From Candidatus Kuenenbacteria bacterium (GTDB lineage Bacteria > Patescibacteriota > Patescibacteriia > UBA2196 > GWA2-42-15): DNA of 64,000 bases. This document shows positions 1 through 64,000 of this stretch, in pieces. Position 1 is the first letter of the stretch. The number at the start of each line of letters is the position of its first letter. Position numbers and translations under genes: made by a program. The stretch covers positions 1,241 through 65,240 of the forward strand of contig JAAZOM010000022.1 in assembly GCA_012797775.1 (NCBI GenBank), written 5' to 3'. Under the pieces are notes generated by a model. That model was not told where the DNA came from. It made no database searches and saw only the letters and a list, made by a program, of their open reading frames with translations.

Positions 1-1
1 A

Positions 2-622
2 CCATATATACAAGAAGCGGAGTTGGCGCGGCAAATCAAATCACGGCTTCAAACAATCTCGCTTTGCGACGAAATGACCGATTGGATGTTGGAGCGCGTA
101 AAAGAATGGGAATGCGAGGAGAATTCGTCGTCGCAAAGCGAGGTTCAAAATCTTTCCGAAAATATCAAAACGGCAGAAGCGAAAATGGAAAAGTTAGTTT
201 CCACTTATCTTGATGGCAACATTCCAAAACAGACTTATCTCAAAAAGAAAGATGAAATTTTGCTCGCTTCTGCCGTTTTGGAGCAAAAGAAGAAAGATTT
301 TGAAAGCAGGAGAAAAAATTGGGTCGAACCCCTGCGGGAGTGGATTTTAGATACGAAACAGGCCGATTTTTTGGCCAAGTCGGATAATTTCCACCAAATC
401 AAAACATTTGTTCAAAAAATCGGAACGAACCCTCGGGTTCGTAACAAATCCGCCGTCTTTGATTTTTGCCCAGCCAGCCATTTCGCCGCGAAGCGGGGAA
501 TCATTTTGCGGAGCGCGGCCGCCTCGCGGCCGCGCGGAGCAATGCTTTCAAACGCTGAAGTTTCTATTGGCGGAGAGGGAGGGATTCGAACCCTCGGACC
601 CCGTGAAGGGTCAACAACTTAG
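2..622 (+). CDS. C-terminal fragment of a large serine recombinase (integrase/resolvase family). It is 5'-truncated by the window edge, and the ORF reads antisense into the tRNA, so it may be a remnant or pseudogene.
   Basis: The reading frame is open from the first base. The peptide has the coiled-coil tail typical of large serine recombinases (..KMEKLVSTYLDGNIPKQTYLKKKDEILLASAVLEQKK..). The last ~55 nt overlap tRNA-Ser antisense. Confidence 0.35.
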   Translation, partial: PYIQEAELARQIKSRLQTISLCDEMTDWMLERVKEWECEENSSSQSEVQNLSENIKTAEAKMEKLVSTYLDGNIPKQTYLKKKDEILLASAVLEQKKKDFESRRKNWVEPLREWILDTKQADFLAKSDNFHQIKTFVQKIGTNPRVRNKSAVFDFCPASHFAAKRGIILRSAAASRPRGAMLSNAEVSIGGEGGIRTLGPREGSTT

Positions 623-657
623 CAGGTTGCTGCTTTCAGCCACTCAGCCACCTCTCC
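568..657 (-). tRNA. tRNA-Ser (anticodon GCT), 90 nt with a long variable arm and encoded CCA.
   Basis: Folded by hand: acceptor GGAGAGG/CCTCTCC, 3-bp D stem GCT/AGC, anticodon stem GCAAC/GTTGT with loop CTGCTAA, variable arm GACCC-TTCAC-GGGTC, T arm GAGGG-TTCGAAT-CCCTC, discriminator G, then CCA. Confidence 0.85.
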
Positions 658-700
658 ATGTTTAAAAATTAAGGTTATTTATTTTTTTGGTCAATTATCT

Positions 701-788
701 TCGGACCCCGTGAAGGGTCAACAACTTAGCAGGCGTGAACACGACCCTGGGCAGTGTTCACGGCTTTCAGTCACCGAGCCACCTCTCC
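701..788 (-). pseudogene. Truncated, interrupted second copy of tRNA-Ser(GCT). It keeps the acceptor 5' half, D arm, anticodon loop and variable arm, and lacks the T arm and 3' acceptor. The 5' half of the anticodon stem is replaced by a 29-nt hairpin.
   Basis: Near-identical to the intact tRNA from GGAGAGGTGGCT through GGGGTCCGA, and it diverges exactly there. It carries the inserted inverted repeat GTGAACAC-TGCCCAGGGTC-GTGTTCAC. Confidence 0.6.
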
Positions 789-998
789 ATGTTAAAACAT
801 ATTATAATGGGATAAGTATTAAGTATTATGTATTGTGGGGAGAAACTTGCTCCAGCCTCGCCCAGCTGTAGTATTCCCATAATACTTGATGCATTATACT
901 TAATACTATATTTAATTTTGGCCAAAAAGTCAAAGGTACTTTTGGCATTTTTTGCTATTTTATGATAAAATTAAAAAAGAATAATTAATTTTAAAAAT

Positions 999-1487
999 AT
1001 GACCGAGGATCAACAGAAAACAATGGAACCCCTTTCTTGGTCTTTCCCCGAGCATGAAAAGCATGAACGTAGCCGACGTTGGTATATTATCGCTGGCCTA
1101 ATTGCCGCTTTTTTGTTTGTCTATGCGCTTTTGACGAGTAATTGGCTATTCGCCCTCATTATTATTATGGTGATTATGGTTATGTTTATCAATCACCACA
1201 GTGAGCCACGGCCGATAGAATTTATTATCGACCATGAAGGTATAAAATTGGGGGAGAAACACTATAAGTACAAAGATATCAAAAATTTTTGGATTATTTA
1301 TGAACCGCCAACAGTCAAAAAGATCTTTTTTGTCTTTATGTCTAATACCAAGCCGATTTTGAGCATCCCGATCGGTGAAGAGAACCCCGTGGATATCCGC
1401 GCTTTCCTCCGACAATATTTAGAAGAAGATTTAGATCAAGAGGCCGAGCCCTTCTCTGAGGCCATGGGCCGGATTCTAAAAATTTAA
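999..1487 (+). CDS. Hypothetical membrane protein with two predicted TM helices.
   Basis: ORF with a hydrophobic N-terminal region; a terminator hairpin follows it. Confidence 0.45.
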   Translation: MTEDQQKTMEPLSWSFPEHEKHERSRRWYIIAGLIAAFLFVYALLTSNWLFALIIIMVIMVMFINHHSEPRPIEFIIDHEGIKLGEKHYKYKDIKNFWIIYEPPTVKKIFFVFMSNTKPILSIPIGEENPVDIRAFLRQYLEEDLDQEAEPFSEAMGRILKI

Positions 1488-1501
1488 ATTTTATTTTTCT
1501 T

Positions 1502-1528
1502 GGGCAAGGCACAAGCCTTGCCTTTTTG
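1502..1528 (+). terminator. Rho-independent terminator.
   Basis: GGCAAGGC-ACAA-GCCTTGCC followed by TTTTT. Confidence 0.55.
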
Positions 1529-1547
1529 ATTAATAGATTAATACCTT

Positions 1548-2222
1548 ATGACCTTTGAGCAGATTATAAATGAAATTAAAAAACACGCCAGCCGTAAAAA
1601 TGTTGAGGGTATGGCCCGCTTTGGTATCAATCCAAAAAATACACTTGGTGTTAGTATGCCTGTTTTGCGTTCACTGGCCAAAATTATTGGCAAGGACCAG
1701 AAATTATCAAAAGAGCTCTGGCAAGCCAAAATTCATGAAGCAAGAATTCTAGCTGCTCTTATCGGCGAGCCCCAGCTTGTTGGCGCCAGACAAATGGAAA
1801 GTTGGGTTAAAGATTTTGACTCCTGGGATGTTTGCGACCAGGTCTGCCTCAACCTTTTTGGCAAGACGCCCTTTGCTTGGCCCAAGGCTATTGAATGGAG
1901 CCAAAGGAGAGGAGAGTTTGTTAAACGCGCCGGCTTTGTCCTCATGGCTGTTTTGGCTGTTCATGATAAAAAAGCTGCTGACAAAGAATTTCTGAAATTT
2001 TTTCCCTATCTCAAAAAAGAGGCAATCGACAATCGCAATTTTGTCAAAAAAGCCGTCAATTGGGCCCTGCGTCAGATTGGCAAGAGGAGTCATTATTTAA
2101 GCATCAGGGTTATAAAATTATGCGAGGAAATCCAAAAAATAGATTCCCCAACTTCCAAATGGATAGCTGCTGATGCCTTGCGTGAACTGCGGGTAAAATC
2201 CTACAAATTAGCCAAAAAATAA
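1548..2222 (+). CDS. DNA alkylation repair enzyme (AlkC/AlkD-like HEAT-repeat DNA glycosylase family).
   Basis: Family-typical motifs WDVCDQVC, RAGFVLMAVLAVHDK and KKAVNWALRQIGKRS. Confidence 0.55.
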   Translation: MTFEQIINEIKKHASRKNVEGMARFGINPKNTLGVSMPVLRSLAKIIGKDQKLSKELWQAKIHEARILAALIGEPQLVGARQMESWVKDFDSWDVCDQVCLNLFGKTPFAWPKAIEWSQRRGEFVKRAGFVLMAVLAVHDKKAADKEFLKFFPYLKKEAIDNRNFVKKAVNWALRQIGKRSHYLSIRVIKLCEEIQKIDSPTSKWIAADALRELRVKSYKLAKK

Positions 2223-2249
2223 TTATAATAAGTTATTTGCCTGTCAAAG

Positions 2250-2277
2250 TTGACATATTTTCAAAACCTTGTATAAT
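2250..2277 (+). promoter_or_regulatory. Sigma70-like promoter: TTGACA, 16-nt spacer, then TGTATAAT. It would drive the infA-rpmJ-rpsM.. operon with a ~230 nt leader.
   Basis: TTGACA at 2250-2255 and TATAAT at 2272-2277, preceded by TG. Confidence 0.4.
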
Positions 2278-2504
2278 AAAAAGGTATATTAAAATAGTTA
2301 ATTTTAGGCATTTTATCAACATTAGTCTTATTTTTAATACTAATTAGTTGCCAAATGCGTTAGCGTAGCACTAGCTACCTAATTTTGTTTTACCCTTTAG
2401 GGCAAAACATCTTAAAAATTAAAATTTATCAAACAAGAGTGTTAAACCAAGATCAAAATACTGCCCCAAGCCAGCTTGGTGTCAACCGCAAAGGTTTTAT
2501 TGAG

Positions 2505-2696
2505 ATGGAAGGTGAAATAATAGAGCTTTTGCCAGCCGCCAGCTTCAAGATAAAATTGGATAATGGCCAAGAAATATTTGGCCACCTTTCCGGCAAGATG
2601 CGCATGAATAACATCATGCTTTTAACTGGCGATCGGGTCAAGGTAGAAGTTTCTCCTTATGACCTCGCCAAGGGCAGGATAGTTTACCGTTATTAA
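2505..2696 (+). CDS. infA: Translation initiation factor IF-1. Start uncertain: the ORF track opens at the TTG at 2385, and ATG 2505 gives a 63-aa product.
   Basis: [62 protein letters not shown] matches the IF-1 S1-fold consensus. Confidence 0.8.
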
Positions 2697-2708
2697 AATA
2701 ATTCAAAT

Positions 2709-2822
2709 ATGAAAGTTCGTGCTTCAGTAAAAAAAATCTGCCGTGATTGCCAGATTATACGACGCAAGAAGAGAGTGCGTGTTATCTGCAAAAACCCCAA
2801 GCATAAACAGAGGCAGGGATAA
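2709..2822 (+). CDS. rpmJ: 50S ribosomal protein L36.
   Basis: Manually translated: [37 protein letters not shown] (37 aa). It is absent from the ORF track because it is shorter than the cutoff. Confidence 0.85.
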
Positions 2823-2839
2823 TTTTTAAATATTTTTTT

Positions 2840-3229
2840 ATGGCTAGAATCGCTGGTGTAAATTTACCCAATGAAAAAAGGCTCGAGATTGGCTTGACCT
2901 ATATATTTGGAATTGGCCGCACGACCTCCAAAAAGATTATTGAGCGACTGGGGCTGGATCCCAATATGAAATGCAAAAATCTCTCCGAAGCAGAGTCCAA
3001 CCAACTCAAAAAAATTATTGAGGCAGATATTAGGACTGAGGGTGAGCTCAAGAGAGAAATTCTCTCGAATATCAAAAGACTAAAAGAAATAAATTGTTAT
3101 CGTGGAGTCAGGCACTCCAGAAGGTTGCCGGTTCGTGGTCAGCGCACCAAGACCAATTCTCGCACCGTCCGTGGCAATGTCCGTCATACCGCCGGATCTG
3201 GTAAAAAACCAGCCGCTCAAAAGACATAA
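2840..3229 (+). CDS. rpsM: 30S ribosomal protein S13.
   Basis: MARIAGVNLP...GLTYIFGIGR..RGVRH. Confidence 0.9.
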   Translation: MARIAGVNLPNEKRLEIGLTYIFGIGRTTSKKIIERLGLDPNMKCKNLSEAESNQLKKIIEADIRTEGELKREILSNIKRLKEINCYRGVRHSRRLPVRGQRTKTNSRTVRGNVRHTAGSGKKPAAQKT

Positions 3230-3253
3230 AATTATTTTATTTAATGTATAACT

Positions 3254-3697
3254 ATGGAAAATAATACTGCTGAGGCGACCATGCCAGAGGCGTCAGAGGC
3301 CAAGGCTCCGGCCAAGAAAAACAGAAAGAAAAAAGTGGTTCCGCGGCTCCTCAAGGGCCGTGGTCAGGCTCACATACAATCAACTTACAACAATACAATT
3401 GTTTCCATTACTGATCAGAACGGTAGTGTTTTGGCCTGGTCTTCTGCTGGTAAGTGCGGTTTTAAGGGTGCCAAAAAGGCTACCCCTTATGCGGCCGGCG
3501 TAGTGGTCAAAGAAGTTATAGACAAATGTAAAGATTATGGTATCAAAGAGGTTGATGTTTTGATAAAGGGCATCGGCCCGGCCAGAGAAGGGGCAATACG
3601 TGCTTTAGCTACTTATGGTGTGCAGATTGCTAGTATCAAGGACGTCACCCCTGTGCCACACAATGGTTGCCGCCCCAAAAAGCCGAGGCGCATTTAA
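3254..3697 (+). CDS. rpsK: 30S ribosomal protein S11.
   Basis: HIQSTYNNTIVSITD..GFKGAKKATPYAA... Confidence 0.9.
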   Translation: MENNTAEATMPEASEAKAPAKKNRKKKVVPRLLKGRGQAHIQSTYNNTIVSITDQNGSVLAWSSAGKCGFKGAKKATPYAAGVVVKEVIDKCKDYGIKEVDVLIKGIGPAREGAIRALATYGVQIASIKDVTPVPHNGCRPKKPRRI

Positions 3698-3705
3698 TAA
3701 TTAAT

Positions 3706-3782
3706 AAGCATTTACTCTGAGCGCAGCGAAGAGTCTCGCACCAAGTCAATTTACGAGACTCTCACTTCGTTCAGGATAAAAC
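3706..3782. promoter_or_regulatory. Structured rpsK-rpsD intergenic leader: a hairpin GAGTCTCG-N16-CGAGACTC followed by TTCAGGATAAAA, the reverse complement of the TTATCCTGAA motif of the dispersed element family.
   Basis: The inverted repeat is visible in the sequence, and it is the only sizeable gap inside the ribosomal-protein operon. Confidence 0.35.
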
Positions 3783-3795
3783 AAGTAAAAGATTT

Positions 3796-4428
3796 ATGGG
3801 TAGAGATATAGGACCAAAAGATAGACAAAGTCGCCGCATTGGAGAAAAGCTTTTCCTCAAAGGCGATCGGGATTTGACCAGCAAAAGCGGGATTGTCAGA
3901 CGCAATTATCCGCCGGGTATGCATGGGCCCAAAGGCTACACCCATCGCGGTAGTGAATACGGACGCCAGTTGATTGCCAAACAAAAAATCAAAAAAATGT
4001 ATCGCTTGAGAGAAAAACAATTTCACAATCTTTTTCTCAAAGCTGGCAAGATGAAAGGCGACGCTAGTAGCAACCTCTTGGTTTTGTTGGAGAGCCGGTT
4101 TGATAATGTTATCTATCGACTAGGCCTAGCCACTTCCAGAGATCAGGCTAGACAATTGGTTTCCCATGGACATTTTATGGTCAATGGTAACAAGATCAAT
4201 ATCCCTTCTTATGAGACAAAGACCAAAGATGTTATTACTGTTCGGGAGAAAAGCAAGAACAACGGCCTCCTTGCCCGTTCTTTAAAAGAATCTGCTGGCA
4301 AAAATATTCCTGCTTGGTTGTCTTTTGACACCTCCAAACCGGAAGCCGTGGTTGTTGACTCTCCCTCCACTGAAGAGTTGGGTTTATTGGCCGATGCCAC
4401 TCTCACCATAGAGTTTTATTCAAGATAA
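3796..4428 (+). CDS. rpsD: 30S ribosomal protein S4.
   Basis: S4 N-terminal region plus the S4 RNA-binding domain (LESRFDNVIYRLGLATSRDQARQLVSHGHFMVNG). Confidence 0.9.
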   Translation: MGRDIGPKDRQSRRIGEKLFLKGDRDLTSKSGIVRRNYPPGMHGPKGYTHRGSEYGRQLIAKQKIKKMYRLREKQFHNLFLKAGKMKGDASSNLLVLLESRFDNVIYRLGLATSRDQARQLVSHGHFMVNGNKINIPSYETKTKDVITVREKSKNNGLLARSLKESAGKNIPAWLSFDTSKPEAVVVDSPSTEELGLLADATLTIEFYSR

Positions 4429-4451
4429 AAAATTACTATTAAATTTTTATT

Positions 4452-5312
4452 ATGCAAACTATACCCACGCCTAGTAATATCGAGTTCAAAAAAGAAACCG
4501 ATTTTCGAGGTGATTTTGTGATTGAACCTCTTTACCCGGGTTATGGTTTGACTATTGGTAACGCCCTGAGGCGCGTTTTACTCTCTTCCATTCCTGGTGC
4601 CGCCATCAGCTCTATTAAAATAAAGGGAGTTGACCATGAGTTTTCCACCTTGCCGTATGTCAAAGAAGATATTGTAGATATTATTTTAAATTTGAAGCAG
4701 GTAAACCTGAAAATTGAAGGAGAAAATGATAATCCTGATGAGCCACTCAAAATCACTATCAGAAAAACTGGTGAAGGAAAAATTACCGCCGGTGACTTTG
4801 ACTGCCCTAGCCAGGTTGTTATCGCCAATAAAAATCTTCATCTAGCTACTCTGACAGACAAAGCCGCCAGTTTTGACCTTGAATGTATTGTGGAAAATGG
4901 TATGGGTTATCTGCCCACCGAAAATCGCCCAACCGGAGTTTTGGATATTGGTCATATGGCCATTGATTCTATTTTTACCCCCATCAACCATGTCAACGTT
5001 AAAACGGAAAATGTGCGCGTCGGCGAGATGACCAACTGGGATAAACTAATTATTTCTTTGGAGACCAACGGCACCGTTACTTGCAAGGAGGCTTTTGAAA
5101 TGGCCGTTTCTATCCTAAAAAATCAATTTGATTCCCTAGTTGTTGGGGCCAAGCCACCCAAAAAAGAAAAAGTTGAGGTGGCTGTAGAATTAGATAAAAC
5201 TGAGCCGGCAAAAGGGGACACAATTGAATCAGAGGAGTTATCCGAAGATGAGTCAACTGAGCCACAGGCCAAAAAGAAAAGGGGCCGGCCCAAAAAAGAA
5301 GAAAATAAATAA
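4452..5312 (+). CDS. rpoA: DNA-directed RNA polymerase alpha subunit. It has the NTD only; the C-terminal domain is replaced by an acidic tail plus an AT-hook-like KKKRGRPKK.
   Basis: Alpha-NTD motifs are present (IEPLYPGYGLTIGNALRRVLLSS). No HhH alpha-CTD sequence is present; the last ~55 aa are low-complexity. Confidence 0.85.
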   Translation: MQTIPTPSNIEFKKETDFRGDFVIEPLYPGYGLTIGNALRRVLLSSIPGAAISSIKIKGVDHEFSTLPYVKEDIVDIILNLKQVNLKIEGENDNPDEPLKITIRKTGEGKITAGDFDCPSQVVIANKNLHLATLTDKAASFDLECIVENGMGYLPTENRPTGVLDIGHMAIDSIFTPINHVNVKTENVRVGEMTNWDKLIISLETNGTVTCKEAFEMAVSILKNQFDSLVVGAKPPKKEKVEVAVELDKTEPAKGDTIESEELSEDESTEPQAKKKRGRPKKEENK

Positions 5313-5315
5313 TTT

Positions 5316-5666
5316 ATGAGACACCAAAAACAACGCACCAAACTTGGTAGAAACGTCGGTTCAAGAAAAGCCCTCATGCGGAGCATGGCTATTTCTTTAA
5401 TTGTACACGAGAAAATTACTACTACTTTGTCCAAAGCCAAAGTTTTGAAGCCCATGGTGGAAAAACTGGTAACTCGAGCCAAGAAAAATGACTTGGCCAG
5501 CCGTCGTTTGTTGATCAGTGCTTTAGCCAAAGAAAAACCAGTCAAGAAACTCCTAGAAGTCACTGGTCCAAAGTATTTAGAAAGAAAGGGTGGTTATTTA
5601 CGCATTATAAAACTAGGTGCTCGTCGAGGGGATGGCTCAGAAATGGCTATTATAGAATTTGTATAA
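5316..5666 (+). CDS. rplQ: 50S ribosomal protein L17.
   Basis: MRHQKQRTKLGRN...LRIIKLGARRGDG. Confidence 0.9.
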   Translation: MRHQKQRTKLGRNVGSRKALMRSMAISLIVHEKITTTLSKAKVLKPMVEKLVTRAKKNDLASRRLLISALAKEKPVKKLLEVTGPKYLERKGGYLRIIKLGARRGDGSEMAIIEFV

Positions 5667-6033
5667 TTTTATGAAAAAAGAAATCAAAAGACAAGAACAC
5701 GTTATTGATGCTTCTGGCAAAGTACTCGGTCGTTTGGCCAGTCAGATAGCCGTTCTTTTGCGTGGCAAACACAAACCGGAGTTTGAGCGTCATATAGATT
5801 TGGGTGACAAAGTGGTGGTAGAAAATGTTGACAAAATAAAAGTTACTGGTAACAAATTCAATGACAAGATTTATTACAAAGGTTCTACCCGGCCAGGCGG
5901 TTTGAAAAAAACCAAAATGAAAGCAGTCGTCGCCGACAAGGGCTGGGCCGAAGTTCTGCGCCGCGCAGTTTATCATATGTTGCCCGGCAACAAACTCCGC
6001 CCAGAAATTATGAAGAGATTGATTATAAAATAA
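5659..6033 (+). CDS. rplM: 50S ribosomal protein L13 (the start is probably the ATG at 5671).
   Basis: HVIDASGKVLGRLASQIAVLLRGKHKP. Confidence 0.9.
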   Translation: MYNFMKKEIKRQEHVIDASGKVLGRLASQIAVLLRGKHKPEFERHIDLGDKVVVENVDKIKVTGNKFNDKIYYKGSTRPGGLKKTKMKAVVADKGWAEVLRRAVYHMLPGNKLRPEIMKRLIIK

Positions 6034-6034
6034 T

Positions 6035-6478
6035 ATGGTTATCAAAAAAACAGACAAACCAGAAATCAAAAGAGAAACGGCCGCTACTGGCAAATATTAT
6101 TATGGACTTGGTCGCCGCAAGACCGCCATTGCCAAGGTTAAACTTTTTGAGAATGGTACCGGCAAGCTAGTTGTCAACGGCAAAGAATATAAATCTTTTT
6201 ACAGATATCCTCTTTATGCTGAAAATTTAGAACTGCCTTTCGAATCGGTTGGTTTGACGGGCAAAATAGATGCTGAGATAAAAGTCGTCGGCGGAGGCAT
6301 GAAAGCTAGTTCCGAAGCCTGCCGCTTGGGTATTGCCAGAGCTCTAATCAAAATGACTGAAAATTTCAAGCCCGCTCTCCGCGCTGCTGGCTATGTCACC
6401 CGCGATCCTAGAGCCAAAGAAAGAAAGAAGCCAGGCTTAAAAAGAGCCAGAAGAGCTCCCCAGTGGGCTAAGAGATAA
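6035..6478 (+). CDS. rpsI: 30S ribosomal protein S9.
   Basis: YYGLGRRKTAIAKV...C-terminal RRAPQWAKR. Confidence 0.9.
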   Translation: MVIKKTDKPEIKRETAATGKYYYGLGRRKTAIAKVKLFENGTGKLVVNGKEYKSFYRYPLYAENLELPFESVGLTGKIDAEIKVVGGGMKASSEACRLGIARALIKMTENFKPALRAAGYVTRDPRAKERKKPGLKRARRAPQWAKR

Positions 6479-6493
6479 TGCAATATTTTCCGA

Positions 6494-6522
6494 CACCCCC
6501 GATGTACATCGGGGGTTTTTAT
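6494..6522 (+). terminator. Rho-independent terminator ending the ribosomal-protein operon.
   Basis: CCCCCGATGTACATCGGGGG followed by TTTTT. Confidence 0.7.
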
Positions 6523-6617
6523 TTGACAACGCCCCCATTTTTTTATAGGGTTACTCAATTCAAACAAAAAGTAAATAACCCTTAAAAAGTGCTATAAAAA
6601 AACAGGAGGGTGTAATC

Positions 6618-7646
6618 ATGAAAATGAAATGGATCGTGTTTCTGCTGTTGGTGCTTGCTTTTGGCAGCCCGTCACAGGAAATCGGGGTGACATATTCATA
6701 CCCACACGCCTTATGGTTATACGATGGCGACGAGACCAAGGCCAAGGCGGTGCTGGAACAAGCAGCACAAGCGGGGATAAAGGACTTACGCCTGATAATC
6801 CACTGGAACTGGTGTCAACCAGACTCCAGCGGCCAGTTCGATTTCAGCAGTCTGGAGTGGCAGCTCGAGATCATGGAAAAATACGGGGCCGAAACCGTTA
6901 TATTATGCCTCGGGCGCAAGGTTCCGAGATGGCCCGAGTACCACATTCCCGAATGGGCTAAGCAGTTGCCAGAGGAGGAATTCCGGCAAAAGCTCATCCG
7001 GTACATAGAGGGGGTAATTTCGCATTATTCCGACGACCATCGGATAACCCATTTTCAGGTCGAAAATGAGCCTTTGTCCAGTTTTGGTGAAGGGAAGGAG
7101 TTCTGGCAGAAGAGGTTTGATGATCAGCAAAATTTTCTGGCCGCTGAAATTTCCATCGTTGAAAAGTATGATCATCTTTGCCGGCCTATTATCGTCACTG
7201 ACCCAGGCGATTTTGGAAATTACAATGACGCCGCCGAAAATGCAGATATTTTGGGCGTGAGTTATTATGGGGTAGTTTACAACAGTTGGTTGGGCTATTT
7301 CCCCAACCGCTGGCTTTACAAAAAATTCTTTCGTTTTTTTATTGGGAATTTTTTATGTGGCCCATGGTTCCAGGCCGAGACGATCAGCCAGTTCATCGGA
7401 GGCAAGTCAGTCTGGATGGTTGAAGGCCAAGGCGAACCCTGGGGTCCAAAGGATAACAGGTCGCTCTCCCCAGAGGAGTCTGCCAAAAGCATGAACCCAG
7501 AGAAGCTTCGGCAGAATCTGGAAGCTGTTCGACAAGCTGGCTTCAAAGGGCCAATTTTTCTCTGGGGCATCGAATGGATGGCCTGGATGAGAGATAAAGG
7601 CCACCGAGAGATGTGGGAGACCGTGGAGGGTCTAGTCCGAAAATAA
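6618..7646 (+). CDS. Secreted glycoside hydrolase, clan GH-A (beta/alpha)8 fold, GH5-like. It is markedly GC-richer than its flanks.
   Basis: Signal peptide MKMKWIVFLLLVLAFGSPSQ. NEP acid/base motif (HFQVENEPLSS) and a putative nucleophile region (VWMVEGQGEPWG). Strong SD AGGAGGG 8 nt upstream. Terminators lie on both sides. Confidence 0.5.
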   Translation: MKMKWIVFLLLVLAFGSPSQEIGVTYSYPHALWLYDGDETKAKAVLEQAAQAGIKDLRLIIHWNWCQPDSSGQFDFSSLEWQLEIMEKYGAETVILCLGRKVPRWPEYHIPEWAKQLPEEEFRQKLIRYIEGVISHYSDDHRITHFQVENEPLSSFGEGKEFWQKRFDDQQNFLAAEISIVEKYDHLCRPIIVTDPGDFGNYNDAAENADILGVSYYGVVYNSWLGYFPNRWLYKKFFRFFIGNFLCGPWFQAETISQFIGGKSVWMVEGQGEPWGPKDNRSLSPEESAKSMNPEKLRQNLEAVRQAGFKGPIFLWGIEWMAWMRDKGHREMWETVEGLVRK

Positions 7647-7669
7647 ATTGTGGTAATATATTGTGGTGG

Positions 7670-7699
7670 ACGCTCAACACTAAGTTGAGCGTTTTTTTA
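7670..7699 (+). terminator. Rho-independent terminator.
   Basis: ACGCTCAAC-ACTAA-GTTGAGCGT followed by TTTTTTT. Confidence 0.7.
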
Positions 7700-7776
7700 T
7701 TCTTATTTTACTTACCTCGCTTGCCCAGCTTTCTACTTATCTTGCTTTATCCTCGTTTTTCCGCCATAATTAAAGC

Positions 7777-9498
7777 ATGCTTAACTGGCTCAAAAAATAC
7801 AAAACAGCCATATTTTTAGGCTTATTTTGCTTGGCCTTTTTTTGTATTTACGCTCATTTCAATCTACTGGTTATGCACCCAGACGGGGCAGGGGACAATC
7901 CAAAATTTTCTTCCCCGGACGAGACCGCCAATTATTTTTGGGCCAAAAGACTGGCCCAAGGCCAGCCGCTTTATTATTTTGAAGAGTTAAATGGTCCAGG
8001 CAACAACCTTATCCACCCGAGAAGCATCAATGTTATTGATGGCAAAAACGTACCCGGCTCTTTTCTAGGTTTGATTTTTATTTATGGTTCCCTCGCCAAA
8101 ATCCTCGGCCTCGGAGTCGTTCCCTATTTAACGCCATTTTTTTCCGCGCTCGGGATTTTCTTTTTTTATTTATTACTAAAAAAGATTTTTAATTCTACCC
8201 CTGTCGCTCTTATTCCCGCAACGCTCTTGGCTTTTACTCCAGCTTGGTTTTATTATTCCTGCCGAGGTATGTACCATAACGTACTGTTCACCAGTTTGTT
8301 GATTATGGGGGTTTATTTTTTATGGAAGGTTCTGGCGGAAGCTCCTAGCCCAAATTCCAAATCCCAAGCCCCAAATCAAAAATCAAAAATCAACAATCCA
8401 AAACTAATGTTATATTTCCTCTCCGGTCTTTTGATCAGCTTCGCTCTATTCACTCGCACTTCAGAAATTGTTTGGGCCGCCTTAACTATTTTTTTTATTT
8501 TCATTTTTCACTTTAAAAGGATCTATTGGCCCGGTTTTCTTTTATTTTTGGCCGCTGGAACGATCCCCATTATCGCCTTATTCTATCACAATCAGATTCT
8601 TTACGGTTCACTTATCTCTGCTGGTTATCGCGCCGTGAGTGATGCTGTATCTATTGGCGGCTTGGCTAGTGCTGGTGTTTTATTCCAGATTTTTGTCACC
8701 CCCTTTGGCATTCATCCCGGTTCCATTCTCACCAACGGTTTCAATTATCTTTATCAGCTTTTTCCGATTTGGGGCGCACTTTATTTTCTTGGCGCTTTCC
8801 TCTTCGCGATTCTCCCGACTCATATTATTAAAATCAATTATAAAAAAAGAATCGCTTATCTCGCTTATTGCTTACTGCTCACTGCTTATTTATTGATTTT
8901 TTATGGTTCTTGGGCGATCACTGATCGCATTGACCGGGAGACTCTCTCGCTTGGTACTTCTTATCTGCGTTATTGGCTGCCGATTTATATTGTTACCTTG
9001 CCGTTTGTCGCTACTATTATCTGGCAGCTCGCCAATTTTTTGACTCCGCTCCAAAAAAGAAAAATTTTTTATCAGTCAATTTTTTCTTTTGCCGCTTGCC
9101 TTTGCATATTTATGCCCACGATCAATGTGCTTTTGCGCCAGAGTGACGAAAGTTTGTTTCTTTTAAAAAACCTAAACGAAACTCGTGTTAAATCAGCCAT
9201 TGTTAATAAAATGGTCGGGCCAGAAGATATCGTCCTCGTCTACAAACAGGCGGATAAAATATTTTTCCCCGAACGCACTCTTTTAATTACCGAACTAGCT
9301 GTCCCTATTGATTATGAATCAGTCGCCACCTTGTCAAAAATCAGAGATGTCTATTATTATTCCTACGCCAATCCCAGAGACGTTGATTCCATCTCGCGCT
9401 TGCAATTTGCTCCATATGGATTGGAAATTGTCGAGGGGCAAAAGGTTTTTGGCAATGATAGACTTTATAAGATTAAAAAAATTAGACAAATACAGTAA
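7777..9498 (+). CDS. Polytopic membrane glycosyltransferase, GT-C fold, ArnT/PMT-like (GT39/GT83).
   Basis: More than 10 TM helices. The first extracytoplasmic loop carries the HP..DE motif (HPDGAGDNPKFSSPDETANYFWAKRL) typical of the ArnT/PMT family. Confidence 0.45.
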   Translation: MLNWLKKYKTAIFLGLFCLAFFCIYAHFNLLVMHPDGAGDNPKFSSPDETANYFWAKRLAQGQPLYYFEELNGPGNNLIHPRSINVIDGKNVPGSFLGLIFIYGSLAKILGLGVVPYLTPFFSALGIFFFYLLLKKIFNSTPVALIPATLLAFTPAWFYYSCRGMYHNVLFTSLLIMGVYFLWKVLAEAPSPNSKSQAPNQKSKINNPKLMLYFLSGLLISFALFTRTSEIVWAALTIFFIFIFHFKRIYWPGFLLFLAAGTIPIIALFYHNQILYGSLISAGYRAVSDAVSIGGLASAGVLFQIFVTPFGIHPGSILTNGFNYLYQLFPIWGALYFLGAFLFAILPTHIIKINYKKRIAYLAYCLLLTAYLLIFYGSWAITDRIDRETLSLGTSYLRYWLPIYIVTLPFVATIIWQLANFLTPLQKRKIFYQSIFSFAACLCIFMPTINVLLRQSDESLFLLKNLNETRVKSAIVNKMVGPEDIVLVYKQADKIFFPERTLLITELAVPIDYESVATLSKIRDVYYYSYANPRDVDSISRLQFAPYGLEIVEGQKVFGNDRLYKIKKIRQIQ

Positions 9499-9563
9499 CT
9501 TGTAACTCGCAAAAAGTAAAATTATCCCTTGTGCTAGTTACTAATTACGAGTTACTAGTTACC
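9494..9563. repeat. Dispersed palindromic repeat, copy A: AGTAACTTGTAACTCG, spacer, then CCTTGTGCTAGTTACTAATTACGAGTTACTAGTTACC.
   Basis: Shares about 35 of 37 nt with the copy at the window end (63956-63995). It overlaps the TAA stop of the upstream gene. Confidence 0.7.
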
Positions 9564-10193
9564 AAAAGAATTATTATGCCCATCTATAAATACATAAGAT
9601 TTATCTTAATTGCCGCCCCCATCATCTTTCTGGGCTTTTTAATATACAAAGACCTTGTCCCTAGTGGCCGCTTGATTACTAACTATGATTTTTGTGATTT
9701 AAATCCGTTCGCTTCTTCCTGGTCGCCGCATGGCCGGGTTTTGGCTATAGAAAAAATTAAAATGGGCGGCGACAAATATTGCCAACAAAAAATGGTCATT
9801 GACCCGGTTTATTTTGACATCCGCCTGCCACAAAGATTTAATGAGGCCAGGCTGACCGTCTGGTATCAAAAAAAATCTGAAACAAAATTGCAAATTGGTC
9901 CAGCCATTGATTTATCCGCCTGGCAGTGGCAATTAAAAGATATTAATTATATCCGCACCGAAAACAATTGGCAGGTCGGCGTCGCTGATTATAATATTCA
10001 ATCTTCCAAGCTAGATAATAATCGTTTGCGCTTTCTAGTTTCTTCGCCAAATATGGACACCTCTAGGCAGGAGATTATTTTTAAAAAAATAGAAATAGAA
10101 TTTATAAAAAAACCGATTACCGCTTGGCCGGATTTTATCGAAAGAGCAAAAGAATTCATCTTGTTTTCTAGATTAAAAATTATTTTTCAGTAA
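9531..10193 (+). CDS. Hypothetical protein (the real start is probably the ATG at 9576). The ORF is bracketed by repeat copies A and B.
   Basis: ORF with an N-terminal TM segment. The 5' end of the track ORF is repeat-encoded (LVTNYELLVT). Confidence 0.4.
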   Translation: MLVTNYELLVTKRIIMPIYKYIRFILIAAPIIFLGFLIYKDLVPSGRLITNYDFCDLNPFASSWSPHGRVLAIEKIKMGGDKYCQQKMVIDPVYFDIRLPQRFNEARLTVWYQKKSETKLQIGPAIDLSAWQWQLKDINYIRTENNWQVGVADYNIQSSKLDNNRLRFLVSSPNMDTSRQEIIFKKIEIEFIKKPITAWPDFIERAKEFILFSRLKIIFQ

Positions 10194-10210
10194 CTCGTAA
10201 CTAGCTACTA
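10188..10210. repeat. Dispersed palindromic repeat, copy B (partial): CAGTAACTCGTAACTAGCTAC.
   Basis: It overlaps the TAA stop of the preceding ORF and resembles the left end of copies A and D. Confidence 0.5.
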
Positions 10211-10215
10211 AAGAT

Positions 10216-10422
10216 ATGAGAGAATTTTTCAAAAAACTGATCAATGCTCTATTCTATATTTCGCTCCTTATCTGGCTGGTTTATTTTGTGCTAGAATTAC
10301 TAAAAGAAGGGTTGGTTTCCAATTACTTTGATTTAAACTTATTATTACTCTCGGTGATTGTAATCGGAGTGATAAATATTATGATTAATTATAGCAGCAA
10401 CCATGATGATACGAGAGGCTGA
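10216..10422 (+). CDS. Small hypothetical membrane protein.
   Basis: 68-aa ORF with two hydrophobic helices. Confidence 0.3.
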   Translation: MREFFKKLINALFYISLLIWLVYFVLELLKEGLVSNYFDLNLLLLSVIVIGVINIMINYSSNHDDTRG

Positions 10423-11167
10423 CATTGCTCGCGAAACCAATGTTGATAAGACCGGGCTAGCACTCTCTGTCACCGATTCAGGTGATGTTAATAGCCTTGC
10501 GCAATACCTTATATTTGAAACAAGTAATAATTTTAGACGTGAAGATACTAAGGCCCCATTAGAATTAAGGATTAAAAAATTAGCAAGGGAAATAGCCGAT
10601 AGAAAAAAGGCTGTTGTTTTGATTCGTGACGGTGATAAAATCATAGGGAGCACGACGGTCAGTGATCTTTTGCCAGACAGCAAGGAAGCCTGGGCTGATG
10701 GTACTTTGGTGGATCCTAGTTATCGTGGTCGTGGCATAGGTTTGCAATTAGCTCTAGCGCAAGAAAAAATAGCTAGATCTGCCGGTCGGGAATCAATAGC
10801 CACCATAGTTGCTGTTGATAATATGCCCAGTATTGCCTTGAGATTAAAAGCCGGTTATATATTAAATGGGATTAATCGCTGGAAAAGCGAGGCCGGTTAT
10901 AAATTTAGAAAAGATCTGACAGCGTCATCTGGCGAGGCGGCTGTTAACTGGGTAGACAAAGTTTTAACTGGTGGGATTGGTATAATTGAGAAAATAGACC
11001 AGCAAAACACCCAAAAAGAAATATTGGTTCCAGCTGACGACCCTGATGTTGTTAATAAAATTATAGCCAAGGGTTATCGGGGGGTTTATTTGTTGATGCC
11101 AGAAAATTTTCGGAACGAAAAAGAACAACCAATTAATAAAAATTGTATTGTATTTGTTAAAGATTAA
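10403..11167 (+). CDS. GNAT family N-acetyltransferase.
   Basis: Acetyl-CoA binding motif VDPSYRGRGIGLQLA. Confidence 0.5.
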   Translation: MMIREADIARETNVDKTGLALSVTDSGDVNSLAQYLIFETSNNFRREDTKAPLELRIKKLAREIADRKKAVVLIRDGDKIIGSTTVSDLLPDSKEAWADGTLVDPSYRGRGIGLQLALAQEKIARSAGRESIATIVAVDNMPSIALRLKAGYILNGINRWKSEAGYKFRKDLTASSGEAAVNWVDKVLTGGIGIIEKIDQQNTQKEILVPADDPDVVNKIIAKGYRGVYLLMPENFRNEKEQPINKNCIVFVKD

Positions 11168-11178
11168 TTTATAATAAT

Positions 11179-11661
11179 ATGATTGACGGCGTAAAAATAA
11201 AAGAATTAAAGATCCACCCAGATGTGCACAAAGAAGGCGAAGAAGTGGTCAAAGAACCGGGTTTTTTGGCCGAGGTTTTACGCGCCGATGAAGGGCTTTT
11301 AAAAAAATTCGGCCAAAGCATTTTCACTCTAGCTTATCCAGGTACGATCAAGGCTTTCCATTGGCACAAGCTCCAAGATGATTTATGGTTTTTTGCTACC
11401 GGCAAAGTTATTGTGGTCTTGCATGATCTGCGGGACGATTCACCGACCAAGGGTGAGACCCAGGTTATAGGAGCCGGAGCAGGGGATTATAAATTAATTT
11501 TAATTCCTGTTGGCGTAGCCCATGGCTACAAAGTGCTTGGTGATGAGTCAGCTATGCTTTTTTATCACGTGACCGAAGTTTATAATAAGGACAATCCTGA
11601 CGAAGAACGGATTCCCTACGATGATCCCCAGATTGGTTTTGATTGGGGAAAATACCAATAG
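11179..11661 (+). CDS. dTDP-4-dehydrorhamnose 3,5-epimerase-like cupin (RmlC family sugar-nucleotide epimerase).
   Basis: HWHKLQDDLWFFATGKVIVVLHDLRDDSPTKG and a later GVAHGY. Confidence 0.5.
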   Translation: MIDGVKIKELKIHPDVHKEGEEVVKEPGFLAEVLRADEGLLKKFGQSIFTLAYPGTIKAFHWHKLQDDLWFFATGKVIVVLHDLRDDSPTKGETQVIGAGAGDYKLILIPVGVAHGYKVLGDESAMLFYHVTEVYNKDNPDEERIPYDDPQIGFDWGKYQ

Positions 11662-11692
11662 AATTAAAAATTAGAAATTTAAAATTATTCTT

Positions 11693-12592
11693 ATGAGTTG
11701 GTTATTAATCACCCTCATCGCCTATTTTTTGAACGCCATTGCCATGGTCATTGACAAGACCTTGCTCAAGCGCGATATAAAAAATCCTTTTGTTTATACT
11801 TTTTATATTGCCGCTCTGGGAGCGGTATTAATGGTTTTTATTCTGCCCTTCGGCTTGAAGTGGCCTGGCTTGAGCCAATTTATTGTCAGCCTCGCCGCCG
11901 GCGCTACTTTCGCTCTGGGTTTATTCTTGATGTTTTTTGGGCTTAAGAAAGAGGACGCTTCTCGGCTCACTCCAGTGATCGGCGGGCTGACTCCAGTTTT
12001 TGTCTTCCTGCTGGCTTATTTATTTTTGGGGGAGCGATTATTTGGTCGTCAAATTATTGCTTTTATTCTCATCATTGTTGGTACCTTTGTAGTTTCCTTA
12101 AGTTTTGGCCGGGGGCATGCCCCTCATCTGCGTCGGGCTTTTTGGCTGGCCCTACCCTCGGCTTTTCTTTTCGGACTTTCCTATGTCTTGACCAAAGATG
12201 TTTACAATCATCAGCCATTTATTTCCGGTTTTGTTTGGACCAGACTCGGTGCCTTCATTGTCGCTATTATGCCCATGTTGTGGGCCAAAAATCGCTATGA
12301 TTTGCTTCATCCACCAAAAGGAGGTGGTATGTCTGGTGCCAAGAGCCGTTTTCTTTTCGGTCAAGCTTGTGGCGGTTCATCTGCTATTTTGATCCAATAT
12401 GCCGTGTCTCTGGCCTCCGTTTCTTTGGTTCAAGCCCTGCAGGGCACTCAATATGTTTTTATCTTTCTGGCCGTTCTTTATCTGACTTATTATCGCCCCA
12501 AAATTTTAAAAGAAACATTCAATCCAGCCATTATCACTCAAAAAATAATTGCTATTATTTTGATTGGTCTAGGTTTATATTTTATAATCTAA
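11693..12592 (+). CDS. EamA/DMT-family membrane transporter.
   Basis: Ten predicted TM helices and duplicated EamA-like halves. Confidence 0.45.
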   Translation: MSWLLITLIAYFLNAIAMVIDKTLLKRDIKNPFVYTFYIAALGAVLMVFILPFGLKWPGLSQFIVSLAAGATFALGLFLMFFGLKKEDASRLTPVIGGLTPVFVFLLAYLFLGERLFGRQIIAFILIIVGTFVVSLSFGRGHAPHLRRAFWLALPSAFLFGLSYVLTKDVYNHQPFISGFVWTRLGAFIVAIMPMLWAKNRYDLLHPPKGGGMSGAKSRFLFGQACGGSSAILIQYAVSLASVSLVQALQGTQYVFIFLAVLYLTYYRPKILKETFNPAIITQKIIAIILIGLGLYFII

Positions 12593-12596
12593 AATC

Positions 12597-13166
12597 ATGT
12601 CTTTGTTTTGGTTGGCTATTCATATTTTTTTCTTAGCTTTAGTCCAAGCTTTTCTTGAAGTTCAAATCGAAGGCCCTCATGGCTGGGCTGCCAAGTTGCC
12701 TGTTTGGCGCCCCAGAGCCGACGGGAAAATTGAACGTTTAAAGAAAATATTAAAAATTAAAAAACCCCTGACCGGCTATCATCTGGGCCTGATTGTTTTT
12801 TGGATTTTTATTTTACACTTACCTTTTGCTTTTGGAGTCAGCTGGAGTTGGAAGGCCGAGCTAGTTGTTTTATCTTTTTTAACCTTCTGGATGTTTATCG
12901 AAGATTTTCTATGGTTTATTATCAATCCACACTTTGGCTTCAAAAAATTTAAATCCGAATATGTCTGGTGGCATGATCGCTGGGCCATTGGTGTGCCGGT
13001 TGATTATTATGTGGCCCTTATTTTTTCTTTCATTTTTTATTTACCTGTTAGATCCACTATAGCTGAAAGCATTATTGAATGGCTGAAAATATTAGCTATT
13101 TTTATTGTTTTAACTTTAATCACCATTTTAATCACCGAACTGGTCAGAATGATTAGAAAAAAATAA
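12597..13166 (+). CDS. Hypothetical membrane protein.
   Basis: ORF with several TM helices. Confidence 0.35.
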   Translation: MSLFWLAIHIFFLALVQAFLEVQIEGPHGWAAKLPVWRPRADGKIERLKKILKIKKPLTGYHLGLIVFWIFILHLPFAFGVSWSWKAELVVLSFLTFWMFIEDFLWFIINPHFGFKKFKSEYVWWHDRWAIGVPVDYYVALIFSFIFYLPVRSTIAESIIEWLKILAIFIVLTLITILITELVRMIRKK

Positions 13167-13176
13167 TTTATCAACC

Positions 13177-13213
13177 AAAAACACCCCCGTTATCTTTCAA
13201 GGGTGTTTTTTTA
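13177..13213. terminator. Bidirectional rho-independent terminator between convergent genes.
   Basis: AAAAACACCC-loop-GGGTGTTTTTTT. Confidence 0.65.
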
Positions 13214-13217
13214 TTGG

Positions 13218-13832
13218 TTATTTAATCAGGAAAACATTATAGCCGCTGGTTTGTTTGGACTTTTGTTTGTGTGCCAATTTATCCAACCATCTGGCCAGTT
13301 TATTAAAAATTTTTTTCTTACCCAAGGGACTCAAATATATCCAAGTTTCTAGGGGCCAGCGCACATTTTGTATTTCTATGGAAGAAAAATTTTTGGCCAA
13401 ATGTTTTAACGAATCTTCGGTGTAGCGCCAAAAATCACCATAGTAACCCTTTTCTGCATGATAGCGATAGAGGAAAGGCACATAAATAAAACAATATCCG
13501 CCGGGCTTCAAGACCCGATACATTTCTTCAAAAGCCTTGAACGGATTTTCAATATGTTCCAAAACAGCAATGCAAATTATAGCGTCCACAGATTTATCCC
13601 CTAGCGGCAGATCGTGTATATCACCGACAATATCCGGATTATAATCTGGCACCGGGTCTAAAATTTTATAATACACCCTCTCCAGATATTTTTTGATCCA
13701 GGCGCGATTGGGGTTATAGCGGTTGCCCTTATTTTCCAAGATCCTAAGTCCGCCCCCAATATCCAAAATTTCTTTTTTCTCCTCGAAAATTTGTTTTATT
13801 TTTTGATTAAAAAATTCATCCCACGGAGTCAT
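13218..13832 (-). CDS. Class I SAM-dependent methyltransferase.
   Basis: ILDIGGG (motif I) and VDAIICIAVLEHI..LKPGG (Methyltransf_11-like). Confidence 0.6.
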   Translation of the reverse strand: MTPWDEFFNQKIKQIFEEKKEILDIGGGLRILENKGNRYNPNRAWIKKYLERVYYKILDPVPDYNPDIVGDIHDLPLGDKSVDAIICIAVLEHIENPFKAFEEMYRVLKPGGYCFIYVPFLYRYHAEKGYYGDFWRYTEDSLKHLAKNFSSIEIQNVRWPLETWIYLSPLGKKKIFNKLARWLDKLAHKQKSKQTSGYNVFLIK

Positions 13833-13936
13833 ATTGTTTCGTCGGTTAATTAAGGCTGGTTTGTCTCTTGGCCAGATTTAAGATACAATATAATTACTCC
13901 TTAAGTTTATAATTTTCAAGATATTTAAGCAAATTT

Positions 13937-14998
13937 ATGCGGCTTTTAATGCTTACAAGGAAAGTTGACAGTCAAGACAGTCGGGCCAGTTTTGTTTCTG
14001 ACTGGCTTTTGGAATTAGCCCAAAACCTAGAAAAATTAGTAGTTATTTGCCAAGAAAAAGGCGATACCAGCGGCTTACCGGAAAACATTGAAATCTTTTC
14101 ATTGGGCAAAGAATTAGGCCATTCAAAAATCAAGCAATTTTTCCGCGCGCAGAAAATATTATTCAAGCTTGTCAAAAAAAGTGACGGCGTCTTGGCCCAC
14201 CAGATGCCTATTTATGGGGTTCTTGCTGGGCCTGCCAGTTGGCTGTCTCACAAAAAATTAATTCAATGGTATGCTCATGGTACTGTTGACTGGCGCTTAA
14301 AGTTGGCGAATTTTTTCGTGACCGAATTTGTCACCTCGTCAGCCGATGGTTTTCGAATGCCAACCAAAAAACCAGTGCGGGTTATTGGGCAGGGTATCAA
14401 CACTAATAAATTCAAAATTCAAAATTCAAAACTCAAAGCAAATGAAGAATTTAATATTTTGACTATTGGTCGTATTTCACCGAGTAAAGATATTGAATCC
14501 ATGATCAAGGCTGTTTATGAATTAAAAGAACAGAATGTCGATAATATAAAATTAACTATCATTGGCGCACCAGCTACGGCCGCTGGTTTTCATTATTCCC
14601 AAAATCTTCAGTCTATGGTGGAGAACATGAATCTGGGCAACCAAATCAATTTTTTTGGCGGCATTCCTCACGCTGAAACAATAAAGCATTTAGCTCAAGC
14701 TGATTTATTTTTAAATTTGAGTGATACAGGTAGTTTGGACAAAACCGTTTTGGAAGCTATGGCTGCTGGTTGCCTAGTCTTGACGAGCAATATTGCTTAC
14801 AAAAATATTTTGCCGCCTGAATTATTCACCACCAAAGACAACCCCCAAACCTTGACCCAAAAGATTAAAGAATTGATGGGCTTATCAGAACAAAAAAAAG
14901 AGGAGTTTAAAAAACAATTACGCGATGAAGTCCTCGCCCATCACAACTTGGCCGACTTTGCCAAAAAAATTGTAGGATTATATAGTAATTTATCCTGA
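13937..14998 (+). CDS. Glycosyltransferase family 4.
   Basis: GT4 C-terminal core: GRISPSKDI...EAMAAGCLVLTS. Confidence 0.65.
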   Translation: MRLLMLTRKVDSQDSRASFVSDWLLELAQNLEKLVVICQEKGDTSGLPENIEIFSLGKELGHSKIKQFFRAQKILFKLVKKSDGVLAHQMPIYGVLAGPASWLSHKKLIQWYAHGTVDWRLKLANFFVTEFVTSSADGFRMPTKKPVRVIGQGINTNKFKIQNSKLKANEEFNILTIGRISPSKDIESMIKAVYELKEQNVDNIKLTIIGAPATAAGFHYSQNLQSMVENMNLGNQINFFGGIPHAETIKHLAQADLFLNLSDTGSLDKTVLEAMAAGCLVLTSNIAYKNILPPELFTTKDNPQTLTQKIKELMGLSEQKKEEFKKQLRDEVLAHHNLADFAKKIVGLYSNLS

Positions 14999-15000
14999 AC

Positions 15001-15080
15001 CCCGATGCGAATCGGGGCGAAGGATCCCACCGTAATCCGCTCTATTTGTGGGATCTTTCGCTAACGCTCAAGATAAACTT
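15001..15080 (+). repeat. Dispersed intergenic element, copy 1: TTATCCTGA, hairpin, GAAGGATCCC, loop, GGGATCTTTCG...CTCAAGATAAA. Its TTATCCTGA supplies the upstream gene's last two codons and TGA stop.
   Basis: Alignable with the copies at 27321-27445 and 34146-34181. Confidence 0.6.
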
Positions 15081-15092
15081 CCAAATAAAAAT

Positions 15093-15959
15093 ATGAAAAT
15101 TGCCCTTATTGGCTCCACTGGACAACTCGGTACGGATTTCAAAAAAGTTATTCCTGCTCAATTTTTGGTTAATTTAGATTATCCTAATTTTGACTTAACC
15201 AAAAAAGATCTTGTCCGCGAACAATTATTAGCTATTAGACCAGACATAGTTATTAATACTGCTGCTTATAATCTAGTTGACCGGGCCGAAGATTTCCCCG
15301 AGGAAGCCCTAGCCGTGAATTATTATGGCGTAAAAAATTTGGTTGATGTTTGTTTAGAATTAGATTGTATTCTGGTTCATTACAGTAGTGATTATATTTT
15401 TGGAGGAGAGGACGATCGCCGCACCCCTTACACCGAAGAAGACCACCCCGCGCCAATCAACCAATATGGCCAGTCAAAATTATTGGGCGAACAGGAAATC
15501 ATTAAACGTTGTCAAAAATATTTTATTATCCGTACTTCTGGCCTTTTTGGCACCGCTGGCTCAGAAGGCAAAGGCGGCAATTTTATTGAATCAATTATTA
15601 AAAAAGGTAAAGAAACTGGCGAATTAAAAATTGTTGATGACCAATTTCTTACCCCTACCTATACCTTGGATTTGGCCCGCCAAAGTTGGCAGTTGATGCA
15701 AACCGAACATTTTGGTCTCTACCATGCCACCTCGGAGTGGGAGTGTAGTTGGTATGAATTTGGGAGAGAAGTGATGAAATACATTGATCCCAATATCAAA
15801 ATTATCCCGGTTAAAACTTCTGAATATCAATTGCCCGCCCAAAGACCCAAATATTGTGTTTTGGAAAATAAAAAATTAAAAGAATTAGGTTTAAATATTA
15901 TGCGCCCTTGGGCCGCCACCATTCCTGACTATCTCCAAGAGAAAGGATATCTCCAATAA
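15093..15959 (+). CDS. rfbD: dTDP-4-dehydrorhamnose reductase (RmlD family).
   Basis: MKIALIGSTGQLG..., YSSDYIFGG, YGQSK and VDDQFLTPTY are typical of RmlD. Confidence 0.65.
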   Translation: MKIALIGSTGQLGTDFKKVIPAQFLVNLDYPNFDLTKKDLVREQLLAIRPDIVINTAAYNLVDRAEDFPEEALAVNYYGVKNLVDVCLELDCILVHYSSDYIFGGEDDRRTPYTEEDHPAPINQYGQSKLLGEQEIIKRCQKYFIIRTSGLFGTAGSEGKGGNFIESIIKKGKETGELKIVDDQFLTPTYTLDLARQSWQLMQTEHFGLYHATSEWECSWYEFGREVMKYIDPNIKIIPVKTSEYQLPAQRPKYCVLENKKLKELGLNIMRPWAATIPDYLQEKGYLQ

Positions 15960-15961
15960 TT

Positions 15962-17251
15962 ATGAAAATATTAATCGTCGCTTATAAATTTGGTACCGAA
16001 AAAGAGCTGGGCGAACACCTGGGCACCTATCATTATTTTATAGAAATCGCCCGCCGTCTTGTTGCTTCGGGACACGAGATTGCTGTGATTGCGCCCTGGC
16101 TTTCTTTTTCAAAAAAAGGCAGTGGTGGATTTGATGGCGTCAAAGTAATTCGTTACTATCCGCCGCTCTGGCATAAAATTTGGGCTTTCCCTTTCAACCG
16201 CCTCTTGCGCTTTTCGTATATTTGGGCTACCCAGAGGCAAGTCTTGAAATTTAATAAAAAAGAAAAGCCCGACGCTATTTTTGTCTGGCAGGCTAGGGAA
16301 ACTGGTTATGCCGTTGCCCAGCTAAAAAATAAAATAAAAACACCTTTTATCTTTCGCCAGATCACCACTTGGCACTGGCATTTTGAAAGGGGACCAAAAG
16401 AAATTTTTGGCCAGCGCTCTTGGTACAAGGCCATAAAAAATTTAGGGCTCGGGCGTCTGGTTGATTATCTTTTAAATTTTCTACTTGATCAAAAAACTCA
16501 AAAAAGATATGCTCGTGAGATTTATCAAAAAGCAGATAAGGTTGTTTTTTTGAGTCAGGTGGCTGCGGCCGAAGGCCTTGATATGGGGCTAGACAATGAC
16601 AAGGTTGACACCTTGCCGGTCTCCATAGAGACTGATTTGTTTCAGCCATTAAATAAAAAAAATGACTTACGCCAAAAGCTAGGTATCAATGGAGACAAGG
16701 TTATTTTATTTATTGGCCGCATAAATTTTGCCGAAAAGGGTATTGGTTATCTGCTCGAAGCTCTGCCGTCAATAATTACCGAGATTCCCGGAGTAAATTT
16801 GGTCATTGTCGGCAGTGGCGGGGAAACCCCGCGCATGATGGCCATGATCAAAGATTTGCAGATAGAAAAAAATGTCCAATTGGTTGGCAGTAAATCTTTT
16901 TATCAATTGATCGATTATCTCAATGCCGCAGATGTTTTTGCTACCCCGTCGGTCTGGATGGAAGCTTTTGGCCAAGTGACGATCGAAGCTATGGCTTGCG
17001 GTTTGCCAGTAGTCACCTCTGACGCCGGCGCTAGCCCAGAGATAAATATTAATAATGAGACTGGTTTTATCGTCCCAGCCAAAAACAAAGAAGCGCTCGC
17101 CGAGGCCCTTACCCAAATTTTAAAAGATGACCAACTGGCTGAGAGGTTTGGCCGAGAGGGCCGGCAAAGAGTTTTGGAAAATTATACTTATGAAGTTGTG
17201 ATTGAAAAACTTTTAGCGATTATTCAATCTATAAAAAATAAAACCCGATGA
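15962..17251 (+). CDS. Glycosyltransferase family 4.
   Basis: EAFGQVTIEAMACGLPVVTSD..ETGFIV. Confidence 0.65.
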   Translation: MKILIVAYKFGTEKELGEHLGTYHYFIEIARRLVASGHEIAVIAPWLSFSKKGSGGFDGVKVIRYYPPLWHKIWAFPFNRLLRFSYIWATQRQVLKFNKKEKPDAIFVWQARETGYAVAQLKNKIKTPFIFRQITTWHWHFERGPKEIFGQRSWYKAIKNLGLGRLVDYLLNFLLDQKTQKRYAREIYQKADKVVFLSQVAAAEGLDMGLDNDKVDTLPVSIETDLFQPLNKKNDLRQKLGINGDKVILFIGRINFAEKGIGYLLEALPSIITEIPGVNLVIVGSGGETPRMMAMIKDLQIEKNVQLVGSKSFYQLIDYLNAADVFATPSVWMEAFGQVTIEAMACGLPVVTSDAGASPEININNETGFIVPAKNKEALAEALTQILKDDQLAERFGREGRQRVLENYTYEVVIEKLLAIIQSIKNKTR

Positions 17252-18402
17252 AACTCATTTATTTTAGCAATTCACGCATCCCCACTGAAAAAGGTTATGG
17301 CATACAGATAATGAAAATGTGCCATTTCCTGGCTGCCATTGTTGATCATCTGGAATTGGTTATCCCAACCAAAAAAAACAAGGTCTTTAAAAATGTTGAT
17401 GCTTTCGGCTATTATCAGGTAGAAAAGAATTTTATCCTCAAAAAAATCAGCTGTTTAGATCCCAGCTGGATTGCCAAAAAAATGCCCCAGGGAATTTATA
17501 TCAAAGTCCAGGCCGTTTTTTGGCTGGTGAGTTTGTCCGTTTATTTACTTTTCAAACAAAATAAAAATCAGTTTGTTGCTTATACCCGGGACGAATATTC
17601 CCTGCCTGTTTTGCAGCTTTTTTTCAAAGCAGTAGTCTGGGAAGCGCATACTTTGCCGCGCAACACCAAGCGCTATTTAAAATATTGGTCTAAGTGCCAT
17701 AAAATTATTACTATTACTAATGGCCTCAAAGACGAGCTGGCTGGACTTGGCCTTGATGGAAAAAATATTCTCGTCGCTCCTGATGCGGTTGATTTATCTG
17801 AATTTGAAAAAGTTAGATTGGGCAAACAGGAATTGCGCCAAAAGCTCGGCCTGCCGCCGGATAAAAATATTATCGCCTACACCGGCCATCTTTACGACTG
17901 GAAAGGAGTTCAAGGTCTAGCCGATGCGGCCAAATTTTTGACCGAAAAAGAAATCATAGTTTTCATTGGCGGCTCTGAAGAAAAATTTGACCTAGGTAGA
18001 TTTAGATCGAGAAATGAAGGCAACAAACGAATTTTAATTTTGGGCTACAAGCCCTATGCTCAGATGCCTCTTTATCTGAAAGCGGCCGACGTTTTGGTTT
18101 TGCCAAATTCTGCCGGTGAGCAGAAATCAAAATCTTGGACCTCGCCTTTAAAGCTTTTCATGTATCTGGCTAGCGGTACGCCTATCGTAGCTGCCGATCT
18201 ACCCAGTTTGACTGAAATTTTAAATAAAGATAATGCCGTCTTGTATCAGCCAGACGACTCGGCCGCTATGGCCACCTCTATCCAAAAAGTGTTGACTGAT
18301 CCCTCGCTAAGCACTAAGATAAGTGCAAAGGCCAGAAGTGATGTTCAGGCCCACACTTGGCAAAAAAGGGCCGAGAAAATAGTGGCATTTATCCAATCTT
18401 AA
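17248..18402 (+). CDS. Glycosyltransferase family 4-like.
   Basis: GT-B C-terminal core (LKLFMYLASGTPIVAADLPSL). Confidence 0.5.
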   Translation: MKLIYFSNSRIPTEKGYGIQIMKMCHFLAAIVDHLELVIPTKKNKVFKNVDAFGYYQVEKNFILKKISCLDPSWIAKKMPQGIYIKVQAVFWLVSLSVYLLFKQNKNQFVAYTRDEYSLPVLQLFFKAVVWEAHTLPRNTKRYLKYWSKCHKIITITNGLKDELAGLGLDGKNILVAPDAVDLSEFEKVRLGKQELRQKLGLPPDKNIIAYTGHLYDWKGVQGLADAAKFLTEKEIIVFIGGSEEKFDLGRFRSRNEGNKRILILGYKPYAQMPLYLKAADVLVLPNSAGEQKSKSWTSPLKLFMYLASGTPIVAADLPSLTEILNKDNAVLYQPDDSAAMATSIQKVLTDPSLSTKISAKARSDVQAHTWQKRAEKIVAFIQS

Positions 18403-18404
18403 AT

Positions 18405-19349
18405 ATGCAAAAACTATCAATCGTTATTCCCATTTATAATGAAGCGGAAAATCTCCCCGAGCTTTTCCAGGAAATAAAGTCATCACTGGCTTCTCTTGGA
18501 GCTGATTATGAAATTATTGCCGTTAATGACGGCTCAACAGACAACAGTTTTAATGTCCTAAAATCTTTGGCTACTGCTGATGCCAAAATAAAAGTCATTA
18601 GCTTTAGCCGCAATTTTGGCCAGACGGCCGCCCTTTCTGCCGGCTTTGTCCATGCTTCTGGCGAGGTTATTATCCCCCTTGATGCTGATTTACAAAACGA
18701 CCCCCATGACATCCCTTTACTTTTGGCCAAATTATCCGAAGGATATGATATCGTTTCTGGCTGGCGCAAAAATCGTCAGGACAAATTGATCAGCCGCAAG
18801 ATTCCTTCCCGCCTAGCCAATAGCCTGATCGGCAAAATTACCAAAGTCAAACTTCACGACTACGGCTGCACCATGAAAGCTTACAAAAGAGAGAGCCTGG
18901 CCCCCGTACGTCTCTACGGAGAAATGCATCGTTTTATTCCGGCTCTGGCCGCTTGGCACGGCGCCAAAATTACCGAAGTCGTCACCAACCACCGGCCACG
19001 CAAATTTGGCCAGACCAAATACGGCATTCGTCGGACATTCAAAGTTATTCTTGATCTTTTGACCGTGAAATTCCTGACCGATTATTCTACCAAGCCCATG
19101 CATTTTTTTGGCAAAGCTGGATTTTATTCTTTCTCTCTGGCTTTTCTCTCTGGCTTTCTGGCTGTTTATCTGAGACTCTTCCATCACATTTCTCTGATTA
19201 TCACACCCTTACCCTTGCTGACTGTCTTTTTGATGCTTGTTGGTTTGCAATTTATTCTTATGGGTCTTTTGGCCGAGATGATCACCCGGACCTATTATGA
19301 AACGCAAAATAAGCCAACCTATTTTATTAAAGAAAAAATAAATTTCTAA
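18405..19349 (+). CDS. GT2 polyprenol-phosphate glycosyltransferase (GtrB/ArnC/DPM1-like) with C-terminal TM helices.
   Basis: LSIVIPIYNEAENL, NDGSTDNS and DADLQNDP (DXD motif), plus two C-terminal TM helices. Confidence 0.65.
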   Translation: MQKLSIVIPIYNEAENLPELFQEIKSSLASLGADYEIIAVNDGSTDNSFNVLKSLATADAKIKVISFSRNFGQTAALSAGFVHASGEVIIPLDADLQNDPHDIPLLLAKLSEGYDIVSGWRKNRQDKLISRKIPSRLANSLIGKITKVKLHDYGCTMKAYKRESLAPVRLYGEMHRFIPALAAWHGAKITEVVTNHRPRKFGQTKYGIRRTFKVILDLLTVKFLTDYSTKPMHFFGKAGFYSFSLAFLSGFLAVYLRLFHHISLIITPLPLLTVFLMLVGLQFILMGLLAEMITRTYYETQNKPTYFIKEKINF

Positions 19350-19352
19350 TCT

Positions 19353-21200
19353 ATGTGCGGCATCGTCGGTTATTGTGGGGCTGGCAACCAAGACAATTTA
19401 AAATCGTTGAGCAAACTACTTCATCATCGCGGGCCTGATGATGAAGGTTTTTATTTTGATGAGTTGGTGGGCTTGGCTCATCGCCGCTTATCAATTATTG
19501 ATTTGAGTCCGCTCGGTCATCAGCCCATGAGTAGCGAGGACGATTCGCTCCAGATCATCTTCAATGGCGAAATCTACAATTATCAGGCCTTGAAAAATGA
19601 ATTACTGGCTACCGGCCGCCACCAGTTCAAAAGTCACAGCGATACCGAGGTTATTTTGCATCTCTATGAAGATCTGGGCACCGCTTGTTTTGCCAAGTTA
19701 AATGGCATGTTTGCTTTGGCTATTTGGGACAAAAATAAGCAAGAGTTAATTTTGGCCCGCGATCGGGTAGGGGAGAAGCCGCTTTATTATGCCGAGATTA
19801 ATAATGTTTTTTATTTCTCTTCTGAATTAAAAGTTTTTCCAAGTATCGCAGGCTTTACCAAAAAATTAAACCACCAAGTTTTTTTGAAATATCTGGATCA
19901 GGGTTATTGCCCCGGCCCAAACACTATTTTTGAGTCAGTTCAAAAATTGGGAGCTGGTGAATTTTTGGTTTATAAAAATAATCAGATAAAAATTGAAAAA
20001 TATTGGACCCTGCCAACCTTGGCGGACAAAAGTGCTTTAACTTTTAGCGAAGCGGTTAGCCAGCTTGATAATTTAATTGACGAGGCCGTGAAAATTCGCC
20101 TGATGAGCGATGTGCCTTTGGGCGTGTTTCTTTCTGGCGGCTTGGATTCCTCACTCGTGGCTTATTATGCCCAAAATAATTCATCTCAAAAAATCAAGAC
20201 CTTTACTATTAGTTTTGGCGAAAAGTCATTTGACGAATCACCCCATGCGGCCGAAGTCGCCAAGTTATTAAATACCGATCACCATGTTGCCCAAGTTTCC
20301 GCGGCTGAATTATTATCCACTATTGATGGTTTGCCAAGTATTTTAGATGAGCCACTGGCCGACTCCTCGATTATTCCTACCTATTGGCTATCCAAAAAAA
20401 CGCGTGCCTCTGTGACTGTGGCTCTAGGTGGTGATGCTGGTGATGAATTATTTTTTGGTTACCAAACCTTCAAGGCTTGGCGCTACTGGCAAATTCTAAG
20501 GAGTCAGCCAGCCTTTATCCGCCAATCTCTAAAATCATTAGTCAATATTTTGCCTAGTCGTTCTGGTTATTTCAGTGCTGATTTCAAATTCAAACGAGCC
20601 ATTTTAAATTTTGATGCTGATTTTTATAATCAACATTTCCGTTGGTTTTCACCATTCACCCTCGGGGAATTAGGTGAATTAGTTAAGTCTCCCGACACCC
20701 TTGATTACCATCACTCTTGGCCAGCCGAGGATTATTCCAAATCGCTCAACCAGTCCGCCGCCCTTTATCAAAAGTATTATTTGACTGATGATATCTTTAC
20801 CAAGGTTGATCGGGCTTCTATGGCTGTGTCTCTGGAAACGCGAGCGCCTCTTGTTGATTACCGCTTGATAGAATTTGCCAACAGTCTGCCGCCAGATTTT
20901 AAGTTTCACCATGGTCAGGGTAAATATATTCTCAAAAAATTAGCGGAAAAATACTTGCCAGAAAATATTATTTATCGGGAGAAGCACGGCTTTCCTTCGC
21001 CCGTTGACGCTTGGCTCCGCGGCCCATTAAAAAGTAGGGCAGAGGAATTATTCTCGGGAGAAAAAATAATCAAGCAGGCCCTGCTCAATCCTGAGTTTGT
21101 CCAATTCCTCTGGCAAGATTTTCTCTCCGGTAATCACTATCGCGCTCGCCAGATCTGGCCTCTTTTCATCTGGCAGCTCTGGGCAGAAAAATATTTATAG
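19353..21200 (+). CDS. asnB: Asparagine synthase (glutamine-hydrolysing)-like amidotransferase, AsnB/WbpS-like.
   Basis: N-terminal MCGIVGY (Ntn Cys) and the PP-loop SGGLDSS. Confidence 0.75.
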   Translation: MCGIVGYCGAGNQDNLKSLSKLLHHRGPDDEGFYFDELVGLAHRRLSIIDLSPLGHQPMSSEDDSLQIIFNGEIYNYQALKNELLATGRHQFKSHSDTEVILHLYEDLGTACFAKLNGMFALAIWDKNKQELILARDRVGEKPLYYAEINNVFYFSSELKVFPSIAGFTKKLNHQVFLKYLDQGYCPGPNTIFESVQKLGAGEFLVYKNNQIKIEKYWTLPTLADKSALTFSEAVSQLDNLIDEAVKIRLMSDVPLGVFLSGGLDSSLVAYYAQNNSSQKIKTFTISFGEKSFDESPHAAEVAKLLNTDHHVAQVSAAELLSTIDGLPSILDEPLADSSIIPTYWLSKKTRASVTVALGGDAGDELFFGYQTFKAWRYWQILRSQPAFIRQSLKSLVNILPSRSGYFSADFKFKRAILNFDADFYNQHFRWFSPFTLGELGELVKSPDTLDYHHSWPAEDYSKSLNQSAALYQKYYLTDDIFTKVDRASMAVSLETRAPLVDYRLIEFANSLPPDFKFHHGQGKYILKKLAEKYLPENIIYREKHGFPSPVDAWLRGPLKSRAEELFSGEKIIKQALLNPEFVQFLWQDFLSGNHYRARQIWPLFIWQLWAEKYL

Positions 21201-21262
21201 TGTATAAAATAAGCAAATTTTTTTATTGTCATTTTTATTAAATTATTTTTTATTTAAAAAAT

Positions 21263-21679
21263 ATGTATAATATTTTTAGTTATATCTGGGCCATTATTAA
21301 AAACATTATTGTTTTGTTTATTATATTTTTGATTTTCAACCAAGCTTACTCGTCTTTTGAAACTATTGTTTTTTGTTTTTTAATATTAATTTACATTAGT
21401 ATAAGCCAATTTTTTTCAAGCAACGCTTATGCGCAGATGACCCAAACTCTTTTGTTAACGGAAAGAATTATAAACCTAAAAAAATTATTCAATAAATCTG
21501 AAAATGAAAATTCTTTAAATCCTGATTATATAGAAAACAACGAGGTTGATTTTGAAAAAGAAGAAATAAAAGAGGCTAAGGACAGAATGAAACCCCATGT
21601 TGTCAAATTTTATATCAACTCGGTTTTTAATTTTGTAATTTTTGTGGTTTGCATTTTTTATCTATTTGGAGAATTATAA
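21263..21679 (+). CDS. Hypothetical small membrane protein, extremely AT-rich.
   Basis: ORF with two hydrophobic segments; roughly 22% GC. Confidence 0.3.
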   Translation: MYNIFSYIWAIIKNIIVLFIIFLIFNQAYSSFETIVFCFLILIYISISQFFSSNAYAQMTQTLLLTERIINLKKLFNKSENENSLNPDYIENNEVDFEKEEIKEAKDRMKPHVVKFYINSVFNFVIFVVCIFYLFGEL

Positions 21680-21808
21680 TATAAATTTTTCTCTTCATCA
21701 GGGTTTTTATTCACCTTGTCAATTGCCCCCAAAATTGCTAAGCTAAAAGCAGTAAAACAAGCTATTTTCTTGGCTCATTTTCACATTTGAGCCATTATTT
21801 ATCATATT

Positions 21809-22492
21809 ATGAGCCAAGTAGAAAATTTCAAGGACTGGAATGAAAAAATGGCCATCAAATACAACCCGGACCATTATCACAACAGCCGTAATATTTTTAT
21901 CCGTCTTTTGAGTCATTTGCGCACTCGGCTGATCATTCGTCTCCTCGACGTCAGGCCGAAAGACGAGGTGATCGACCTTGGCTGTGGCTCTGGCAATATG
22001 CTCGCCGCTATTCATAGGGGCCGCCTGACCGGCATTGATCTGTCCGCTTCACTTATTCAGTTGGCCGAAAATAAATTGAAGGGCAGTGGAGCCACTATTA
22101 TTGAGGGCAGTGTCGAAGACCTACCAGAGGTAATTCGTTCAAAAAAATATGACAAAATATTTTCCAGTGAAGTTATTGAACATCTAGAACACCCAGAAAA
22201 AATGATTGACGAGATCGTGGCCATTGCCAAGCCTGAGAGCCTGATAGTCATTTCTTTCCCCAACGAACACCTGATTGGCAAAATAAAATTTGTCCTGCTC
22301 AAGCTGGGACTATTCAAAATATTATTCAAGGGCCTGCCGCCCCAAATGGCGGATGAATGGCATTTGCACGAGATAAAACTTGAATATTTCAAACAATTAA
22401 TCTCCGGCCGCTTGCGCATTATCACCATCAAAAAGATTCCTTCTTGTCTTTTGCCGCTCCATTATGTTTTTCTTTGCCAGATAAATAAATAA
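21809..22492 (+). CDS. Class I SAM-dependent methyltransferase.
   Basis: VIDLGCGSGNM and the VIEHLEHP motif. Confidence 0.6.
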   Translation: MSQVENFKDWNEKMAIKYNPDHYHNSRNIFIRLLSHLRTRLIIRLLDVRPKDEVIDLGCGSGNMLAAIHRGRLTGIDLSASLIQLAENKLKGSGATIIEGSVEDLPEVIRSKKYDKIFSSEVIEHLEHPEKMIDEIVAIAKPESLIVISFPNEHLIGKIKFVLLKLGLFKILFKGLPPQMADEWHLHEIKLEYFKQLISGRLRIITIKKIPSCLLPLHYVFLCQINK

Positions 22493-22496
22493 AATT

Positions 22497-24485
22497 ATGG
22501 CCCTTCTTATTTTTATAAAATTAATCATTTTCTGGGTGATCATCACTTTTTTTGCCTGGCGGCTAATGCTTTTGATATTTAAAGATGAGTCTAAGGAATT
22601 TTTGCTGACGCTGGCTTTGATCGCTGGGCCAGTTTTTTATATTTTTACTCTGAATATTTTGGGCCATTTTTTCCCTATAACTTTTTTATTCTTTTATGTT
22701 TTGGCCGTTTTTCTGATTATTGGTCTCGTGCTGTTTATTTTTACCCATAAAGATAAAATAAAATCTTTTTGGCTCTTGGACAAAAGATGGAGAAAAATTT
22801 TGCTTTTGACCATTATCGTCATTTTTCTCACCACCGGCTTGATCGCCGCTCGGGGCTATTCTGGTGATGAGTTTAATATCTTTAGCACCGTGCCTATGGC
22901 CGGCACGATCGCTGAGGGCAACTTCCCAGTGCGCTGGACAGTCGAGCCGCAGGTCATGGCTTATTATCATTATGGCATAGAGCTTTTTTCCGCCGCCATG
23001 TACAAAACCACAGACTTGCCTTTTTGGTATGGCGTGGATCTTTGCCGCGCTTTATTTACGATCTTATTTTTGGCTCTTATCTTTCTTGTACTTTTCAAAA
23101 TTACCAAGCATCCAGCCAAAAGTTATTTAGTTTCTCTTCTGACGCTCTTTGGCGGCGGTTTGGTTTGGATTTATGGTATTACCGGTTTTATTCATAGGAA
23201 TGCCGCTGCGCCCTGGAAATTTTTGCACCAAGGCACGACTTCGGGCGCGGCCGGACCACTGATCAGAGATATCCATATTCAGTGGGGGGCTATTTCTTTT
23301 CTCCTGATTCTGCTTGGTATTTTTCTTTATTTCAAAGCTGTAGAATACAAGAAAGAAAATAAACCCTGGCTCCCTATCGTCCTAATTAATATTATATCGC
23401 TAGCGGTTCTGGCCCTAGTCGGAGAGACCTACTTATTGGTTGAACTGTTGGTTTTTCTATTGTATCCCTTTGCCACTCTATTTATTAAAAGCCAGAAAAA
23501 ATATTTTAAAACCTATTTGCTGATTTCGCTCCTCACTGTGGCCGCCGTCTCTCTTATTGCCGCTTTCCAGGGCGGGGTATTAACAGAATTATTTCACCAG
23601 AGTTATGACCGCCATCCGCGTCCGACTGGCAACTGGTTCTTTTTCAATCATGAAAAAATTGGTTTTCTTTGGAGCTCTCAATCACTGATCAATTTTGGTC
23701 TGCCCTTATTTCTTATCTTGCCTTGTTTGTATTTGCTATATGTTCGCTTCAGGAAAGGGGAGTATTATCAAGAACTTTTATTTTTGCTTTTGCTTTCTTT
23801 CGCCTGTTTTGCCGTGCCCTTTGTAATGGAGCTTGGCCCGCGCTATGACTATGAAATGCTCCGCTATCTTTATCTGGCCCCGCCATTTTGGAGTCTGGCC
23901 ATTGGACTTGTCTTAGCCGATATTCTCATTGATAATCAACGGGTCAAAAAAATTTGGCATCGCCTCGGCTGGTTAGTCGTATTTTTTATGGTGCTAGTTG
24001 GCTTTCTTTTCCAAATTATTTTTATGGTAGTCCCCATCGGCCGTTCCAGTCAGAGATTTACTCCATTTTTTTACAGCTTTCCACCGCCGACCGCCATAGA
24101 GTCTCGGGCTTTTGCTTGGATCAAGAAAAATACCACTATCAATGATTATTTTTTTAGCTACAGCCCCAGCCAAGACGATTCCACTATCTATAATAAAAAG
24201 ATGAATATTTTTGCTGGCCGCATCGCCCCAGTTTACAGTTATATGGCTGACCACAAGATGCTCAACCGCGACCAGCTGGTTCAGGACTTAATCGCCGCTT
24301 TTGGCCGAGCCGAAGTCTCTTGCCTGCCGGCGGATTTAAAATTTATGGGCTATAAATATCTCTATGTGAGTGAATATTGGCCAGCCGGCCTTGAAGAGAA
24401 GTGCCAGGCCAATAATAAATTAGAATTAAAATATGAGGATTCTAAAAATGGTTCTTTCGCCCGTATTTATAAGATAAATTATTAA
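22497..24485 (+). CDS. Large polytopic membrane protein, possibly a GT-C fold glycosyltransferase or polymerase.
   Basis: At least 12 TM helices and a soluble C-terminal domain. Confidence 0.35.
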   Translation: MALLIFIKLIIFWVIITFFAWRLMLLIFKDESKEFLLTLALIAGPVFYIFTLNILGHFFPITFLFFYVLAVFLIIGLVLFIFTHKDKIKSFWLLDKRWRKILLLTIIVIFLTTGLIAARGYSGDEFNIFSTVPMAGTIAEGNFPVRWTVEPQVMAYYHYGIELFSAAMYKTTDLPFWYGVDLCRALFTILFLALIFLVLFKITKHPAKSYLVSLLTLFGGGLVWIYGITGFIHRNAAAPWKFLHQGTTSGAAGPLIRDIHIQWGAISFLLILLGIFLYFKAVEYKKENKPWLPIVLINIISLAVLALVGETYLLVELLVFLLYPFATLFIKSQKKYFKTYLLISLLTVAAVSLIAAFQGGVLTELFHQSYDRHPRPTGNWFFFNHEKIGFLWSSQSLINFGLPLFLILPCLYLLYVRFRKGEYYQELLFLLLLSFACFAVPFVMELGPRYDYEMLRYLYLAPPFWSLAIGLVLADILIDNQRVKKIWHRLGWLVVFFMVLVGFLFQIIFMVVPIGRSSQRFTPFFYSFPPPTAIESRAFAWIKKNTTINDYFFSYSPSQDDSTIYNKKMNIFAGRIAPVYSYMADHKMLNRDQLVQDLIAAFGRAEVSCLPADLKFMGYKYLYVSEYWPAGLEEKCQANNKLELKYEDSKNGSFARIYKINY

Positions 24486-24490
24486 TTCTC

Positions 24491-25345
24491 ATGTTGTCAG
24501 CCAAGATTATTCAAAATTTAAAATGTCCCCATTGTTTGGCCGGCTTAAAACATTCCGAGCATAATTTTTTGTGTGAGCACTGCCAAAAAGAATATGCCAT
24601 TACCGATGGCGTCGTAAGTTTTGGGCATTTTACTGAGGATAAAGCCAACGCCAGCGCTGACAATCTCATCAGCCGGCTAAAAAACTTTTTTAAAAGATAT
24701 TCCGCTTTTTACAACTTTCTCTATTACGCTTTCGGCGGGTTCTTCGTCGGTCTTAGCGCTAGGCAAGCTATTTGGAGATTAGATCAAGATAAACTAATAC
24801 TCAATCTCGGCTCAGGCATCAAACGCATCCGGCCGGAGGTGATTAATATTGATTTTTTGCCATTTAAAAATGTTGATATTGTCGCTGATATTACCCACTT
24901 GCCATTTGCTGATAATTCCGTTGACGCGATTATCAATGAATTTGTGCTTGAGCATGTCAAAAATCCAGAGGCTATCATCACTGAAATAAAAAGGGTTTTA
25001 AAACCCGGCGGCTTGGTCTATGTCTCCACACCTTTTGTTGAGAGCTTTCATTCTTCACCCCACGATTACCAGCGCTGGACCAAGCCCGGGTTGATTCATC
25101 TCATGAAAGATTTTCAATTAGAAAAAGTTGGTATTCGCTCCGGCCCCACCTCAGCGCTCTTGTCAATTTTAAATGAGTGGTTGGCGGTACTCTTGAGTTT
25201 TGGCTGGCGACCGCTAGAACAAATTTGGCTGATGTTTTTTACTATTATTACCAGTCCTTTAAAGCTATTGGATTATTTTATGTGGCGCTTGCCCAATGCC
25301 GATAATATTTCCTATGCTTTTTATTATTTAGGCAAGAAATCATAA
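24491..25345 (+). CDS. SAM-dependent methyltransferase with an N-terminal Trm112-like zinc ribbon.
   Basis: CPHC..CEHC, then NLGSG..VDAIINEFVLEHV..LKPGG. Confidence 0.6.
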   Translation: MLSAKIIQNLKCPHCLAGLKHSEHNFLCEHCQKEYAITDGVVSFGHFTEDKANASADNLISRLKNFFKRYSAFYNFLYYAFGGFFVGLSARQAIWRLDQDKLILNLGSGIKRIRPEVINIDFLPFKNVDIVADITHLPFADNSVDAIINEFVLEHVKNPEAIITEIKRVLKPGGLVYVSTPFVESFHSSPHDYQRWTKPGLIHLMKDFQLEKVGIRSGPTSALLSILNEWLAVLLSFGWRPLEQIWLMFFTIITSPLKLLDYFMWRLPNADNISYAFYYLGKKS

Positions 25346-25348
25346 TTT

Positions 25349-25873
25349 ATGAAAAACAAATTTTTTATTATAGCCGTTCTCATTGCTCTTGGTTTTGCCA
25401 GTCGCCTTTTCAGCTATCCGCCCAACTTTTCACCCTTGGGTGCCATTGCTCTTTTTGCCGGCTTTTATTTTTTAAAACGCACTTCATTGTTGGTACCTAT
25501 TATTATCCTGGTTGCCTCGGATATTTTTATTGGTTTTTATGATTGGCGTCTGATGGCTTCGGTTTATGCCAGTTTCGTTTTGATTGGGCTCGTTGGTTCT
25601 TATCTAAAAAAACACTATCATTGGTGGTCAGTTGGACTCGGGTCAGTCATTGGCTCCTTGTTATTTTTTATTATTACCAATCTGGCCTTTTGGTATTTTG
25701 GCGGCTTTTATTCCTTGGATTTAGCCGGCCTAGCTTCTTGTTTTACATTAGCCATTCCATTTTTCAAAAATACTCTGATTGGCGACCTGTTTTTTACTAC
25801 GATTTTATTTGGGATTTATAGTCTGGCCCCATATTTACAGAAATTAACAGCAAGAAAGATTGTCCAAGGATAA
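25349..25873 (+). CDS. Small polytopic membrane protein, possibly an ECF-type S component.
   Basis: Five or six TM helices, about 170 aa, immediately upstream of the B12-dependent radical SAM gene. Confidence 0.3.
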   Translation: MKNKFFIIAVLIALGFASRLFSYPPNFSPLGAIALFAGFYFLKRTSLLVPIIILVASDIFIGFYDWRLMASVYASFVLIGLVGSYLKKHYHWWSVGLGSVIGSLLFFIITNLAFWYFGGFYSLDLAGLASCFTLAIPFFKNTLIGDLFFTTILFGIYSLAPYLQKLTARKIVQG

Positions 25874-25901
25874 TCAGTATTATTTATATATTTGTATTAG
25901 T

Positions 25902-27314
25902 ATGAAAATTCTCTTCATTATCCCTCCCTATGATCTCATGGCCAAGGGTTATGGCTCAAAGAAAAAATTGCGCGCTGGTTTTTTCCCACCCTTGGGCGTG
26001 GGTTATTTGGCCGCCCCGCTATTGCAATCTGGCCACAATGTAAAAATCATTGATTGTCCGCCGCTGGACTACCAAAACGAAGATGTCGGCCGGATAGTTG
26101 ACGATTTTCGGCCAGATGTTATTGGTATTTCCTCTCTTTCTGCTTCGGCCGAAGAGGCTTACAGCCTGATAAAATATTTAAAAAATTTATATCCAGCAAT
26201 TCCTATCATTTTTGGCGGGGCGCATGTTACCTGTTTCCCGGAAAAGATCATCGAGGCAGTGCCCATGGTTGATTGCCTTTCCTATGGGGAAGGGGAGATT
26301 ACTTTCCAAAAAATTGTTGATTCTTTGATTAAAACAGGTACTATTGATAAAAATATCCCCGGCATCTGGGTCAAAAATGAGGCTGGTCAATTTGTAAAAA
26401 ATCCGCCTCCGCCAGCCATTATGAATATTGATGAGCTCTTACCGCCGGCTTACGAATTGTATGACTATAGCATCTACATGCCCCTGCCTTTGCAATATAA
26501 AAAATTGCCAGCGGCCAACGTCATCACTTCCCGCGGTTGCCCTTGGGGACATTGTACTTTTTGTTTTGAATCTGGCCGCGCTTCTCAAAAGTATCGCCGC
26601 CATAGTCCTGAGCGAGTAGTTTCCGAAATAAAAAATCTTTATGAAAATTTTGGTATTCGCGAGATCACTTTTTGGGATGATAATTTTTTGGTTAATGAGC
26701 AGTGGATTTTAGAATTTTGCGATTTATTGGACGCCAGTGGCCTAAAAATTCCTTGGTCAGCCTGTGGCCGGGTGAATACCGTCACCAAAACCATGCTCGA
26801 ACGCGCTAAAGAATCAGGCTTGTGGTGTGTTTTTTATGGTTTTGAGACCGGCAACGAAGATTTATTATTGCGCATCAAAAAAGGAGCGACCCTGGAGCAA
26901 GCGCGCCAAGCGGCCCAATGGACTATAGACCTTGGTATTGATATCCGCGGCTCTTTTATGTTGGGGCTACCTGGTGAGACGCCGGGCAAGGCTTTGAAAA
27001 CAATCCAATTCGCTAAGGACCTAAAAATACCCTTTGCTCAATTTCTCCTGACTTTTCCCGAATGGGGGACAGAGCTCTATGATGATGCCTTGGAAAGCGG
27101 TCAGATGGTTTCTTCTTATGGCGGTCGGACAACTGCCACCTATGTGCCCGCCGGTTACAAAAATGCCGAAGAACTACGCGCCATGCAAAAACGCGCTTAT
27201 CATTCTTTTTATTTCAACCCGGCTTTTATTTGGCTCCATATGAAGCGCCTGACTAGTTGGAGCGAAATAAAACAATACTATCTCGGCCTGAAATATATTT
27301 TAGGAGTGAGTTAA
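25902..27314 (+). CDS. B12-binding radical SAM protein (class B radical SAM, methyltransferase-like).
   Basis: N-terminal cobalamin-binding Rossmann-like domain (MKILFIIPPY..GISSLSASAEEAY), then CPWGHCTFC (CX3CX2C). Confidence 0.65.
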   Translation: MKILFIIPPYDLMAKGYGSKKKLRAGFFPPLGVGYLAAPLLQSGHNVKIIDCPPLDYQNEDVGRIVDDFRPDVIGISSLSASAEEAYSLIKYLKNLYPAIPIIFGGAHVTCFPEKIIEAVPMVDCLSYGEGEITFQKIVDSLIKTGTIDKNIPGIWVKNEAGQFVKNPPPPAIMNIDELLPPAYELYDYSIYMPLPLQYKKLPAANVITSRGCPWGHCTFCFESGRASQKYRRHSPERVVSEIKNLYENFGIREITFWDDNFLVNEQWILEFCDLLDASGLKIPWSACGRVNTVTKTMLERAKESGLWCVFYGFETGNEDLLLRIKKGATLEQARQAAQWTIDLGIDIRGSFMLGLPGETPGKALKTIQFAKDLKIPFAQFLLTFPEWGTELYDDALESGQMVSSYGGRTTATYVPAGYKNAEELRAMQKRAYHSFYFNPAFIWLHMKRLTSWSEIKQYYLGLKYILGVS

Positions 27315-27320
27315 ACATAA

Positions 27321-27445
27321 AATTTATCCTGACACTGTCTCGCGAGAGGCAAGGGAAGGATCCCATTTAGGCTCGCACTCACTATAATTTAAGTTTATAC
27401 TTATCGGGACGGGATCTTTCGTCGCTGGCTCCTCAAGATAAATTA
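27321..27445 (+). repeat. Dispersed intergenic element, copy 2: TTATCCTGAC, hairpin (TCTCGCGAGA), GAAGGATCCC, 50-nt loop, GGGATCTTTCG...CTCAAGATAAA.
   Basis: Alignable with 15001-15080 and 34146-34181. Confidence 0.6.
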
Positions 27446-27455
27446 TTACATCACA

Positions 27456-29141
27456 ATGATATTATCTTTTATAAAAAAACACTACCTTATCATCTCGATT
27501 TTGGCTATCGCTTTTATTTTGCGGCTAGTTGGGATTTTATATGGCCATCCATTAGCCCTGGTCAATGATGAAACACCCACGCTGGCTGCTAGTTTGAAGA
27601 TGATTGGCACCAGCTCACTGCGCGCCAATGCTTTTCAGTATTATTATCCGGCTGGCCTCGCCTATGTCTTTCTTCCATTTTTAGCTCTTTATCTAGTTTT
27701 TGCTAGGATTTTTGGGATATTTGGCAGTATCGCCGAGATCAAGGATATTGTTCTTTTAAATATTGGTTATTTCGCACCGGTCGCCAGGTTTGTCAGCGTT
27801 ATTCTAGGCACTGCCTCCGTTTTTTTGGTTTACCACATCAGTCAAAGATTATTTAGCCATAAAAAAATCGGCCTTTTGGCCGCTTGGTTTTTGGCTATCA
27901 ATTTTTTTCATGTGGCTAATTCTCATTATGGTCAGACTTGGACAGCCCAGTCTTTTTTTATTTTATTAGTACTGTTTTGGGCGGTTTATTTTTATCAAAA
28001 AGAAAAAATTTCTCGCTATGATTATCCCTTGGCTGGTATTTTTATCGGTTTGGCCTTTAGCATCAACTTTGTTGGTATTATCAGCTATGTTTGGTTTTTA
28101 TTGGCTCACTGGCTGAAAAATAAGGGCCAAAAGTTTGTAAAAATTTTTATTGCCAATAAGAATTTTTGGCTGGCCAATCTGGTTTTATTATTAATGATTG
28201 CTTTGGTTTATTATCTCAATCCTTTTGGCTTGAATAATTATTTTGGCCGAATTTTTAATGACAACCCCGCAACCAATAGTTACTCCTTTTTTAGTTTTAC
28301 TAGTTTAAAGATTTTATTTTCTTATCTCAAAAATGGCTTTTTAGCGGAGCCGTTATTATTTCTCCTAATTATTCCTGCCGCCCTTATTCTTTGGAGAAAG
28401 CATAAAATTGCTTTTTGTTTTTTAATACCTTGGCTGATTATTTATTTGCTTTTTCTGGCCCCATTGACCAACCCGATGGTTAGATATCTGTTGCCGACCA
28501 TTCCTTTGATGTCTATTGTTGTCGCTTTCTTTATTCACTATCTTTTTGAAAAATTTTCCGCCAAAATAAAAATTTTTATTATCATTATTTTTCTTTTGAG
28601 CTTGCCCAATCTTTTTTTTAGTTTGTTGCTTGATTATCGGATGACCAGACAAGATACCCGCCTCTTGGCTTACAGCTGGGTAGTCAATAATATCAAAAGT
28701 GGCAGCCATATCAAAAATTTAGATCTAGGCGCGGAAATTCCCTTTGTGGAAAGCAAAGAAATAGTCAGCCTGATAAAAGAAAAATTGCCCGAGCTTTATT
28801 CCAGCAAAAGAAAATATTTATCTTCACTAGAGGAGGAAAATTATCCCGATCCCAATTATGCCATTATCAATTATCCTGATCTGGTAGCCGCCGATTATGA
28901 TTTCGAATATTTGATTGTGAGTGACTTTGATAAAAATAATTTAATAAACAAAACCAAACCAACAGCTGCTTCCCAAAAGCTGATAAAATACTTTTATCCA
29001 AGTGAAAATAGCCCCCTGCCAACCAAAAGTGAGCTGGAGTTACCCTTCAATCTTTATTCGTTCGATCCCTGGTTTTTGCTCCGTTTCTATGATTATTATG
29101 GCCCCTATATTGAGATTTACGAGCTAAAAAAGACGCCATGA
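27456..29141 (+). CDS. Polytopic membrane glycosyltransferase, GT-C fold, ArnT/PMT-like (GT39/GT83).
   Basis: First loop HPLALVNDETPTLAASLKM (DE motif) and more than 10 TM helices. Confidence 0.45.
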   Translation: MILSFIKKHYLIISILAIAFILRLVGILYGHPLALVNDETPTLAASLKMIGTSSLRANAFQYYYPAGLAYVFLPFLALYLVFARIFGIFGSIAEIKDIVLLNIGYFAPVARFVSVILGTASVFLVYHISQRLFSHKKIGLLAAWFLAINFFHVANSHYGQTWTAQSFFILLVLFWAVYFYQKEKISRYDYPLAGIFIGLAFSINFVGIISYVWFLLAHWLKNKGQKFVKIFIANKNFWLANLVLLLMIALVYYLNPFGLNNYFGRIFNDNPATNSYSFFSFTSLKILFSYLKNGFLAEPLLFLLIIPAALILWRKHKIAFCFLIPWLIIYLLFLAPLTNPMVRYLLPTIPLMSIVVAFFIHYLFEKFSAKIKIFIIIIFLLSLPNLFFSLLLDYRMTRQDTRLLAYSWVVNNIKSGSHIKNLDLGAEIPFVESKEIVSLIKEKLPELYSSKRKYLSSLEEENYPDPNYAIINYPDLVAADYDFEYLIVSDFDKNNLINKTKPTAASQKLIKYFYPSENSPLPTKSELELPFNLYSFDPWFLLRFYDYYGPYIEIYELKKTP

Positions 29142-30274
29142 GAGTTATTATCCTTGCCAACCACCTAGAGGCGACTGACGGCTGGAGCCGCTATGCTTAT
29201 GATCTCGCCAAAAACCTAAAAGCCGCTGGCCACGAGATTCTTTGTTTGGTCAATAAAAAATCCTCTGCTGATATTGGTCAGAGAGTGGTTTTTGGCAGCC
29301 CCTTGGGCTACCTAGCCAACCCTTGGCGATCTTTCAAAACTGGCAAAAAAATTCAGTCGATATTTTTTGAATTTCAGCCAGACATTATCCATGTCGTTAC
29401 CGAACCCTATGCCAGCTGTTTAATATTTTGTCGTTACCCCAAATCCAAGATAATCATGACTATCCATGGCACCTATGCTTATCCACCAGCACTTTTATCC
29501 AGTTCCCTTAAACATTTTCTGGCCCGCCTGTTGACCACCAGTGTTTATAAAAAAATAACTACTGTTATTGCTGTTAGTTCTTTTACCAAAAATCACTTGA
29601 TCAAAAAAATTAATTCTTCAAAACTCAGAGCCAAAACAAAAGTAATTACCAATGGTATAGATTTGGTCTCATTCCCGCTTTTGAATACCGCCCCGGCTAG
29701 AGACAACAAAATTAAAAAAATTATGTTTGTCGGTGGCATCAAATCTGGCAAAGGAATTTTAGAAGCTCTGGCTGGTTTGCTTTATTATAAAAATAATTTT
29801 TCTGAAGAGTTCCAGTTTATTATTATTGGTCAAGCCGAACCCGAGACATCCTATTTTGGCGCTTTACAAAAATTTATTAATGAGAGCAATTTGATTGACC
29901 AGGTAGTTTTTCGCGGTCGCATCAGTCATGAAGAATTATTGGCTGCATACAAAGAAGCCGATTTGTTTCTGATGCCCTCTCTTTGTGTTGATGATAAATG
30001 GCTTGAAGGCTTTGGTTTGGTTTATCTGGAGGCCGCGAGCCAAGGTGTGCCCTGCCTTGGCTCCAAAGAATCTGGTGCTATTGATGCTATTGTTGATGGA
30101 GAGACCGGTTATCTTGTCGACGCCAGAGATCCCGTTGATATTGCCAAGCATATTGATTTAGTGCTCAACAAAAAAACAATCAATCCGGCTGAGTGTCTTG
30201 CCTGGGCCGAAAAGAATGATATCAAAAACAAAATTAAAGAAATAACAGAACTATACCGCTCCGCATTATTATAA
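29138..30274 (+). CDS. Glycosyltransferase family 4.
   Basis: EGFGLVYLEAASQGVPCLGSK..ETGYLV. Confidence 0.65.
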   Translation: MRVIILANHLEATDGWSRYAYDLAKNLKAAGHEILCLVNKKSSADIGQRVVFGSPLGYLANPWRSFKTGKKIQSIFFEFQPDIIHVVTEPYASCLIFCRYPKSKIIMTIHGTYAYPPALLSSSLKHFLARLLTTSVYKKITTVIAVSSFTKNHLIKKINSSKLRAKTKVITNGIDLVSFPLLNTAPARDNKIKKIMFVGGIKSGKGILEALAGLLYYKNNFSEEFQFIIIGQAEPETSYFGALQKFINESNLIDQVVFRGRISHEELLAAYKEADLFLMPSLCVDDKWLEGFGLVYLEAASQGVPCLGSKESGAIDAIVDGETGYLVDARDPVDIAKHIDLVLNKKTINPAECLAWAEKNDIKNKIKEITELYRSALL

Positions 30275-30281
30275 TATTTTT

Positions 30282-31493
30282 ATGAAAATAGTTATCGTTT
30301 CCAACTCTTTTTCTCCCCGCGAGGGCGGCGCTGCTGCTATCGCCTTTGAGCAGGCCAAATTATTATCAGATCTTGGCCATCAGGTTTTTGTTTTTTCCGG
30401 TGTTGCCGACAAAAATATTGGCTGGTCCAAAGAATCAGGTTTATCTGTTTATCGTTTGGTCACGCCAGGCTTGCCTTGGTTTTTGCGTTCTTATTTTTGT
30501 CTCCGTAATAAAAGGATAGAAGATGAATTTAAGAAATTTTTGGCTGAAGTAAGCCCAGAAGTTATCCACTTTCACAATCTCTATTACCAATTTCCTTTTT
30601 CTTTATTTAAAATAGCCAAAAATTTTACACCTCGCACCCTTTTTACTGTTCATGACGTGATGACCTTTAGCTATACCAAGCTTAGCCACTTTATTGATCA
30701 GAAATATAATTTAGAAAATATTGATACTATTAATTACCATTTATCTTTGTGGTGGCAGCTCAAGCAAAGCAAAAAAGGTTTTAATCCTTGGCGCAATATT
30801 ATTATCCGCCATTATTTAAAATATTTAACCAAAATATTCAGTGTTAGCGGTGAACTCAAAAAAGCTCTAGAGCAAAATAAAATAAAAAATATTACAACTA
30901 TTCACAATGGCATCAATGTTGCCGATTGGGCGGTAGGGGAGAGCGAAGCGCAAAAATTCAAAAAAGAATTAGGTTTGGATAATAAAAAAATTATTCTTTT
31001 CGCCGGCCGCTTGAGCGGCTACAAGGGCACCAAACAAATTATGGCCGCCCTGGAAATTATTACCAAGACAATTCCCGAAGCCATGCTTTTGGTTTTAGAT
31101 AGCCAAAATAATTATCAGAATAGTCAGCCCTATGTTCATTTGGCTGGTTCGGCCAGTCGCGAGCAAATGAAATATTATTACGCCATGAGTGATCTTGTAG
31201 TTGTGCCCTCGATTTGTTTTGATTCTTTTCCCACGATCAATCTAGAAGCCATGGCCTGTCACAAGCCAGTCATCGCCACCATTTTCGGGGGGAGCAGAGA
31301 ATTAGTTGAAGATCAAAAAACAGGCTATTTAGTTAACCCGTTACATATTGATGAATTAGCCGAAAAAATAATTTACCTTTTGCAAAATCCAAAGCTGGCT
31401 AGGGAAATGGGGGAGTCTGGTTATCAAAAAGTAAAAAATGAGTTTAATCAAGAAAAATGGATCCAAGAAATTTTAAACTGCTATCATCATTAA
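30282..31493 (+). CDS. Glycosyltransferase family 4.
   Basis: FPTINLEAMACHKPVIAT..KTGYLV. Confidence 0.65.
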   Translation: MKIVIVSNSFSPREGGAAAIAFEQAKLLSDLGHQVFVFSGVADKNIGWSKESGLSVYRLVTPGLPWFLRSYFCLRNKRIEDEFKKFLAEVSPEVIHFHNLYYQFPFSLFKIAKNFTPRTLFTVHDVMTFSYTKLSHFIDQKYNLENIDTINYHLSLWWQLKQSKKGFNPWRNIIIRHYLKYLTKIFSVSGELKKALEQNKIKNITTIHNGINVADWAVGESEAQKFKKELGLDNKKIILFAGRLSGYKGTKQIMAALEIITKTIPEAMLLVLDSQNNYQNSQPYVHLAGSASREQMKYYYAMSDLVVVPSICFDSFPTINLEAMACHKPVIATIFGGSRELVEDQKTGYLVNPLHIDELAEKIIYLLQNPKLAREMGESGYQKVKNEFNQEKWIQEILNCYHH

Positions 31494-31550
31494 AGTTGCT
31501 CTATTTTCTGCCCCATGTTATCCTAAAATCAAGAAGTTAAATTATAATTC

Positions 31551-32522
31551 ATGAAAGTTCTCATCACCGGTATTGGCGGATTTGTCGGCCAGTATCTCAA
31601 TGATTATATTTCCCAAAACCACCCCGAGGTAGAAATACATGGCACGGTATTTAGCAATGTCCACATTGATCGGACAATTTTTGCTGATAATAAATTTATC
31701 AATCATGTTTGTGACATAAATGACAAAGAAAAAGTTAGAGAATTAATAAATCTAGTCAAGCCGGATATTATTTTTCATTTAGCGGCCCAAAGTTACGTCA
31801 GCTCTTCTTGGGAAAATCCAGAAAATACTCTCCATACCAACATTATTGGCCAAAGCAATTTATTTGAAGCCGTACGCCAATTGCGTGATGAAAAATTTGA
31901 TCCGGTTATCTTAATCGCCTGTTCTTCTGAAGAATATGGCCCAGCAATAGAAATTGGCCACCCTCCCTTTACCGAGGCAAGCGAGCTCAGGCCCAAATCC
32001 CCCTATGCTATTTCCAAAATCGCTCAGGATTTTATGGGTTTTCAATATTTTCAGGCTTACGGCTTGAAAATCATTAGAATCCGGGCTTTTAACCACACTG
32101 GCCCGGGCCGTGATCCAGTTTTTGGTGTTTCCAATTTTGCCAAAAAAATTGCCGATATAGAAAAAGGAAACATTGTGCCAGAAATAAAAACCCGCGACCT
32201 AGGAGCTCTCCGTGATTTTACTGATGTGCGCGATATTGTGCGCGGCTATTGGCTGGCGATAGAAAAATGCCAACCCGGCCAAGTTTATAATCTGTGTTCT
32301 AGCCGCGGTATCACTTTTGAACAAATATTAAATAAACTCTTGGCTCTTTCCGCAGTTAAAAATATTTCTTTGATCAAAGATCCGGAGGGCAAAAGGCCGA
32401 CTGACGGTGGCCAGATTATTGGTGATAATACCAAATTTAAAAATACCACCGGCTGGCAGGTGGAGATTGATTTCTTGGAGCAAACCGTGCCAGACATGTT
32501 AAATTTCTGGCGCAAAAATTAA
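31551..32522 (+). CDS. NAD-dependent epimerase/dehydratase, GDP-4-keto-6-deoxymannose reductase (Rmd)-like.
   Basis: MKVLITGIGGFVGQYL (GxxGxxG) and the YAISK catalytic dyad. Confidence 0.55.
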   Translation: MKVLITGIGGFVGQYLNDYISQNHPEVEIHGTVFSNVHIDRTIFADNKFINHVCDINDKEKVRELINLVKPDIIFHLAAQSYVSSSWENPENTLHTNIIGQSNLFEAVRQLRDEKFDPVILIACSSEEYGPAIEIGHPPFTEASELRPKSPYAISKIAQDFMGFQYFQAYGLKIIRIRAFNHTGPGRDPVFGVSNFAKKIADIEKGNIVPEIKTRDLGALRDFTDVRDIVRGYWLAIEKCQPGQVYNLCSSRGITFEQILNKLLALSAVKNISLIKDPEGKRPTDGGQIIGDNTKFKNTTGWQVEIDFLEQTVPDMLNFWRKN

Positions 32523-32527
32523 GATAG

Positions 32528-33157
32528 TTATTTTTTATTAATTAAATACAAACAAATCCAGTCAGGAGCTTTTGTGCTCTTTTTTTGTTTGGTTAATTTA
32601 TTATCAGTTACAATTTCAACAGATTTTATTTTGAAGCCAATTTGTTCGGCCATAGTTATAAATTCTTTTTTGCTAAAAAAGCTAAACATTCTTTCTCCGA
32701 ACAAATCAGTAACCATTTTTTCTCCATTGCCCTTTTTAAGGGAAACAAAAATTATCCCTTCATCCCTGACTATTTTTCTAAATTTAGTTAATACCTTGGA
32801 GATATCTATTTTGCGCAGATTGATTAAAGACGCACAGGCCCATATGCCGTCATAGTAATTATCGGGCATTTTTATTTTCCTTAGATCACAGCAATATAAT
32901 TTTGATTTTGGGAATTTTTTCCTAATCTCGCTGATTGTTTTTTTAGAATAATCCAAACCAGTCATCTCAAACCCCATTTTTATAAAATCTGAAAAATTAT
33001 CCGATCCGCCGCAGCCAGCATCTAGAATCTTGGCTCCGTCGCTAAGATATTTAGCAAATATTTTTCTCTGCTTTGACCAGTCATAAGAACGACTTTTCTC
33101 AAAATGCCACTTTATTCCTTTTTCGTAATTCTGTTTAGTTTTTTTATATGCATCCAT
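32528..33157 (-). CDS. Class I SAM-dependent methyltransferase.
   Basis: ILDAGCGGSD..GLDYS..IFVSL. Confidence 0.55.
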   Translation of the reverse strand: MDAYKKTKQNYEKGIKWHFEKSRSYDWSKQRKIFAKYLSDGAKILDAGCGGSDNFSDFIKMGFEMTGLDYSKKTISEIRKKFPKSKLYCCDLRKIKMPDNYYDGIWACASLINLRKIDISKVLTKFRKIVRDEGIIFVSLKKGNGEKMVTDLFGERMFSFFSKKEFITMAEQIGFKIKSVEIVTDNKLTKQKKSTKAPDWICLYLINKK

Positions 33158-33160
33158 ATT

Positions 33161-34195
33161 TTATATGTTCTTTAATATCTTTTTCAGCCAATAGTATGGT
33201 CCGGGCAGATAGTGGCGCAGAAAGGATTTGATCTTTTTCTTTAGACCACTATTGATGTCATAGATATACCAAAAAGTATAATTATCCGCTTGGCGATTAT
33301 TGTATTCTATTCTTGCTGGATGCTGGAGTTGAAATTCCATCGGGTAGCGCGCCATATTGGCATTTTTATCTAGCACATTGACTGTCGAGCCAGCTCCTTC
33401 GCCAAAGCCGATATTGGTGATCAAATTTTTTTTCGGAGCGATTACCAGCCCTTCGTGCATCAAGACATTATAAAACCATTGCACATCCCAGGTGCCGTCA
33501 CGCGCTTTTTTATTATCTTTTATATTATCAAAAAGATTGCTCCAATATTCTCTGACCGCATAATTGGGCAATATCTTTTTGAGTTTATCAGTCTTTCTTA
33601 TCCCCTCCCAGCTTTCCAGAAAAAATTCATAAGTGTTAAAGGCTCTTTGCCAAGTGGCCCAACCCCAGGTTTGTGCCACCTGAGAAAAATAATAGCTATC
33701 AGGACAATTAAATTTTTTATTACCTTGTTGGGTGTTCAGCCCGGCAATTTGCATTATTTTTGGGTTATCCTTGTATTTTTCTAGAAGTTCTTCGCAATAA
33801 TAAAAAAAACTTTCATCCGGCAGACAGTCGTCCTCGAGAATTATCGCCCGATCCACTTGCCCAAAAACCCACTCCAGCCCCGAGGCGATCCTCGGTCCGC
33901 AATTCATATTCACCTCAGAAAAATTCTTTTTTACCTCGCACTCCCAATCTACTTGGTCCACTACCGCCCTAGCCGCGTCGCACTTTATTTTTTCTTCGGC
34001 ATTTCTCGCTCCGTCAGCGATCACAAAAAGCTGTCTTGGCTTGACTTGTCTGATGGCATTGAGTGTTTTCTCGGTTGTATCGACGCGCCGATAAACTGTT
34101 AAAAGTATGGGGACATTAAATTGATTTTTCATATTATTATTAAGTTTATCCTGACCCCGCATTGAGTTCTGCGGGGGAAGGATCCCGTGGTTCAT
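33161..34195 (-). CDS. Putative GT-A fold glycosyltransferase (the start is likely a later ATG near 34132).
   Basis: VPILLTVYRR...LFVIADG..ILEDD (DXD-like). Confidence 0.3.
   Translation of the reverse strand: MNHGILPPQNSMRGQDKLNNNMKNQFNVPILLTVYRRVDTTEKTLNAIRQVKPRQLFVIADGARNAEEKIKCDAARAVVDQVDWECEVKKNFSEVNMNCGPRIASGLEWVFGQVDRAIILEDDCLPDESFFYYCEELLEKYKDNPKIMQIAGLNTQQGNKKFNCPDSYYFSQVAQTWGWATWQRAFNTYEFFLESWEGIRKTDKLKKILPNYAVREYWSNLFDNIKDNKKARDGTWDVQWFYNVLMHEGLVIAPKKNLITNIGFGEGAGSTVNVLDKNANMARYPMEFQLQHPARIEYNNRQADNYTFWYIYDINSGLKKKIKSFLRHYLPGPYYWLKKILKNI
34146..34181 (+). repeat. Dispersed intergenic element, copy 3 (core only): TTATCCTGAC-CCCGCATTGAGTTCTGCGGGG-GAAGGATCCC. Its TTA is the TAA stop of the minus-strand GT2 gene.
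   Basis: Same core as copies 1 and 2. Confidence 0.55.
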
Positions 34196-35138
34196 TTTTT
34201 AATGCCGCGTAAATTTTGGGCATTTTATTTTTCAAATAACCTTTCACCATTAAGTTCCTTTTTCGGCGGTAAAGCTCTTTGGCCTCTGCCGATTGTTTTG
34301 TGTTCAGTTGCTCTTTTTGTAGGAATTTCCTATATATCAGCCCATCAATTTTCAAAGCGCTTATCAAGTTTTTTATTTTTTTTGTTTTTTGGTTGCGCGC
34401 CTCATCGCGTTGCACCAATTCATCCCAGCCTATTTTGGCATAACTTTCATTTATTAATTCAAAAATAGATTTTAAATAACAAAGATGTTGCGCCTCGCTA
34501 TTGTTTCGCCCCAGAGAATTACCGTGGATACGGTGGCTCACCAAAAATTCTGGCACATTTGTTATTTGTTCCTCTTTTAAAAGTTTAACATATAAATTTA
34601 AATCTTGGGCGTACTTATATTCCTCATTATAATTGCCTATCTTGGCGATTTTGTCTTTACGGAAAAATATAGAGCTGTGCCAGATGCACGGTTTGCCAAA
34701 GATAAAATGAAACTTTATCAATTTTGTTTCTACTGGCGGCTGCCTCTTGGCCAGCATTTGGCCATTTTCGTCAATAATTTTTACCCAACTGCCCGTGAGC
34801 GCATATTTGGGGTTGCCTTCCATAAATTCATATTGTCTAGCCAGTCTTTCTGGCGCGGATAGGTCATCGGCATCGAGCCTGACAATATATTCACCTTGTG
34901 CCTCCCTGATTCCGACATTGAGAGACTTGGTTAGCCCCAAATTATATGTATTGTGAATTAATCTGATTCTCTTATCTTGTTTAGCGTAATTTTCGATTAT
35001 TTCCTTAGTTTTATCAGTCGAGGCATCATTAATTATAATAAATTCAAAATCAGTGAAAGTCTGGTTCAAAATACTCTCAATTGCTTCTGGTAAATATTTT
35101 TCCGCGTTATAAGCGGACAGCAAGACCGATACTTTCAT
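34146..35138 (-). CDS. Glycosyltransferase family 2.
   Basis: VSVLLSAYNAEKYL, NDASTD and RLDADD. Confidence 0.7.
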   Translation of the reverse strand: MKVSVLLSAYNAEKYLPEAIESILNQTFTDFEFIIINDASTDKTKEIIENYAKQDKRIRLIHNTYNLGLTKSLNVGIREAQGEYIVRLDADDLSAPERLARQYEFMEGNPKYALTGSWVKIIDENGQMLAKRQPPVETKLIKFHFIFGKPCIWHSSIFFRKDKIAKIGNYNEEYKYAQDLNLYVKLLKEEQITNVPEFLVSHRIHGNSLGRNNSEAQHLCYLKSIFELINESYAKIGWDELVQRDEARNQKTKKIKNLISALKIDGLIYRKFLQKEQLNTKQSAEAKELYRRKRNLMVKGYLKNKMPKIYAALKNEPRDPSPAELNAGSG

Positions 35139-35150
35139 AAAATTTTTATT

Positions 35151-36461
35151 TTAGGCCATGGCCTGTAGTTCCTCGTCTTCAGTATACAAAATCTCTAACC
35201 CCTCAATTACCGGCGTGTCTTTATATTGTTTATTAAAGCCATCAAAAAATGCTTTTATCATTTCCAGTTTAATCCGGTAATTTTCTTTATTGTCGGTCGC
35301 CTTTAGGTGCGCCCGCTGACTGCTTTTACAATAAGCACACAGAGGATTCATCTGGCCGTCTCGTGCATTGACTGTCTGCCGCAGATATTGCAAAACCGGA
35401 TGTTGCCAGATTTTATCAAATTCAACTTGGCCATATTTTTCAATATGTTTTTGGTAATTGAAGATAAAAGGATTAAAAACATTACAGCAACCCAGATAAT
35501 ATGAGTCCTGATGTGAATAACAAGAGCGTAGTTGTAATCCGACCCAAGGCGCATTGCAGGCGGTTGCCTTTCTGTCTTTATCTTCTCCTGGCTTCCTGTC
35601 TTTTTCTTTTTGGAAATATGGCGGCTCTTTGGGCAAAGCGGCAATCACTCCCTGCTCTTTGGCATAATTATAAAGGCGATCTATTTTTTTATTAATCTCA
35701 TCCACTTCGTCGTCTCGGACGATTATCTCCTTGAGGGCATGATTATAATCATGATAATGGTAAAGGCCAAAGAAATCTATTTTAAATTTTTTTATTAGAT
35801 CAATCATTTTGACCGCTTCATCTATATTGGCCTTATTCAAAGCATAAACCACGGTAATACGGGGTTTTTTATAATTACCATCCATTTTCTTTTTGGCGAG
35901 AGACACCAGATTGCCGATGACTGTTTCAAAGTCACCAGCCTGCAAGATTTTATAAGTTTCCGGCGTCGCCGCATGGATAGAAAAAGTTATGGCGTCAAAA
36001 CCGATTTTTAGCATGGTATCCTGTATTTTTTCATTTAGCCCCATGCCGTTAGTAGACATGCCCAAATCCAGCTTGTGTTTCAATTTTAAATAACCAATTA
36101 TTTCCTTGAAATGAGGGTTTAATACGGACTCACCAATAAAACCCATAAAATTTATACTGCCAGCCTTATCAAAGATTTTATCAAACGCCTTTATTTGTTC
36201 CGGCGTTATATTATTAGCCACCCTTTCAATATTTTTTTCTCTCAGGTTGTGAACCGAGCAGATCGGGCAGAGTAAATTACAGCAATTGCTCAAGCTCATG
36301 GTAATTTTCGTCGGCTGGCCCTTGGGATTTTTTTTGTTTTTTCCCGCCTCTGCCAAGGCCAACATCTTGTTCAATTTTTTCTTTTTACTTGGTAGCACCA
36401 AAGAAGCCATCGCGTTTATCGGCTGTGTCGAGACGATCTTCTTGATATTCTTTTTAATCAT
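35151..36461 (-). CDS. Radical SAM protein with a C-terminal Cys-rich SPASM-like domain.
   Basis: CNLLCPICS (CX3CX2C), a TIM-barrel core, and C-terminal CNAPW..SC..GCCN..CAYC. Confidence 0.55.
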   Translation of the reverse strand: MIKKNIKKIVSTQPINAMASLVLPSKKKKLNKMLALAEAGKNKKNPKGQPTKITMSLSNCCNLLCPICSVHNLREKNIERVANNITPEQIKAFDKIFDKAGSINFMGFIGESVLNPHFKEIIGYLKLKHKLDLGMSTNGMGLNEKIQDTMLKIGFDAITFSIHAATPETYKILQAGDFETVIGNLVSLAKKKMDGNYKKPRITVVYALNKANIDEAVKMIDLIKKFKIDFFGLYHYHDYNHALKEIIVRDDEVDEINKKIDRLYNYAKEQGVIAALPKEPPYFQKEKDRKPGEDKDRKATACNAPWVGLQLRSCYSHQDSYYLGCCNVFNPFIFNYQKHIEKYGQVEFDKIWQHPVLQYLRQTVNARDGQMNPLCAYCKSSQRAHLKATDNKENYRIKLEMIKAFFDGFNKQYKDTPVIEGLEILYTEDEELQAMA

Positions 36462-37201
36462 AATCCGTTTGCTTTAATTTTTTTAATCAGCCATTTCCGG
36501 CTCCGCAATTTTAGATCGCGGTCATGCAAACGCACAAAGTCTTCGTCCTGAATAAATTCAATGCCCACCATTTGCTTATTACTATCAAGCATATAGCGGT
36601 TCGCTATTACCTTTTTGATATTTGTTTCCTTGAGCGCCTCATAGGTTTTTATACTCCAGACATTGCCCGAGGGTACAAAGATTTCTATGCTTCTCCCAAA
36701 ATAATTTTCTAATATTTTTTGTGATTCTAAAATATGTTCGCGATGCAAAGAGCTTGGCAAGTCTGGCCAGAACTCGCGGTGCATTTTTCTATTGGAATAT
36801 CGGGAATAGGGGAGATGATTACCCACAACGCAATGCGTCAATCCGTGGTTAGCAATGGTTATGAGTTCCTTATCGGCGGCCTGTTTCAACATTGCTGCTT
36901 CGGCCGGGAATTTCTCAGGAAAAGGTGTTAAATTTGAATTTTCATCTACCCAAGTTGCCGCTATAGAGACAATCGGCACAATGCCATTATCCTCAAAAAT
37001 TTTTAAATATTTTCTCCAATCTTCTGCTGTTAGCTCTTCATATTTTGCCCAGCCGCGGAAGGGCCAGACTCTTTTTAAAAATCCATAATTAGCCCAAGGA
37101 AAATAAAAATAAGTTATCCCGCGCCAGGTAAAACTTTTTTTGCCCCATTGGTTATAATATTTGGTCGATGCGCCGATGTCATCAATGCGCCATTGTTTCA
37201 T
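36458..37201 (-). CDS. Putative polysaccharide deacetylase-like protein (DUF2334/CE4-like).
   Basis: RIDDIGAS and IANHGLTHC motifs. Confidence 0.35.
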   Translation of the reverse strand: MKQWRIDDIGASTKYYNQWGKKSFTWRGITYFYFPWANYGFLKRVWPFRGWAKYEELTAEDWRKYLKIFEDNGIVPIVSIAATWVDENSNLTPFPEKFPAEAAMLKQAADKELITIANHGLTHCVVGNHLPYSRYSNRKMHREFWPDLPSSLHREHILESQKILENYFGRSIEIFVPSGNVWSIKTYEALKETNIKKVIANRYMLDSNKQMVGIEFIQDEDFVRLHDRDLKLRSRKWLIKKIKANGL

Positions 37202-38901
37202 TTGGTCAAAATTATAAATAATCCGCTATAATACTGGTCTTGTTTTTTATCCAGCTTCAACATTCTTATCAGTAAAAGCCAAGGTAGAAAAAAAAGATAA
37301 TAACCTATCTTGCGTTTTAATACAGAACCGCCCTGGGCCGATTTCCTTTTTGTCATATCCCAGATAGCCGTATGACTGTTGCCAAAGGTTGTTATTTCTA
37401 CCTTATCAAAACCGCTTTCTTTAAAAACCTTTTCTGCAAATTTTTTTGTCGGCCTTAGGTTGTCATCGTGCTCATTGCTAAAAAAGGGGATACTCAAAAG
37501 TGCTGCACCGCCAGGTTTTATTAAACGATACATTTCTCTTGTTGCTTTAGGGAAATCATTTAAGTATTCCACCACCTCCAAGCACAAAATAGAATCAAAA
37601 TAATTATCAGGGTAATTCAACCCCTTCTCAATATCTCCATATAAAACATTTGCTTCCTTGTTCTCTTCTAGGTCAATAGCTACCATTTCTTCGGCCTTTA
37701 TTATTTGGTCATAGCGCCTGTTTTTTGAGCCGATATCCAATACTCGCCCTTGGAGCAGCCAGATATTTTTTAAAAGCAATTTTTCTAGAGCATTACGATG
37801 CCAGGTAAATTTATAATAGCGGTAAATCATCTTCTTCGCCGCTTTTATTTTTTGGATAAAATTTTTCATTATCAATATTTTATTAAAAACAAACAAAGTT
37901 ATTTTTGTTCTATAGAGTAAAATTTTATTAATTTTTTTACGCTTACCGTCGGTTAGTCGTTCTATTTTATTAATATATTTATAGGCTATCGTTTGAATGG
38001 TTTCATATTTTATGTCCCCGACATAAGCTTGGTATTCCCGACTGATCAATTCTATTTTTTCTATCAGTTCTTTTTCATTGGTAAACAACTCGCCACCTTT
38101 TTGTACTATTTCTCCATTACCGCCACTATTTAGTGCTGCTACTGGCAAGCCGCAAGCCAGTGCCTCTATTATCGCGTTGGAGCAAGCGTCGTCTTTAGTC
38201 GCTGTAATATAAATATCACGTTCTTTAAGTTTATCAGCCAATTTTTCGCTTGTCAGCGGAGGGATAATTTTTATATTTTTAAAATGAACGGGACAATTTC
38301 CCACAAAAGACATTTCATAGCGCGACCAGTCCAGATTTTTGTCCAAGTATTCATAAAACTCAAAGCCTTTTTTTATGTTGCCCGACCAACTGCTGGCGAT
38401 CAATTTTGTTTTTTGCGAATTATGATTTGGCCTATTATCAGTATTAAAAATTTTTGGGTCAACCGCATTGCCGATAATACTATATCTCTTACTATTAAAT
38501 CCCAGTTTTTTTGATTCTTCGTACAGCCAGCCTGAAACAAAAATAGCCCAATCAGGTAATTTACTCGCCACCCCATTCATCAGGCGATCTAAAATAGCCC
38601 ACTCCTTCCCTTTATGATAGCCAAGGATCCCCCCCAGACGGTGAATAAATATTTTATTCGGATATTTTAACTTCAGCTCTACTACCTCCGGCAGTTTTTG
38701 ATAGCTATAAAATATAATACATTCAGCCTTTTCTGTTTCTTCCTCATATATCCCCAAATTAATAAATTCATCCCTCAAGACTTTTAGGAATTGATTGGCG
38801 CCGCCCCAGGGGCCGTCTTTAAAATCGTATAATATTTTAATCTTTAAATTGCTGTTCATAATATTTTTTGTAAAAACCTTTTTTATCCAAAAGCTCCTCA
38901 T
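37198..38901 (-). CDS. Bifunctional GT-B glycosyltransferase (N-terminal) fused to a class I SAM methyltransferase (C-terminal).
   Basis: N-terminal IIEALACGLPVAALNSGGNGEIV; C-terminal VLDIGSKNRRYD..LCLEVVEYL..LIKPGG. Confidence 0.55.
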   Translation of the reverse strand: MRSFWIKKVFTKNIMNSNLKIKILYDFKDGPWGGANQFLKVLRDEFINLGIYEEETEKAECIIFYSYQKLPEVVELKLKYPNKIFIHRLGGILGYHKGKEWAILDRLMNGVASKLPDWAIFVSGWLYEESKKLGFNSKRYSIIGNAVDPKIFNTDNRPNHNSQKTKLIASSWSGNIKKGFEFYEYLDKNLDWSRYEMSFVGNCPVHFKNIKIIPPLTSEKLADKLKERDIYITATKDDACSNAIIEALACGLPVAALNSGGNGEIVQKGGELFTNEKELIEKIELISREYQAYVGDIKYETIQTIAYKYINKIERLTDGKRKKINKILLYRTKITLFVFNKILIMKNFIQKIKAAKKMIYRYYKFTWHRNALEKLLLKNIWLLQGRVLDIGSKNRRYDQIIKAEEMVAIDLEENKEANVLYGDIEKGLNYPDNYFDSILCLEVVEYLNDFPKATREMYRLIKPGGAALLSIPFFSNEHDDNLRPTKKFAEKVFKESGFDKVEITTFGNSHTAIWDMTKRKSAQGGSVLKRKIGYYLFFLPWLLLIRMLKLDKKQDQYYSGLFIILTK

Positions 38902-40657
38902 GGGTTCCTTGTTCTAATATTTTACCATCTACTACCACGACGATATTGTCAGCGCTTTTGATGGTTGATAGGCGGTGAGCGATTGCCACCACCGTCTTTC
39001 CAGCCAAAACTTTCTCCAGCGAAGCTTGTATGGCCTTTTCTGTTTCTGTATCCAAAGAGCTGGTCGCTTCATCCAAAATCAAAAGTTCCGGATCTCTGAT
39101 AATTGCCCGAGCAATAGCAATTCTTTGTTTTTGGCCGCCAGAAAGACGTGCTCCTTTTTCTCCAACTATTGTTTCGTATTTTTGGGGCAGGGTCTCTATA
39201 AAATCATCTATTTGGGCTACCTTTGCGGCGCGCATAATATCCTCTTTGTTGGCTCCCCAGCAACCATAGGCGATATTGTTGGCAATAGTGTCATTAAATA
39301 TCACGATGTCTTGAGAAATATAACCCAGATGTTCTCTCCAAGTTTTAGTATTCACTTCTTTCATGTCAGTTTTGTCAACAAAAATTTGACCGCCCGTCGG
39401 CATTATTAGCCCGGATATTATATTCGCCAGAGTGGTTTTTCCTGACCCTGTCGGGCCGACTAGGGCAGTGATTTTGCCCTTGGGTATCACCAGATTGATT
39501 GATTCTAAAACATTATTCTCTTCCTCATATCTCAAATTAATATCTTTCAAGACAATCTCTTTTTCTAGTTTTGTGATTTTTTGATTTCCATTCCAAGCTT
39601 TTTCTTTTTGTGCCTCTCTGATTATGGCCTCATAGGCCTTATAGGGTTCCATCAACTGGAACATCCTTGCTACTGCCCGCAAGCTGGCGTTGGCCTCGTT
39701 AAACATTTTTAGAAAGATATAGAAATAAGTTATCAAAACCGGCACATAAAAAGTTATATTTAAACCCCATATTTTTGTTACAAAAGTAAAAATACTGACT
39801 AGAGCGGTCATAACGGCAACCTCTGATAGGGGAGCAATTATTGCCTCATAGCTTTCATACTTATAGTCAAGATCGGCCATTGAATTGGATATTTGGTAAA
39901 AATTTTTTCTTTCATATTCTTCAGCTGTAAAAATTTTGACAGATTTTATATTACCCAACTTTTCTATCAATTGGCTATGAAGAATCGCTGACTCTTTGGT
40001 GGCCTGCATGCTAACCTTCTTGACCTTGGCGAATAAATTTTTTATCGGGATGGTTATGACTGCTTCCAAAATTATTGCCATCAGGGTAAATTTCCAAGAA
40101 ACAAAAACAAGTAAAATCAAATAAATTATTATTTTACTCACCTTTGAGATCATTTCTAAGAGTGTAAAATAAAAGCTAACTATTGATTTTGTAAAAATAG
40201 ATATACTTGTCACCAAATTGCCAGCCTTCATCTTATTTGCGAATTGTAAATTAGCCTCCGATGATGCTTCAAACATTTCATATTGCAAATCACGCCTAAT
40301 ACAAGAACTTACCCGGCTGATGGTTATTGTTTTTAGATAAGTAAAAAAACTTTTTAGCACGATCATCCCCAAAGCAAAAAACATTAATTTTAATACAATA
40401 TCTGTTTTATCTCCGGTAAAGAAATGCCCCCAAAATTTTTCTAGAAATGGTATTGTTGCTTGTGCGCTGGAAGACGGATCGATTATACTCTGAAAAAAAG
40501 GAATCATTGTACCCAAGCTAAAACCCTCGAAAATTGATGCCAGTACACTAAAAACAATAGACAAGGCAGTCAATTTTTTGTATTTTTTGAGTTTGCCGTA
40601 GGCCTTTTTAAAATATTCCTGCCTTTCTGGTGTAAAATATTTCATATTTAATCCCAA
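38837..40657 (-). CDS. ABC half-transporter exporter with fused TMD and NBD, MsbA/PglK-like (the start is likely the ATG at 40645).
   Basis: Six N-terminal TM helices, Walker A GPTGSGKTT, signature LSGGQKQRIAIARA and Walker B ILDEATS. Confidence 0.75.
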   Translation of the reverse strand: MGLNMKYFTPERQEYFKKAYGKLKKYKKLTALSIVFSVLASIFEGFSLGTMIPFFQSIIDPSSSAQATIPFLEKFWGHFFTGDKTDIVLKLMFFALGMIVLKSFFTYLKTITISRVSSCIRRDLQYEMFEASSEANLQFANKMKAGNLVTSISIFTKSIVSFYFTLLEMISKVSKIIIYLILLVFVSWKFTLMAIILEAVITIPIKNLFAKVKKVSMQATKESAILHSQLIEKLGNIKSVKIFTAEEYERKNFYQISNSMADLDYKYESYEAIIAPLSEVAVMTALVSIFTFVTKIWGLNITFYVPVLITYFYIFLKMFNEANASLRAVARMFQLMEPYKAYEAIIREAQKEKAWNGNQKITKLEKEIVLKDINLRYEEENNVLESINLVIPKGKITALVGPTGSGKTTLANIISGLIMPTGGQIFVDKTDMKEVNTKTWREHLGYISQDIVIFNDTIANNIAYGCWGANKEDIMRAAKVAQIDDFIETLPQKYETIVGEKGARLSGGQKQRIAIARAIIRDPELLILDEATSSLDTETEKAIQASLEKVLAGKTVVAIAHRLSTIKSADNIVVVVDGKILEQGTHEELLDKKGFYKKYYEQQFKD

Positions 40658-42348
40658 TTAAAATAAATATTTTTAATTTTTTCTTTTTTAATTCTGTCTT
40701 TTAGCTGGTCCATTTTTACACGCATCTCAGGAATTCTCTTGCCGTGTCCTTCAACCAAAAGCCATTTAATTTTTTTTATTGCCCCACTATCTATCAAGCT
40801 TGTTATTATTTCACACTCTACGCCCTCAACATCCATTTTAACCAACTTTATCTCTCGCCCCAGACTATTTATAAACCCTGACAGGTCAATCAACCCCACT
40901 ACTATATAATCTTTTGGGTTTATATTTCCCTTGTATTCAAGTAAGGAAGAGCCAATAGACCATTTTACCTGATCCTCACTGGCGTTTTTGTGTAGATATA
41001 GCGGCATGGTTGTATTTTGGGTATAAACTCCTTTGTTTATACAATGTACCTTGTTGCTGCCGGGGAATTTTTTTGATAATTCTCCAAAGGCGTAGGGGTT
41101 TGGCTCAAAAGCATAAACCTCAGCTCCCTTATCCATCATCATTTTTGTATACTTTCCGATATTCGCGCCGCAATCGATTGCCGTATCACCAGGCTTTAAT
41201 TTATTTAAGTAAAAAAGACCATCGCGTATCTCTCTGCCAATAATAAAATATATTTTGTATTTCCACTTCAAAAAAGTAGGATATTTATTCAACCGGCCGA
41301 TTAGTGTTGCTAAAATTTTTTTTTGTTTCATTTTGTTGAGCTTACTTATTAAATCTTGATATTTTTTTATATAATTATTTTTATTGAGCATTGCCGCGGC
41401 CCTCTCATAATTTTCATTGATATATTCTAAATCCTTGGCTTGCCTATGTTCATTTTTTACCCAATCAATTATTTTATTAATACTTGTCTCATTATAAATT
41501 AAATCTTCATGTATAAAATCTTGCGCTAAGCCGACATCGGTCGAAAAAATCATCGTTCTGGTGAGAGCCGCTTGTAAAATCGCCTTTGGCCCCCCCTCGC
41601 TTTTTGAACTGACAATACACAAGTCAATCAAATTATACAATAAATTAATGGTTTCTTCTGGCAGATTATTGATCAAAATATCATCCTCTTTATTTTCGAT
41701 ATAGTTATAGTCACCCACAAAAATAAAGGGGATATCGTATTTTTGGCATTCACTGATCACATAATGTCTCCGTGGCCCGGCCAGAACCAGCATTATTTTT
41801 TCTTTGGGCAGCAAGCGCAATATTTTTATCAGCAAGTCCGGGTCCTTTTGCCACTTTGGTGCCAATAAATTATTACCCAAGGAATCTCGCTGAAAAGTGC
41901 CAATTAAAATACGGTTGGCTATTTTGTTTTTATCTATTTTTAATATTTCGCAAATTTTTTCTTTGCTCTCTTTTAGCGGTTTGTATATCTCCGGCGAGAC
42001 ATAAAAGGGGATTTGGCTATACGAACAGCCCTCGTTTTTTAGGAAGTTAGAAATTTTTTCATTCGGCGAGATCCAATAATCAATTAATTTTTTTGCTTGC
42101 TGATAATTCTCCAGATTGTTGGTCACCACCGCCACTGTTTTTCTACCAAGCAGCTTGCGCCAAAAAAATAAGAATATTTTATTAATAGAAACTATTTGGG
42201 CATACCAGACAAAAAATAAAATATCCGCCCGACTATATTTTTCTACTAGTTCAACCCCGGGTATTTTTTTTAGGAAATACTCGGCATTTTTTCTGTCCTT
42301 ATCTATCGACCAGCCGACTCCATCTGTGCCAATTAATTTTATTTTCAT
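40648..42348 (-). CDS. Two-domain protein: N-terminal glycosyltransferase-like domain fused to a C-terminal FkbM-family methyltransferase.
   Basis: C-terminal DCGANIGKYT..AFEPNP..KMDVEG (FkbM). Confidence 0.5.
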   Translation of the reverse strand: MKIKLIGTDGVGWSIDKDRKNAEYFLKKIPGVELVEKYSRADILFFVWYAQIVSINKIFLFFWRKLLGRKTVAVVTNNLENYQQAKKLIDYWISPNEKISNFLKNEGCSYSQIPFYVSPEIYKPLKESKEKICEILKIDKNKIANRILIGTFQRDSLGNNLLAPKWQKDPDLLIKILRLLPKEKIMLVLAGPRRHYVISECQKYDIPFIFVGDYNYIENKEDDILINNLPEETINLLYNLIDLCIVSSKSEGGPKAILQAALTRTMIFSTDVGLAQDFIHEDLIYNETSINKIIDWVKNEHRQAKDLEYINENYERAAAMLNKNNYIKKYQDLISKLNKMKQKKILATLIGRLNKYPTFLKWKYKIYFIIGREIRDGLFYLNKLKPGDTAIDCGANIGKYTKMMMDKGAEVYAFEPNPYAFGELSKKFPGSNKVHCINKGVYTQNTTMPLYLHKNASEDQVKWSIGSSLLEYKGNINPKDYIVVGLIDLSGFINSLGREIKLVKMDVEGVECEIITSLIDSGAIKKIKWLLVEGHGKRIPEMRVKMDQLKDRIKKEKIKNIYFNWD

Positions 42349-42351
42349 ATT

Positions 42352-43086
42352 TTACTCATGTTCAATTACGCCCCACCATTCACCCCAGTTGATTTGGTAA
42401 TTTTTTATTTTCCAGCCGCTTTCTTTTAGTTCCTTTTCAATTTCCTCAACAGTATATTCTGTTTCATGTGTCGGGTCTAGCCGGTATTCAAAACCCATCA
42501 ATTTTTTATAAACAGTCAGCCAGTCGCGGCTGATCATGGGTACACGCAAAAGTAATATTGGGGCAATTTTTTTCATATTTTTTAGTAGCTCGCGGCGCTC
42601 CCGGATATGTTCTAATACATTTGATAATACTACCTTGTCAAATTTCTCTTGGGGCTCATACTCATTCAGATCAGCCACCAAAAATTTCAAATTATCTTTT
42701 TTATATTTATTCCTAGCCTCTTCTATGCTTTTAGAATTAAAATCCACCCCCAGTACATATTTTGCTTTTTGGGCGATTTTCATAGCCACCAAACCCGTGC
42801 CCGACCCAGCATCTAGCACCCTATCATTCGGCTCAATGTTGTCCAGAAAAAACTGGTGGTATTTAATTATGCCATGCTTGGGGTGGATTCCCTTATTCAA
42901 GCTGACGGCCAGCTCTGATATTTTCTCATAGGCCCTGTTATGCTGGTCTATGTATTTGCCCAAGAGTTTTATTTTTTTCTTTTCCGTCAAAGATCTGGCC
43001 TTGATTGCTGACAGAGCCACAGTTAAAGTTTTTTTGAGCCCTCGTTGTTTTAAATTATTTTTAATTTTTACTAATAAGTTTTTCAT
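42352..43086 (-). CDS. Class I SAM-dependent methyltransferase.
   Basis: VLDAGSGTGL..GVDFN..LSNVLEH. Confidence 0.6.
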   Translation of the reverse strand: MKNLLVKIKNNLKQRGLKKTLTVALSAIKARSLTEKKKIKLLGKYIDQHNRAYEKISELAVSLNKGIHPKHGIIKYHQFFLDNIEPNDRVLDAGSGTGLVAMKIAQKAKYVLGVDFNSKSIEEARNKYKKDNLKFLVADLNEYEPQEKFDKVVLSNVLEHIRERRELLKNMKKIAPILLLRVPMISRDWLTVYKKLMGFEYRLDPTHETEYTVEEIEKELKESGWKIKNYQINWGEWWGVIEHE

Positions 43087-44209
43087 AAATATTTATTTCC
43101 TTATTAATCTGGGTTTTTAGTGAAAAATTATCAACCACAAACCGTCTGGCACTTTCTCCCAGCTTTCTCTGTCGATCATCATCATTGATTATTGATAATA
43201 TTTTTTTGCGTATATCTTCAAAATTATTTTCTGTGAGTAGCCCCGTCTCTCCATCTTTGATTATTTCTTTTGTGCCTTCCACCCTCGTTCCAATACAGGC
43301 GAGACCCATACTCATTGCTTCCAAAAGTGATTTTGGCATCCCTTCATAAAGCGATGGCAAAACATAAATTTTATATTTATTTAATAATTTTGGCAATTCG
43401 TCATTCGGTCGCCGGCCAGTGAAGGTTAATTCTACCTTCAGCCCCTCGGCCAACCTTTCTAATTCTTTTTTTAATAATTCACTTTTTTCATCCATTGGGC
43501 CGCCGATTATATCTAGGGCGATATCCGTACCCTCGAGTGCCCTTATTAAAGTATTCAGATTTTTTTGTTCTTCAATTTTGCCAGAATAGGTGATTCTTCG
43601 GTCGTGTTTATCGCTGGTTTCTGGTGCAAATTTATCCGTATCAATATAATTGGCGATTACTTCTATTTTCTCGGGTTTAATTTTATATTTCTCTAGTAAA
43701 TATTGCCGATCACCTTCCGAGGTCACCAGCGCCGCATCGGCCAGAGCGTAGGCAATTCTTTCCCACCAGATTATTTTTTTATCCGCCTTGCCCTTTTGCT
43801 TCACCTGAAAAAGCGACTGCGTCCAACCAGTTCGGAGTATTAATTTACCCCTTGGTTTTATGATTTTAGCAACTAACGCTGCCCGGGCTTTTAACTGATT
43901 TGTTTTCCAGAAATTGCACTCCCTAACTTTTTTCCAATTTAAAAAAGGCAAAAGCCAGCGGTAATCCCTGGCTCTCATGCGCCATTTTTTGTAAACAATT
44001 TCAATGTTCGGCGCCAGATACTTGGCATAGTGCAACTCTTCCCGACCATCGTAAGTGAATAAATAAATTTTTTTAAAATATTGCGCCAGAATATTATAAG
44101 GCGCTATTTCTCTTGTCAGTATACCCGCCTTATCCCAATTTTTTAGGCTCATCTTTTCTGTCAAAAAAAATCCCAAAATTTTTTCCTTTAGCTTAGCACT
44201 ATTATTCAT
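43061..44209 (-). CDS. Glycosyltransferase family 4.
   Basis: EGMPKSLLEAMSMGLACIGTRV..ETGLL. Confidence 0.65.
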   Translation of the reverse strand: MNNSAKLKEKILGFFLTEKMSLKNWDKAGILTREIAPYNILAQYFKKIYLFTYDGREELHYAKYLAPNIEIVYKKWRMRARDYRWLLPFLNWKKVRECNFWKTNQLKARAALVAKIIKPRGKLILRTGWTQSLFQVKQKGKADKKIIWWERIAYALADAALVTSEGDRQYLLEKYKIKPEKIEVIANYIDTDKFAPETSDKHDRRITYSGKIEEQKNLNTLIRALEGTDIALDIIGGPMDEKSELLKKELERLAEGLKVELTFTGRRPNDELPKLLNKYKIYVLPSLYEGMPKSLLEAMSMGLACIGTRVEGTKEIIKDGETGLLTENNFEDIRKKILSIINDDDRQRKLGESARRFVVDNFSLKTQINKEINIYEKLISKN

Positions 44210-44234
44210 AATTCTTTATTCTTAATTCATCGTC

Positions 44235-45686
44235 CTATTGTCCGCCGCCGGTCAATACTGTTTTTACAGTTTTTAAAATAATAGAAATATCCAAAACTAG
44301 CGACCTATTTTTTATATAATAAAGGTCATATTGCAATTTTTCCCAGGCATCTTTTTCCGAAGCCCCGTAGGGGAAATTAATCTGCGCCCAGCCAGTTAGC
44401 CCCGGTTTGACCAAGAGGCGCGTCTCGTAAAAGGGGATTACTTCTTTCAGTTTTTCAATAAACTCCGGCCGCTCGGGCCTTGGTCCGATAAAACTCATTT
44501 CGCCGCGAAGAATATTTACCAGCTGTGGGATCTCATCGATTCTCGATTTTCTGAGGAAGCGGCCAATTCTTGTTACTCGTGGGTCATTTTTTTGTGCCCA
44601 TTGCGGTCCGTTTTTTTCTGCCTCCACTACCATTGTTCTAAATTTAACCGCCATAAATTTTTTGCCGTTTTTACCAGTTCGCTGTTGCATAAAGAAACCT
44701 GGGCCCTCGCTAGTCGCTCTTATTGTAAAATATATTATTGGCAAAAATGGTATTGAGATAAAAAGCATGATTAAAGACAAAACAAAGTCCGCCACCCTTT
44801 TTTGGGTTTCATAAATTCTCTTGTTTGCTTCTTTGATATTTTCCAAAAACCATAGTTGCCCAATGGTATTTATCAATATTTTACCAGTAAATTGTTCTGC
44901 AAACTTTGAGAAGTCCCAGATAGTTATTTTTTGTGATAGTAGTTTATAAAGCTGACTGATTACTTCTGGCCGGTATTCTTGACTGTTGGCTATTATAATT
45001 ATTCTGATCTTATTATCATTGATAAATTTTTCCAGTTTTTCTTCTCCTTCTAAAAATTCAAGTTTCTCTCCATTATCAGAGAGTGGTGTATCAGGGGGTG
45101 GCGTGCTATTGTCTTTGGATTTAAATATCGCGGCTACCTTTATGCCCATTTGGGGCTTATTATTTATTTCTCGGGCTAAATTTAAAGATTCTTCCGACAA
45201 GCCGATAATCAGAGCCTTCTCTAAAAATTTTTTATTAACAATTATAGTATTAAAAAATCTCCGCCAAGCAATAATCAGTGTGCCAAAGATTATTATATCC
45301 AAAACCAAGATTGTTTTCGGGGTAATGCCCGTAGTGGTTATATAAAAGAAAGCGAAACCAATCATGGCGCACCAGATTATATTTTTTATCATCAGGGCAT
45401 AAAATCTAAAATTATTTCTAGCTGTTTCTAGATCATATAGCTTATTAATAAAAAATATTACAATCCAGAGTAAAAAAACAAGAGAAAAAGGCAGCCAGTG
45501 CTTGGCCCAAGTTTCGTTATCCACTGCTTTTTGAAAGCGCAAAAACAGGGTTAACCACAAAGAAAAATAGAGAATAATTATATCTCCGATGAACAAAACC
45601 AACCGCTTGATTTTAGAAGCGACACTAATCATATCTTGGGTTATTATATTTGTTTTTATTATAGTAAAAATCAGGCTTTTTTTCAA
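44235..45686 (-). CDS. Polyprenyl-phosphate hexose-1-phosphate transferase (WbaP/PglC-type bacterial sugar transferase), the initiating enzyme.
   Basis: C-terminal Bac_transf domain: KRVADFVLSL...MVVEAEKNGPQWAQKNDPRVTRIGRFLRKSRIDEIPQL..GEMSFIGPRPERPEF. Confidence 0.8.
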   Translation of the reverse strand: MKKSLIFTIIKTNIITQDMISVASKIKRLVLFIGDIIILYFSLWLTLFLRFQKAVDNETWAKHWLPFSLVFLLWIVIFFINKLYDLETARNNFRFYALMIKNIIWCAMIGFAFFYITTTGITPKTILVLDIIIFGTLIIAWRRFFNTIIVNKKFLEKALIIGLSEESLNLAREINNKPQMGIKVAAIFKSKDNSTPPPDTPLSDNGEKLEFLEGEEKLEKFINDNKIRIIIIANSQEYRPEVISQLYKLLSQKITIWDFSKFAEQFTGKILINTIGQLWFLENIKEANKRIYETQKRVADFVLSLIMLFISIPFLPIIYFTIRATSEGPGFFMQQRTGKNGKKFMAVKFRTMVVEAEKNGPQWAQKNDPRVTRIGRFLRKSRIDEIPQLVNILRGEMSFIGPRPERPEFIEKLKEVIPFYETRLLVKPGLTGWAQINFPYGASEKDAWEKLQYDLYYIKNRSLVLDISIILKTVKTVLTGGGQ

Positions 45687-45742
45687 GCGCTCGGCTATTC
45701 TTGTTTTATTAACCTTTATATTATAAAATAAAGTTAATAACT

Positions 45743-47962
45743 ATGATAAACACCAATTTGACCCGCTATTTAAGAAATAGCCTGTGGGTTTGTTTATACT
45801 TAATACTTATTACGCCCCTTTTGATCGGGAATAATTTTTTATTTCCTTTTATTTCCCTAAAAACTTTTTATTTTCGTATTTTGGTGGAAATAGCTCTTTT
45901 TTTCTATATTCTGCTTGCCTTTTCCCATTCCTCATATCGCCCAAAGATAAACAGACTAACGCTCTTGGTTTCCATTTTCGGTTTGGTAGTTTTGTTGACC
46001 GGCCTTTTGGGTGTTAATTCTTATCGGAGCTTTTGGGGCACAATTGAGAGAGGGGAGGGTTTTTTGACTATTTCTCATATTATTATTTTTTTCTTTCTTT
46101 TATCCCAAGCCTTTCAGAATAAGCGCCAATGGCTAAATTATTTTTCTGCCTCAATTATTGTTAGTTTTTTTGTTGGTCTTTATGCTTTGGGCCAAGAATT
46201 TACACAAATTTCTTGGATAGTTGGAGCTGGCGAGGGCCGACTTTCTTCCACTCTTGGCAATGCCGCTTATTTAGGGGCCTACTCCCTTGGTCATTTGTGG
46301 CTCTGCGCTATTATTTTATTTGAAAACAAAAAAATATATTGGCGTATTCTTTTTGGGATTTTTTCCCTCTTCGAGCTTTATATCTTATGGCAGTCGGAAA
46401 CCAGAGGCGCCCTACTCGGCCTACTTTTCACACTAGTTTTAATTCTAATACTCTTACCATTTTTTTCTCAGAAAAAGAAAACAAGGATAGTTTCAATTCT
46501 GGCCATATTAATATTGGTTCTCTCTTTTCTTTTTGTTTGGTCGAATCGGCATTCTGGCTGGATCGCCAAATCTAATACCCTAAATCGTTTGGCCAATATT
46601 TCCCTAGAAGATATCACCACTCAGTCGCGCCTACTCGCTTGGGACTCTTCTTGGCAGGGCTGGAAAGACCGATTTTTGCTGGGCTATGGCTGGGAGAACT
46701 ACAATATCGCTTTTAATAAATATTTTCACCCGGAAATTTTCCGTGATAATGGTTCACAAATTTGGTTCGATCGCGCCCACAATACCTTATTTGACGTCGC
46801 TGTCGCCACTGGCATTGGCGGCCTAATTATTTATCTGGCTATTTTTGGGGCAGCCCTGTTTTATCTCTTCCGCTTTTTGAGGAGAGACAGGGAGAATATG
46901 GCTATTTATTTAATCACCATTGCTTTTTTAATCGCTCACTTTGTCCAAAACTTTTTTGTTTTTGACTGCCTGGCCACCTATATTATGCTTTTTATGGTTT
47001 TGGCGTTCGTATCTTTTATTATCAGCAAGCATCAAAAAAACATTCAACCCCAAATCAAGGAAGAAATAGTCCCCTTTAATTATTTGGTTTGTTGCCTCGG
47101 CTTTGTTTTTCTGATTTTATCTGGTTTCTTCTTTAATATCAAACCTGCCAAAGCCAATATTTCCGGCCTTGATGGCCTCAGATATTTTTATCAAGGAAAA
47201 ATAAACGAAGGTGTTGATAAAATGGTTGCCGCTATTAATATGGGCACCTACCAATCAACAGAAATTCGCCAAAAACTCACTGACAATATTATCAACACAG
47301 ACAAGAGCGGCTATCCGGGTAATGCCGAACAGCTAAAGCGCAATTTTTCTATTGCCGTACAGGAAACCCAAAAAAATATAGAATTATCACCCAAGGATGT
47401 CCAAAATTATCTATATTTGATGATAATTTATAATAATTATTCTTTTATGGACGCCTCTTTGCCCAGTCAAGTATTGCGGCTTGGTGGCGAGGCTCAGAAG
47501 CTGGCGCCAAACAGGCCCCATGTTTATTTTGAGATGGGACAGGCGGCTATTAACTCTGGTAGTCCCAAACAAGGTGTTGAATATTTTAAAAAAGGGGTTG
47601 GCCTTAATCCGGATAATCTAGATTCGCAATGGATGCTTTTGACAGCCTATATTATTACCGGTGACGAGAAATCCTCAGAATCTCAATATCAGACGATGAT
47701 CAAATTGGGCTTATCGGAAAATATTCAAAACCTTGAACGCCTGATTCGTCTTTATTATCTGACAAAAAATTATGATCAGATGATATATTTTTATAAAAAA
47801 ATTATTGACCTCGAACCGCAAAACACTGATCATTGGTCCAAGCTTTCTGGCGTTTTAAAAGAAAAAAATGATCCTATTCTTTTCAACCAAACAATGTCAG
47901 AGCTGCTTGAAAAATATCCTGCCATGTCTACCAAGCTATTGCCAGCAGTTATCACGAAATAA
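45743..47962 (+). CDS. O-antigen ligase/polymerase-like (Wzy_C domain) membrane protein with C-terminal TPR repeats.
   Basis: About 12 TM helices, the Wzy_C hallmark loop (RAHNTLFDVAVATGIGGL), and C-terminal TPR-like repeats. Confidence 0.6.
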   Translation: MINTNLTRYLRNSLWVCLYLILITPLLIGNNFLFPFISLKTFYFRILVEIALFFYILLAFSHSSYRPKINRLTLLVSIFGLVVLLTGLLGVNSYRSFWGTIERGEGFLTISHIIIFFFLLSQAFQNKRQWLNYFSASIIVSFFVGLYALGQEFTQISWIVGAGEGRLSSTLGNAAYLGAYSLGHLWLCAIILFENKKIYWRILFGIFSLFELYILWQSETRGALLGLLFTLVLILILLPFFSQKKKTRIVSILAILILVLSFLFVWSNRHSGWIAKSNTLNRLANISLEDITTQSRLLAWDSSWQGWKDRFLLGYGWENYNIAFNKYFHPEIFRDNGSQIWFDRAHNTLFDVAVATGIGGLIIYLAIFGAALFYLFRFLRRDRENMAIYLITIAFLIAHFVQNFFVFDCLATYIMLFMVLAFVSFIISKHQKNIQPQIKEEIVPFNYLVCCLGFVFLILSGFFFNIKPAKANISGLDGLRYFYQGKINEGVDKMVAAINMGTYQSTEIRQKLTDNIINTDKSGYPGNAEQLKRNFSIAVQETQKNIELSPKDVQNYLYLMIIYNNYSFMDASLPSQVLRLGGEAQKLAPNRPHVYFEMGQAAINSGSPKQGVEYFKKGVGLNPDNLDSQWMLLTAYIITGDEKSSESQYQTMIKLGLSENIQNLERLIRLYYLTKNYDQMIYFYKKIIDLEPQNTDHWSKLSGVLKEKNDPILFNQTMSELLEKYPAMSTKLLPAVITK

Positions 47963-47964
47963 TT

Positions 47965-50190
47965 ATGTTTGTATTCAAAAAGATAAAATTTTTATATTTA
48001 CTTGTGGTGATTAATTTTATTTCCATAAATTTTTTGCCTTATAACCCAGTTGGCGCCGCCGGTGTTTCATCGGTTGGGGAAGACTATCTTGGTAGTGAAA
48101 TGCTTTTAAAGTTAAAAAATAATGATTTTGTTTATGAGATTAAATTGCGAGACGAAACACCCCAAGAATTTATAAATAACAATATAAAAAATGATGCCGT
48201 TGATTTTATAGAGCCCAATTATATTTATCGCGCTTCTATTTTAGAGCCCAATGACCAGTATTATTCTCAGCAGGTTTACCTTTCTATTCTAAATACCCCC
48301 ATGGCCTGGGATTATACTACTGGCAGTGGTGATGTGGTGGTCGCCGTCATTGATAGTGGGGTTGATATAAAAAATCCCGATTTGGTCAATAATATCTGGC
48401 ACAACACAAAAGAAATTCCCAATAACGGCATTGATGATGACAGCAATGGTTTTGTTGATGACTATTCTGGCTGGGATTTTATTGAAGGCGTACCAGACCC
48501 CAGCCCAAAGTTTACGGGTAATTATACCTTTATGGGTATCAATCATGGTACGATTATTGCCGGGGTTATCGCCGCAGAAGGTAATAACAAAATCGGGATA
48601 ACTGGTCTTAGCTGGCACTCAAAGATAATGCCCCTTAGGGTTTTGAGCGGCGAGGGTACGGGTGATTCATATGATGTGGCTAGGGCTATTGATTATGCTC
48701 GCCTCAATGGAGCCAAAATTATAAACTTGAGCTTTATCGGAGATAAAAAATCAGAAACACTCAAGGAGGCCATCCGTCGGGCCTACCAATCTGGTATTTT
48801 ATTGGTAGCAGCGGCTGGCAATGAAGTCAATCAAGGTGAAGATCTGAAGGATAAACCGCTGTACCCAGTCTGTATGGACGGTGATAGCCCTGGCGACAAC
48901 TGGGTATTGGGTGTTGCCTCTTTGGATAACTATGATCACTTGGCTAGTTTTTCCAATTACGGTAGTTGTGTGGATATCACGACCCCGGGCGTTGGAATTT
49001 TTAGTACTCTAGTGAAAAACGATGCTCGTTTTGAATATCGCAATGAATACGGTGGGCTCTGGACAGGCACTTCCATGTCTGTACCCCAAGTCGCTGGTGC
49101 GGCGGCTTTGTTAAGATCCCTAAAGCCAGAATTGTCAGTTTTGGAGTTGCGCGATCTTCTTCTCAAAAATTCTGACAACATAGACCATCTCAACTCTAAA
49201 TATGCCGGCAGACTGGGTCGGGGCAAGTTAAATATCTTTAGGGTACTATCTGCTGCCAAAAACTCACTTAGCTCTATCGAATATCGTACAGACAAAATAA
49301 TTGTTGCCCCAGGTGTTGGTGGTGGACCCCAGATTAGAACTTATTATGAGGGCAAGCCCTATTCCCAATTTTTTGGGTTTGATAAAAATAAAAGATTTGG
49401 GGCCAATATCGCCAGTCGTGATTTGACCGGTGATGGGCAAGAAGAGTTGATCGTGTCCGCAGAAAAAGGGGAGGAGCCTTGGGTGCAGATTTTTGATATT
49501 AATGGCAATTATAAAGCAAAATTTTTGGCTTATGATAAAAATATGAAACAAGGCGTTAAGGCCAGTGCCGGTGATATAAACAATGACGGCCAAGAGGAAA
49601 TAATCACCGTACCACAGTCTGGTTACAAGCCCTTGGTAAAGATATTCAATCAAACTGGTAATCTCTTGGGTGAGTTTTATGCCTTTAATCAATTTTTTAG
49701 AGGTGGTTTAAGTATTAGTATAGGTGACGTAAACAACGATACTTTTGAAGAAATAGTTGTCGGCGCCGGGCCTGGTACGCAGAGCTTTGTAAAAATATTT
49801 AATTACCATGGTCAGCTTTCCGGTCAGTTTATTGCCTACAAGGAGAATTTCTTTGGTGGAGTCAATGTTGCTATTGGGGATGTCGACAGTGATAGCCAAA
49901 AAGAAATAATTTTAGCCCCCATGGGTAAAATGGCTCCCGAAGTTAAAATTTTTAATTTCCAAGGCCTTTTAAAATCTAGTTTTTTGGCTTATGACAAAAA
50001 ATTTATAAACGGTGTTAATGTCGCCGCCGGCGATATTAATAATGATGGTTATGATGAGATAATCACCGGCCCGGGCGCTGGCGGCGGTCCGCAGGTCAGG
50101 GTTTTTAATATCAAAGGTAAGGCGCTTATGCAGTTTATGGTTTTTAATGATAAATTTAAAGGTGGAGTAAAGGTTTCTTCAGGCAAATAA
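47965..50190 (+). CDS. Secreted S8 subtilisin-like serine protease with C-terminal FG-GAP-like repeats.
   Basis: Signal peptide. Catalytic Asp (VAVIDSGVD), His (HGTIIAGV) and Ser (GTSMSVPQVAGAAAL). Six or more copies of GD(I/V)NNDGxEEI. Confidence 0.75.
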   Translation: MFVFKKIKFLYLLVVINFISINFLPYNPVGAAGVSSVGEDYLGSEMLLKLKNNDFVYEIKLRDETPQEFINNNIKNDAVDFIEPNYIYRASILEPNDQYYSQQVYLSILNTPMAWDYTTGSGDVVVAVIDSGVDIKNPDLVNNIWHNTKEIPNNGIDDDSNGFVDDYSGWDFIEGVPDPSPKFTGNYTFMGINHGTIIAGVIAAEGNNKIGITGLSWHSKIMPLRVLSGEGTGDSYDVARAIDYARLNGAKIINLSFIGDKKSETLKEAIRRAYQSGILLVAAAGNEVNQGEDLKDKPLYPVCMDGDSPGDNWVLGVASLDNYDHLASFSNYGSCVDITTPGVGIFSTLVKNDARFEYRNEYGGLWTGTSMSVPQVAGAAALLRSLKPELSVLELRDLLLKNSDNIDHLNSKYAGRLGRGKLNIFRVLSAAKNSLSSIEYRTDKIIVAPGVGGGPQIRTYYEGKPYSQFFGFDKNKRFGANIASRDLTGDGQEELIVSAEKGEEPWVQIFDINGNYKAKFLAYDKNMKQGVKASAGDINNDGQEEIITVPQSGYKPLVKIFNQTGNLLGEFYAFNQFFRGGLSISIGDVNNDTFEEIVVGAGPGTQSFVKIFNYHGQLSGQFIAYKENFFGGVNVAIGDVDSDSQKEIILAPMGKMAPEVKIFNFQGLLKSSFLAYDKKFINGVNVAAGDINNDGYDEIITGPGAGGGPQVRVFNIKGKALMQFMVFNDKFKGGVKVSSGK

Positions 50191-50192
50191 TT

Positions 50193-50678
50193 ATGATAGG
50201 CAAAATTTTTTATAACCTTTATAATAAATTGGCGGACAAGATCAGGAATATACCCATAGTTCGCAAGCACCCTACCGCCAAAGAATTAATAAAATATTCG
50301 ATTGTTGGCAATTTCAGTAATATTTTAGATCTTGTTTTATATGTCATTTTGACTCGCTCTTTTATTTTTTGGCATGAAAATTATCTTTTTGCCAATGTCC
50401 TTACGATGGTTGTCGGCAGTCTTAGCCGTTTCTTTCTCCATAAAAAATGGACATTCCGCCACGACACTGGCTCTTTTCATGAGCAATATCTTAGATTTAT
50501 TGCCGTTATGTTCGTCAGCCTTATCTTGAGCACCGTTCTATTGTTTTTAACTGTAGAATACTTGCTTGTTAATGATATTGTGGGTAAACTTATTGCTACC
50601 GCTATTATTACCCTTATTGTCTATTATTTAACCAAAATTTGGGTGTTCAAAAAAGGTATTCCTTGTAATAAATTTTAA
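50193..50678 (+). CDS. GtrA-family membrane protein.
   Basis: About 160 aa, four TM helices, N-terminal KYSIVGNFSNILDL. Confidence 0.45.
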   Translation: MIGKIFYNLYNKLADKIRNIPIVRKHPTAKELIKYSIVGNFSNILDLVLYVILTRSFIFWHENYLFANVLTMVVGSLSRFFLHKKWTFRHDTGSFHEQYLRFIAVMFVSLILSTVLLFLTVEYLLVNDIVGKLIATAIITLIVYYLTKIWVFKKGIPCNKF

Positions 50679-50701
50679 TAATTAAGTTAATTAACAAAAA
50701 T

Positions 50702-51724
50702 ATGACTACTATTGATAAAGCTTCTTTGGCCACTGGCCGCCAAAATGTTATTTTGACTGGGGCCGCCGGGTTTATCGGTTCCAATCTCGCTGAGGCGCTA
50801 GTCAAAAATTACAATGTTATTGCCATTGATAATTTTATTACCGGTAAAGAAAAAAATATTGACATGCTTTTGCAGCTGCCAAATTTTGAGTTTATTAGAC
50901 ATGATATTTCCCAACCTTTAAAATTGGAAGATTTTCCCGAATTAAAAAAATTCCAGATTGATGTTCAGGGTATAAATAAAATTTTTAATCTAGCTTGCCC
51001 GACAGCTCCCAAAGACCACGCCAAATATGCCATGGAAATAATTGCCGCCAATTCTATCGGCATGCAAAACATGCTGAACCTGGCCCTAAAATACAAAGCG
51101 ACCTTTGTCCATGTCTCCAGCCAACATGTCTATGGCATGCCCAAAGACACCAACCCCATCAAGGAAGACTATTTCGGTTATGTCAATCCGGTGAGCCCGC
51201 GCAGCGCCTATGATGAGGGCAAAAGATTTGCCGAGTCTATCGTTAGTGAATATCAAAGGCAGTTCGGGCTGGACGCTAGGGTCGCCCGGGTTTTCACCAC
51301 CTACGGCCCGCGCATGGCCCTCAAAGAAGGTCGTTCTGTCCCTGATTTTATTATCAACGCCCTCAACGGCGAAGATTTGATTATTTATGGTGATGAGAAT
51401 ACCAAAAATACCTTCTGCCATGTCGACGATATCGTTGACGGCCTTATAAAATTGGCCAACTCACCCCTCAATACGCCAGTCAATTTGGGACATTATGAAA
51501 AGTATACTCTCAAAAGCACTGCGGAATTGATCATCAAGCTGACTGAATCAAAATCTAAAATAATTTATCGTGATCCAGAGTGGTATGTTGCTTCCTATAA
51601 TATCCCCGACATCTCTTTGGCCAAAGAATCCCTTGGCTGGTTCCCCTTGATCGGTCCAGAAGAAGGATTGTCAAAAACCATAGAGTTTACCAAAATCAAT
51701 CTGAGATTGTATCAGTCTCAATAA
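50702..51724 (+). CDS. UDP-glucuronate decarboxylase (UDP-xylose synthase)-like NAD-dependent epimerase/dehydratase.
   Basis: ILTGAAGFIGSNL..IDNFITGKEKNI, followed by a YxxxK-like catalytic motif (YDEGK). Confidence 0.55.
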   Translation: MTTIDKASLATGRQNVILTGAAGFIGSNLAEALVKNYNVIAIDNFITGKEKNIDMLLQLPNFEFIRHDISQPLKLEDFPELKKFQIDVQGINKIFNLACPTAPKDHAKYAMEIIAANSIGMQNMLNLALKYKATFVHVSSQHVYGMPKDTNPIKEDYFGYVNPVSPRSAYDEGKRFAESIVSEYQRQFGLDARVARVFTTYGPRMALKEGRSVPDFIINALNGEDLIIYGDENTKNTFCHVDDIVDGLIKLANSPLNTPVNLGHYEKYTLKSTAELIIKLTESKSKIIYRDPEWYVASYNIPDISLAKESLGWFPLIGPEEGLSKTIEFTKINLRLYQSQ

Positions 51725-51747
51725 TAATTAAGAATTAATAGAAGATT

Positions 51748-52905
51748 ATGTCAAAATACATTTTTACTTCCGAGTCGGTCACCGAAGGTCATCCAGACAA
51801 AGTTTGTGACCAGCTGTCAGATGGTATTTATGATGAAATGATTAAACAAGATCCAGACGCTCATGCCGGCATTGAATGTTACGCCACCACCGGTCTGGTC
51901 GTAGTCGGCGGTGAGGCCCGCACCAAGGCCTATATTGACATTCAGGAGACAGTTAGAAAAATTTTACAACGCATCGGCTATGACAAGCCGGAAATTGGTT
52001 TTTGTTTTTCTGATGTTGGAGTTATCTCCACCTTACACGAACAGTCACCAGATATTGCCCAGGGTGTTGACGAGGGCGCCGGTGAATTCAAAGAACAAGG
52101 TGCTGGCGACCAGGGCTTGATGTTTGGCTTTGCCACCAATGAAACACCGGAATTGATGCCTATGCCGATTTCTCTGGCTCATAAATTGACTGCCAAATTA
52201 TCCGAGGTGCGCAAAAGCGGGCAATTACCTTATCTGCGCCCCGATGGTAAAAGCCAAGTGACAGTTGAATATGAAGATGGCAAGCCAGTTCGAGTTAGTA
52301 CTGTAGTCATCGCCGCTCATCATGCCGACGATGTTTCTTCGGAACAATTACGTGCTGACATAAAAGAGCAAGTTATCCAGCCAGTACTCGGCGATTTAGT
52401 TGATGAGAATACGAAATATTTTATCAATTCTACTGGTCGCTTTGTTTTGGGCGGCCCGCCAGCCGATACCGGCCTTACTGGTCGCAAAATCATTGTTGAT
52501 ACTTACGGCGGTTATAGCCGTCATGGTGGTGGCTGTTTTTCCGGCAAATGTATCACCAAAGTTGATCGCTCGGCCGCCTATATGGCGCGCTATGTCGCCA
52601 AAAATATCGTCGCCGCTGGGCTGGCTGACAAATGCGAGATCCAGGTCGCTTATTCCATTGGTGTGGCTGAACCAGTCAGTATTTTGGTAGATACTTTTGG
52701 TACTGGTAAAATTTCTAATGAGAAAATAGAGCAGGCGGTTAAAGAAACTTTTAGCTTCAAGCCCAAGGATATTATTGACCAGCTAGATCTCAAGCGCCCA
52801 ATTTATGAAAAGACCGCTGCTTATGGCCACTTTGGCCGCGAACTGCCGGAGTTCACTTGGGAAAAAACCGATAAGGCGGAAATATTAAAAAAATATTTGG
52901 TATAA
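51748..52905 (+). CDS. metK: S-adenosylmethionine synthetase.
   Basis: [17 protein letters not shown] and GGGAFSGKD-like GGCFSGKC. Confidence 0.9.
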
Positions 52906-52908
52906 TCT

Positions 52909-53331
52909 ATGGAATATATTGACAAGGAAATTGATATTAAACCAAAAGAGGAATTAACAAAAGTTACGGGGATTTTTGAAGGCCTGATTCAGTCAGAAAG
53001 ATTGATCAATGCCAATATCTTTTGCTGGTTGCCCCATGAGGTTTCTTCTTTGGTTTTGGCCGAATCCGATCCAAATTTTCTTGCCGACCTCAAAGATTAT
53101 TTGGCTGATACTATTCCTTCAGGCCAATGGGTCAAGCACGATGAACCGAATACGCCGTTTCGTCATAATGCTCATGAGCATATTCGCACTAAAGTTATTG
53201 GCCGCCACTCATTGACGCTACTAGTTAAAGATTCAAAAATATGGTGGGGGCAGTACCAAGATCTTTATTTATACAATCCTGTTTATCAACATAAATCAAA
53301 CAAGCTGCTTATCCGTATAATGAAATTTTAA
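52909..53331 (+). CDS. YjbQ/UPF0047 family protein (secondary thiamine-phosphate synthase-like).
   Basis: The HNAHEH..L.G.S and W.GQYQ.L pattern of the YjbQ family. Confidence 0.5.
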   Translation: MEYIDKEIDIKPKEELTKVTGIFEGLIQSERLINANIFCWLPHEVSSLVLAESDPNFLADLKDYLADTIPSGQWVKHDEPNTPFRHNAHEHIRTKVIGRHSLTLLVKDSKIWWGQYQDLYLYNPVYQHKSNKLLIRIMKF

Positions 53332-53371
53332 AATAAAAAGCGGCCCCGCAATTTATATGACGGGGGCCGCC
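53328..53371 (-). terminator. Rho-independent terminator for the minus-strand small gene (hairpin, then a T-run on the minus strand).
   Basis: GCGGCCCCG-N12-CGGGGGCCGC, preceded on the plus strand by AAATAAAAA. Confidence 0.65.
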
Positions 53372-53400
53372 GCTCTGGTGGCTATTGCCGACAATCCCGG

Positions 53401-53679
53401 TTAAATCACCCGGAATGAAGAACACTGCACCACCACCCGAATTGGACTTGAGATAGTTGCCAAGATGGCGTCTTCATAGGAAAATTTTATGACGCCATTC
53501 TGTGCCGCCACCAATAGAATATCCAGCAGTTGTGGCGTCCAGATCCCTCCAAGTAAATTCGGTTCACCTTTAAGGATGTAACTGCAAAGATCCGTAAAAG
53601 AGACACTCTCCCCACTGTGCGTTTCAAAAAATTCACGCACCAGTTTGCCCAGAATCTCTCTGGTTTCCACGATCATCAC
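53401..53679 (-). CDS. GC-rich orphan small protein (92 aa) with a strong SD and its own terminator; function unknown.
   Basis: AAAAGGAGGTGATGATCGTG context (SD GGAGGTG 5 nt from the start). A terminator follows. Roughly 48% GC against ~38% in the flanks. Confidence 0.45.
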   Translation of the reverse strand: MMIVETREILGKLVREFFETHSGESVSFTDLCSYILKGEPNLLGGIWTPQLLDILLVAAQNGVIKFSYEDAILATISSPIRVVVQCSSFRVI

Positions 53680-53863
53680 CTCCTTTTATTACACAGGCTT
53701 TTATTAGTTCATGTTCAAAAAATGACCATCATCTGATAGTAACAGAGAATCTTCTGTTTGGCAAGAGGCAAAAATATTTCCAAGTCCTCCCAAGGTTCAA
53801 CCATCACCGCCTAGACCGCGAAGCAGGGCAGACTGGATTGAACCAATGATTCAAAAATTATCT

Positions 53864-54781
53864 ATGACCATCCTTGTCACTGGTGGCGCCGGTTTTATTG
53901 GCTCACACCTGGTAGATAAATTAATAAAAGAAAAACACCGCGTTATTGTTGTGGATGATTTGTCAACCGGCAAAAAAATAAACTTAAACAAACGCGCCAA
54001 ATTTTATCGTCTGGATATTCAGGACAAAAAACTGGAACAAATATTCAAAAAAGAAAAACCACAAGTTGTTTATCATCTGGCCGCCCAGATGAATGTCCGC
54101 AAATCTATCGCTGATCCCATTTTTGACGCAAAAACTAATATCGTCGGTGTTTTGAATTTATTGGAAAATTGCGTCAAATACCATGTAAAAAAATTTGTCT
54201 TTATTTCCACCGGCGGGGCGATTTATGGTGACGGCGTCAAGATTCCTACGCCTGAAACAGCCACCGAGGCACCGATCTCACCCTATGGCATTGCCAAGCT
54301 GGCCACCGAAAAATATTTACATTATTATCGTCATCAATACGGATTAAACTACACCGTGCTCCGTCTGGCCAATATCTATGGCCCGCGCCAAAATTATCTA
54401 GGAGAAGCCGGGGTCGTAGCCATTTTTTGCCATCAACTCAAAAATAATCAACCCACATTTATCAATGGTCCTGGCCAACAAACCAGAGATTTTGTTTTTG
54501 TCGCCGATGTTGTTGCCGCTGCCTTAAAAGCCCTCAAAGACAAAAAACCAAATATTTACAATATTGCCACCAGCAAAGAAAATAATATCAATCAATTGGC
54601 AAGTGCTTTGCAAAAAGTTAGCGGCGTGAAAACCCCCATTGAGCATCGCTCGGCTATCAAAGGTGAGCAGATGAGAAGCTGTCTGAATTACCAGAAGATA
54701 AAAAAACACCTTGGTTGGTCGCCAAAGTATGATCTAGAAAAAGGACTAAGGGAAACCTGGCAGTGGTTTCAGAAAAATTAA
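53864..54781 (+). CDS. galE: UDP-glucose 4-epimerase-like NAD-dependent epimerase.
   Basis: MTILVTGGAGFIGSHLVDKL and YGIAK. Confidence 0.6.
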   Translation: MTILVTGGAGFIGSHLVDKLIKEKHRVIVVDDLSTGKKINLNKRAKFYRLDIQDKKLEQIFKKEKPQVVYHLAAQMNVRKSIADPIFDAKTNIVGVLNLLENCVKYHVKKFVFISTGGAIYGDGVKIPTPETATEAPISPYGIAKLATEKYLHYYRHQYGLNYTVLRLANIYGPRQNYLGEAGVVAIFCHQLKNNQPTFINGPGQQTRDFVFVADVVAAALKALKDKKPNIYNIATSKENNINQLASALQKVSGVKTPIEHRSAIKGEQMRSCLNYQKIKKHLGWSPKYDLEKGLRETWQWFQKN

Positions 54782-54793
54782 GTAATTAAAATT

Positions 54794-55330
54794 GTGATTA
54801 TGGATCTTGATCCTTTTATCCGCAAAGTTCCCAATTGGCCCAAACCCGGCATTTTGTTTTATGATATTACCACCTTACTCGAAAACAAAGATGTTTTTAG
54901 GGACTTGACGGAAGCATTGGCCCGGCCATTTTTGGGTGAAAAAATCGACAAAGTCGTGGGCATAGATGCACGCGGTTTTATTTTAGCCGGGGTTATCGGT
55001 TATAAACTAGGAGCCGGCGTATCTCTGGTCCGCAAAAAAGGCAAGCTGCCGTTTAAAACCATTGCCGAGTCATACACCCTAGAATACGCTTCCGAGACAG
55101 TCGAGATGCACGAAGACACCATCAAAAAAGGGGAGCGGGTTTTGATTGTTGATGACTTAGTCGCCACTGGCGGTACCCTTGTCGCCGCCACCAAGCTTGT
55201 GGAGAGATTGGGCGGCGAAATAGTCGGCATCGCCTGTGTCGTCAATTTGCCGTTTCTCGGTGGATCAGAAAAATTACGCCCATACAGATTTCATTCTCTT
55301 ATCAACTATCACGACGACCAGGTTGTTTAA
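54794..55330 (+). CDS. apt: Adenine phosphoribosyltransferase.
   Basis: PRPP motif VLIVDDLVATGGT, plus VVGIDARGF. Confidence 0.85.
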   Translation: MIMDLDPFIRKVPNWPKPGILFYDITTLLENKDVFRDLTEALARPFLGEKIDKVVGIDARGFILAGVIGYKLGAGVSLVRKKGKLPFKTIAESYTLEYASETVEMHEDTIKKGERVLIVDDLVATGGTLVAATKLVERLGGEIVGIACVVNLPFLGGSEKLRPYRFHSLINYHDDQVV

Positions 55331-56034
55331 AGCTTGCTCAAAATAGTCTGAATTATTTGTACTGAATTTTTAGCCGCTTGACCCAAAAAATTATTAAAGT
55401 CAATTCCCGCCTCGCTGTCAGCTTTGTCTGAAATTGTCCGGGCGATAACAAAAGGTATTTGATTTACCGTGCAGACATGGGCGACCGCCGCCCCTTCCAT
55501 CTCTACCGCGTCGCCCTGAAGTTCATCGGTGAGATAAGAAAATTCTAGAATTTTTGCTCGAGTAATAAACTGATCTCCTGTCAGTATGCGGCCCTCGACC
55601 ACTTTGTTATTTGGCAACTGTGTTTCTAGGGCAATTTTTTTCAGATTTTCATCAGCCGCAAAAATTTTATAATCAGTATAGGGTATAGCGCCACGTGAAT
55701 AGCCTAGAGCCTCGGCCTCCATGTCGTGATACATACAATCTCGACTGACGACCACATCGCCGATTTCCAGATTTTTATTCAGGGCGCCAGCCAAGCCAGT
55801 AAAAATTATTTTTTGCGGACCATAAGTATTAATTATTTTCTGGCAAACCAAAGCCGCAAAGACCTTGCCGAGTCCAGACTTGGCTATCAAGACATTTTTG
55901 CCGGCTATCTGGCCCAGGTAAAATTCAAAACCTTGCCACTTTTCACCGCGCAGATTTTCCGCTAGGGCCAAATATTCGTTTATTTCCTCGTCCATGGCCC
56001 CGATAATTCCGATTAAACCCAAATTTTGTTTCAT
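55327..56034 (-). CDS. mtnN: 5'-methylthioadenosine/S-adenosylhomocysteine nucleosidase.
   Basis: GIIGAMDEE..KSGLGKV..EMEGAAVA. Confidence 0.8.
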   Translation of the reverse strand: MKQNLGLIGIIGAMDEEINEYLALAENLRGEKWQGFEFYLGQIAGKNVLIAKSGLGKVFAALVCQKIINTYGPQKIIFTGLAGALNKNLEIGDVVVSRDCMYHDMEAEALGYSRGAIPYTDYKIFAADENLKKIALETQLPNNKVVEGRILTGDQFITRAKILEFSYLTDELQGDAVEMEGAAVAHVCTVNQIPFVIARTISDKADSEAGIDFNNFLGQAAKNSVQIIQTILSKL

Positions 56035-56122
56035 AAGTTTAAATTTTTACACCAGCTTTATTTAATGTTAAGATATTATTTCAGAGCCGTCAAAGTGTAT
56101 TTACAAGTAAAAACAATAAATT

Positions 56123-57565
56123 ATGCCCCAAAAATTTGCCACTCGTTTTGCCCCCAGCCCCACCGGGGACTTGCATATTGGCGGTTTGCGTACCGCTCTT
56201 TTCGCCTATCTTTTTGCCAAAAAAAATCAAGGCAAATTTTTCTTGCGCATTGAGGATACGGACCAGACGCGATACAAGGAGGGGAGTGTTGAGGGCATTA
56301 TCGCCGGTCTAAAATGGGCTGGGCTTCATTATGATGACGAAATAGTTTATCAATCAAAAAGAACAGAAATTTATCAAAAGCATGCGGCCGAATTGGTAGA
56401 AAGTGGGCACGCTTATCATTGTTTTTGCACCGCTGACGATCTGGCCAGCATGCGCCAAGAACAAACGGCTGATGGTAATACGGTCACGCGCTATGATCGT
56501 CGTTGTCTAAACCTCACACCCGAGGAAGTCAAATCAAGATTAGACTCCGGCGTGCCACACGTTATCCGTCTCAAGGTGCCGAGTGGTGAAACAGAATTTA
56601 CCGATTTAATTCGCGGCCAAGTTAAAATTAATAATGCTGATATTGATGACCAGATTCTCCTCAAGTCAGATGGCTTTCCGACTTACCACCTGGCCAATGT
56701 CATAGACGACCACGAGATGGGCATCACCCACGTCATCCGTGCTGAAGAGTGGCTACCCTCCACACCCAAACACATTATTCTTTACCAGATGTTTGGCTGG
56801 GAGATCCCCGAGTTTGTTCACCTGTCAATGATTCTCGCTCCAGACAGAACCAAGCTGTCCAAACGCCATGGTGCCACTTCTGTTTTGGAGTTTAAAAATC
56901 TTGGTTATTTACCCGAGGCAGTAGTCAACTACATTGCCCTTCTCGGCTGGAATCCCGGTACGGAACAGGAAATTTTTTCTCTGAAAGAATTGGAACATGA
57001 ATTTGATCTCGCCAAAGTCAATAAAGCCGGCGCGATTTTTGATATTGAAAAACTCAACTGGATGAACGGCCACTATATCCGGCAGAAAAGTTTGGATGAG
57101 CTCACTCATTTATGTATTCCTTGTCTGGATAATTATTTACAAACCAATTACCAGCTACAAGTTACTAGTTATTCTTTTGAATTTCTGAAATCGATCGTCG
57201 GCCTAGAACAAGAGCGTCTCAAGAAGCTCTCTGAAATAGGGGAGCGAACCAAATACTTTTTTACCCGCCCCACAGTTGACCCCAAAACGTTAGTCTGGAA
57301 AAAATCCACGCCCGCAGAAACCCAAGAGAGATTGAAATTTTTGGTAGAATTTCTCGCCACGATTCCTGAAGAAAACTGGACCAGAAACACCCTGGAAGAA
57401 ATTTTAATTGACGAAATAAAGCGCCGTGGCTTTGGCAATGGCGACACCTTGTGGCCGATGCGCGTGGCCCTATCCGGCGAAGAAAAGTCTCCCTCGCCTT
57501 TTGAAATCGCCGAAGTTTTGGGGAAAGAAGAGACGCTAAAGAGATTAAAATTGATCCAAGGATAA
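56123..57565 (+). CDS. gltX: Glutamate--tRNA ligase.
   Basis: RFAPSPTGDLHIGGLRTA (HIGH) and KLSKR (KMSKS). Confidence 0.9.
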   Translation: MPQKFATRFAPSPTGDLHIGGLRTALFAYLFAKKNQGKFFLRIEDTDQTRYKEGSVEGIIAGLKWAGLHYDDEIVYQSKRTEIYQKHAAELVESGHAYHCFCTADDLASMRQEQTADGNTVTRYDRRCLNLTPEEVKSRLDSGVPHVIRLKVPSGETEFTDLIRGQVKINNADIDDQILLKSDGFPTYHLANVIDDHEMGITHVIRAEEWLPSTPKHIILYQMFGWEIPEFVHLSMILAPDRTKLSKRHGATSVLEFKNLGYLPEAVVNYIALLGWNPGTEQEIFSLKELEHEFDLAKVNKAGAIFDIEKLNWMNGHYIRQKSLDELTHLCIPCLDNYLQTNYQLQVTSYSFEFLKSIVGLEQERLKKLSEIGERTKYFFTRPTVDPKTLVWKKSTPAETQERLKFLVEFLATIPEENWTRNTLEEILIDEIKRRGFGNGDTLWPMRVALSGEEKSPSPFEIAEVLGKEETLKRLKLIQG

Positions 57566-57591
57566 TTTAATACTATAATACTATAAACAAA

Positions 57592-57634
57592 ATCACCCCG
57601 CAGTTACAGCTGTCGGGGTGATTTATGTTTGTGC
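57592..57634. terminator. Bidirectional rho-independent terminator.
   Basis: AAATCACCCCG-N13-CGGGGTGATTT, flanked by A and T runs. Confidence 0.6.
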
Positions 57635-57663
57635 ACTATTGTCATCTGTGCCCATAAGGCATC

Positions 57664-57927
57664 TTATGATTTGGACGTCTGCTCTTTGGCTTCTTTATTT
57701 TTGAAATAAAGAGTCGAAGCCACTGTGCCAAGAGCACAGCCGAGAGCATAGAGTATTACCAATTGCCAGTTGCTAATATCATTGACTATTGTCTCGAGCA
57801 CATAGTACCAGATAAAAATATTGACAATCGTCACGGCTCCACTCGCCAAGATCTGGTTTTTGGTAACTACTTTGGTCCAAGTAGTGACAATCAGCATTTC
57901 CAAAATGCCCACAAAAAATAGCATCAT
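57664..57927 (-). CDS. Small hypothetical membrane protein.
   Basis: 87-aa ORF with two TM helices. Confidence 0.3.
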   Translation of the reverse strand: MMLFFVGILEMLIVTTWTKVVTKNQILASGAVTIVNIFIWYYVLETIVNDISNWQLVILYALGCALGTVASTLYFKNKEAKEQTSKS

Positions 57928-58212
57928 AATAATCTCTTTTATGGCGCTTATTTGCCACTTAGTTTATAAAAAGAACGACCTTTTTATTCTCCAGAAAAAA
58001 ATCAACCAATTAATTACTAACGGGTTGATTTTTAACTGTTTTTCCATTATACTCCGAAAAAGCCCTTTTGTCAACCACAAAAAACCTGTCATTGCGAGGA
58101 GCCAGAGCGACGAAGTTGCCTCATCTTCCCGATAGCTTTTTCCCCCTATTTTTGCTAGTATTAAATTAGTTCTATTCGTATATTTGTATAATATTTGTAA
58201 ATTTGTAGTGGC

Positions 58213-59310
58213 ATGAAAATTTGCCTCATCAATAATCTCTACCCACCCTACAATCGCGGTGGCGCTGAGCGGGTAGTAGAAAACCAAGCCCAAGAATTTG
58301 TGACCGCTGGCCATGAGGTTTTTATTATTACCTCGAGGCCGATACAAGACCGCTCTCAAGCAGGCTCAGAAAAAATTAAAGTCTATCGCTTTTTTCCTCC
58401 CAATATCATTTCCTATTACCACCTGCAAAAATTACCCTTTCCGCTCCGCGCCCCGTGGCGTCTCTTTGACACTTTTAATTTTCACTCCTATTTTAAAATC
58501 AAAAAAATATTGCAAACAGAAAAGCCAGATATTGTCTATGCCCACAACCTAACAGGCCTTGGTCTTCTTATTCCGCGTTTAATTAAAAAATTGAAAATAA
58601 AATATACTCAAACCATGCATGATGTGGTCGGTATCCGCCCGAGCGGCCTTTTGCTTTATGGTCAGGAAAAAGAAAATATTTTTATCAAATTTTGGACCAG
58701 CTTGAATCGCTGGCTGTATAGCTCTCCAGACAAGGTTATCTTTCCGTCAGTATGGCTAAAAAAATATTATGAAGGGCATAAATTCTTCCCGCATGGCCCA
58801 AAAGAGGCTGCACAGAATTTCTACTTGCCATCAGCCAATCTATTGTTGAATAAGAAATTAAAATCCCCAGACAAAGTCACTTTTCTTTACATCGGTCAAA
58901 TCGAAAGCCACAAGGGCATTCTATTTTTAATCCAAACCCTAAACGAGTTACTAGTTACTAGTTATGAGTTACTCATTCTGGGTTCTGGCTCCCAGCTTGA
59001 ATCAGCCAAAGACCTAGCCAAAAGTAATTCACAGATCAAATTCCTCGGTTATCAGCCCAAAGAAAAGATTCAAGAATATTTAAAACAAGCCGACTACACC
59101 ATTGTCCCGTCTCTATGTTATGAGGCCTCACCTACTGTTATTTTTGAGAGCTTGGCTGTTGGTGTGCCTGTTATCGCTTCAAATCTCGGCGGCATCCCCG
59201 AATTAATCAGGGTAGGGGAGAAGGGTTATTTGTTTGAGCCGGGTAATAAAAAGCAGTTGTTAGAAATTATTGAAGATATTTATGCCACAAACCAAAATGC
59301 AAAAAATTAA
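58213..59310 (+). CDS. Glycosyltransferase family 4. It contains a dispersed-repeat-derived segment in-frame.
   Basis: N-terminal NRGGAERVV and C-terminal EASPTVIFESLAVGVPVIAS. Confidence 0.65.
   Translation: MKICLINNLYPPYNRGGAERVVENQAQEFVTAGHEVFIITSRPIQDRSQAGSEKIKVYRFFPPNIISYYHLQKLPFPLRAPWRLFDTFNFHSYFKIKKILQTEKPDIVYAHNLTGLGLLIPRLIKKLKIKYTQTMHDVVGIRPSGLLLYGQEKENIFIKFWTSLNRWLYSSPDKVIFPSVWLKKYYEGHKFFPHGPKEAAQNFYLPSANLLLNKKLKSPDKVTFLYIGQIESHKGILFLIQTLNELLVTSYELLILGSGSQLESAKDLAKSNSQIKFLGYQPKEKIQEYLKQADYTIVPSLCYEASPTVIFESLAVGVPVIASNLGGIPELIRVGEKGYLFEPGNKKQLLEIIEDIYATNQNAKN
58942..58976. repeat. Dispersed palindromic repeat, copy C, embedded in-frame in the GT4 CDS: ACGAGTTACTAGTTACTAGTTATGAGTTACTCAT, encoding ELLVTSYELL.
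   Basis: The same GTTACTAGTTAC units as copies A and D. Confidence 0.55.
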
Positions 59311-59929
59311 GTCAGGTATAGCCGTCGATATTGACGAGACGTTGTCTGGTACGGCTGAGTATTGGTTCAGGCAGATGGCAAAACTTTTTGGCAATCCAGA
59401 AAAGCTGTCAGTAAAAAAATTAATTACCAAATATCGCTATACTTACAATGTTCCTTATTGGCAAACTGGGGGAGCACTAGCTTGGCTTGAACAGCAACGT
59501 CATTCTAATGACTTACAAAAAATTTTACCTTTGATAAAAAACTCCAATCATTATTTAAACAAAATAAACAAAATACTGCCCATAGCCGTTTATTTGACTA
59601 CCAGGCCAGACACTATCGTTCGGGGTACAAAATTTTGGCTTGATAAACACAATTTCCCAAAAGCGCCAATAATCGCCAAGCCATTGAGCTGGAAAGAAAA
59701 CAGTAATTTGTGGAAAGCCAAAACGCTGACAAAATTATATCCTCAAATTATTGGTATTATAGATGACAATCCAGAGTTGGTTGATTATTTATCCGTAAAT
59801 TACAAGGGAACAATTTTTTTATATGATAATAAATCAAAAAAACGGCCGCCGTTAAAAATTATTTGCGCTAAAACCTGGCCGATTCTCTATAAAAAGATAG
59901 TTACTCAAAAATTGACCAAAGCCAGCTAA
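59270..59929 (+). CDS. HAD-superfamily hydrolase (5'-nucleotidase-like). The start is possibly the ATG at 59297.
   Basis: DxDxT motif (IAVDIDETL). Confidence 0.4.
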   Translation: MKIFMPQTKMQKIKSGIAVDIDETLSGTAEYWFRQMAKLFGNPEKLSVKKLITKYRYTYNVPYWQTGGALAWLEQQRHSNDLQKILPLIKNSNHYLNKINKILPIAVYLTTRPDTIVRGTKFWLDKHNFPKAPIIAKPLSWKENSNLWKAKTLTKLYPQIIGIIDDNPELVDYLSVNYKGTIFLYDNKSKKRPPLKIICAKTWPILYKKIVTQKLTKAS

Positions 59930-59952
59930 AATTGTAGGATTAATATATATTT

Positions 59953-60384
59953 ATGGCCAAAGAACATGAAAAATTTTGGATCACCCAGGCCGGTGTTATT
60001 ATCAGAGATAATAAATGCCTAGTTTTGGAACTAACCAAACCGGCTGGTTTTTGGGATATTCCCGGTGGCCGCGTTGATATTGGCGAAGCAGATAATAGCG
60101 AAGCTGCTTTCCGTCGGGAAATAAAAGAGGAGTTAGGCGTTGAGGATTTTAGAATTATCGACTTAGTCGCTCATGATATTTGGTGCGCCAGCGAGGGTAA
60201 TACCCCAGTTTGCGCCCTAATATTTTTGATTGATAATCTTGATACTTATAATTTCCAATTAAGTCACGAACACGCTCAATATAAATGGGTCAGCGAAGAG
60301 GAGATCAAGGACGAATTCCTTTGGCCCGGAGCGATTAAAATGCTGAAAAAAGCCTTTGCCCGTTATAGAGAATTAAAAAAATAA
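59953..60384 (+). CDS. NUDIX hydrolase.
   Basis: Nudix box [25 protein letters not shown]. Confidence 0.7.
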
Positions 60385-60391
60385 GTTAGTT

Positions 60392-61810
60392 ATGAAATTT
60401 TATATCACCACAACTTTACCTTATGTCAATGCCGAGCCACATATCGGCTTTGCTTTGGAAATTGTGCAAGCTGACGCCATCGCCCGTTGGCGCGCTCAAA
60501 ATGGCGACGAGGTGTTCTTTAATACCGGCACCGACGAGCATGGGCTGAAAATTTATCGCAAAGCTCTAGAGCTCGGAGTTGACCCGCAAAAATACTGCGA
60601 CGAATATGCCGTCAAATTTGACAGCTTAAAAAGCGCTCTAAACTTGAGCTACAACAGTTTTATTCGTACTACTGACGAGCACCATCTCAAGGCCGCTCAG
60701 GATTTTTGGCGTCTTTGTGAAAAAAATGGTGATATTTATAAGAAAAATTATCAAGTCAAATATTGTGTTGGTTGCGAACTGGAAAAGACAGAATCAGAAC
60801 TAGAAAACGGTAAATGCCCCATCCATCCCAATTTAGAATTAGAATTAATTGACGAGGAAAATTATTTTTTCCGTTTTTCCAAATATCAAAAACCACTTCT
60901 AGATTTGTATGAAAAAAATCCTAATTTTGTCGTACCCGCTCACCGCCTCAAAGAAATAAAAAGCTTTATTGAATCAGGCCCGGAAGATTTTAGTGTTTCC
61001 CGGCTCAAAGAAAAAATGTCTTGGGGTATCCCAGTACCCGGTGACGAGAGTCAAGTGATGTATGTCTGGTTTGATGCGCTGATTAATTATATTTCTTGTC
61101 TTGGCTGGCCCAAAGACGAAAAAAGATTCCAAGATTTTTGGCCAGGTGTTCAGGTCGCCGGCAAGGATAATCTGCGCCAGCAAACGGCTATGTGGCAGGC
61201 CATGCTTTTGTCCGCCGGTTTGCCGCCCTCCAAACAGGTGATGATTCACGGGTTTATTACGGCCGGTGGTGAAAAAATGAGCAAATCTCTCGGCAATGTC
61301 GTCAACCCTTTTGACTTGGTAGAAAAGTATGGTACTGATGCCGTGCGCTATTATCTGCTCGCCAAATTGCCACCCTTTGAAGATGGCGATTATACTGAAG
61401 AAAAATTTAAAGAAGCCTACACTGCTGATCTGTGCAACGGCCTTGGCAATCTAGTTTCTCGTGTTTCCAACCTGATTGAGAAAAATAATTTATCACTCAA
61501 ATTATATACCGATAGTGATGATGAAATAAAAAAGAGCTTTGATCAAAAATTATCCGCCTATAAATTCAACGAGGTCTTGGAAATTCTCTGGAGCAAACTG
61601 CGCGCTTGCGACGAAACCATCACCAAAACAGAACCCTGGAAAATAAAAGACAAAGAAGAGTTGAAGAAAATATTAGAACCAATTGCCCAAGATATTTTAG
61701 ATGTAGCGATTTTACTCCAATCATTTTTGCCAAATACTGCAGAAAAGATTATTCGAACGTTTACTACCGAGAAAATTGTGAAAAGTGAAATTTTGTTTCC
61801 TAGAGTTTAA
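60392..61810 (+). CDS. metG: Methionine--tRNA ligase (short form).
   Basis: HIGF (HIGH-like) and KMSKSLGN. Confidence 0.9.
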
Positions 61811-61812
61811 TT

Positions 61813-62283
61813 ATGCTTGAAGAACGTTTTAAAATCACCCCGGCTTCATATTTATTTCTCATCAATGATAAAAATGAATTGCTTTTAGGTTTGCGACAGA
61901 ATACCGGCTATCGCGATGGACAACATGAGGTGCCCGCCGGTCACATTGAGGCAGGGGAATCTTTTGTTGATTGCATTGTCAGAGAGGCCAAAGAGGAAGC
62001 TAATGTAGAAATAAAAACGGAAGACCTAAAAATCGCTCATATTTTACATCGACTAAAGAGCGATGAAGAAGAGCCGGATAAAAACCTTCGTCAACGCCTA
62101 GATGTATTTTATATTGCCAAAAAGTGGTCTGGCGAAATCAACAATAATGAATCCAGCAAATGCGCTTATTGGCGCTGGTTTCCCCTAGATAAATTGCCCG
62201 ACAATATTTTCCCTTATGTTAAATTCGCCCTAGAACAATATCAAAGAGGCGTCATGCTCAGCGAAATAGGGTTTAAAAATTAA
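61813..62283 (+). CDS. NUDIX hydrolase.
   Basis: Nudix box GHIEAGESFVDCIVREAKEEANV. Confidence 0.65.
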   Translation: MLEERFKITPASYLFLINDKNELLLGLRQNTGYRDGQHEVPAGHIEAGESFVDCIVREAKEEANVEIKTEDLKIAHILHRLKSDEEEPDKNLRQRLDVFYIAKKWSGEINNNESSKCAYWRWFPLDKLPDNIFPYVKFALEQYQRGVMLSEIGFKN

Positions 62284-62303
62284 AAATTAGAAACTTTACT
62301 CAT

Positions 62304-62822
62304 ATGCTCGTCATCGACATTATTTTGCTCATTATAATTCTGGGTTTTATTATCAACGGCTGGCAATTGGGTCTTATCAAAACCCTTGGCGCTTTGATTG
62401 GCATTCTGGTTGGTGTGGTTTTGGCTGGCCATTTTTTCAATGAGCTAGCCGTACTCCTCACTCCGGTTTTTGGCGGTCGCGAAAATCTCGCCAATATTAT
62501 CAGCTTTTTGGCGATATTTTTGATCGTCAATGGTCTCGTTGCCATGGGCATCTGGCTTCTCAAGGGCACACTCAAGCTTCTTTCTTTTGTGCCATTTGTC
62601 AAACTAGTTGATCATATTGGTGGTGCGGTTGTCGGCCTTGTTTGCGGGGTTTTTGTCCTAGGGATTTTAATTGTGGTTGTTTATAAATATCCGGTTATCA
62701 ATTTTCTGACCGTTTATTTGGAACAATCAAAAATTGTGCCGTTTATAGTCAAAGGCTCATCGGTTGTTATGCCCCTTTTGCCTGAAGCAGTCAAGCAAGT
62801 AAAAGATGTCCTAAAGGTTTAA
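62304..62822 (+). CDS. CvpA-family membrane protein.
   Basis: Four TM helices and the N-terminal pattern D.I..II..G.I.G...G.I...L typical of CvpA. Confidence 0.5.
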   Translation: MLVIDIILLIIILGFIINGWQLGLIKTLGALIGILVGVVLAGHFFNELAVLLTPVFGGRENLANIISFLAIFLIVNGLVAMGIWLLKGTLKLLSFVPFVKLVDHIGGAVVGLVCGVFVLGILIVVVYKYPVINFLTVYLEQSKIVPFIVKGSSVVMPLLPEAVKQVKDVLKV

Positions 62823-62826
62823 CATC

Positions 62827-62966
62827 TTTTCCCCTCCTCTCTGAGGAGGGGGTAGGGGGTGGTGGGAGACTCGCAGTAATTTGATTATATAAAAAACTTA
62901 TTAGTGCAACTGTCCCACCACCCTGGCTCGCGAGCTCGCCACCCCCCCCTCAGGGAGGAGGGGAAA
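62827..62966. repeat. GC-rich compound inverted repeat (~140 nt) with nested hairpins and G-runs; a candidate structured RNA, terminator or miniature insertion.
   Basis: Outer arms TTTCCCCTCCTC/GAGGAGGGGAAA and inner arms GGGTGGTGGGA/TCCCACCACCC around a ~40-nt AT-rich loop. Each arm has its own CCTCC..GGAGG hairpin. Confidence 0.6.
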
Positions 62967-63016
62967 TTCACGCGCCCGGATTAGTTTTTAGACTAAAAAA
63001 TTCTAAAATTATTTTC

Positions 63017-63883
63017 ATGCCCTTTCTTATTGACAGCCACGCCCATGTGAATTTCAACGCTTTCAAAGACGACGGAGAAGAAATTATCCGTCGTTCTTTG
63101 ACTAAAGGTATCTGGATGGTCAATGTCGGTTCACAGCATGATACCTCCAAACGCGCTTTGGAAATTGCCAATCAATATGACGAGGGCGTTTATGCCGCTA
63201 TTGGGCTACACCCGATTCATTTATCGCACACCGAAGTTGACGAAGAAGAAATTCATTTTCAGACCCGTGAGGAACAGTTTGATGAAAATAAATATCAAGC
63301 TCTAATTGACGCTGACAAAAATCATAAAATCGTGGCCGTAGGGGAGATTGGCCTTGATTATTTTCATATTCCGGCAGAGATGACCCTGGAAGAAGTGAGA
63401 AATCGTCAAGCACCAGATTTTATCAAACAGCTACATTTTGCCGCCAAAAATAATCTGCCAGTGATTATCCACTGCCGCGATTCTGAGCGTGGCAAATTTG
63501 ACGCTTATCGAGATACTTTGGACATCCTGAAAGCAGAAATAAAAAATGGTTTGCAACTACGGGGCATCAAGCACAGCTTTGACGGCGATCTAAAGATTGC
63601 CGAAGAGTTTTTTCAATTGGGATTTTACATCAGCTTTACCGGCGTGATTACTTTTGGCAAAAATGCTGAAGATTTGCGCCAGCTAGTCAAAGCTTTACCC
63701 TTAGATAAAATATTAGTAGAAACCGATTGCCCCTATTTGGCTCCGGCCCCCCATCGCGGCGAGCGCAATGAACCAAGTTTTGTCGAATTTACCGCCCAAA
63801 AAATCGCGGAATTAAAAAATATTTCTTTGGATAAGGTTGCTGAAACTACTATGGAAAATACAAAAGATTTATTTAAATTTTAG
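63017..63883 (+). CDS. tatD: TatD-family metal-dependent hydrolase (DNase).
   Basis: IDSHAHV, VGEIGLDY, IIHCRD and ETDCPYLAP. Confidence 0.85.
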   Translation: MPFLIDSHAHVNFNAFKDDGEEIIRRSLTKGIWMVNVGSQHDTSKRALEIANQYDEGVYAAIGLHPIHLSHTEVDEEEIHFQTREEQFDENKYQALIDADKNHKIVAVGEIGLDYFHIPAEMTLEEVRNRQAPDFIKQLHFAAKNNLPVIIHCRDSERGKFDAYRDTLDILKAEIKNGLQLRGIKHSFDGDLKIAEEFFQLGFYISFTGVITFGKNAEDLRQLVKALPLDKILVETDCPYLAPAPHRGERNEPSFVEFTAQKIAELKNISLDKVAETTMENTKDLFKF

Positions 63884-63887
63884 GTCG

Positions 63888-63997
63888 AGTAACTTGTAAC
63901 TAGTAACTCGTAATTAGTAAATGGTAGAATTTTTATTTTAAATAAAATAACAGTCCTTGTGCTAGTTACTAGTTACGAGTTACTAATTACTGCCTTG
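63888..63997. repeat. Dispersed palindromic repeat, copy D. It has left and right arms of GTAACT/AGTTAC-type units around a 27-nt AT-rich spacer and is truncated by the window end.
   Basis: The right arm CCTTGTGCTAGTTACTAGTTACGAGTTACTAATTAC matches copy A at about 35 of 37 nt. Confidence 0.7.
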
Positions 63998-64000
63998 TTT

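What the first reader, a model, noticed from the sequence alone, without database searches (positions are those of the whole stretch)
9494..10210. Dispersed palindromic GTTACTAGTAAC-unit repeats that overlap stop codons and bracket a small ORF like a cassette.
Seen directly in four places: copy A 9494-9563, copy B 10188-10210, copy C 58942-58976 and copy D 63888-63997. All are built from units such as AGTAACTTGTAACT / GTTACTAGTTACGAGTTACT, and GTTACTAGTAAC is itself a perfect palindrome. The right arms of A and D match at about 35 of 37 nt. In A, B and D the TAA stop of the upstream gene is part of the repeat (..CAG TAA CTTGTAACT..). The ORF at 9531/9576-10193 is flanked by A and B, and its track-predicted N-terminus is repeat-encoded (LVTNYELLVT). 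Copy D has an arm-spacer-arm (hairpin) layout. This behaves like a REP/RPE-type miniature palindromic element family that tolerates being translated. It could also be a terminator or recombination site delimiting an inserted gene.
Basis: seen in the sequence. Interest (0 to 1): 0.65.

Follow-up and report, generated by a model that had tools for sequence, protein, structure and literature searches.

The report
Heptamer-repeat hairpins between genes
A candidate-phylum bacterium (Candidatus Kuenenbacteria) carries a small family of spacers built from tandem 7-base units (AGTTACN) that fold into hairpins between the stop of one gene and the start of the next; this is a new example of the poorly understood bacterial heptamer repeats, not a gene cassette boundary.

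Summary
The repeats are real and far above chance. They were mis-described, though. The unit is a tandem heptamer, AGTTACN (NGTAACT on the other strand), not a palindromic 12-mer; the exact GTTACTAGTAAC is absent from the window. The window holds seven arrays at five sites. Two are hairpins (A 9494-9563, D 63888-63991) and one is a collapsed single arm (B 10189-10209). Two are in-frame coding tracts, C in a GT4 glycosyltransferase and a missed copy E in gltX (57146-57173).

Each hairpin nearly fills a stop-to-start spacer. At A and B the upstream TAA lies in the first NGTAACT unit; at D the stop is a TAG just upstream. The next ATG follows the right arm by 11-12 nt.

The "bracketed" 205-aa ORF is syntenic in all relatives found, so it is not a cassette. 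Its repeat-encoded N-terminus comes from a GTG start that relatives do not share. No terminator, integrase or transposase was found.

The elements come and go among relatives. Unit changes are concerted and one stem change is compensatory. Period-7 arrays in general are over-represented here.

The closest known class is the intergenic heptameric repeats (cyanobacterial STRR, Beggiatoa TAACTGA, Xanthomonas GGGAATC), whose function is unknown. AGTTACN arrays also occur in many phyla, there with the opposite arm order.

The parts
9494..9509 (+). Site A, left arm: AGTAACT TGTAACT CG. The TAA at 9496-9498 is the stop codon of the 573-aa GT39-like gene (7777-9498).
9510..9526 (+). Site A, loop (AT-rich, not conserved with D or with the relatives' loops).
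9527..9563 (+). Site A, right-arm module: head CCTTGTGCT plus AGTTACT AATTACG AGTTACT AGTTACC. 12 nt later comes ATG 9576 of the conserved 205-aa gene.
10189..10209 (+). Site B: single arm AGTAACT CGTAACT AGCTACT. TAA 10191-10193 is the stop of the 205-aa gene, and ATG 10216 follows 6 nt after the array. The relative L206 has a full hairpin at this junction; L204 and L215 have none.
57146..57173 (+).
58943..58973 (+). Site C: AGTTACT AGTTACT AGTTATG AGTTACT inside the GT4 glycosyltransferase gene, translated ELLVTSYELL, in the only stop-free frame. The orthologous DNA in L212 is another period-7 array, (GAATTAN)4.
63888..63922 (+). Site D, left arm: AGTAACT TGTAACT AGTAACT CGTAATT AGTAAAT, with stop codons in all three frames. 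It starts 4 nt after the TAG stop of tatD (63881-63883).
63923..63954 (+). Site D, loop (AT-rich).
63955..63991 (+). Site D, right-arm module: CCTTGTGCT plus AGTTACT AGTTACG AGTTACT AATTACT. The ATG of an mraY-like gene (Pfam Glycos_transf_4) follows 11 nt later, at window-equivalent position 64003, just outside the window.
8349..8403 (+). Related feature: other period-7 arrays (CCCAAAT, AAATCAA) in the hypervariable loop of the GT39-like gene. At this place L202 carries 57 extra nt ending in four AGTTACN units, and L204 also ends this loop with AGTTACN units.

Best explanation
The elements are a lineage-restricted family of spacers derived from a heptanucleotide tandem repeat (unit AGTTACN, complement NGTAACT). 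They occur in a sublineage of Candidatus Kuenenbacteria.

Layout (shown). A short run of NGTAACT units begins at or right after the stop codon of the upstream gene. An AT-rich loop follows. Then comes a module of about 37 nt (CCTTGTGCT plus four AGTTACN units) that ends 6-12 nt before the next start codon. The two runs pair, so the polycistronic mRNA (or single-stranded DNA) would form a stem of 12-20 or more base pairs that takes up nearly the whole spacer.

Origin and turnover (shown as pattern, mechanism inferred). I infer that arrays arise and are homogenised by slippage or gene conversion in a 7-nt register. AGTWACT is its own reverse complement except for the central base, which makes inverted arms easy to evolve. 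Copies appear, collapse and vanish among close relatives.

Where they survive (shown). They sit at tight operon junctions. Inside genes they sit only in loops or segments where the one or two stop-free frames of the AGTTACN strand can be read.

Effect on the host (inferred, not shown). The NGTAACT arm supplies the upstream gene's stop, with stops in two or three frames. The stem would bring that stop next to the following AUG. Ribosome hand-over or coupling between cistrons would then survive a 70-120 nt insertion. Alternatively the stem is a double-strand RNase or stability site. On this reading the elements are tolerated or mildly modulatory rather than essential.

They are not cassette boundaries, terminators or recombination sites.
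For: Heptamer nature and significance:
- Seven arrays in phase. Motif counts 20 vs 0.77 and 8 vs 0.
- Period-7 arrays of at least 3 units: 9 in the window vs 0.2 in shuffles, with at most one for any period from 8 to 12.
- 14 per 100 kb here vs 4.9 per 100 kb in about 1 Mb of MetG-anchored relatives.

Hairpins:
- A z -3.65, D z -4.93; L204 A, z -6.48.
- One C-G to A-U compensatory change between the orthologous A stems of the window and L204; a U.U mismatch in the window is an A-U pair in L204.

Position:
- The stop lies in the first unit at window A and B and at L204 A, L204 10232 and L206 B. At D the array TAA is in frame two codons after the TAG.
- An ATG follows the right arm by 6-12 nt at window A, D, L204 A and L206 B.
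- Hairpin junctions are 77 and 119 nt; the median co-directional spacer in the window is 18 nt.

Copies of one master sequence:
- All arms align in one register with the shared ..TTACGAGTTAC.. core.
- The 14-mer CTTGTGCTAGTTAC is found only in this sublineage among 338 loci, on both strands.

Turnover:
- A is present in the window, L202 and L204 but absent in L215. L206 has an extra gene at that junction and no array. B is a full hairpin in L206, collapsed in the window, and absent in L204 and L215.
- A 57-nt in-frame difference ending in four AGTTACN units separates the window from L202, which is otherwise 95-97% identical.
- In about 1 Mb of relatives with 58-82% MetG identity, only three minimal two-unit matches occur.
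- Concerted change: all four units at site C are AGTTA in the window and AATTA in L212, with array length unchanged.

Not a cassette: synteny and the conserved start at ATG 9576.

No mobile-element genes in the window or the 10 kb beyond.

Known class with the same behaviour: PMC4679880 (TAACTGA repeats next to start codons), PMC4692102 (heptameric repeats between the same genes in two Xanthomonas species, with length and sequence variation and some inverted pairs), PMC12721329 (a heptameric repeat forming an RNase III-processed 5'-UTR hairpin).
Against: - No transcript or protein data, so every statement about an mRNA effect is inference.
- Presence/absence among close relatives argues against an essential role and fits neutrality equally well.
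- The identical irregular unit order at different loci and in genomes only about 70% alike (window A right arm vs L206 B right arm) is more easily explained by copying of an element than by local slippage.
- The non-heptamer head CCTTGTGCT is unexplained.
- In other phyla the arm order is the reverse. A sequence-specific function tied to the NGTAACT arm next to start codons would therefore not carry over to this lineage.
- Only 74 kb of this genome was seen, so the genome-wide distribution is unknown.
Confidence: 0.55

Rival explanations
1. A conventional non-autonomous mobile element (REP/REPIN- or MITE-like). A transposase encoded elsewhere in the genome copies the ~37-nt module, and the heptamer look is simply the sequence of that element.
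For: The module has a non-repeat head (CCTTGTGCT) and occurs in both orientations. The same irregular unit order occurs at different loci and in genomes about 70% alike. Presence/absence varies at orthologous junctions. A different 39-nt GC-rich palindrome sits in frame inside one array in L214/L215, so small insertions into these tracts do occur.
Against: No transposase, RAYT or integrase domain in the window or the 10 kb beyond. The arms do not begin with the GTAG or CGTC tag of the REP super-families defined in PMC3733652 (read). I saw no target-site duplications. Unit-level concerted change at constant length and a general excess of period-7 arrays with unrelated units point to a register-7 process rather than transposition.
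Confidence: 0.2
2. A selected cis-regulatory RNA element. The heptamer stem would be a processing or translation-control site. One model is RNase III cleavage, as in the Haemophilus hmw 5'-UTR. Another is a binding array for S1, a cold-shock protein or a CsrA-like protein, as proposed for TAACTGA repeats. Either would set the expression ratio of the flanking cistrons.
For: A compensatory stem change between orthologues. Strict placement from stop to start. In the broad sample, ORFs start within 15 nt after NGTAACT-oriented arrays 33 times against 9 for the other orientation. There is a strong arm-order bias, while control heptamers form no inverted pairs. The genome is poor in Shine-Dalgarno motifs: 9 of 64 ORFs have one. 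Precedents: PMC12721329, PMC4679880 and bioRxiv 10.1101/2022.06.06.494920.
Against: The elements are missing at the same junctions in close relatives. The flanking genes share no obvious functional theme beyond the general content of the window. The arm order here is the reverse of the common one. No candidate binding protein or RNase III gene was examined.
Confidence: 0.15
3. Phase-variable contingency repeats. Gain or loss of a 7-nt unit would switch envelope-glycan genes on or off.
For: The sites lie in or next to glycosyltransferase and envelope genes. The window and the 95-97% identical L202 differ in a loop of the GT39-like gene. Heptanucleotide phase variation is known in Haemophilus hmw (PMC12721329).
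Against: The tracts are short (2-5 units) and imperfect. The L202 difference is 57 nt, which keeps the frame. A and B are identical in the window, L001 and L202. Site C has four units in both the window and L212. One tract lies in the essential gltX gene. The window is dominated by glycan genes anyway, so the association carries little weight.
Confidence: 0.06
4. Intrinsic transcription terminators or integron-like attC recombination sites that delimit an inserted gene.
For: A hairpin directly after a stop codon at A and D. D is followed by TTGTTTTT.
Against: The terminator scan flags none of the elements. The stems are AT-rich, and three of the four hairpins lack a T-run. The downstream start lies 6-12 nt away inside an apparently continuous operon. 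The 205-aa gene is syntenic with or without the repeats. No integrase was found, and the arms do not fit the attC core pattern RYYYAAC/GTTRRRY (pattern recalled from memory; arms read).
Confidence: 0.03

Closest known systems
TAACTGA heptamer direct repeats of marine Beggiatoaceae, cyanobacteria and some Bacteroidetes (MacGregor 2015, PMC4679880)
   Same: Tandem 7-nt units that share the TAACT core (NGTAACT read as TAACTNG). They are mostly intergenic, lie within a few nucleotides of start codons, and have stop codons on one strand. They are scattered across unrelated phyla, follow strain-specific paths with 7-nt indels, and are occasionally translated. Function is unknown.
   Different: The unit differs. 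TAACTAG, the N=T form of the unit here, was listed in that paper as never occurring in tandem in the Beggiatoa genome studied. In that genome the TAACTGA sets are almost all direct runs (169 direct sets, one inverted). Here the arrays form inverted pairs, carry a non-repeat head, and have the AGTTACN strand, not the TAACT strand, next to the start codon.
Intergenic heptameric repeats of Xanthomonas (GGGAATC) and Nostoc (GGGGAYT) (Rehm et al. 2015, PMC4692102); cyanobacterial STRR heptanucleotides (Mazel et al. 1990, recalled from memory; the Calothrix report is cited in PMC4692102)
   Same: Lineage-specific over-representation of period-7 repeats in intergenic DNA. The repeats lie between the same genes in related species but vary in length and sequence, and some occur as inverted pairs able to form stem-loops. 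Polymerase slippage in a 7-nt register has been proposed.
   Different: Those units are G-rich and were studied as quadruplex formers. Here the unit is AT-rich and nearly self-complementary, and it makes ordinary hairpins.
Haemophilus influenzae hmw 5'-UTR (ATCTTTC)n hairpin processed by RNase III (PMC12721329)
   Same: A heptameric repeat is transcribed and forms one arm of a long RNA hairpin just upstream of a coding region. This is an experimentally shown way for such a repeat to act.
   Different: There the second arm is a unique G-rich segment, tracts are long (11 units or more) and phase-variable, and the site is a 5'-UTR downstream of a promoter. Here both arms are repeats, tracts are short, and the site is between cistrons. 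No RNase III evidence exists here.
REP/REPIN elements and Rickettsia palindromic elements (RPE)
   Same: Small dispersed palindromic elements at gene ends. RPEs can be translated in frame inside genes.
   Different: No GTAG/CGTC tag, no RAYT gene seen, and no sequence relation. The elements are built from a tandem heptamer, and the coding copies C and E are not demonstrable insertions.
Small dispersed repeats inserted in tandem heptamers in Nostoc punctiforme (Elhai et al. 2008; recalled from memory, paper not held)
   Same: In L214/L215 a 39-nt GC-rich palindrome interrupts an AGTTACN array. This is the same nesting of a mini-element inside a heptamer tract.
   Different: That feature is in a relative, not in the window, and the inserted sequence was not compared with the Nostoc families.

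Membership tests
Bacterial heptameric tandem-repeat families (LSSR/STRR/TAACTGA class) | Head-to-tail copies of a 7-nt unit, more frequent than chance and than other periods | tested here: met
   Seven arrays in phase. Nine period-7 arrays vs 0.2 in shuffles, with at most one for any period from 8 to 12. TRF reports period 7 for A, C and D.
Bacterial heptameric tandem-repeat families (LSSR/STRR/TAACTGA class) | Mainly intergenic, close to start or stop codons | tested here: met
   A, B and D nearly fill stop-to-start spacers. In the broad sample about 85% of arrays lie outside long ORFs, and orientation is biased relative to starts and stops.
Bacterial heptameric tandem-repeat families (LSSR/STRR/TAACTGA class) | Same junctions in relatives but variable unit number and sequence; lineage-restricted abundance | tested here: met
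REP / REPIN (RAYT-associated) | Conserved GTAG or CGTC tag at the 5' end of the palindrome (PMC3733652) | tested here: not met
   The arms begin CAGTAACT.. or CCTTGTGCTAGTTACT..; neither end carries the tag (read).
REP / REPIN (RAYT-associated) | A RAYT (Y1 transposase) gene in the genome | not testable with these tools
   None in the window or the 10 kb beyond it.
Rickettsia palindromic elements (RPE) | An element of about 100-150 bp inserted in frame into genes, seen as an insertion relative to homologues | tested here: not met
   C aligns residue for residue with homologues, with no gap. E lies in a loop of variable length, with no clean insertion boundary. There is no sequence relation to RPEs.
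Integron gene cassette / attC | The cassette ORF is present or absent as a unit; an integrase is nearby; attC has the RYYYAAC...GTTRRRY cores | tested here: not met
   The 205-aa ORF is syntenic in all relatives found. No integrase. The arms do not fit the core pattern (pattern from memory; arms read).
Intrinsic (Rho-independent) terminator | A G+C-rich stem followed by a U-run | tested here: not met
   Not flagged by the scan. AT-rich stems; a T-run only after D.
Phase-variable contingency locus | Unit-number heterogeneity that shifts a reading frame or a promoter spacing | tested here: inconclusive
   No length difference at A or B among the window, L001 and L202, nor at C between the window and L212. 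The only difference seen is 57 nt and keeps the frame. Read-level data are not available.
Any Rfam RNA family | A match at the family's gathering score | tested here: not met
   Only tRNA-Ser in the window. At A and D there are only sub-threshold long-hairpin matches to plant microRNA precursor models.

The most novel reading that the evidence does not exclude
AGTTACN/NGTAACT heptamer hairpins may be a cross-phylum class of cis-element with a fixed polarity: the AGTTACN arm 5', and the stop-rich NGTAACT arm 3' and abutting a start codon. A conserved component would read them, for example the ribosome or S1 in Shine-Dalgarno-poor lineages, a cold-shock protein, or RNase III. The Kuenenbacteria family would then be an inverted-polarity derivative that donates the upstream stop codon instead. 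On this reading, heptamer repeats would be a general and so far unrecognised layer of control at the start of translation, not slippage debris.
Probability: 0.15. Interest if true: 0.7.

Novelty: new member of a known kind. Interest (0 to 1): 0.4.

Why it matters
Heptanucleotide repeats are the most over-represented long simple repeats in many bacteria. Thirty-five years after their first description, their function is still unknown. This locus adds three things.

- It is an example from the Candidate Phyla Radiation. I found no paper describing such repeats there.
- The anatomy is unusually clean: stop codon in the first unit, hairpin, then the start codon. Gain, collapse and loss can be followed among relatives.
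- It led to a testable regularity. In two independent collections, inverted AGTTACN arrays almost always have one arm order, while composition-matched heptamers form no inverted pairs.

There are practical consequences too. Such tracts mislead gene callers (the false repeat-encoded N-terminus here). They also create in-frame variable loops in essential proteins.

Tried and rejected
- **Rfam.** At gathering score the only match in the window is tRNA-Ser. A permissive E-value search around A and D gave only sub-threshold matches, mostly to plant microRNA precursor models, which reflect a generic long hairpin.
- **Promoter and terminator scans** around A, B and D flagged none of the elements. I considered a promoter made of TTGTGC plus a downstream hexamer. 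I dropped it because no hexamer with an acceptable -10 pattern lies at 16-18 nt.
- **MetG-anchored relatives** (80 loci, about 1 Mb) were meant for synteny at C, D and E. They proved too distant: gltX and GT4 are not adjacent to metG there, and tatD is not followed by mraY. They served only as a negative control for the arrays.
- **Random-position control** for distance to start codons was invalid, because internal in-frame start codons inside genes count as hits. I replaced it with the comparison of the two orientations.
- **Literature.** String searches for AGTTACNAGTTAC variants found only primers. Elhai et al. 2008 is not held.
- **Pfam.** No domain for the 205-aa, 68-aa and 573-aa proteins at the locus. 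Their function was not pursued further.
- **Not used.** Structure prediction, the representative-protein search and the plasmid/phage/E. coli BLAST collections did not bear on the question.
- **Limit on cross-phylum counts.** The number and taxonomic distribution of genomes with AGTTACN arrays are therefore only a sample.
Full report
**1. What is in the sequence**

The repeating unit is a tandem heptamer, AGTTACN, read as NGTAACT on the other strand.

A phase-aware scan finds seven arrays in the window:
- 9494-9507, NGTAACT on the + strand, 2 units.
- 9536-9563, AGTTACN on the + strand, 4 units.
- 10189-10202, NGTAACT, 2 units plus a degenerate third.
- 57146-57173, AGTTACN, 4 degenerate units.
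- 58946-58973, AGTTACN, 4 units.
- 63888-63922, NGTAACT, 5 units.
- 63964-63991, AGTTACN, 4 units.

The motif counts are far above chance: 20 vs 0.77 and 8 vs 0. The "perfect palindrome" GTTACTAGTAAC does not occur. Only the one-mismatch direct-repeat forms GTTACTAGTTAC and GTAACTAGTAAC do.

A and D fold into hairpins: -18.8 kcal/mol (z -3.65) and -37.5 kcal/mol (z -4.93). B, C and E do not fold significantly.

The right arms of A and D match at 34 of 37 nt. They share a non-heptamer head, CCTTGTGCT.

**2. Organism and setting**

A public record of the 573-aa protein upstream of A, 100% identical over 94% of its length, is named Candidatus Kuenenbacteria (Patescibacteria), NCBI locus tag GYA54_02890. 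The first 19.5 kb and a later 20.9-kb stretch of a 91.7-kb ENA contig were fetched. The first stretch matches the window at 99.995%, and the second agrees with it at site D.

The window is a ribosomal-protein block followed by a large envelope-glycan cluster and housekeeping genes. I scanned most ORFs against Pfam and also used the contig records' own Pfam hits. No transposase, integrase or RAYT domain appeared in the window or the 10 kb beyond it.

The genome rarely uses Shine-Dalgarno motifs: 9 of 64 ORFs have one. The median spacer between co-directional genes is 18 nt.

**3. Anatomy of the intergenic copies**

- At A, the TAA stop of the GT39-like gene (9496-9498) lies in the first NGTAACT unit. 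The right arm ends 12 nt before ATG 9576.
- At B, TAA 10191-10193 again lies in the first unit, and ATG 10216 follows 6 nt after the array.
- At D, tatD ends with TAG 63881-63883, 4 nt before the array. The array's first TAA is in frame two codons later.
- The D right arm is followed after 11 nt by the ATG of an mraY-like gene, just outside the window.

The hairpin junctions are 77 and 119 nt long. The element therefore accounts for nearly all of the excess over a normal spacer. The NGTAACT arms carry stops in two (A) or three (B, D) frames.

**4. The "bracketed ORF" is not a cassette**

The 205-aa gene lies downstream of the same GT39-like gene in relatives at 90% (L202/L203) and about 70% protein identity (L204/L205, L206-L209, L215). 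In L206-L209 one extra gene lies between them. Its conserved start is the ATG at 9576, and the GTG-9531 extension (MLVTNYELLVT...) is not shared. The only gene on record in the public collection is the 205-aa product from that ATG.

The repeats, by contrast, vary:
- Hairpin A is identical in L202. In L204 it is present with diverged units. It is absent in L215. L206 has an extra gene at that junction and no array.
- Junction B is a full hairpin in L206, a collapsed single arm in the window and L202, and absent in L204 and L215.
- Between the orthologous A stems of the window and L204, a C-G pair is replaced by A-U. A U.U mismatch in the window is an A-U pair in L204.

**5. Copies of one master sequence**

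When all arms are aligned, with left arms reverse-complemented, they fall in one register with a common ..TTACGAGTTAC.. core. The window A right arm and the L206 B right arm are identical over the 28-nt array apart from its last base, although they lie at different junctions in genomes about 70% alike.

The 14-mer CTTGTGCTAGTTAC occurs only in this sublineage among the 338 loci fetched. That includes an inverted solitary copy right after a stop codon in L204.

About 1 Mb of more distant Kuenenbacteria-like loci (58-82% MetG identity) holds essentially no AGTTACN arrays. These loci do show a general excess of period-7 arrays, 4.9 per 100 kb, against 14 per 100 kb in the window and 0.6 per 100 kb for period 8.

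**6. The coding copies**

*Site C* (GT4 glycosyltransferase) is not an insertion. ELLVTSYELL aligns without gaps to ..RITNYELW....RVTDYELH.. and similar segments in homologues. It is read in the only stop-free frame. In L212, the contig that encodes the closest GT4 and gltX homologues found, the orthologous DNA is another four-unit period-7 array: GAATTAA GAATTAC GAATTAT GAATTAT. All four units have AATTA where the window has AGTTA. That is concerted change at constant length.

*Site E* (gltX) lies in a loop that is hypervariable among relatives. The closest ones (83-89% identity) have unrelated sequence there. Some at 60-72% identity have ..LVTNYRLRITDY.. or ..GLQVTSY...

*The GT39-like gene* has a third such loop. 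L202 carries 57 extra nt there, ending in four AGTTACN units. Several relatives translate such tracts as ..KLLVTSY... In L214/L215 the array is split by an in-frame 39-nt GC-rich palindrome.

So the tracts can be translated. The evidence is for fast turnover in tolerant loops, not for clean RPE-like insertions.

**7. Beyond this lineage**

The hits came from many phyla: cyanobacteria, Acidobacteriota, Chloroflexota, Planctomycetota, Bacteroidota (including cultured Dysgonomonas, Prevotella and Bacteroides), Patescibacteria, gamma-proteobacteria and others. Several genomes were hit repeatedly.

In viral contigs the pattern occurs in 71 stretches, against 33 and 19 for two composition-matched control heptamers. 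AGTTACN is therefore only 2-4 times enriched over other heptamers. Tandem heptamers in general are common.

Three regularities stand out:
- Inverted pairs of arrays are frequent for AGTTACN: 16 in the genome sample and 16 in the viral sample. They are absent for the controls (0 among 55 arrays).
- Their order is almost always AGTTACN arm first, NGTAACT arm second: 16 to 0 and 13 to 3. The three viral exceptions share near-identical flanks and look like one element seen in three contigs. All four Kuenenbacteria hairpins have the opposite order.
- For all arrays of three or more units taken singly, ORFs start within 15 nt after the NGTAACT-oriented end 33 times, against 9 for the other orientation. 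Long ORFs end just before AGTTACN-oriented arrays 63 times, against 31.

I cannot explain the polarity.

**8. Comparison with what is known**

The class is known:
- Heptanucleotide repeats are reported as the most over-represented long simple repeats in many bacteria (Mrazek et al. 2007, as cited in PMC4679880 and PMC4692102).
- TAACTGA repeats lie just upstream of start codons in Beggiatoaceae, cyanobacteria and some Bacteroidetes (PMC4679880).
- G-rich heptamers lie between the same genes, with variable length, in Xanthomonas and Nostoc, sometimes as inverted pairs (PMC4692102).
- Heptamers next to start codons in Nostoc have some reporter evidence of an effect (bioRxiv 10.1101/2022.06.06.494920).
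- The Haemophilus hmw (ATCTTTC)n tract forms a 5'-UTR hairpin processed by RNase III (PMC12721329).

No paper in the library contains the AGTTACN strings other than as primers. Searches for repeats of this kind in Patescibacteria returned nothing relevant.

Membership in REP/REPIN, RPE, attC, intrinsic-terminator or any Rfam family was tested and not met.

**9. Verdict**

It is wrong about the cassette, the terminator and the recombination site.

The best-supported account is a lineage-specific, heptamer-repeat-derived hairpin spacer. It sits between stop and start codons, evolves by slippage or conversion in a 7-nt register, and is tolerated because it supplies the stop and leaves the next start accessible. 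Any regulatory role, such as RNase III processing or translational coupling, is inferred only.

It is a new member of a known but functionally unexplained kind. The cross-phylum arm-order rule is the most interesting loose end.

Noticed in passing
window 813-834, 8349-8403, 8863-8888, 11662-11687, 14408-14437, 44204-44228, 62273-62293: Other period-7 tandem arrays with unrelated units (TAAGTAT, CCCAAAT/AAATCAA, GCTTAYT, AATTARA, AAATTCA, ATTCTTA, TTAAAAA). Some are in coding loops. Two lie directly upstream of start codons (11693 and 62304). Period 7 is the only long period over-represented in the window.
   Followed up: partly
L002-L121 and L216-L286 (other phyla and viral contigs): Inverted AGTTACN arrays have the order AGTTACN arm then NGTAACT arm 29 times, against 3 for the reverse (the 3 look like one element seen in three contigs). 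Control heptamers form no inverted pairs. The window's lineage has the rare order. About half of the 16 hairpins in the genome sample abut a start codon.
   Followed up: partly
L214 10581-10654 and L215 2271-2344: A 39-nt GC-rich palindrome (CCCGCCTCG...CGAGGCGGG) is inserted in frame inside an AGTTACN array in the GT39-like gene of a relative. It is translated as PPRVDERQRVEAGQ. This recalls the small dispersed repeats nested in heptamer tracts in Nostoc (recalled from memory).
   Followed up: no
gltX loop, window 57120-57190; homologues P0256, P0261, P0277: The same gltX loop in other Patescibacteria carries peptides such as ..IPAQAGIQ.. and ..DSRFHGNDK... From memory these resemble translations of other miniature palindromic elements, so the loop may be a general hot spot for small in-frame insertions.
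   Followed up: no
whole window (64 ORFs): Only 9 of 64 ORFs have a Shine-Dalgarno-like motif within 20 nt upstream. Most starts are preceded by AT-rich strings such as ATAATT or AAAATT.
   Followed up: partly
window 9576-10193, 10216-10422 and 7777-9498: Three conserved syntenic genes with no Pfam match. The 573-aa protein has distant homologues annotated as GT39/PMT_2-type glycosyltransferases. The 205-aa and 68-aa products have hydrophobic N-terminal segments. The 68-aa ORF overlaps the start of the following GNAT gene by 20 nt.
   Followed up: partly
L028 1351-1441 (Prochloron chromosome OZ240666.1): A 13-unit NGTAACT array lies next to what looks like the 3' end of a tRNA gene on the other strand. 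This Prochloron genome gave four separate hits among the 120 rows returned.
   Followed up: no
L204 10233-10431: The 198-nt spacer between the dTDP-sugar isomerase-like gene and the EamA gene holds an inverted solitary right-arm module, CCCAAAT-like units, and four AATTAGN-like units just before the ATG. The orthologous window spacer (11662-11692) is 31 nt and keeps only the AATTARA units.
   Followed up: partly
window 16144-16157: AGTAATTCGTTACT is a lone two-mismatch match to the motif inside a glycosyltransferase gene. It is most likely chance.
   Followed up: no

What the first reader, a model, noticed from the sequence alone, without database searches (positions are those of the whole stretch)
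10403..51724. Roughly 40-kb glycoconjugate cluster with a Pgl-like logic: initiating phosphotransferase, many GTs, MsbA/PglK-type ABC flippase, Wzy_C/TPR transferase, GT-C ArnT/PMT-like enzymes.
The gene set combines a WbaP/PglC-type initiating enzyme (44235-45686), at least 14 glycosyltransferases, an MsbA/PglK-like fused ABC exporter (38837-40657) and a Wzy_C-domain membrane protein with TPR repeats (45743-47962). Wzy_C is the family shared by WaaL ligases and PglL/PilO O-oligosaccharyltransferases. Two confident ArnT/PMT-like GT-C enzymes carry the loop-1 DE motif (7777-9498 and 27456-29141); a third large membrane protein (22497-24485) may be a third. There is no Wzx or Wzz, and no Wzm/Wzt pair. 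Inference: a lipid-linked oligosaccharide is built on the cytoplasmic face, flipped by the PglK-like ABC transporter, and transferred en bloc by the Wzy_C/TPR protein. The acceptor could be protein or lipid. The GT-C enzymes then add sugars from polyprenol-phosphate donors made by the GT2 GtrB-like enzyme (18405-19349) with GtrA (50193-50678). Wzy_C-TPR fusions adjacent to a secreted S8 protease with FG-GAP repeats, in a Gram-positive-like or CPR-like organism, do not match any characterised pathway I can name.
Basis: inference. Interest (0 to 1): 0.65.

Follow-up and report, generated by a model that had tools for sequence, protein, structure and literature searches.

The report
Surface-glycan gene island in a CPR bacterium
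A tiny uncultured bacterium (Candidatus Kuenenbacteria) carries a large gene island for building and exporting a heavily methylated surface sugar chain; the parts and logic are known kinds, but five genes at its centre are conserved across its relatives and offer a way to study their cell surface.

Summary
The gene content is real. The interval holds a WbaP-class initiating phosphoglycosyltransferase (PGT), 10 Pfam-supported GT-A/GT-B glycosyltransferases, and a fused MsbA-type ABC exporter. It also holds a Wzy_C membrane protein with an outward-facing TPR domain, a secreted S8/FG-GAP protease, GtrA, and an ArnC/GtrB-like GT2. Three GT-C enzymes are present, one of them outside the interval. 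No Wzx, Wzz or Wzm/Wzt was found.

The organism is a Candidatus Kuenenbacteria (Patescibacteria).

The region is not one 40-kb unit. In 83 related loci a small core recurs: the PGT transcribed divergently from Wzy_C-TPR > S8/FG-GAP > GtrA > epimerase. The roughly 34-kb arm beyond the PGT varies, and it carries either a Wzx or a fused ABC exporter.

I read it as an en-bloc ligase or O-oligosaccharyltransferase, most likely acting on proteins. The acceptor is unproven.

The logic matches known systems: Gram-positive S-layer glycosylation (WsaP/WsaE/ABC/WsfB), H. pylori WecA-Wzk-WaaL, and Gtr/Pgf three-component systems. I rate it a new variant of a known kind, of moderate interest.

The parts
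44235..45686 (-). Large (WbaP-class) polyprenyl-phosphate phosphoglycosyltransferase. It initiates the lipid-linked glycan and belongs to the conserved core, transcribed divergently from Wzy_C-TPR.
   Evidence: Bac_transf 228 bits plus CoA_binding_3. TIGR03025 392 bits, above the 295.55 cut-off. A divergent PGT lies within 1.5 kb in 45 of 69 related loci.
45743..47962 (+). Wzy_C membrane domain (13 TM helices) with a C-terminal extracytoplasmic TPR solenoid. Proposed en-bloc glycan transferase (ligase or O-OTase).
47965..50190 (+). Secreted subtilase (S8) fused to an FG-GAP beta-propeller. It starts 2 nt after the Wzy_C-TPR stop. Conserved partner of unknown role: candidate maturation protease or acceptor.
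   Evidence: Peptidase_S8 166 bits, FG-GAP 68 bits. Found downstream in 30 of 73 loci, and in 26 of 27 cases together with the PGT. The triad D130/H194/S370 is >=95% conserved in 32 orthologues.
50193..50678 (+). GtrA-family small membrane protein, a putative lipid-linked sugar flippase. Core member.
   Evidence: GtrA_DPMS_TM 74 bits. Present at the same position in L003, L005, L006, L009, L011, L012, L023, L043 and more distant loci.
50702..51724 (+). NAD-dependent sugar-nucleotide epimerase/dehydratase. Core member, probably supplying the initiating sugar.
   Evidence: Epimerase 144 bits. A tblastn match with at least 50% query coverage in 44 of 83 related loci; in the core-type loci it lies downstream of Wzy_C-TPR.
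38837..40657 (-). Fused type-IV (MsbA/ABCB-like) ABC exporter. Proposed flippase or exporter for the completed lipid-linked glycan.
   Evidence: ABC_membrane plus ABC_tran. NCBIfam HepA family 495 bits, MsbA 409, PglK 253, all below their cut-offs. The gene immediately beyond the PGT in relatives is a Wzx in 7 and a fused ABC in 2 of 41 loci. An ABC homologue lies in the arm in L006, L008 and L079.
37198..38901 (-). GT1-domain plus SAM-methyltransferase fusion, flanking the ABC gene.
   Evidence: Glyco_trans_1_4 and Glycos_transf_1 plus Methyltransf_11. 57% identical orthologue in L006.
40648..42348 (-). GT1-domain plus FkbM-methyltransferase fusion, flanking the ABC gene.
   Evidence: Methyltransf_21 50 bits plus Glycos_transf_1 32 bits.
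42352..44209 (-). SAM methyltransferase (42352-43086) and GT4 (43061-44209) next to the PGT.
   Evidence: Orthologues in L006 at 65% and 73% identity.
32528..37201 (-). Methyltransferase (32528), unassigned 344-aa protein (33161), GT2 (34146), radical SAM (35151), DUF2334/deacetylase-like protein (36458).
   Evidence: The 33161 protein has no hit in Pfam, NCBIfam or the PDB.
10403..22492 (+). Left part of the variable arm.
- GNAT (10403), RmlC-like cupin (11179), EamA transporter (11693), small membrane protein (12597).
- Methyltransferase (13218, minus strand), GT4 (13937), RmlD (15048), GT4 (15962), GT4 (17248).
- ArnC/GtrB-like GT2 (18357/18405-19349), AsnB-type amidotransferase (19353).
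- Small membrane protein (21263), methyltransferase (21809).
22497..24485 (+). 662-aa GT-C-fold membrane glycosyltransferase of an unclassified family.
   Evidence: No Pfam or NCBIfam hit. Only 3 close homologues, and 254 remote representatives. AF2 pLDDT 87.8, pTM 0.92. The top 12 Foldseek PDB hits are all GT-C: DPY19, STT3, AglB, PglB, ALG9, AftA.
24491..27314 (+). Methyltransferase (24491), DUF6580 membrane protein (25349), B12-binding radical SAM enzyme (25860).
27456..29141 (+). GT-C (PMT/ArnT-like) membrane glycosyltransferase with a D-E motif after TM1.
   Evidence: PMT 24.4 bits against a 22.7 cut-off. It aligns with the 7777 family, where P-D-E is invariant.
29138..32522 (+). Two GT4 enzymes (29138, 30282) and a 4,6-dehydratase/epimerase (31551).
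7777..9498 (+). GT-C (GT39/PMT_2-related) enzyme outside the stated interval. It is conserved in Kuenenbacteria and is not part of the core.
   Evidence: 100% identical to an NCBI Kuenenbacteria protein. Homologues carry PF13231/PF02516. Invariant P47-D48-E49.

Best explanation
This is a chromosomal surface-glycan locus of a Candidatus Kuenenbacteria (Patescibacteria/CPR) bacterium. It has two layers.

**Layer 1: a vertically inherited core**
- A WbaP-class PGT is transcribed divergently from a tight operon.
- The operon reads Wzy_C-TPR, secreted S8/FG-GAP protease, GtrA, NAD-epimerase.

**Layer 2: a lineage-variable arm of about 34 kb beyond the PGT**
- It holds sugar-nucleotide enzymes, 10 GT-A/GT-B transferases, 7 SAM-methyltransferase domains and 2 radical-SAM enzymes.
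- It also holds an amidotransferase, an acetyltransferase and a fused ABC exporter.

**Proposed mechanism**
1. The epimerase supplies the initiating UDP-sugar (inferred).
2. The PGT makes polyprenyl-PP-sugar. The enzyme class is shown; the substrate is inferred.
3. Cytoplasmic GTs and the two GT-methyltransferase fusions flanking the ABC gene build and methylate or cap the chain (inferred).
4. The MsbA/HepA-like ABC exporter moves it across the membrane. In relatives a Wzx does this job. This step is inferred from alternation in the arm.
5. Wzy_C-TPR, a WaaL/PglL-class enzyme whose TPR faces outward, transfers the glycan en bloc to an acceptor. Fold, catalytic residues and topology are shown or predicted; the activity is inferred.

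The acceptor is most likely a secreted or surface protein, which would make the enzyme an O-oligosaccharyltransferase like WsfB or PglL.

Independently, the ArnC/GtrB-like GT2, a small flippase (GtrA or EamA) and three GT-C enzymes add single sugars outside the cell from polyprenyl-phosphate donors. This route is a known three-component logic, and it is not conserved with the core.
For: **Identities of the parts**
-.

**Wzy_C-TPR**
- Confident model: pLDDT 91.3.
- The profile of the membrane domain hits only WaaL (E=5e-12) and a solved 'oligosaccharyltransferase' 9rmk_A (E=9e-9) in the PDB. The His of the invariant DRAH motif aligns with theirs.
- R221, R296 and H346 are invariant in 43-45 homologues.
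- There are thirteen TM helices, and K/R-rich short loops on the inner side place the TPR outside.

**Precedent for the architecture**
- WsfB and PglL are Wzy_C O-OTases with a C-terminal TPR (PMC2943079).
- TfpO, PglL and TfpW all have multi-TM domains followed by a large periplasmic C-terminal domain (preprint 10.1101/2020.04.19.049825).

**Core conservation**
- Divergent PGT in 45 of 69 loci and S8/FG-GAP in 30 of 73.
- With both flanks available, 26 loci have PGT plus S8, 15 have PGT only, 1 has S8 only and 21 have neither.
- Identity of Wzy_C-TPR correlates with PGT (r=0.92) and with S8 (r=0.90) over 27 loci.
- The gap between the Wzy_C-TPR stop and the S8 start is <=20 nt in 22 of 33 loci.

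**Variable arm**
- The gene immediately beyond the PGT is a Wzx in 7 of 41 loci and a fused ABC in 2. Elsewhere it is DegT, a dehydratase, a GT or a PMT.
- The arm shares orthologues only with the closest genome, L006.
- GC is lower there: 0.374 against 0.416.

**Why a conserved transferase points to a ligase**
- A transferase kept constant beside changing glycan genes fits a glycan-promiscuous ligase or OTase keyed to the reducing-end sugar set by the conserved PGT.
- It does not fit a repeat-unit-specific Wzy (inference).

**GT-C route**
-.
- GT2 with a C-terminal hairpin.
Against: - No acceptor is identified, and no S-layer or pilin gene lies in the window.
- Pfam models specific to PglL-type enzymes did not hit at E<=1e-3.
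- WaaL, a lipid-directed ligase, scores better than the solved oligosaccharyltransferase.
- Some relatives pair this protein with a Wzx and have no other Wzy-like gene in the roughly 8-10 kb arm, which is also what a Wzy polymerase would look like.
- TPR domains also scaffold polysaccharide export, so the TPR does not prove a protein acceptor.
- The ABC exporter fails the equivalog cut-offs for PglK, MsbA and HepA. Its substrate is inferred from context only.
- Thirty of the 38 loci with enough sequence beyond the PGT show neither the ABC homologue nor the Wzx used as query.
- All evidence is computational, from MAGs.
Confidence: 0.45

Rival explanations
1. Wzy_C-TPR is a lipid-directed ligase like WaaL or TacL. 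It moves the flipped glycan onto a membrane glycolipid or another non-protein anchor, giving a lipoglycan or LTA-like polymer in a cell without an outer membrane. The TPR acts as a scaffold or chain-handling module.
For: - WaaL is the best structural and sequence match.
- The Gram-positive Wzy_C protein TacL ligates teichoic-acid chains to a glycolipid (PMC5727136).
- No protein acceptor gene was recognised in the locus.
Against: - Per PMC5727136, WaaL, RfaL and TacL are 397-419 aa, a length that leaves no room for a large extra-membrane domain.
- This family always has a 13th helix plus a roughly 270-aa external TPR.
- That architecture is documented for the protein-directed enzymes WsfB, PglL, TfpO and TfpW.
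- A secreted protease/propeller protein is tightly coupled downstream.
Confidence: 0.22
2. Wzy_C-TPR is a Wzy-type polymerase. It polymerises flipped repeat units into an exopolysaccharide or capsule. The ABC protein (or Wzx in relatives) only flips single units. The TPR replaces a Wzz/PCP partner or guides the polymer through the wall.
For: - Pfam Wzy_C also covers polymerases.
- Relatives with a Wzx next to the PGT (7 of 41 loci) have no other Wzy-like gene in the arm.
- No LCP-type or other ligase was seen in the window.
Against: - The protein is a conserved, vertically co-diverging core gene beside unrelated GT sets. Wzy polymerases normally vary with the repeat unit (established knowledge).
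- It keeps the WaaL/PglL Arg/His set, and the only solved structures it matches by sequence are a ligase and an oligosaccharyltransferase.
- No Wzz or PCP is present in the window, the next 10 kb, or the Wzx-type relatives examined.
- GT-methyltransferase fusions flanking an ABC exporter resemble cytoplasmic polymerisation with methyl capping, as in WsaE, which needs no Wzy.
Confidence: 0.18
3. The 40 kb is not one assembly line. It is a mosaic of two or more independent glycan systems parked in one variable island: a polyprenyl-PP pathway and one or more polyprenyl-P/GT-C decoration systems. These may act on different targets such as peptidoglycan-linked polymers, lipids or proteins. The reader's single linear pathway would then be an over-reading.
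For: - The GT-C enzymes and the ArnC-like GT2 are not found near the core in relatives. Only L061 has a 27456 homologue.
- There are three transcription blocks: plus strand 10403-32522, minus strand 32528-45686, plus strand from 45743.
- GT-C 7777 sits outside the island next to ribosomal genes and is conserved on other contigs in Kuenenbacteria.
- The left and right halves of the arm differ in GC.
Against: - Clustering of about 35 glycan genes between housekeeping flanks is itself evidence of functional association.
- Known systems such as P. alvei slg and Shigella O-antigen plus Gtr combine both routes on one glycan.
- This reading is compatible with the best explanation rather than exclusive of it.
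Confidence: 0.35

Closest known systems
S-layer protein O-glycosylation (slg) clusters of Geobacillus stearothermophilus NRS 2004/3a and Paenibacillus alvei CCM 2051 (WsaP/WsfP, WsaC-F, Wzm/Wzt, WsaB/WsfB)
   Same: - Monoderm host.
- WbaP-like initiating PGT, rml genes and an AsnB homologue (WsfA).
- Multidomain GT-methyltransferase (WsaE) next to the ABC genes.
- ABC-mediated export of a completed lipid-linked glycan.
- Final transfer by a Wzy_C enzyme, which in WsfB carries a C-terminal TPR (PMC2943079).
   Different: - The exporter here is a fused type-IV MsbA/HepA-like protein, not a Wzm/Wzt pair.
- No S-layer structural gene is adjacent.
- A secreted S8/FG-GAP protease and GtrA are operon partners.
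- Three GT-C enzymes and two radical-SAM enzymes are present.
Helicobacter pylori O-antigen pathway WecA - Wzk - WaaL
   Same: An initiating phosphotransferase, cytoplasmic assembly of the whole chain, a PglK-homologue fused ABC flippase instead of Wzx or Wzm/Wzt, then a Wzy_C ligase (PMC2841628).
   Different: - The acceptor there is lipid A-core in a diderm. Kuenenbacteria have no LPS genes in view, and this enzyme has an external TPR.
- The initiator is the WbaP (PGT) class, not WecA (PNPT).
- The genes are clustered here and scattered in H. pylori.
Neisseria general O-glycosylation (PglB/C/D, PglA/E, PglF, PglL) and P. aeruginosa TfpO/PilO
   Same: [quoted passage not shown]
- That enzyme is promiscuous toward the glycan.
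- A solved oligosaccharyltransferase (9rmk_A) is one of only two PDB sequences matched.
   Different: - The flippase there is Wzx-like (PglF), which resembles the Wzx-bearing relatives more than this window.
- No PglL-specific Pfam domain was detected here.
- Host and acceptor differ.
Anabaena heterocyst-envelope polysaccharide island (hepC-hepA)
   Same: - The best NCBIfam match of the ABC exporter is the HepA family, at 495 bits.
- hepC (PGT-type) and hepA (ABC) are adjacent among GT and rml-like genes (PMC4390870).
- The PGT C-terminus also matches HepC, at 84.5 bits.
   Different: - Both scores fall below the equivalog cut-offs (725 and 140).
- The HEP product is a polysaccharide layer of a diderm.
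- No Wzy_C-TPR partner is described there in the text read.
Three-component extracytoplasmic glycosylation (GtrA/GtrB/GtrC; ArnC/ArnT; S. mutans PgfS-PgfM1-PgfE-PgfM2)
   Same: - A GT2 with a C-terminal TM hairpin makes polyprenyl-P-sugar.
- A small flippase (GtrA) moves it across the membrane.
- A GT-C enzyme transfers the sugar outside the cell.
- The Pgf system also includes an epimerase and glycosylates surface proteins (PMC5856776).
   Different: - Here the components are dispersed (18357, 50193; 7777, 22497, 27456).
- They score below the ArnC and PgfS equivalog cut-offs.
- One GT-C belongs to no described family.
- GtrA sits in the PGT/Wzy_C core rather than beside the GT2.
Streptococcus pneumoniae TacL
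   Same: A Wzy_C-domain enzyme of a monoderm that ligates a Und-PP-built polymer to an acceptor outside the membrane (PMC5727136).
   Different: TacL is 397 aa with no external domain, and its acceptor is a glycolipid.

Membership tests
Wzy_C superfamily (PF04932) | Significant match to the Wzy_C profile above the gathering score | tested here: met
   74.1 bits against a 31.7 cut-off, residues 212-365.
WaaL/PglL-class en-bloc transferases | WaaL-like fold of the membrane domain | tested here: met
WaaL/PglL-class en-bloc transferases | Conserved Arg residues and a catalytic His in or near the large external loop | tested here: met
   R221, R296 and D343-R344-A345-H346 are invariant in 43-45 homologues. 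The His aligns with AHN of WaaL and SHN of 9rmk_A.
PglL/WsfB-type O-oligosaccharyltransferase | An extra C-terminal TM helix followed by a large extracytoplasmic (TPR-like) domain | tested here: met
   AF2 predicts 13 TM helices followed by a helical repeat region at 487-738. The loop charge pattern puts the C-terminus outside. Precedent. The topology is predicted, not measured.
PglL/WsfB-type O-oligosaccharyltransferase | Match to PglL-specific sequence models | tested here: not met
   The Pfam scan at E<=1e-3 returned only Wzy_C and TPR families. NCBIfam gave only weak TPR and IctB hits.
PglL/WsfB-type O-oligosaccharyltransferase | Transfer of a lipid-linked glycan to Ser/Thr/Tyr of a protein | not testable with these tools
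   Needs biochemistry or glycoproteomics.
Wzx/Wzy-dependent polymerisation | Wzx flippase and Wzz/PCP co-polymerase in the locus | tested here: not met
   No Polysacc_synt or Wzz in any scanned window ORF or in the next 10 kb. Relatives have a Wzx but no Wzz in the arms examined.
PglK (NF050066) LLO flippase | Score above the equivalog cut-off | tested here: not met
   253 bits against a 1000 cut-off. Only the general fused type-IV exporter architecture is shared.
MsbA (TIGR02203) | Score above the equivalog cut-off | tested here: not met
   409 bits against a 602 cut-off.
HepA-family ABC exporter (NF045513) | Score above the equivalog cut-off | tested here: not met
   495 bits against a 725 cut-off. 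This is the best-scoring family, with full-length alignment 22-604.
ABC-transporter-dependent O-PS/S-layer glycan export (Wzm/Wzt) | Separate ABC2_membrane permease and Wzt ATPase | tested here: not met
   No ABC2_membrane or Wzt_C hit anywhere in the window.
Large (WbaP-class) polyprenyl-phosphate phosphoglycosyltransferases | N-terminal TM bundle, CoA_binding_3-like domain and C-terminal Bac_transf catalytic domain; TIGR03025 above cut-off | tested here: met
   Bac_transf 228 bits, CoA_binding_3 25.5 bits. TIGR03025 392 bits against 295.55. The WbaP and WcaJ equivalogs fall below their cut-offs, so sugar specificity is unknown. Five hydrophobic segments.
GT-C glycosyltransferases (27456-29141) | Match to a GT-C family profile and an acidic motif in the first external loop | tested here: met
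   PMT 24.4 bits against 22.7. D-E after TM1 aligns with the invariant P-D-E of the 7777 family.
GT-C glycosyltransferases (7777-9498) | Match to a GT-C family profile and an acidic motif in the first external loop | tested here: inconclusive
   No direct Pfam or NCBIfam hit. Homologues at E 1e-70 to 1e-130 carry PMT_2/STT3 and are named GT39. P47-D48-E49 is invariant. Membership rests on transitive homology.
GT-C glycosyltransferases (22497-24485) | GT-C fold | tested here: met
   AF2 pLDDT 87.8, pTM 0.92. The top 12 Foldseek PDB hits are all GT-C, E 2e-6 to 2e-3, and the next hits have E>0.1. TM-scores are modest (0.33-0.47, normalised to the query) and there is no sequence-family membership.
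GtrB/ArnC-type polyprenyl-phosphate glycosyltransferases | GT2 catalytic domain followed by a C-terminal TM hairpin; equivalog score | tested here: inconclusive
   Glycos_transf_2 121 bits. Hydrophobic hairpin at 238-296. ArnC 239 bits against 529 and PgfS 187 against 500, both below cut-off. The architecture is met; the equivalog is not.
GtrA family | PF04138 above the gathering score | tested here: met
   74.3 bits against 26.1.

The most novel reading that the evidence does not exclude
The five-gene core is PGT | Wzy_C-TPR, S8/FG-GAP protease, GtrA and epimerase. On this reading it is a dedicated envelope-biogenesis machine shared across a large part of Patescibacteria (the Kuenenbacteria, Falkowbacteria, Buchananbacteria and Parcubacteria MAG loci that carry it).

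- The outward-facing TPR of a WaaL-like transferase would recruit secreted proteins for O-glycosylation.
- The obligately coupled subtilase/beta-propeller would either mature those glycoproteins or be the principal acceptor.
- GtrA would serve as the flippase in minimal loci that lack both Wzx and ABC.

That would be a glycosylation-plus-proteolysis coupling not described for any characterised O-OTase system. It would give a handle on how these episymbionts build their variable surface.
Probability: 0.2. Interest if true: 0.7.

Novelty: new variant of a known kind. Interest (0 to 1): 0.45.

Why it matters
CPR/Patescibacteria are abundant, mostly uncultured, tiny bacteria. They are thought to live attached to host cells, and their surface chemistry is essentially unknown.

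- **A conserved initiator and transferase pair.** It sits beside a hypervariable, methylation-rich glycan arm that swaps Wzx for ABC exporters. This looks like the O-antigen or S-layer-glycan diversity engines of cultured bacteria. It suggests surface-glycan variation is under similar selection in CPR, from phage, host recognition or predation.
- **An untested functional link.** The secreted S8/FG-GAP protease is tightly coupled to the Wzy_C-TPR gene in 26 of 63 fully flanked loci. The triad is conserved and the genes are often only a few nucleotides apart.
- **Practical use.** A promiscuous O-OTase from a monoderm-like lineage, and an unclassified GT-C family (22497), could interest glycoengineering.

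None of this overturns current models, because every step has a characterised analogue.

Tried and rejected
1. **Single-sequence PDB searches.** The search for 27456 found nothing, and the one for 33161 gave only chance hits.
2. **Permissive Pfam scan.** At E<=5 it gave no hit for 7777, 22497, 9531, 12597 or 33161. GT-C status therefore had to come from remote homologues, an alignment motif and a fold search.
3. **Word-indexed homologue search for 22497.** It found only 3 relatives. An exhaustive HMMER run was needed to build an alignment.
5. **Literature searches.** Searches for Patescibacteria or CPR with O-antigen ligase, oligosaccharyltransferase or S-layer glycosylation found nothing relevant. 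I cannot say whether the core module has been described elsewhere.
6. **Filing the exporter as PglK or MsbA.** Considered and rejected, because both fall below their equivalog cut-offs.
7. **A PEP-CTERM/exosortase connection.** Considered because of two matches.
   - The PGT scores 387 bits against a 393 cut-off on TIGR03013.
   - The TPR weakly hits PrsT at 35 bits.
   - Not pursued: no exosortase or PEP-CTERM protein was seen among the window ORFs scanned.
The decisive phylogeny was not done.
9. **Promoter scan of the 56-bp divergent intergenic region.** It gave only consensus-level matches and is not used as evidence.

Full report
**What is in the window**

All ORFs of 100 aa or more were listed. 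Nearly all non-overlapping ones were scanned against Pfam, and the key ones against NCBIfam.

- The left flank is housekeeping: S13, S11, S4, RpoA, L17 and S9 at 2840-6478.
- The right flank is also housekeeping: MetK, GltX, MetG and TatD from 51748 onward.
- Between them lies a dense block of glycan genes in three transcription blocks:
  - plus strand 10403-32522;
  - minus strand 32528-45686;
  - plus strand from 45743.
- The sequence matches metagenome contig ERZ928041 k127_80803.
- The 573-aa protein at 7777 is 100% identical to a Candidatus Kuenenbacteria protein in NCBI.
- The nearest related loci are Kuenenbacteria MAGs. The lineage is Patescibacteria, Parcubacteria group.

**Observation check**

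- **PGT (44235-45686, minus).** It has Bac_transf at 228 bits plus CoA_binding_3, and passes TIGR03025 at 392 bits against a 295.55 cut-off. It fails the WbaP and WcaJ equivalogs, so its sugar is unknown.
- **ABC exporter (38837-40657, minus).** It is a fused ABC_membrane + ABC_tran protein. MsbA is its best half-transporter in the PDB.
  - NCBIfam scores are HepA family 495 bits, MsbA 409 and PglK 253.
  - All three fall below their cut-offs.
  - 'MsbA/PglK-type' is therefore correct as an architecture, not as family membership.
- **Wzy_C/TPR, S8/FG-GAP and GtrA.** All are confirmed.
- **GT2 at 18357/18405.** It is ArnC/PgfS-like with a C-terminal hydrophobic hairpin.
- **Glycosyltransferase count.** Inside the interval I count ten Pfam-supported GT-A/GT-B enzymes. 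Two of them are GT1-methyltransferase fusions that flank the ABC gene. There are also two GT-C enzymes. 'At least 14' needs the PGT and genes outside the interval.
- **Absent components.** No Wzx, Wzz or Wzm/Wzt is present in the window or in the 10 kb beyond its 3' end.

**The GT-C enzymes**

- **27456.** It passes Pfam PMT narrowly, 24.4 bits against 22.7.
- **7777.** It has no direct family hit. Homologues at 33-43% identity (E about 1e-70 to 1e-130) carry PMT_2/STT3 and are annotated GT39. In an alignment of 30 family members plus 27456, P47-D48-E49 just after TM1 is invariant. This supports the 'loop-1 DE motif'.
- **22497.**
  - It has only three close homologues.
  - An exhaustive HMMER search found 254 remote representatives.
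  - A 50-sequence alignment gave a confident model, pLDDT 87.8 and pTM 0.92.
  - Its twelve best PDB matches are all GT-C enzymes: DPY19, STT3, AglB, PglB, ALG9 and AftA.
  - The next matches have E above 0.1.
  - It is a GT-C of an undescribed family.

**The Wzy_C-TPR protein**

More than 450 homologues exist, almost all 690-800 aa with the same Wzy_C + TPR architecture. The named ones come from Kuenenbacteria or Patescibacteria.

- **Model.** The AF2 model is confident, pLDDT 91.3 and pTM 0.90. It shows 13 TM helices, the last running into a helical-repeat domain at 487-738.
- **Topology.** Short K/R-rich loops alternate with conserved uncharged loops. This pattern places the N-terminus inside the cell. 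It places the 80-residue loop (268-347) and the TPR domain outside.
- **Sequence matches.** A profile of the membrane domain matches only two PDB sequences: WaaL (E 5e-12) and 9rmk_A, a 610-aa 'oligosaccharyltransferase' (E 9e-9). The invariant D343-R-A-H346 aligns on their catalytic His region.
- **Invariant residues.** R221 and R296 are also invariant.

The protein is thus a WaaL/PglL-class enzyme by fold and active-site residues. These data cannot separate a lipid acceptor from a protein acceptor.

**Synteny: the main new result**

I fetched 80 loci from species-representative genomes plus three contigs encoding homologues. All window proteins were compared with them.

- A PGT lies divergently within 1.5 kb of Wzy_C-TPR in 45 of 69 loci with enough upstream sequence.
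- An S8/FG-GAP gene follows in 30 of 73.
- With both flanks available, the (PGT, S8) counts are:

| PGT | S8 | Loci |
|---|---|---|
| yes | yes | 26 |
| yes | no | 15 |
| no | yes | 1 |
| no | no | 21 |

- The S8 gene starts within 20 nt of the Wzy_C-TPR stop in 22 of 33 cases. In the window the gap is 2 nt, and again 2 nt before GtrA.
- GtrA and the 340-aa epimerase follow in many of these loci.
- The module persists where Wzy_C-TPR is only 29-31% identical, in loci labelled Buchananbacteria, Falkowbacteria and Parcubacteria.
- Identity of Wzy_C-TPR correlates with that of the PGT (r=0.92), S8 (r=0.90) and the epimerase (r=0.76) over 27 loci. This indicates vertical co-inheritance.
- The S8 orthologues keep the Asp/His/Ser triad and a signal-like N-terminus.

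The arm beyond the PGT behaves differently.

- It is shared only with the closest genome. In L006 the radical SAM, DUF2334, GT-methyltransferase, ABC, methyltransferase and GT4 genes are 46-83% identical.
- It has lower GC, 0.374 against 0.416.
- The gene immediately beyond the PGT in 41 loci is a Wzx in 7 and a fused ABC in 2. In the rest it is an aminotransferase, a dehydratase, a GT or a PMT.
- One Kuenenbacteria genome has no glycan genes there at all.
- Wzx-type relatives carry GT4s, three methyltransferases, AsnB-like and radical-SAM genes. They have no second Wzy-like gene and no Wzz.
- The window's GT-C enzymes and ArnC-like GT2 are not linked to the core elsewhere.

**Mechanism**

*Shown*
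- The enzyme classes and folds.
- The conserved catalytic residues.
- The predicted outward TPR.
- The conserved core.
- The alternation of Wzx and ABC in the arm.

*Inferred*
- The PGT primes a polyprenyl phosphate.
- Cytoplasmic GTs and methyltransferases build the chain. The GT-methyltransferase fusions beside the ABC gene recall WsaE-type methyl capping.
- The ABC exporter translocates it.
- Wzy_C-TPR transfers it en bloc.

I favour a transferase over a polymerase for two reasons. The protein is constant while the glycan genes change, and it co-diverges with the PGT that fixes the reducing-end sugar. Both are expected of a promiscuous ligase or OTase, not of a repeat-unit-specific Wzy.

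I favour a protein acceptor for two reasons. The 13th helix plus external TPR is the architecture reported for WsfB, PglL, TfpO and TfpW. The lipid-directed enzymes are far shorter: WaaL, RfaL and TacL are 397-419 aa. A secreted protein is also tightly coupled downstream.

My estimates are about 0.7 for a ligase/OTase-type transferase and about 0.45 for the full statement with a protein acceptor.

**Comparison with known systems**

Several do.

- **Gram-positive S-layer glycosylation clusters.** They combine a WbaP-like PGT, rml genes, an AsnB homologue, a GT-methyltransferase, an ABC exporter and a Wzy_C O-OTase with a TPR (PMC2943079).
- **H. pylori.** It uses a PglK-homologue ABC flippase with WaaL (PMC2841628).
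- **Anabaena HEP island.** It pairs hepC (PGT) with hepA (ABC) (PMC4390870).
- **Gtr/Arn/Pgf systems.** They explain the GT2 + GtrA + GT-C route (PMC5856776).

The differences here are:
- the fused exporter in place of Wzm/Wzt;
- the CPR host;
- the conserved protease/propeller and GtrA partners;
- the density of methylation and radical-SAM chemistry;
- an unclassified GT-C.

**Verdict**

- The locus is a new variant of a known kind, of moderate interest (0.45).
- The most valuable lead is the conserved core module, not the 40-kb gene list.
- Literature searches found no description of it, but coverage is limited.
- The deciding phylogeny and any biochemistry remain to be done.

Noticed in passing
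window 25349-27314: A DUF6580 multi-pass membrane protein (154 bits) overlaps by 14 nt the start of a B12-binding radical SAM enzyme. This suggests a coupled pair, possibly cofactor uptake plus a cobalamin-dependent sugar methylase.
   Followed up: no
window 11179-11661: A 160-aa RmlC-like cupin (dTDP_sugar_isom 69 bits) also scores above the gathering cut-off on Pfam Polysacc_synt_C (31 bits against 28.7), a Wzx/MurJ membrane-domain model. The same weak hit appears in the precomputed annotations. It is probably a profile quirk and is not a hidden Wzx.
   Followed up: partly
window 51748-52905, and L003, L005, L009, L011, L012, L031, L043: S-adenosylmethionine synthetase (MetK) sits directly after the conserved core in the window and in related Kuenenbacteria-type loci. 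In the window it lies next to an island with 7 SAM-methyltransferase domains and 2 radical-SAM enzymes.
   Followed up: partly
window 33161-34195 (-): A 344-aa soluble protein inside the glycan island has no hit in Pfam, NCBIfam or the PDB, and no homologue in the 83 related loci.
   Followed up: partly
L038 + L085 (same contig); also L030/L059, L035/L053, L032/L082, L047/L065, L061/L069, L042/L067, L055/L083: Many Patescibacteria MAGs carry two Wzy_C-TPR paralogues. In several pairs (e.g. L038/L085, L061/L069) one sits in the PGT core and the other lacks it; S8 accompanies the PGT in some pairs only.
   Followed up: partly
window 22497-24485: This GT-C-fold protein belongs to a family with no Pfam or NCBIfam model. 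It has only about 250 representative clusters in 1.8 billion proteins. N53, P144, H158, G359-G360 and R575 are invariant.
   Followed up: yes
window 11693-12592; 12597-13166; 21263-21679; 9531-10193: A 10-TM EamA-family transporter and three small membrane proteins without family assignment lie in or beside the island. They are candidate flippases or accessory subunits for the polyprenyl-phosphate sugar route.
   Followed up: no
window 23-622 and 568-657: The 199-aa ORF at 23-622 has no family hit and overlaps a tRNA-Ser(gct) gene on the opposite strand. It is probably not a real gene.
   Followed up: no
L086 10987-12045 and 17763-20613 (beyond the 3' end of the window); L004 18196-20589: Just past the window the contig encodes a PF00953 (MraY/WecA-family) transferase and a GT2 / DUF2304 / GT2 set. 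The same set recurs next to a distant Wzy_C-TPR locus.
   Followed up: no
window 27401-45686: GC content falls to 0.374 (minimum 0.343 at 40-42 kb) against about 0.416 in the flanks. This is typical of exchangeable glycan clusters.
   Followed up: partly

What the first reader, a model, noticed from the sequence alone, without database searches (positions are those of the whole stretch)
15001..15080. Dispersed two-hairpin intergenic element TTATCCTGA-stem-GAAGGATCCC-stem-CTCAAGATAAA, three copies plus a variant.
Copies at 15001-15080, 27321-27445 and 34146-34181 (core only) share a conserved TTATCCTGA(A/C)C, then a hairpin of variable sequence but conserved pairing (CCCCGATGCGAATCGGGG / TCTCGCGAGA / CCCCGCATTGAGTTCTGCGGGG), then the invariant GAAGGATCCC. 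In copies 1 and 2, GAAGGATCCC pairs across a loop with GGGATCTTTCG, followed by CTCAAGATAAA about 15-25 nt before the next start codon. Sequence-variable but pairing-conserved stems point to selection on structure (RNA or cruciform), not protein coding. The TTATCCTGA supplies stop codons: LS-TGA for the GT4 at 14998, and TAA of the minus-strand GT2 at 34146. Copy 3 sits in plus orientation upstream of a minus-strand gene, so orientation is not consistently promoter-like. It is most consistent with a miniature mobile or terminator-attenuator element family specific to the glycan cluster.
Basis: seen in the sequence. Interest (0 to 1): 0.6.

Follow-up and report, generated by a model that had tools for sequence, protein, structure and literature searches.

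The report
Dispersed palindromic (REP-like) repeat family
The repeated two-hairpin sequence is real, but it is one local family of a very widespread class of small palindromic "junk-like" repeats that insert at the ends of bacterial genes, not a regulator special to the sugar-synthesis cluster.

Summary
TTATCCTGA–hairpin–GAAGGATC occurs three times in the window, against 0 in 100 shuffles. A covariance model finds a fourth, degenerate copy between rpsK and rpsD.

The repeat is built from a hairpin unit: head, ATCCT-GA-[variable hairpin]-GA-AGGAT, tail. Copies 1, 2 and 4 are inverted tail-to-tail dimers. Copy 3 is a single unit.

The window is from a Candidatus Kuenenbacteria genome (CPR/Patescibacteria). 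The family is not specific to it or to the glycan cluster:
- The same core occurs in many phyla in a genome scan.
- The elements lie next to unrelated housekeeping genes.

They sit mainly just after stop codons, between co-directional or convergent genes. They show no strand bias, no target-site duplication, no terminator tail and no Rfam match.

Three comparisons indicate insertion:
- The rpsK–rpsD copy is present in three close relatives and absent in four more distant ones.
- Copy 3 adds 15 residues to a GT2 protein that its homologues lack.
- Two uvrA orthologues carry different family members in frame at the same linker.

The closest known kind is REP/BIME/REPIN elements, especially the CGTC-tagged REPs. 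I file it as a new member of a known kind, of moderate interest.

The parts
14989..15077 (+). Copy 1, a full inverted dimer. The left unit is 14988-15029 (+): TTTATCCTGA-A-CCCCGATGCGAATCGGGG-C-GAAGGATCCC. The spacer is 15030-15048. The right unit is 15049-15078 (-): TTTATCTTGA-GCGTTAGC-GAAAGATCCC. The GT4 stop TGA is at 14996-14998, inside the element. The rmlD-like ATG is at 15093.
   Evidence: (44.9 and 37.6 bits). Fold z-scores are -5.6 (+) and -6.2 (-) as RNA, and -5.0 and -5.2 as DNA.
27323..27442 (+). Copy 2, a full inverted dimer with a longer spacer of about 45 nt. The left unit is 27322-27365 (+), with hairpin TCTCGCGAGA in a decayed longer stem. The right unit is 27410-27443 (-). It lies between a B12-binding radical SAM gene (ends 27314) and a PMT-like glycosyltransferase gene (ATG 27456).
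   Evidence: 41.7 and 42.7 bits. Its hairpin is a degenerate version of that in L069.
34144..34187 (+). Copy 3, a single unit: GTTTATCCTGA-CCCCGCATTGAGTTCTGCGGGG-GAAGGATCCCG. On the minus strand it encodes most of the 15-residue extension (EPRDPSPAELNAGSG) and the stop codon of the GT2 gene 34146-35138. The next minus-strand gene starts at 34132.
   Evidence: (50.9 bits). The five closest GT2 homologues lack the extension.
3710..3781 (.). Copy 4, a degenerate dimer in the rpsK-rpsD spacer. The left unit is 3710-3738 (+): TTTACTCTGA-GCGCAGC-GAAGAGTCTCG, with outer stem ACTCT/AGAGT. That stem differs from ATCCT/AGGAT by two compensated pairs. The right unit is 3754-3781 (-): TTTATCCTGA-AC-GAAGTGAGAGTCTCG, partly decayed.
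   Evidence: 20.8 bits, E 0.002, and 10.8 bits; not in the seed alignment. Presence or absence among relatives is shown.

Best explanation
These are four members of a family of REP-like (repetitive extragenic palindrome) elements. They are short non-coding palindromic repeats that have been inserted at the ends of genes.

**Anatomy.** The building block is one hairpin unit.
- It has a short head: NTTT in this genome, TGTC in many relatives.
- The outer stem is 5 bp, ATCCT/AGGAT.
- Two facing G·A mismatches (TGA.../...GAA) follow.
- Inside is a hairpin of free sequence, and then a C-rich tail.

Two units in inverted, tail-to-tail orientation around a 13-50 nt spacer make the full element, like a BIME or REPIN. 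A single unit (copy 3) is either a half or a remnant.

**Shown here.**
- The unit and dimer anatomy.
- Covariation of the inner hairpin and of the outer stem.
- A position just 3' of stop codons inside operons.
- Wide distribution across phyla.
- Absence of any conserved neighbouring gene.
- Insertion or absence polymorphism at orthologous sites.

**Inferred.**
- The elements spread as folded single-stranded DNA hairpins, mobilised in trans by an enzyme encoded elsewhere. REPs are thought to spread this way through Y1/HUH transposases. Here the enzyme is unidentified.
- Once inserted, they are co-transcribed with the operon. There the hairpin can act, like E. coli REPs, as a passive mRNA 3'-end protector or processing site.

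I see them mainly as selfish or neutral passengers, not as a dedicated regulator of the glycan genes.
For: **1. Unit and dimer anatomy.** Model R1, built on units, recovers every half-element and the unseeded copy 4.

**2. The local unit hairpin is what is conserved.**
- The inner hairpin covaries.
- The pair closing it after the G·A step is G-C in 149, C-G in 15 and A-T in 10 of 188 units.
- The outer stem shows linked double changes within a unit: ATCCT/AGGAT becomes ATCTT/AAGAT in all six CPR-type right units. That change turns the long-range pairings into C·A and G·U.
- Other outer-stem variants are ACTCT/AGAGT in copy 4, ATTCT/AGAAT in Planktothrix and ATCCC/GGGAT in L051.

**3. Distribution.**
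- 71 genome loci matched. 23 carry the extended G...C signature, against about 4 expected (my own estimate), and about 9 more are CPR-type hairpins.
- These come from Patescibacteria, Bacteroidota, Alpha- and Gammaproteobacteria, Bdellovibrionota, Planctomycetia, Acidobacteriota, Omnitrophota and Margulisiibacteriota.
- Planktothrix plasmids also carry members.

**4. Context.**
- 46 elements lie between co-directional genes, 12 between convergent and 3 between divergent genes.
- The median distance from the upstream stop is 11 nt.
- The element's own TGA is the stop codon in 7 cases.
- 148 neighbouring ORFs hit 147 different Pfam families.

**5. Insertion events.**
- The rpsK-rpsD spacer is 96-116 nt with the element in the window, L194 and L195. 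It is 16-33 nt without it in L196-L199.
- The GT2 C-terminal extension is absent in homologues.
- uvrA orthologues L034 and L051 carry different members in frame at the same linker.

**6. Persistence.** Orthologous loci at about 80% nucleotide identity keep the element at the same place.

**7. Features that fit a DNA hairpin.**
- There is no target-site duplication.
- There is no strand bias of folding.
- 60% of units contain C-GNA-G, with all four N, against 12% in shuffles. From my own knowledge, d(GCGNAGC) is a classically stable DNA mini-hairpin.

**8. Literature.** CGTC/TGTC-tagged REPs have stems starting with AT, 3-nt tails and inverted dimers. They lie downstream of ORFs, occur in frame within repair genes and have no dedicated transposase (PMC3733652).
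Against: **No mobilising enzyme was found.**
- There is no RayT-like ORF in about 1.3 Mb of flanking DNA. This was a single-sequence phmmer search of limited sensitivity.
- No transposase family is enriched among the neighbours.
- Only 64 kb of this genome could be examined.

**The defining REP tags are missing.** The window copies lack the GTAG or CGTC head.

**Conservation is unusually broad.** The same 8-10 nt core sequences recur across many phyla. That is broader than for classical RAYT-linked REPs and could point to a conserved host function instead.

**Persistence cuts both ways.** Retention at orthologous sites down to about 80% nucleotide identity is also what a useful element would show.

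**The surveys are biased.** The genome and metagenome surveys used exact-match patterns derived from the window copies. Head types, stem variants and copy numbers are therefore sampled with bias.
Confidence: 0.72

Rival explanations
1. It is a host-serving RNA element. The hairpins would be kept by selection because, once transcribed within operons, they stabilise the upstream mRNA segment, create RNase processing sites, or tune the relative expression of neighbouring genes. New copies would arise by recombination or gene conversion rather than by transposition.
For: - The elements lie immediately after stop codons. They are depleted between divergent genes, 3 of 61.
- They persist at orthologous sites at about 80% nucleotide identity.
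- Their folds are strong, with z-scores of -5.6 to -6.2 for copy 1.
- Published REP work assigns such roles (PMC3733652).
Against: - Sense and antisense strands fold equally well, 15 against 14, Wilcoxon p = 0.4.
- The orientation of the asymmetric CPR dimer relative to transcription is mixed: 3 sense and 3 antisense.
- Copies occur in frame inside uvrA and over a gene's stop codon.
- Close relatives do without the rpsK-rpsD copy.
- Copies 2 and 4 are visibly decaying.

This reading overlaps with the best explanation rather than excluding it.
Confidence: 0.15
2. It is a classical MITE: a deletion derivative of a DDE-transposase insertion sequence. On this reading TTTATCCTGA/TCAAGATAAA are terminal inverted repeats recognised by a cut-and-paste transposase.
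For: - The 10-nt ends are inverted repeats.
- The size is 80-120 bp.
- The copies are dispersed.
- There is insertion polymorphism.
- Two neighbouring ORFs in other loci are IS110-family transposases.
Against: - No target-site duplication appears at any boundary offset.
- The "TIRs" are simply the heads of two inverted hairpin units.
- Single units exist on their own, such as copy 3 and L034.
- Heterodimers of different unit subtypes are the rule. Only 5 of 94 dimers have a left hairpin that is the exact reverse complement of the right.
- No full-length element with a transposase between such ends was seen in about 200 loci.
- From my own knowledge, IS110 family members target REP-like hairpins rather than carry them.
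Confidence: 0.08
3. It is a cis-regulatory terminator-attenuator or riboswitch-like leader for the downstream glycan genes. It would use competition between the ATCCT/AGGAT pairing and the GAAGGATCCC/GGGATCTTTCG pairing.
For: - Two mutually exclusive pairings exist for GAAGGATCCC.
- Copies 1 and 2 end 13-15 nt before a start codon.
Against: - Copies 1 and 2 have no T-tract or terminator-like site.
- Rfam gives no match.
- The family is not tied to any gene class.
- It occurs in both orientations and inside coding sequence.
- The alternative pairing is an automatic result of the inverted-dimer layout.
Confidence: 0.04

Closest known systems
CGTC-tagged REP superfamily (Di Nocera, De Gregorio & Rocco 2013, PMC3733652)
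   Same: - It is a short hairpin unit with a 4-nt head. That head is CGTC, often TGTC, and many relatives of the window element begin TGTC-ATCC...
- The stem starts with A-T, T-A, and the tail is 3 nt.
- Units are mostly arranged as inverted dimers, often heterodimers, with spacers of 20-100 bp whose ends can pair.
- They lie downstream of ORFs, between co-directional and convergent genes.
- In-frame copies occur inside replication and repair genes.
- They are found in several phyla, and no dedicated transposase is known.

Sources: compared.
   Different: - The window copies have the head (A/G/T)TTT, not CGTC, TGTC or CCTC.
- The stem is interrupted by two G·A mismatches, where CGTC REPs have 8-9 Watson-Crick pairs.
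- A nested hairpin of 7-27 nt of free sequence replaces the 4-5 nt loop.
- The tail is CCC or CTC, not CCA.
- The dimers here are tail-to-tail, with heads outside. I could not check how that paper defines its predominant "HH" class, because the figures are not held.
- That paper does not list CPR/Patescibacteria among its host phyla.
E. coli REP/BIME elements and Pseudomonas REPINs with their RAYT (TnpA-REP) transposases
   Same: - Imperfect palindromic units are paired in inverted orientation.
- The two partner units differ in type, like the Y and Z REPs.
- They form tandem clusters in some loci; L151 carries five dimers in 900 bp.
- They have no target duplication and lie close behind stop codons.
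- They persist for long periods at orthologous sites.
   Different: - There is no GT[AG]G head.
- No RAYT gene was found nearby.
- Classical REP families are specific to a species or genus and tied to their own RAYT (PMC6006769). This core sequence recurs across phyla.
Bacterial MITEs (Correia/NEMIS, RUP, ERIC, Nezha)
   Same: - The size is about 80-120 bp.
- The ends are inverted.
- They are intergenic and co-transcribed.
- They can supply stop codons or in-frame peptide segments.
   Different: - No target-site duplication is present.
- No parent insertion sequence is known.
- The repeat decomposes into independent hairpin units that also occur singly.

Membership tests
REP / BIME / REPIN class (generic) | A short imperfect palindromic unit that folds as a hairpin, with structure conserved more than sequence. 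| tested here: met
   The inner hairpin is 86-91% paired, against at most 51% in slid controls. Double-change cells number 41 and 121, against 13.7 and 45.7 in shuffles.
REP / BIME / REPIN class (generic) | Units commonly paired in inverted orientation around a short spacer, with single units as well. | tested here: met
   Copies 1, 2 and 4 are dimers and copy 3 is a single unit. About 100 distinct dimers were found in metagenomes.
REP / BIME / REPIN class (generic) | Many dispersed extragenic copies per genome. | tested here: inconclusive
   There are 7 units (4 elements) in 64 kb. The rest of this genome is not available. Other CPR genomes show 2-4 hits each under an exact-match pattern.
REP / BIME / REPIN class (generic) | Located mainly 3' of genes, between co-directional or convergent ORFs. 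| tested here: met
   46 are co-directional, 12 convergent and 3 divergent. The median distance from the upstream stop is 11 nt.
RAYT-associated REPs (GTAG type) | A conserved GT[AG]G tetranucleotide at the foot of the hairpin. | tested here: not met
   The heads are NTTT or TGTC. No GTAG or CTAC flanks the units.
RAYT-associated REPs (GTAG type) | A cognate Y1 (RAYT) transposase gene in the genome, flanked by the repeats. | tested here: inconclusive
   A phmmer search with E. coli RayT found no hit among 7,890 ORFs from the window and about 200 loci. No Y1 family stood out among 148 neighbours. The whole genome could not be searched.
CGTC-tagged REP superfamily (PMC3733652) | An unpaired CGTC head, with TGTC or CCTC as variants. 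| tested here: not met
   The window units begin ATTT, GTTT or TTTT. Many relatives in the same family do begin TGTC.
CGTC-tagged REP superfamily (PMC3733652) | A stem of 8-9 bp beginning A-T, T-A, with a loop of 4-5 nt. | tested here: not met
   The stem does begin AT. However, it is 5 bp plus two G·A mismatches plus a nested hairpin of 7-27 nt. Only the minimal relatives (ATCCTGAGC-GAA-GCGAAGGAT) approach the 9-position stem.
CGTC-tagged REP superfamily (PMC3733652) | A 3-nt tail, inverted dimers, in-frame intragenic copies in repair genes, and no linked transposase. | tested here: met
   The tails are CCC or CTC. Dimers are shown. No transposase link was found.
MITE (TIR plus TSD, transposase-derived) | A target-site duplication flanking terminal inverted repeats. 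| tested here: not met
   No duplication beyond composition effects was found at offsets 0-5 and lengths 2-8 in 100 elements.
Intrinsic terminator | A GC-rich hairpin followed directly by a U-tract on the transcribed strand. | tested here: not met
   The scan found no terminator-like site at copies 1 or 2. The one at 34169-34190 is on the strand opposite to the flanking genes.
Any Rfam RNA family (riboswitch, leader, ribozyme, sRNA) | A match to a curated covariance model. | tested here: not met
   The window gave only a tRNA at gathering threshold. Copy 1 at E up to 10 gave only noise. Twenty loci that carry elements gave only a tmRNA.
Integron attC site | R''/R' core sites (RYYYAAC ... GTTRRRY) at the ends of the palindrome. 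| tested here: not met
   Read directly from the sequence. The ends are TTTATCCTGA and TCAAGATAAA, and no GTTRRRY is present.

The most novel reading that the evidence does not exclude
The core ATCCTGAG...CGAAGGAT, with its tandem G·A step and its GNA-triloop or free hairpin, may define a near pan-bacterial palindromic element with no transposase of its own. It would reach even into the minimal genomes of CPR bacteria. It would be copied or maintained through a universally conserved host activity that recognises the folded hairpin, for example a replication, repair or RNA-processing enzyme. If so, the shared sequence across phyla marks a conserved molecular recognition site that has not been described. 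It would not reflect recent horizontal spread of a conventional mobile element.
Probability: 0.15. Interest if true: 0.7.

Novelty: new member of a known kind. Interest (0 to 1): 0.35.

Why it matters
**For this window.** The finding removes a tempting but wrong reading, that of a regulator dedicated to the glycan cluster. It also explains three annotation oddities:
- a stop codon supplied by the repeat for GT4;
- a 15-residue repeat-encoded tail on GT2;
- a 98-nt spacer inside the otherwise tightly packed rpsK-rpsD junction.

**More generally.**
- REP-like palindromic repeats populate CPR/Patescibacteria genomes of about 1 Mb.
- There they insert at gene ends, and in frame inside uvrA.
- The same conserved core is shared with elements from many other phyla, with no transposase in sight.

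That breadth, and the DNA-hairpin flavour of the motif, make the family a reasonable handle on an open question: how transposase-less REPs of the CGTC type are propagated.

**Practical consequence.** Translations of these repeats create spurious short ORFs and spurious protein extensions in MAG annotation.

Tried and rejected
- **Rfam searches.** I searched the window, copy 1 at a permissive threshold, and 20 element-bearing loci. Nothing relevant appeared.
- **Literal searches of the paper library.** I used the core DNA strings and the peptides they would encode (HPERSEGS, ILSEAKDL and similar). These returned only primers and unrelated text.
- **Hammerhead ribozyme idea** (CUGA...GAA around a hairpin). 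I rejected it by inspection, because the core lacks the N-G-A of CUGANGA. Rfam, which holds the ribozyme models, is also silent.
- **DnaA box idea** (TTATCCACA against TTATCCTGA). I rejected it because the CACA half is missing and many relatives start GTCATCC instead.
- **Phage carriage.** The viral scan gave 4 hits. All are coding-sequence chance matches without the hairpins.
- **Search for a conserved neighbouring gene or a RAYT.** None was found.
- **Search for target-site duplications.** None was found.
- **Test for selection on the sense RNA strand.** No bias was found.
- **A crude "closing pairs" classifier for the 71 genome hits.** Its control rate was high (16%), so I replaced it with the G...C signature and per-hairpin z-scores.
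- **TTATCCTGA at 28871.** It lies in coding sequence without the rest of the motif and is not a copy.

Full report
**1. The observation**

- TTTATCCTGA starts at 14989, 27323 and 34145 on the + strand.
- A hairpin follows, and then GAAGGATCCC at 15019, 27355 and 34177.
- Copies 1 and 2 go on to GGGATCTTTCG (15050, 27411) and CTCAAGATAAA (15067, 27432).

The composite pattern TTATCCTGA-N12-35-GAAGGATC occurs 3 times, against 0 in 100 shuffles.

The stop-codon remarks are correct.
- GT4 ends ...YSNLS-TGA inside the motif.
- The minus-strand GT2 ends at the TAA supplied by the motif.

- a GT4 glycosyltransferase and an RmlD-like reductase around copy 1;
- a B12-binding radical SAM enzyme and a PMT-like glycosyltransferase around copy 2;
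- a GT2 glycosyltransferase and an unassigned ORF around copy 3.

**2. Anatomy**

The element is quasi-palindromic.
- TTTATCCTGA is complementary to TCAAGATAAA.
- CGAAGGATCCC is complementary to GGGATCTTTCG.
- Both strands fold about equally well. Copy 1 gives z = -5.6 (+) and -6.2 (-) as RNA, and -5.0 and -5.2 as DNA.

Comparison with relatives shows that each half is the same hairpin unit. The unit is: head, ATCCT-GA-[hairpin]-GA-AGGAT, tail. The right half of copies 1 and 2, read on the other strand, is TTTATCTTGA-[GCGTTAGC or GGAGCCAGCGAC]-GAAAGATCCC. The full element is therefore a tail-to-tail inverted dimer of two units. Copy 3 is one unit.

A covariance model of the unit (R1) was run unfiltered over the window.
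- It recovers the five seed units.
- It also finds two units that were not in the seed, at 3710-3738 (+) with 20.8 bits and E 0.002, and at 3754-3781 (-) with 10.8 bits.
- Together these form a fourth, degenerate dimer between rpsK and rpsD.

**3. Which pairing is conserved**

The inner hairpin varies freely in sequence but stays paired.
- In 29 CPR-type units, 86% of cells are paired, against at most 51% with slid partners. There are 41 double-change cells, against 13.7 in shuffles.
- In 133 further distinct units from metagenomes, 91% are paired, against at most 46%. There are 121 double-change cells, against 45.7. That alignment was fitted to the model, so it leans towards the structure.

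The outer 5-bp stem also covaries within the unit.
- All six CPR-type right units carry the linked pair of changes C to T and G to A (ATCTT/AAGAT). This keeps the local stem but turns the long-range pairings into C·A and G·U.
- The left unit of copy 4 has ACTCT/AGAGT.
- A Planktothrix relative has ATTCT/AGAAT.
- An element in L051 has ATCCC/GGGAT.

These are few independent events. Even so, they all point to the local unit hairpin, not to a long-range switch, as the conserved feature.

Two further features of the units stand out.
- 60% of 188 units contain C-GNA-G, with every N represented, against 12% in shuffles.
- The pair that closes the inner hairpin after the G·A step is G-C in 149, C-G in 15 and A-T in 10.

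**4. Where else it occurs**

The S4 protein of the window is identical to one annotated from a Candidatus Kuenenbacteria bacterium, on a contig of 91,747 bp.

*Genome scan.* A scan of one genome per species for TTTATCCTGA-N12-35-GAAGGATCCC gave 71 loci.
- About 17-25 matches would be expected by chance. This is my own estimate, and roughly half the hits are indeed plain coding matches.
- 23 hits carry the extended CCTGAG...CGAAGG signature, against about 4 expected, again my own estimate.
- About 9 more are CPR-type GC-rich hairpins.
- They come from Patescibacteria (Kuenen-, Roizman-, Falkow- and Magasanikbacteria and unnamed groups), Bacteroidota, Rhodovibrio, Gammaproteobacteria, Bdellovibrionota, Planctomycetia, Acidobacteriota, Omnitrophota and Margulisiibacteriota.

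It yielded about 100 distinct dimers. Many of these have the head TGTC instead of NTTT at one or both ends.

*Other collections.*
- Planktothrix plasmids carry relatives.
- The viral collection gave only chance coding matches.
- Rfam has no family for any of this.

**5. Genomic context**

Among elements with two callable neighbours, 46 lie between co-directional genes, 12 between convergent genes and 3 between divergent genes.
- The upstream stop codon is a median of 11 nt away.
- In 7 cases the stop is the TGA of the element's own end.
- The 148 nearest ORFs hit 147 different Pfam families, including NusA, DnaN, IF3, tRNA synthetases and glycosyltransferases. No gene travels with the element.
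- One CPR copy lies 14 nt after a tmRNA gene.
- Sense and antisense strands fold equally well, 15 against 14.
- No target-site duplication is present.
- Copies 1 and 2 are not terminator-like.

**6. Evidence for insertion**

(a) *The rpsK-rpsD spacer*.
- It is 96-116 nt and contains the element in the window and in the two closest relatives, whose S4 proteins are 85% and 82% identical.
- It is 16-33 nt with no trace of the element in four more distant relatives (79%, 70%, 69% and 66%).
- Among the three carriers the ends are conserved, while the centre has diverged.

(b) *The GT2 gene next to copy 3*. It ends ...YAALKN-EPRDPSPAELNAGSG. Its five closest homologues (65-68% identity, 309-315 residues) stop at or a few residues after ...LKN. 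The repeat therefore overwrote the original stop codon.

(c) *Two CPR uvrA orthologues* with about 85% identical flanks.
- At the same linker, one carries a single unit in frame, encoding FILNPANLRGEGSH.
- The other carries a different dimer of the TGTCATCCCGAG type in frame.

Against rapid turnover, several soil loci at about 80% nucleotide identity keep their element at the same site. The elements can therefore be long-lived.

**7. Interpretation**

The anatomy, context and insertion record match the REP/BIME/REPIN class of bacterial palindromic repeats.

The closest described group is the CGTC-tagged REP superfamily (PMC3733652). Its features are:
- a CGTC or TGTC head;
- a stem beginning AT and a 3-nt tail;
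- inverted dimers, often heterodimers;
- a position downstream of ORFs;
- in-frame copies in repair genes;
- presence in several phyla;
- no dedicated transposase.

The window elements fail two of its defining features. The head is different, and the 8-9 bp stem with a 4-5 nt loop is not present. They add a tandem G·A step and a nested free hairpin. I therefore file them as a related new family, not as members.

The mode of spread is inferred, not shown. These features fit propagation as folded single-stranded DNA, as proposed for REPs and IS200/IS605 elements (PMC6006769):
- hairpin units with fixed mismatches;
- GNA mini-hairpins;
- no duplication of the target;
- symmetry between the strands.

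No RayT-like gene was found in the 1.3 Mb of flanks available. That test is weak, because it used a single query sequence and whole genomes could not be searched.

An RNA-level by-product role, as an mRNA 3'-end protector or a processing site within operons, is plausible from position alone. It is untested.

**8. Verdict**

- "Terminator-attenuator" and "specific to the glycan cluster" are not supported.

The kind of element has been known since the 1980s, so overall interest is moderate. Two things are less ordinary: REP-like repeats in CPR genomes, and the near-identical core shared across many phyla without an associated transposase.

Noticed in passing
window 9494-9562, 58946-58973, 63888-63991: A second intergenic repeat family made of heptamer arrays, (AGTAACT)n and its complement (CTAGTTA)n. 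At 9494-9562 and 63888-63991 the arrays are arranged as inverted arms around a spacer, with a shared CCTTGTGC before the second arm. It resembles cyanobacterial STRR-type heptamer repeats. A similar heptamer run (GTAATCC and GTAATTC) sits beside the uvrA insertion in L051.
   Followed up: partly
window 568-657 (-) and 763-800: There is a tRNA-Ser(GCT) gene here. A 38-nt stretch covering its 5' part (632-669) is repeated at 87% identity at 763-800. This may be a leftover attachment-site duplication from an integrated element.
   Followed up: no
L034 3094-5778 (-), uvrA: Besides the REP-like unit, this CPR uvrA carries two further short in-frame insertions. Both translate as VGAGLVPA(H/Q) at positions where the L051 orthologue has other sequence. 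This suggests another hairpin repeat family that inserts in frame.
   Followed up: no
L151 1065-1951: Five dimers of the same family lie in tandem within about 900 bp of non-coding DNA, a BIME-like cluster. L054 (Roizmanbacteria) has four units on one strand within about 2 kb. L006 has a tandem array of about 50-nt units that contain the core.
   Followed up: partly
neighbour ORF set of alignment A1 (loci L073-L192): Two of the 148 ORFs next to elements match the IS110-family transposase domain PF01548. From my own knowledge, this family is known to target REP-like hairpins. I did not identify which loci these are.
   Followed up: no
L172 2049-2449 and 2463-2545 (= L014 229-311): In a Patescibacteria genome a full dimer lies 14 nt after the 3' end of the tmRNA gene.
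   Followed up: no
L193 1440-1640 (Planktothrix agardhii plasmid NZ_LR882964.1): Several units of the family (TGTCATTCTGAGC...) sit inside a region annotated as one 4.7-kb MmeI-type restriction-modification CDS. I did not check whether these are in-frame insertions or annotation read-through.
   Followed up: no
window 49489-49609 and 49948-50068: A 121-nt direct repeat at 71% identity lies inside the 741-residue ORF 47965-50190. It is probably an internal protein repeat.
   Followed up: no
window 27869-27882: A perfect 14-nt palindrome, CGGCCTTTTGGCCG, with T-rich flanks on both strands lies inside the PMT-like ORF. The scan scored it as a bidirectional terminator-like site.
   Followed up: no
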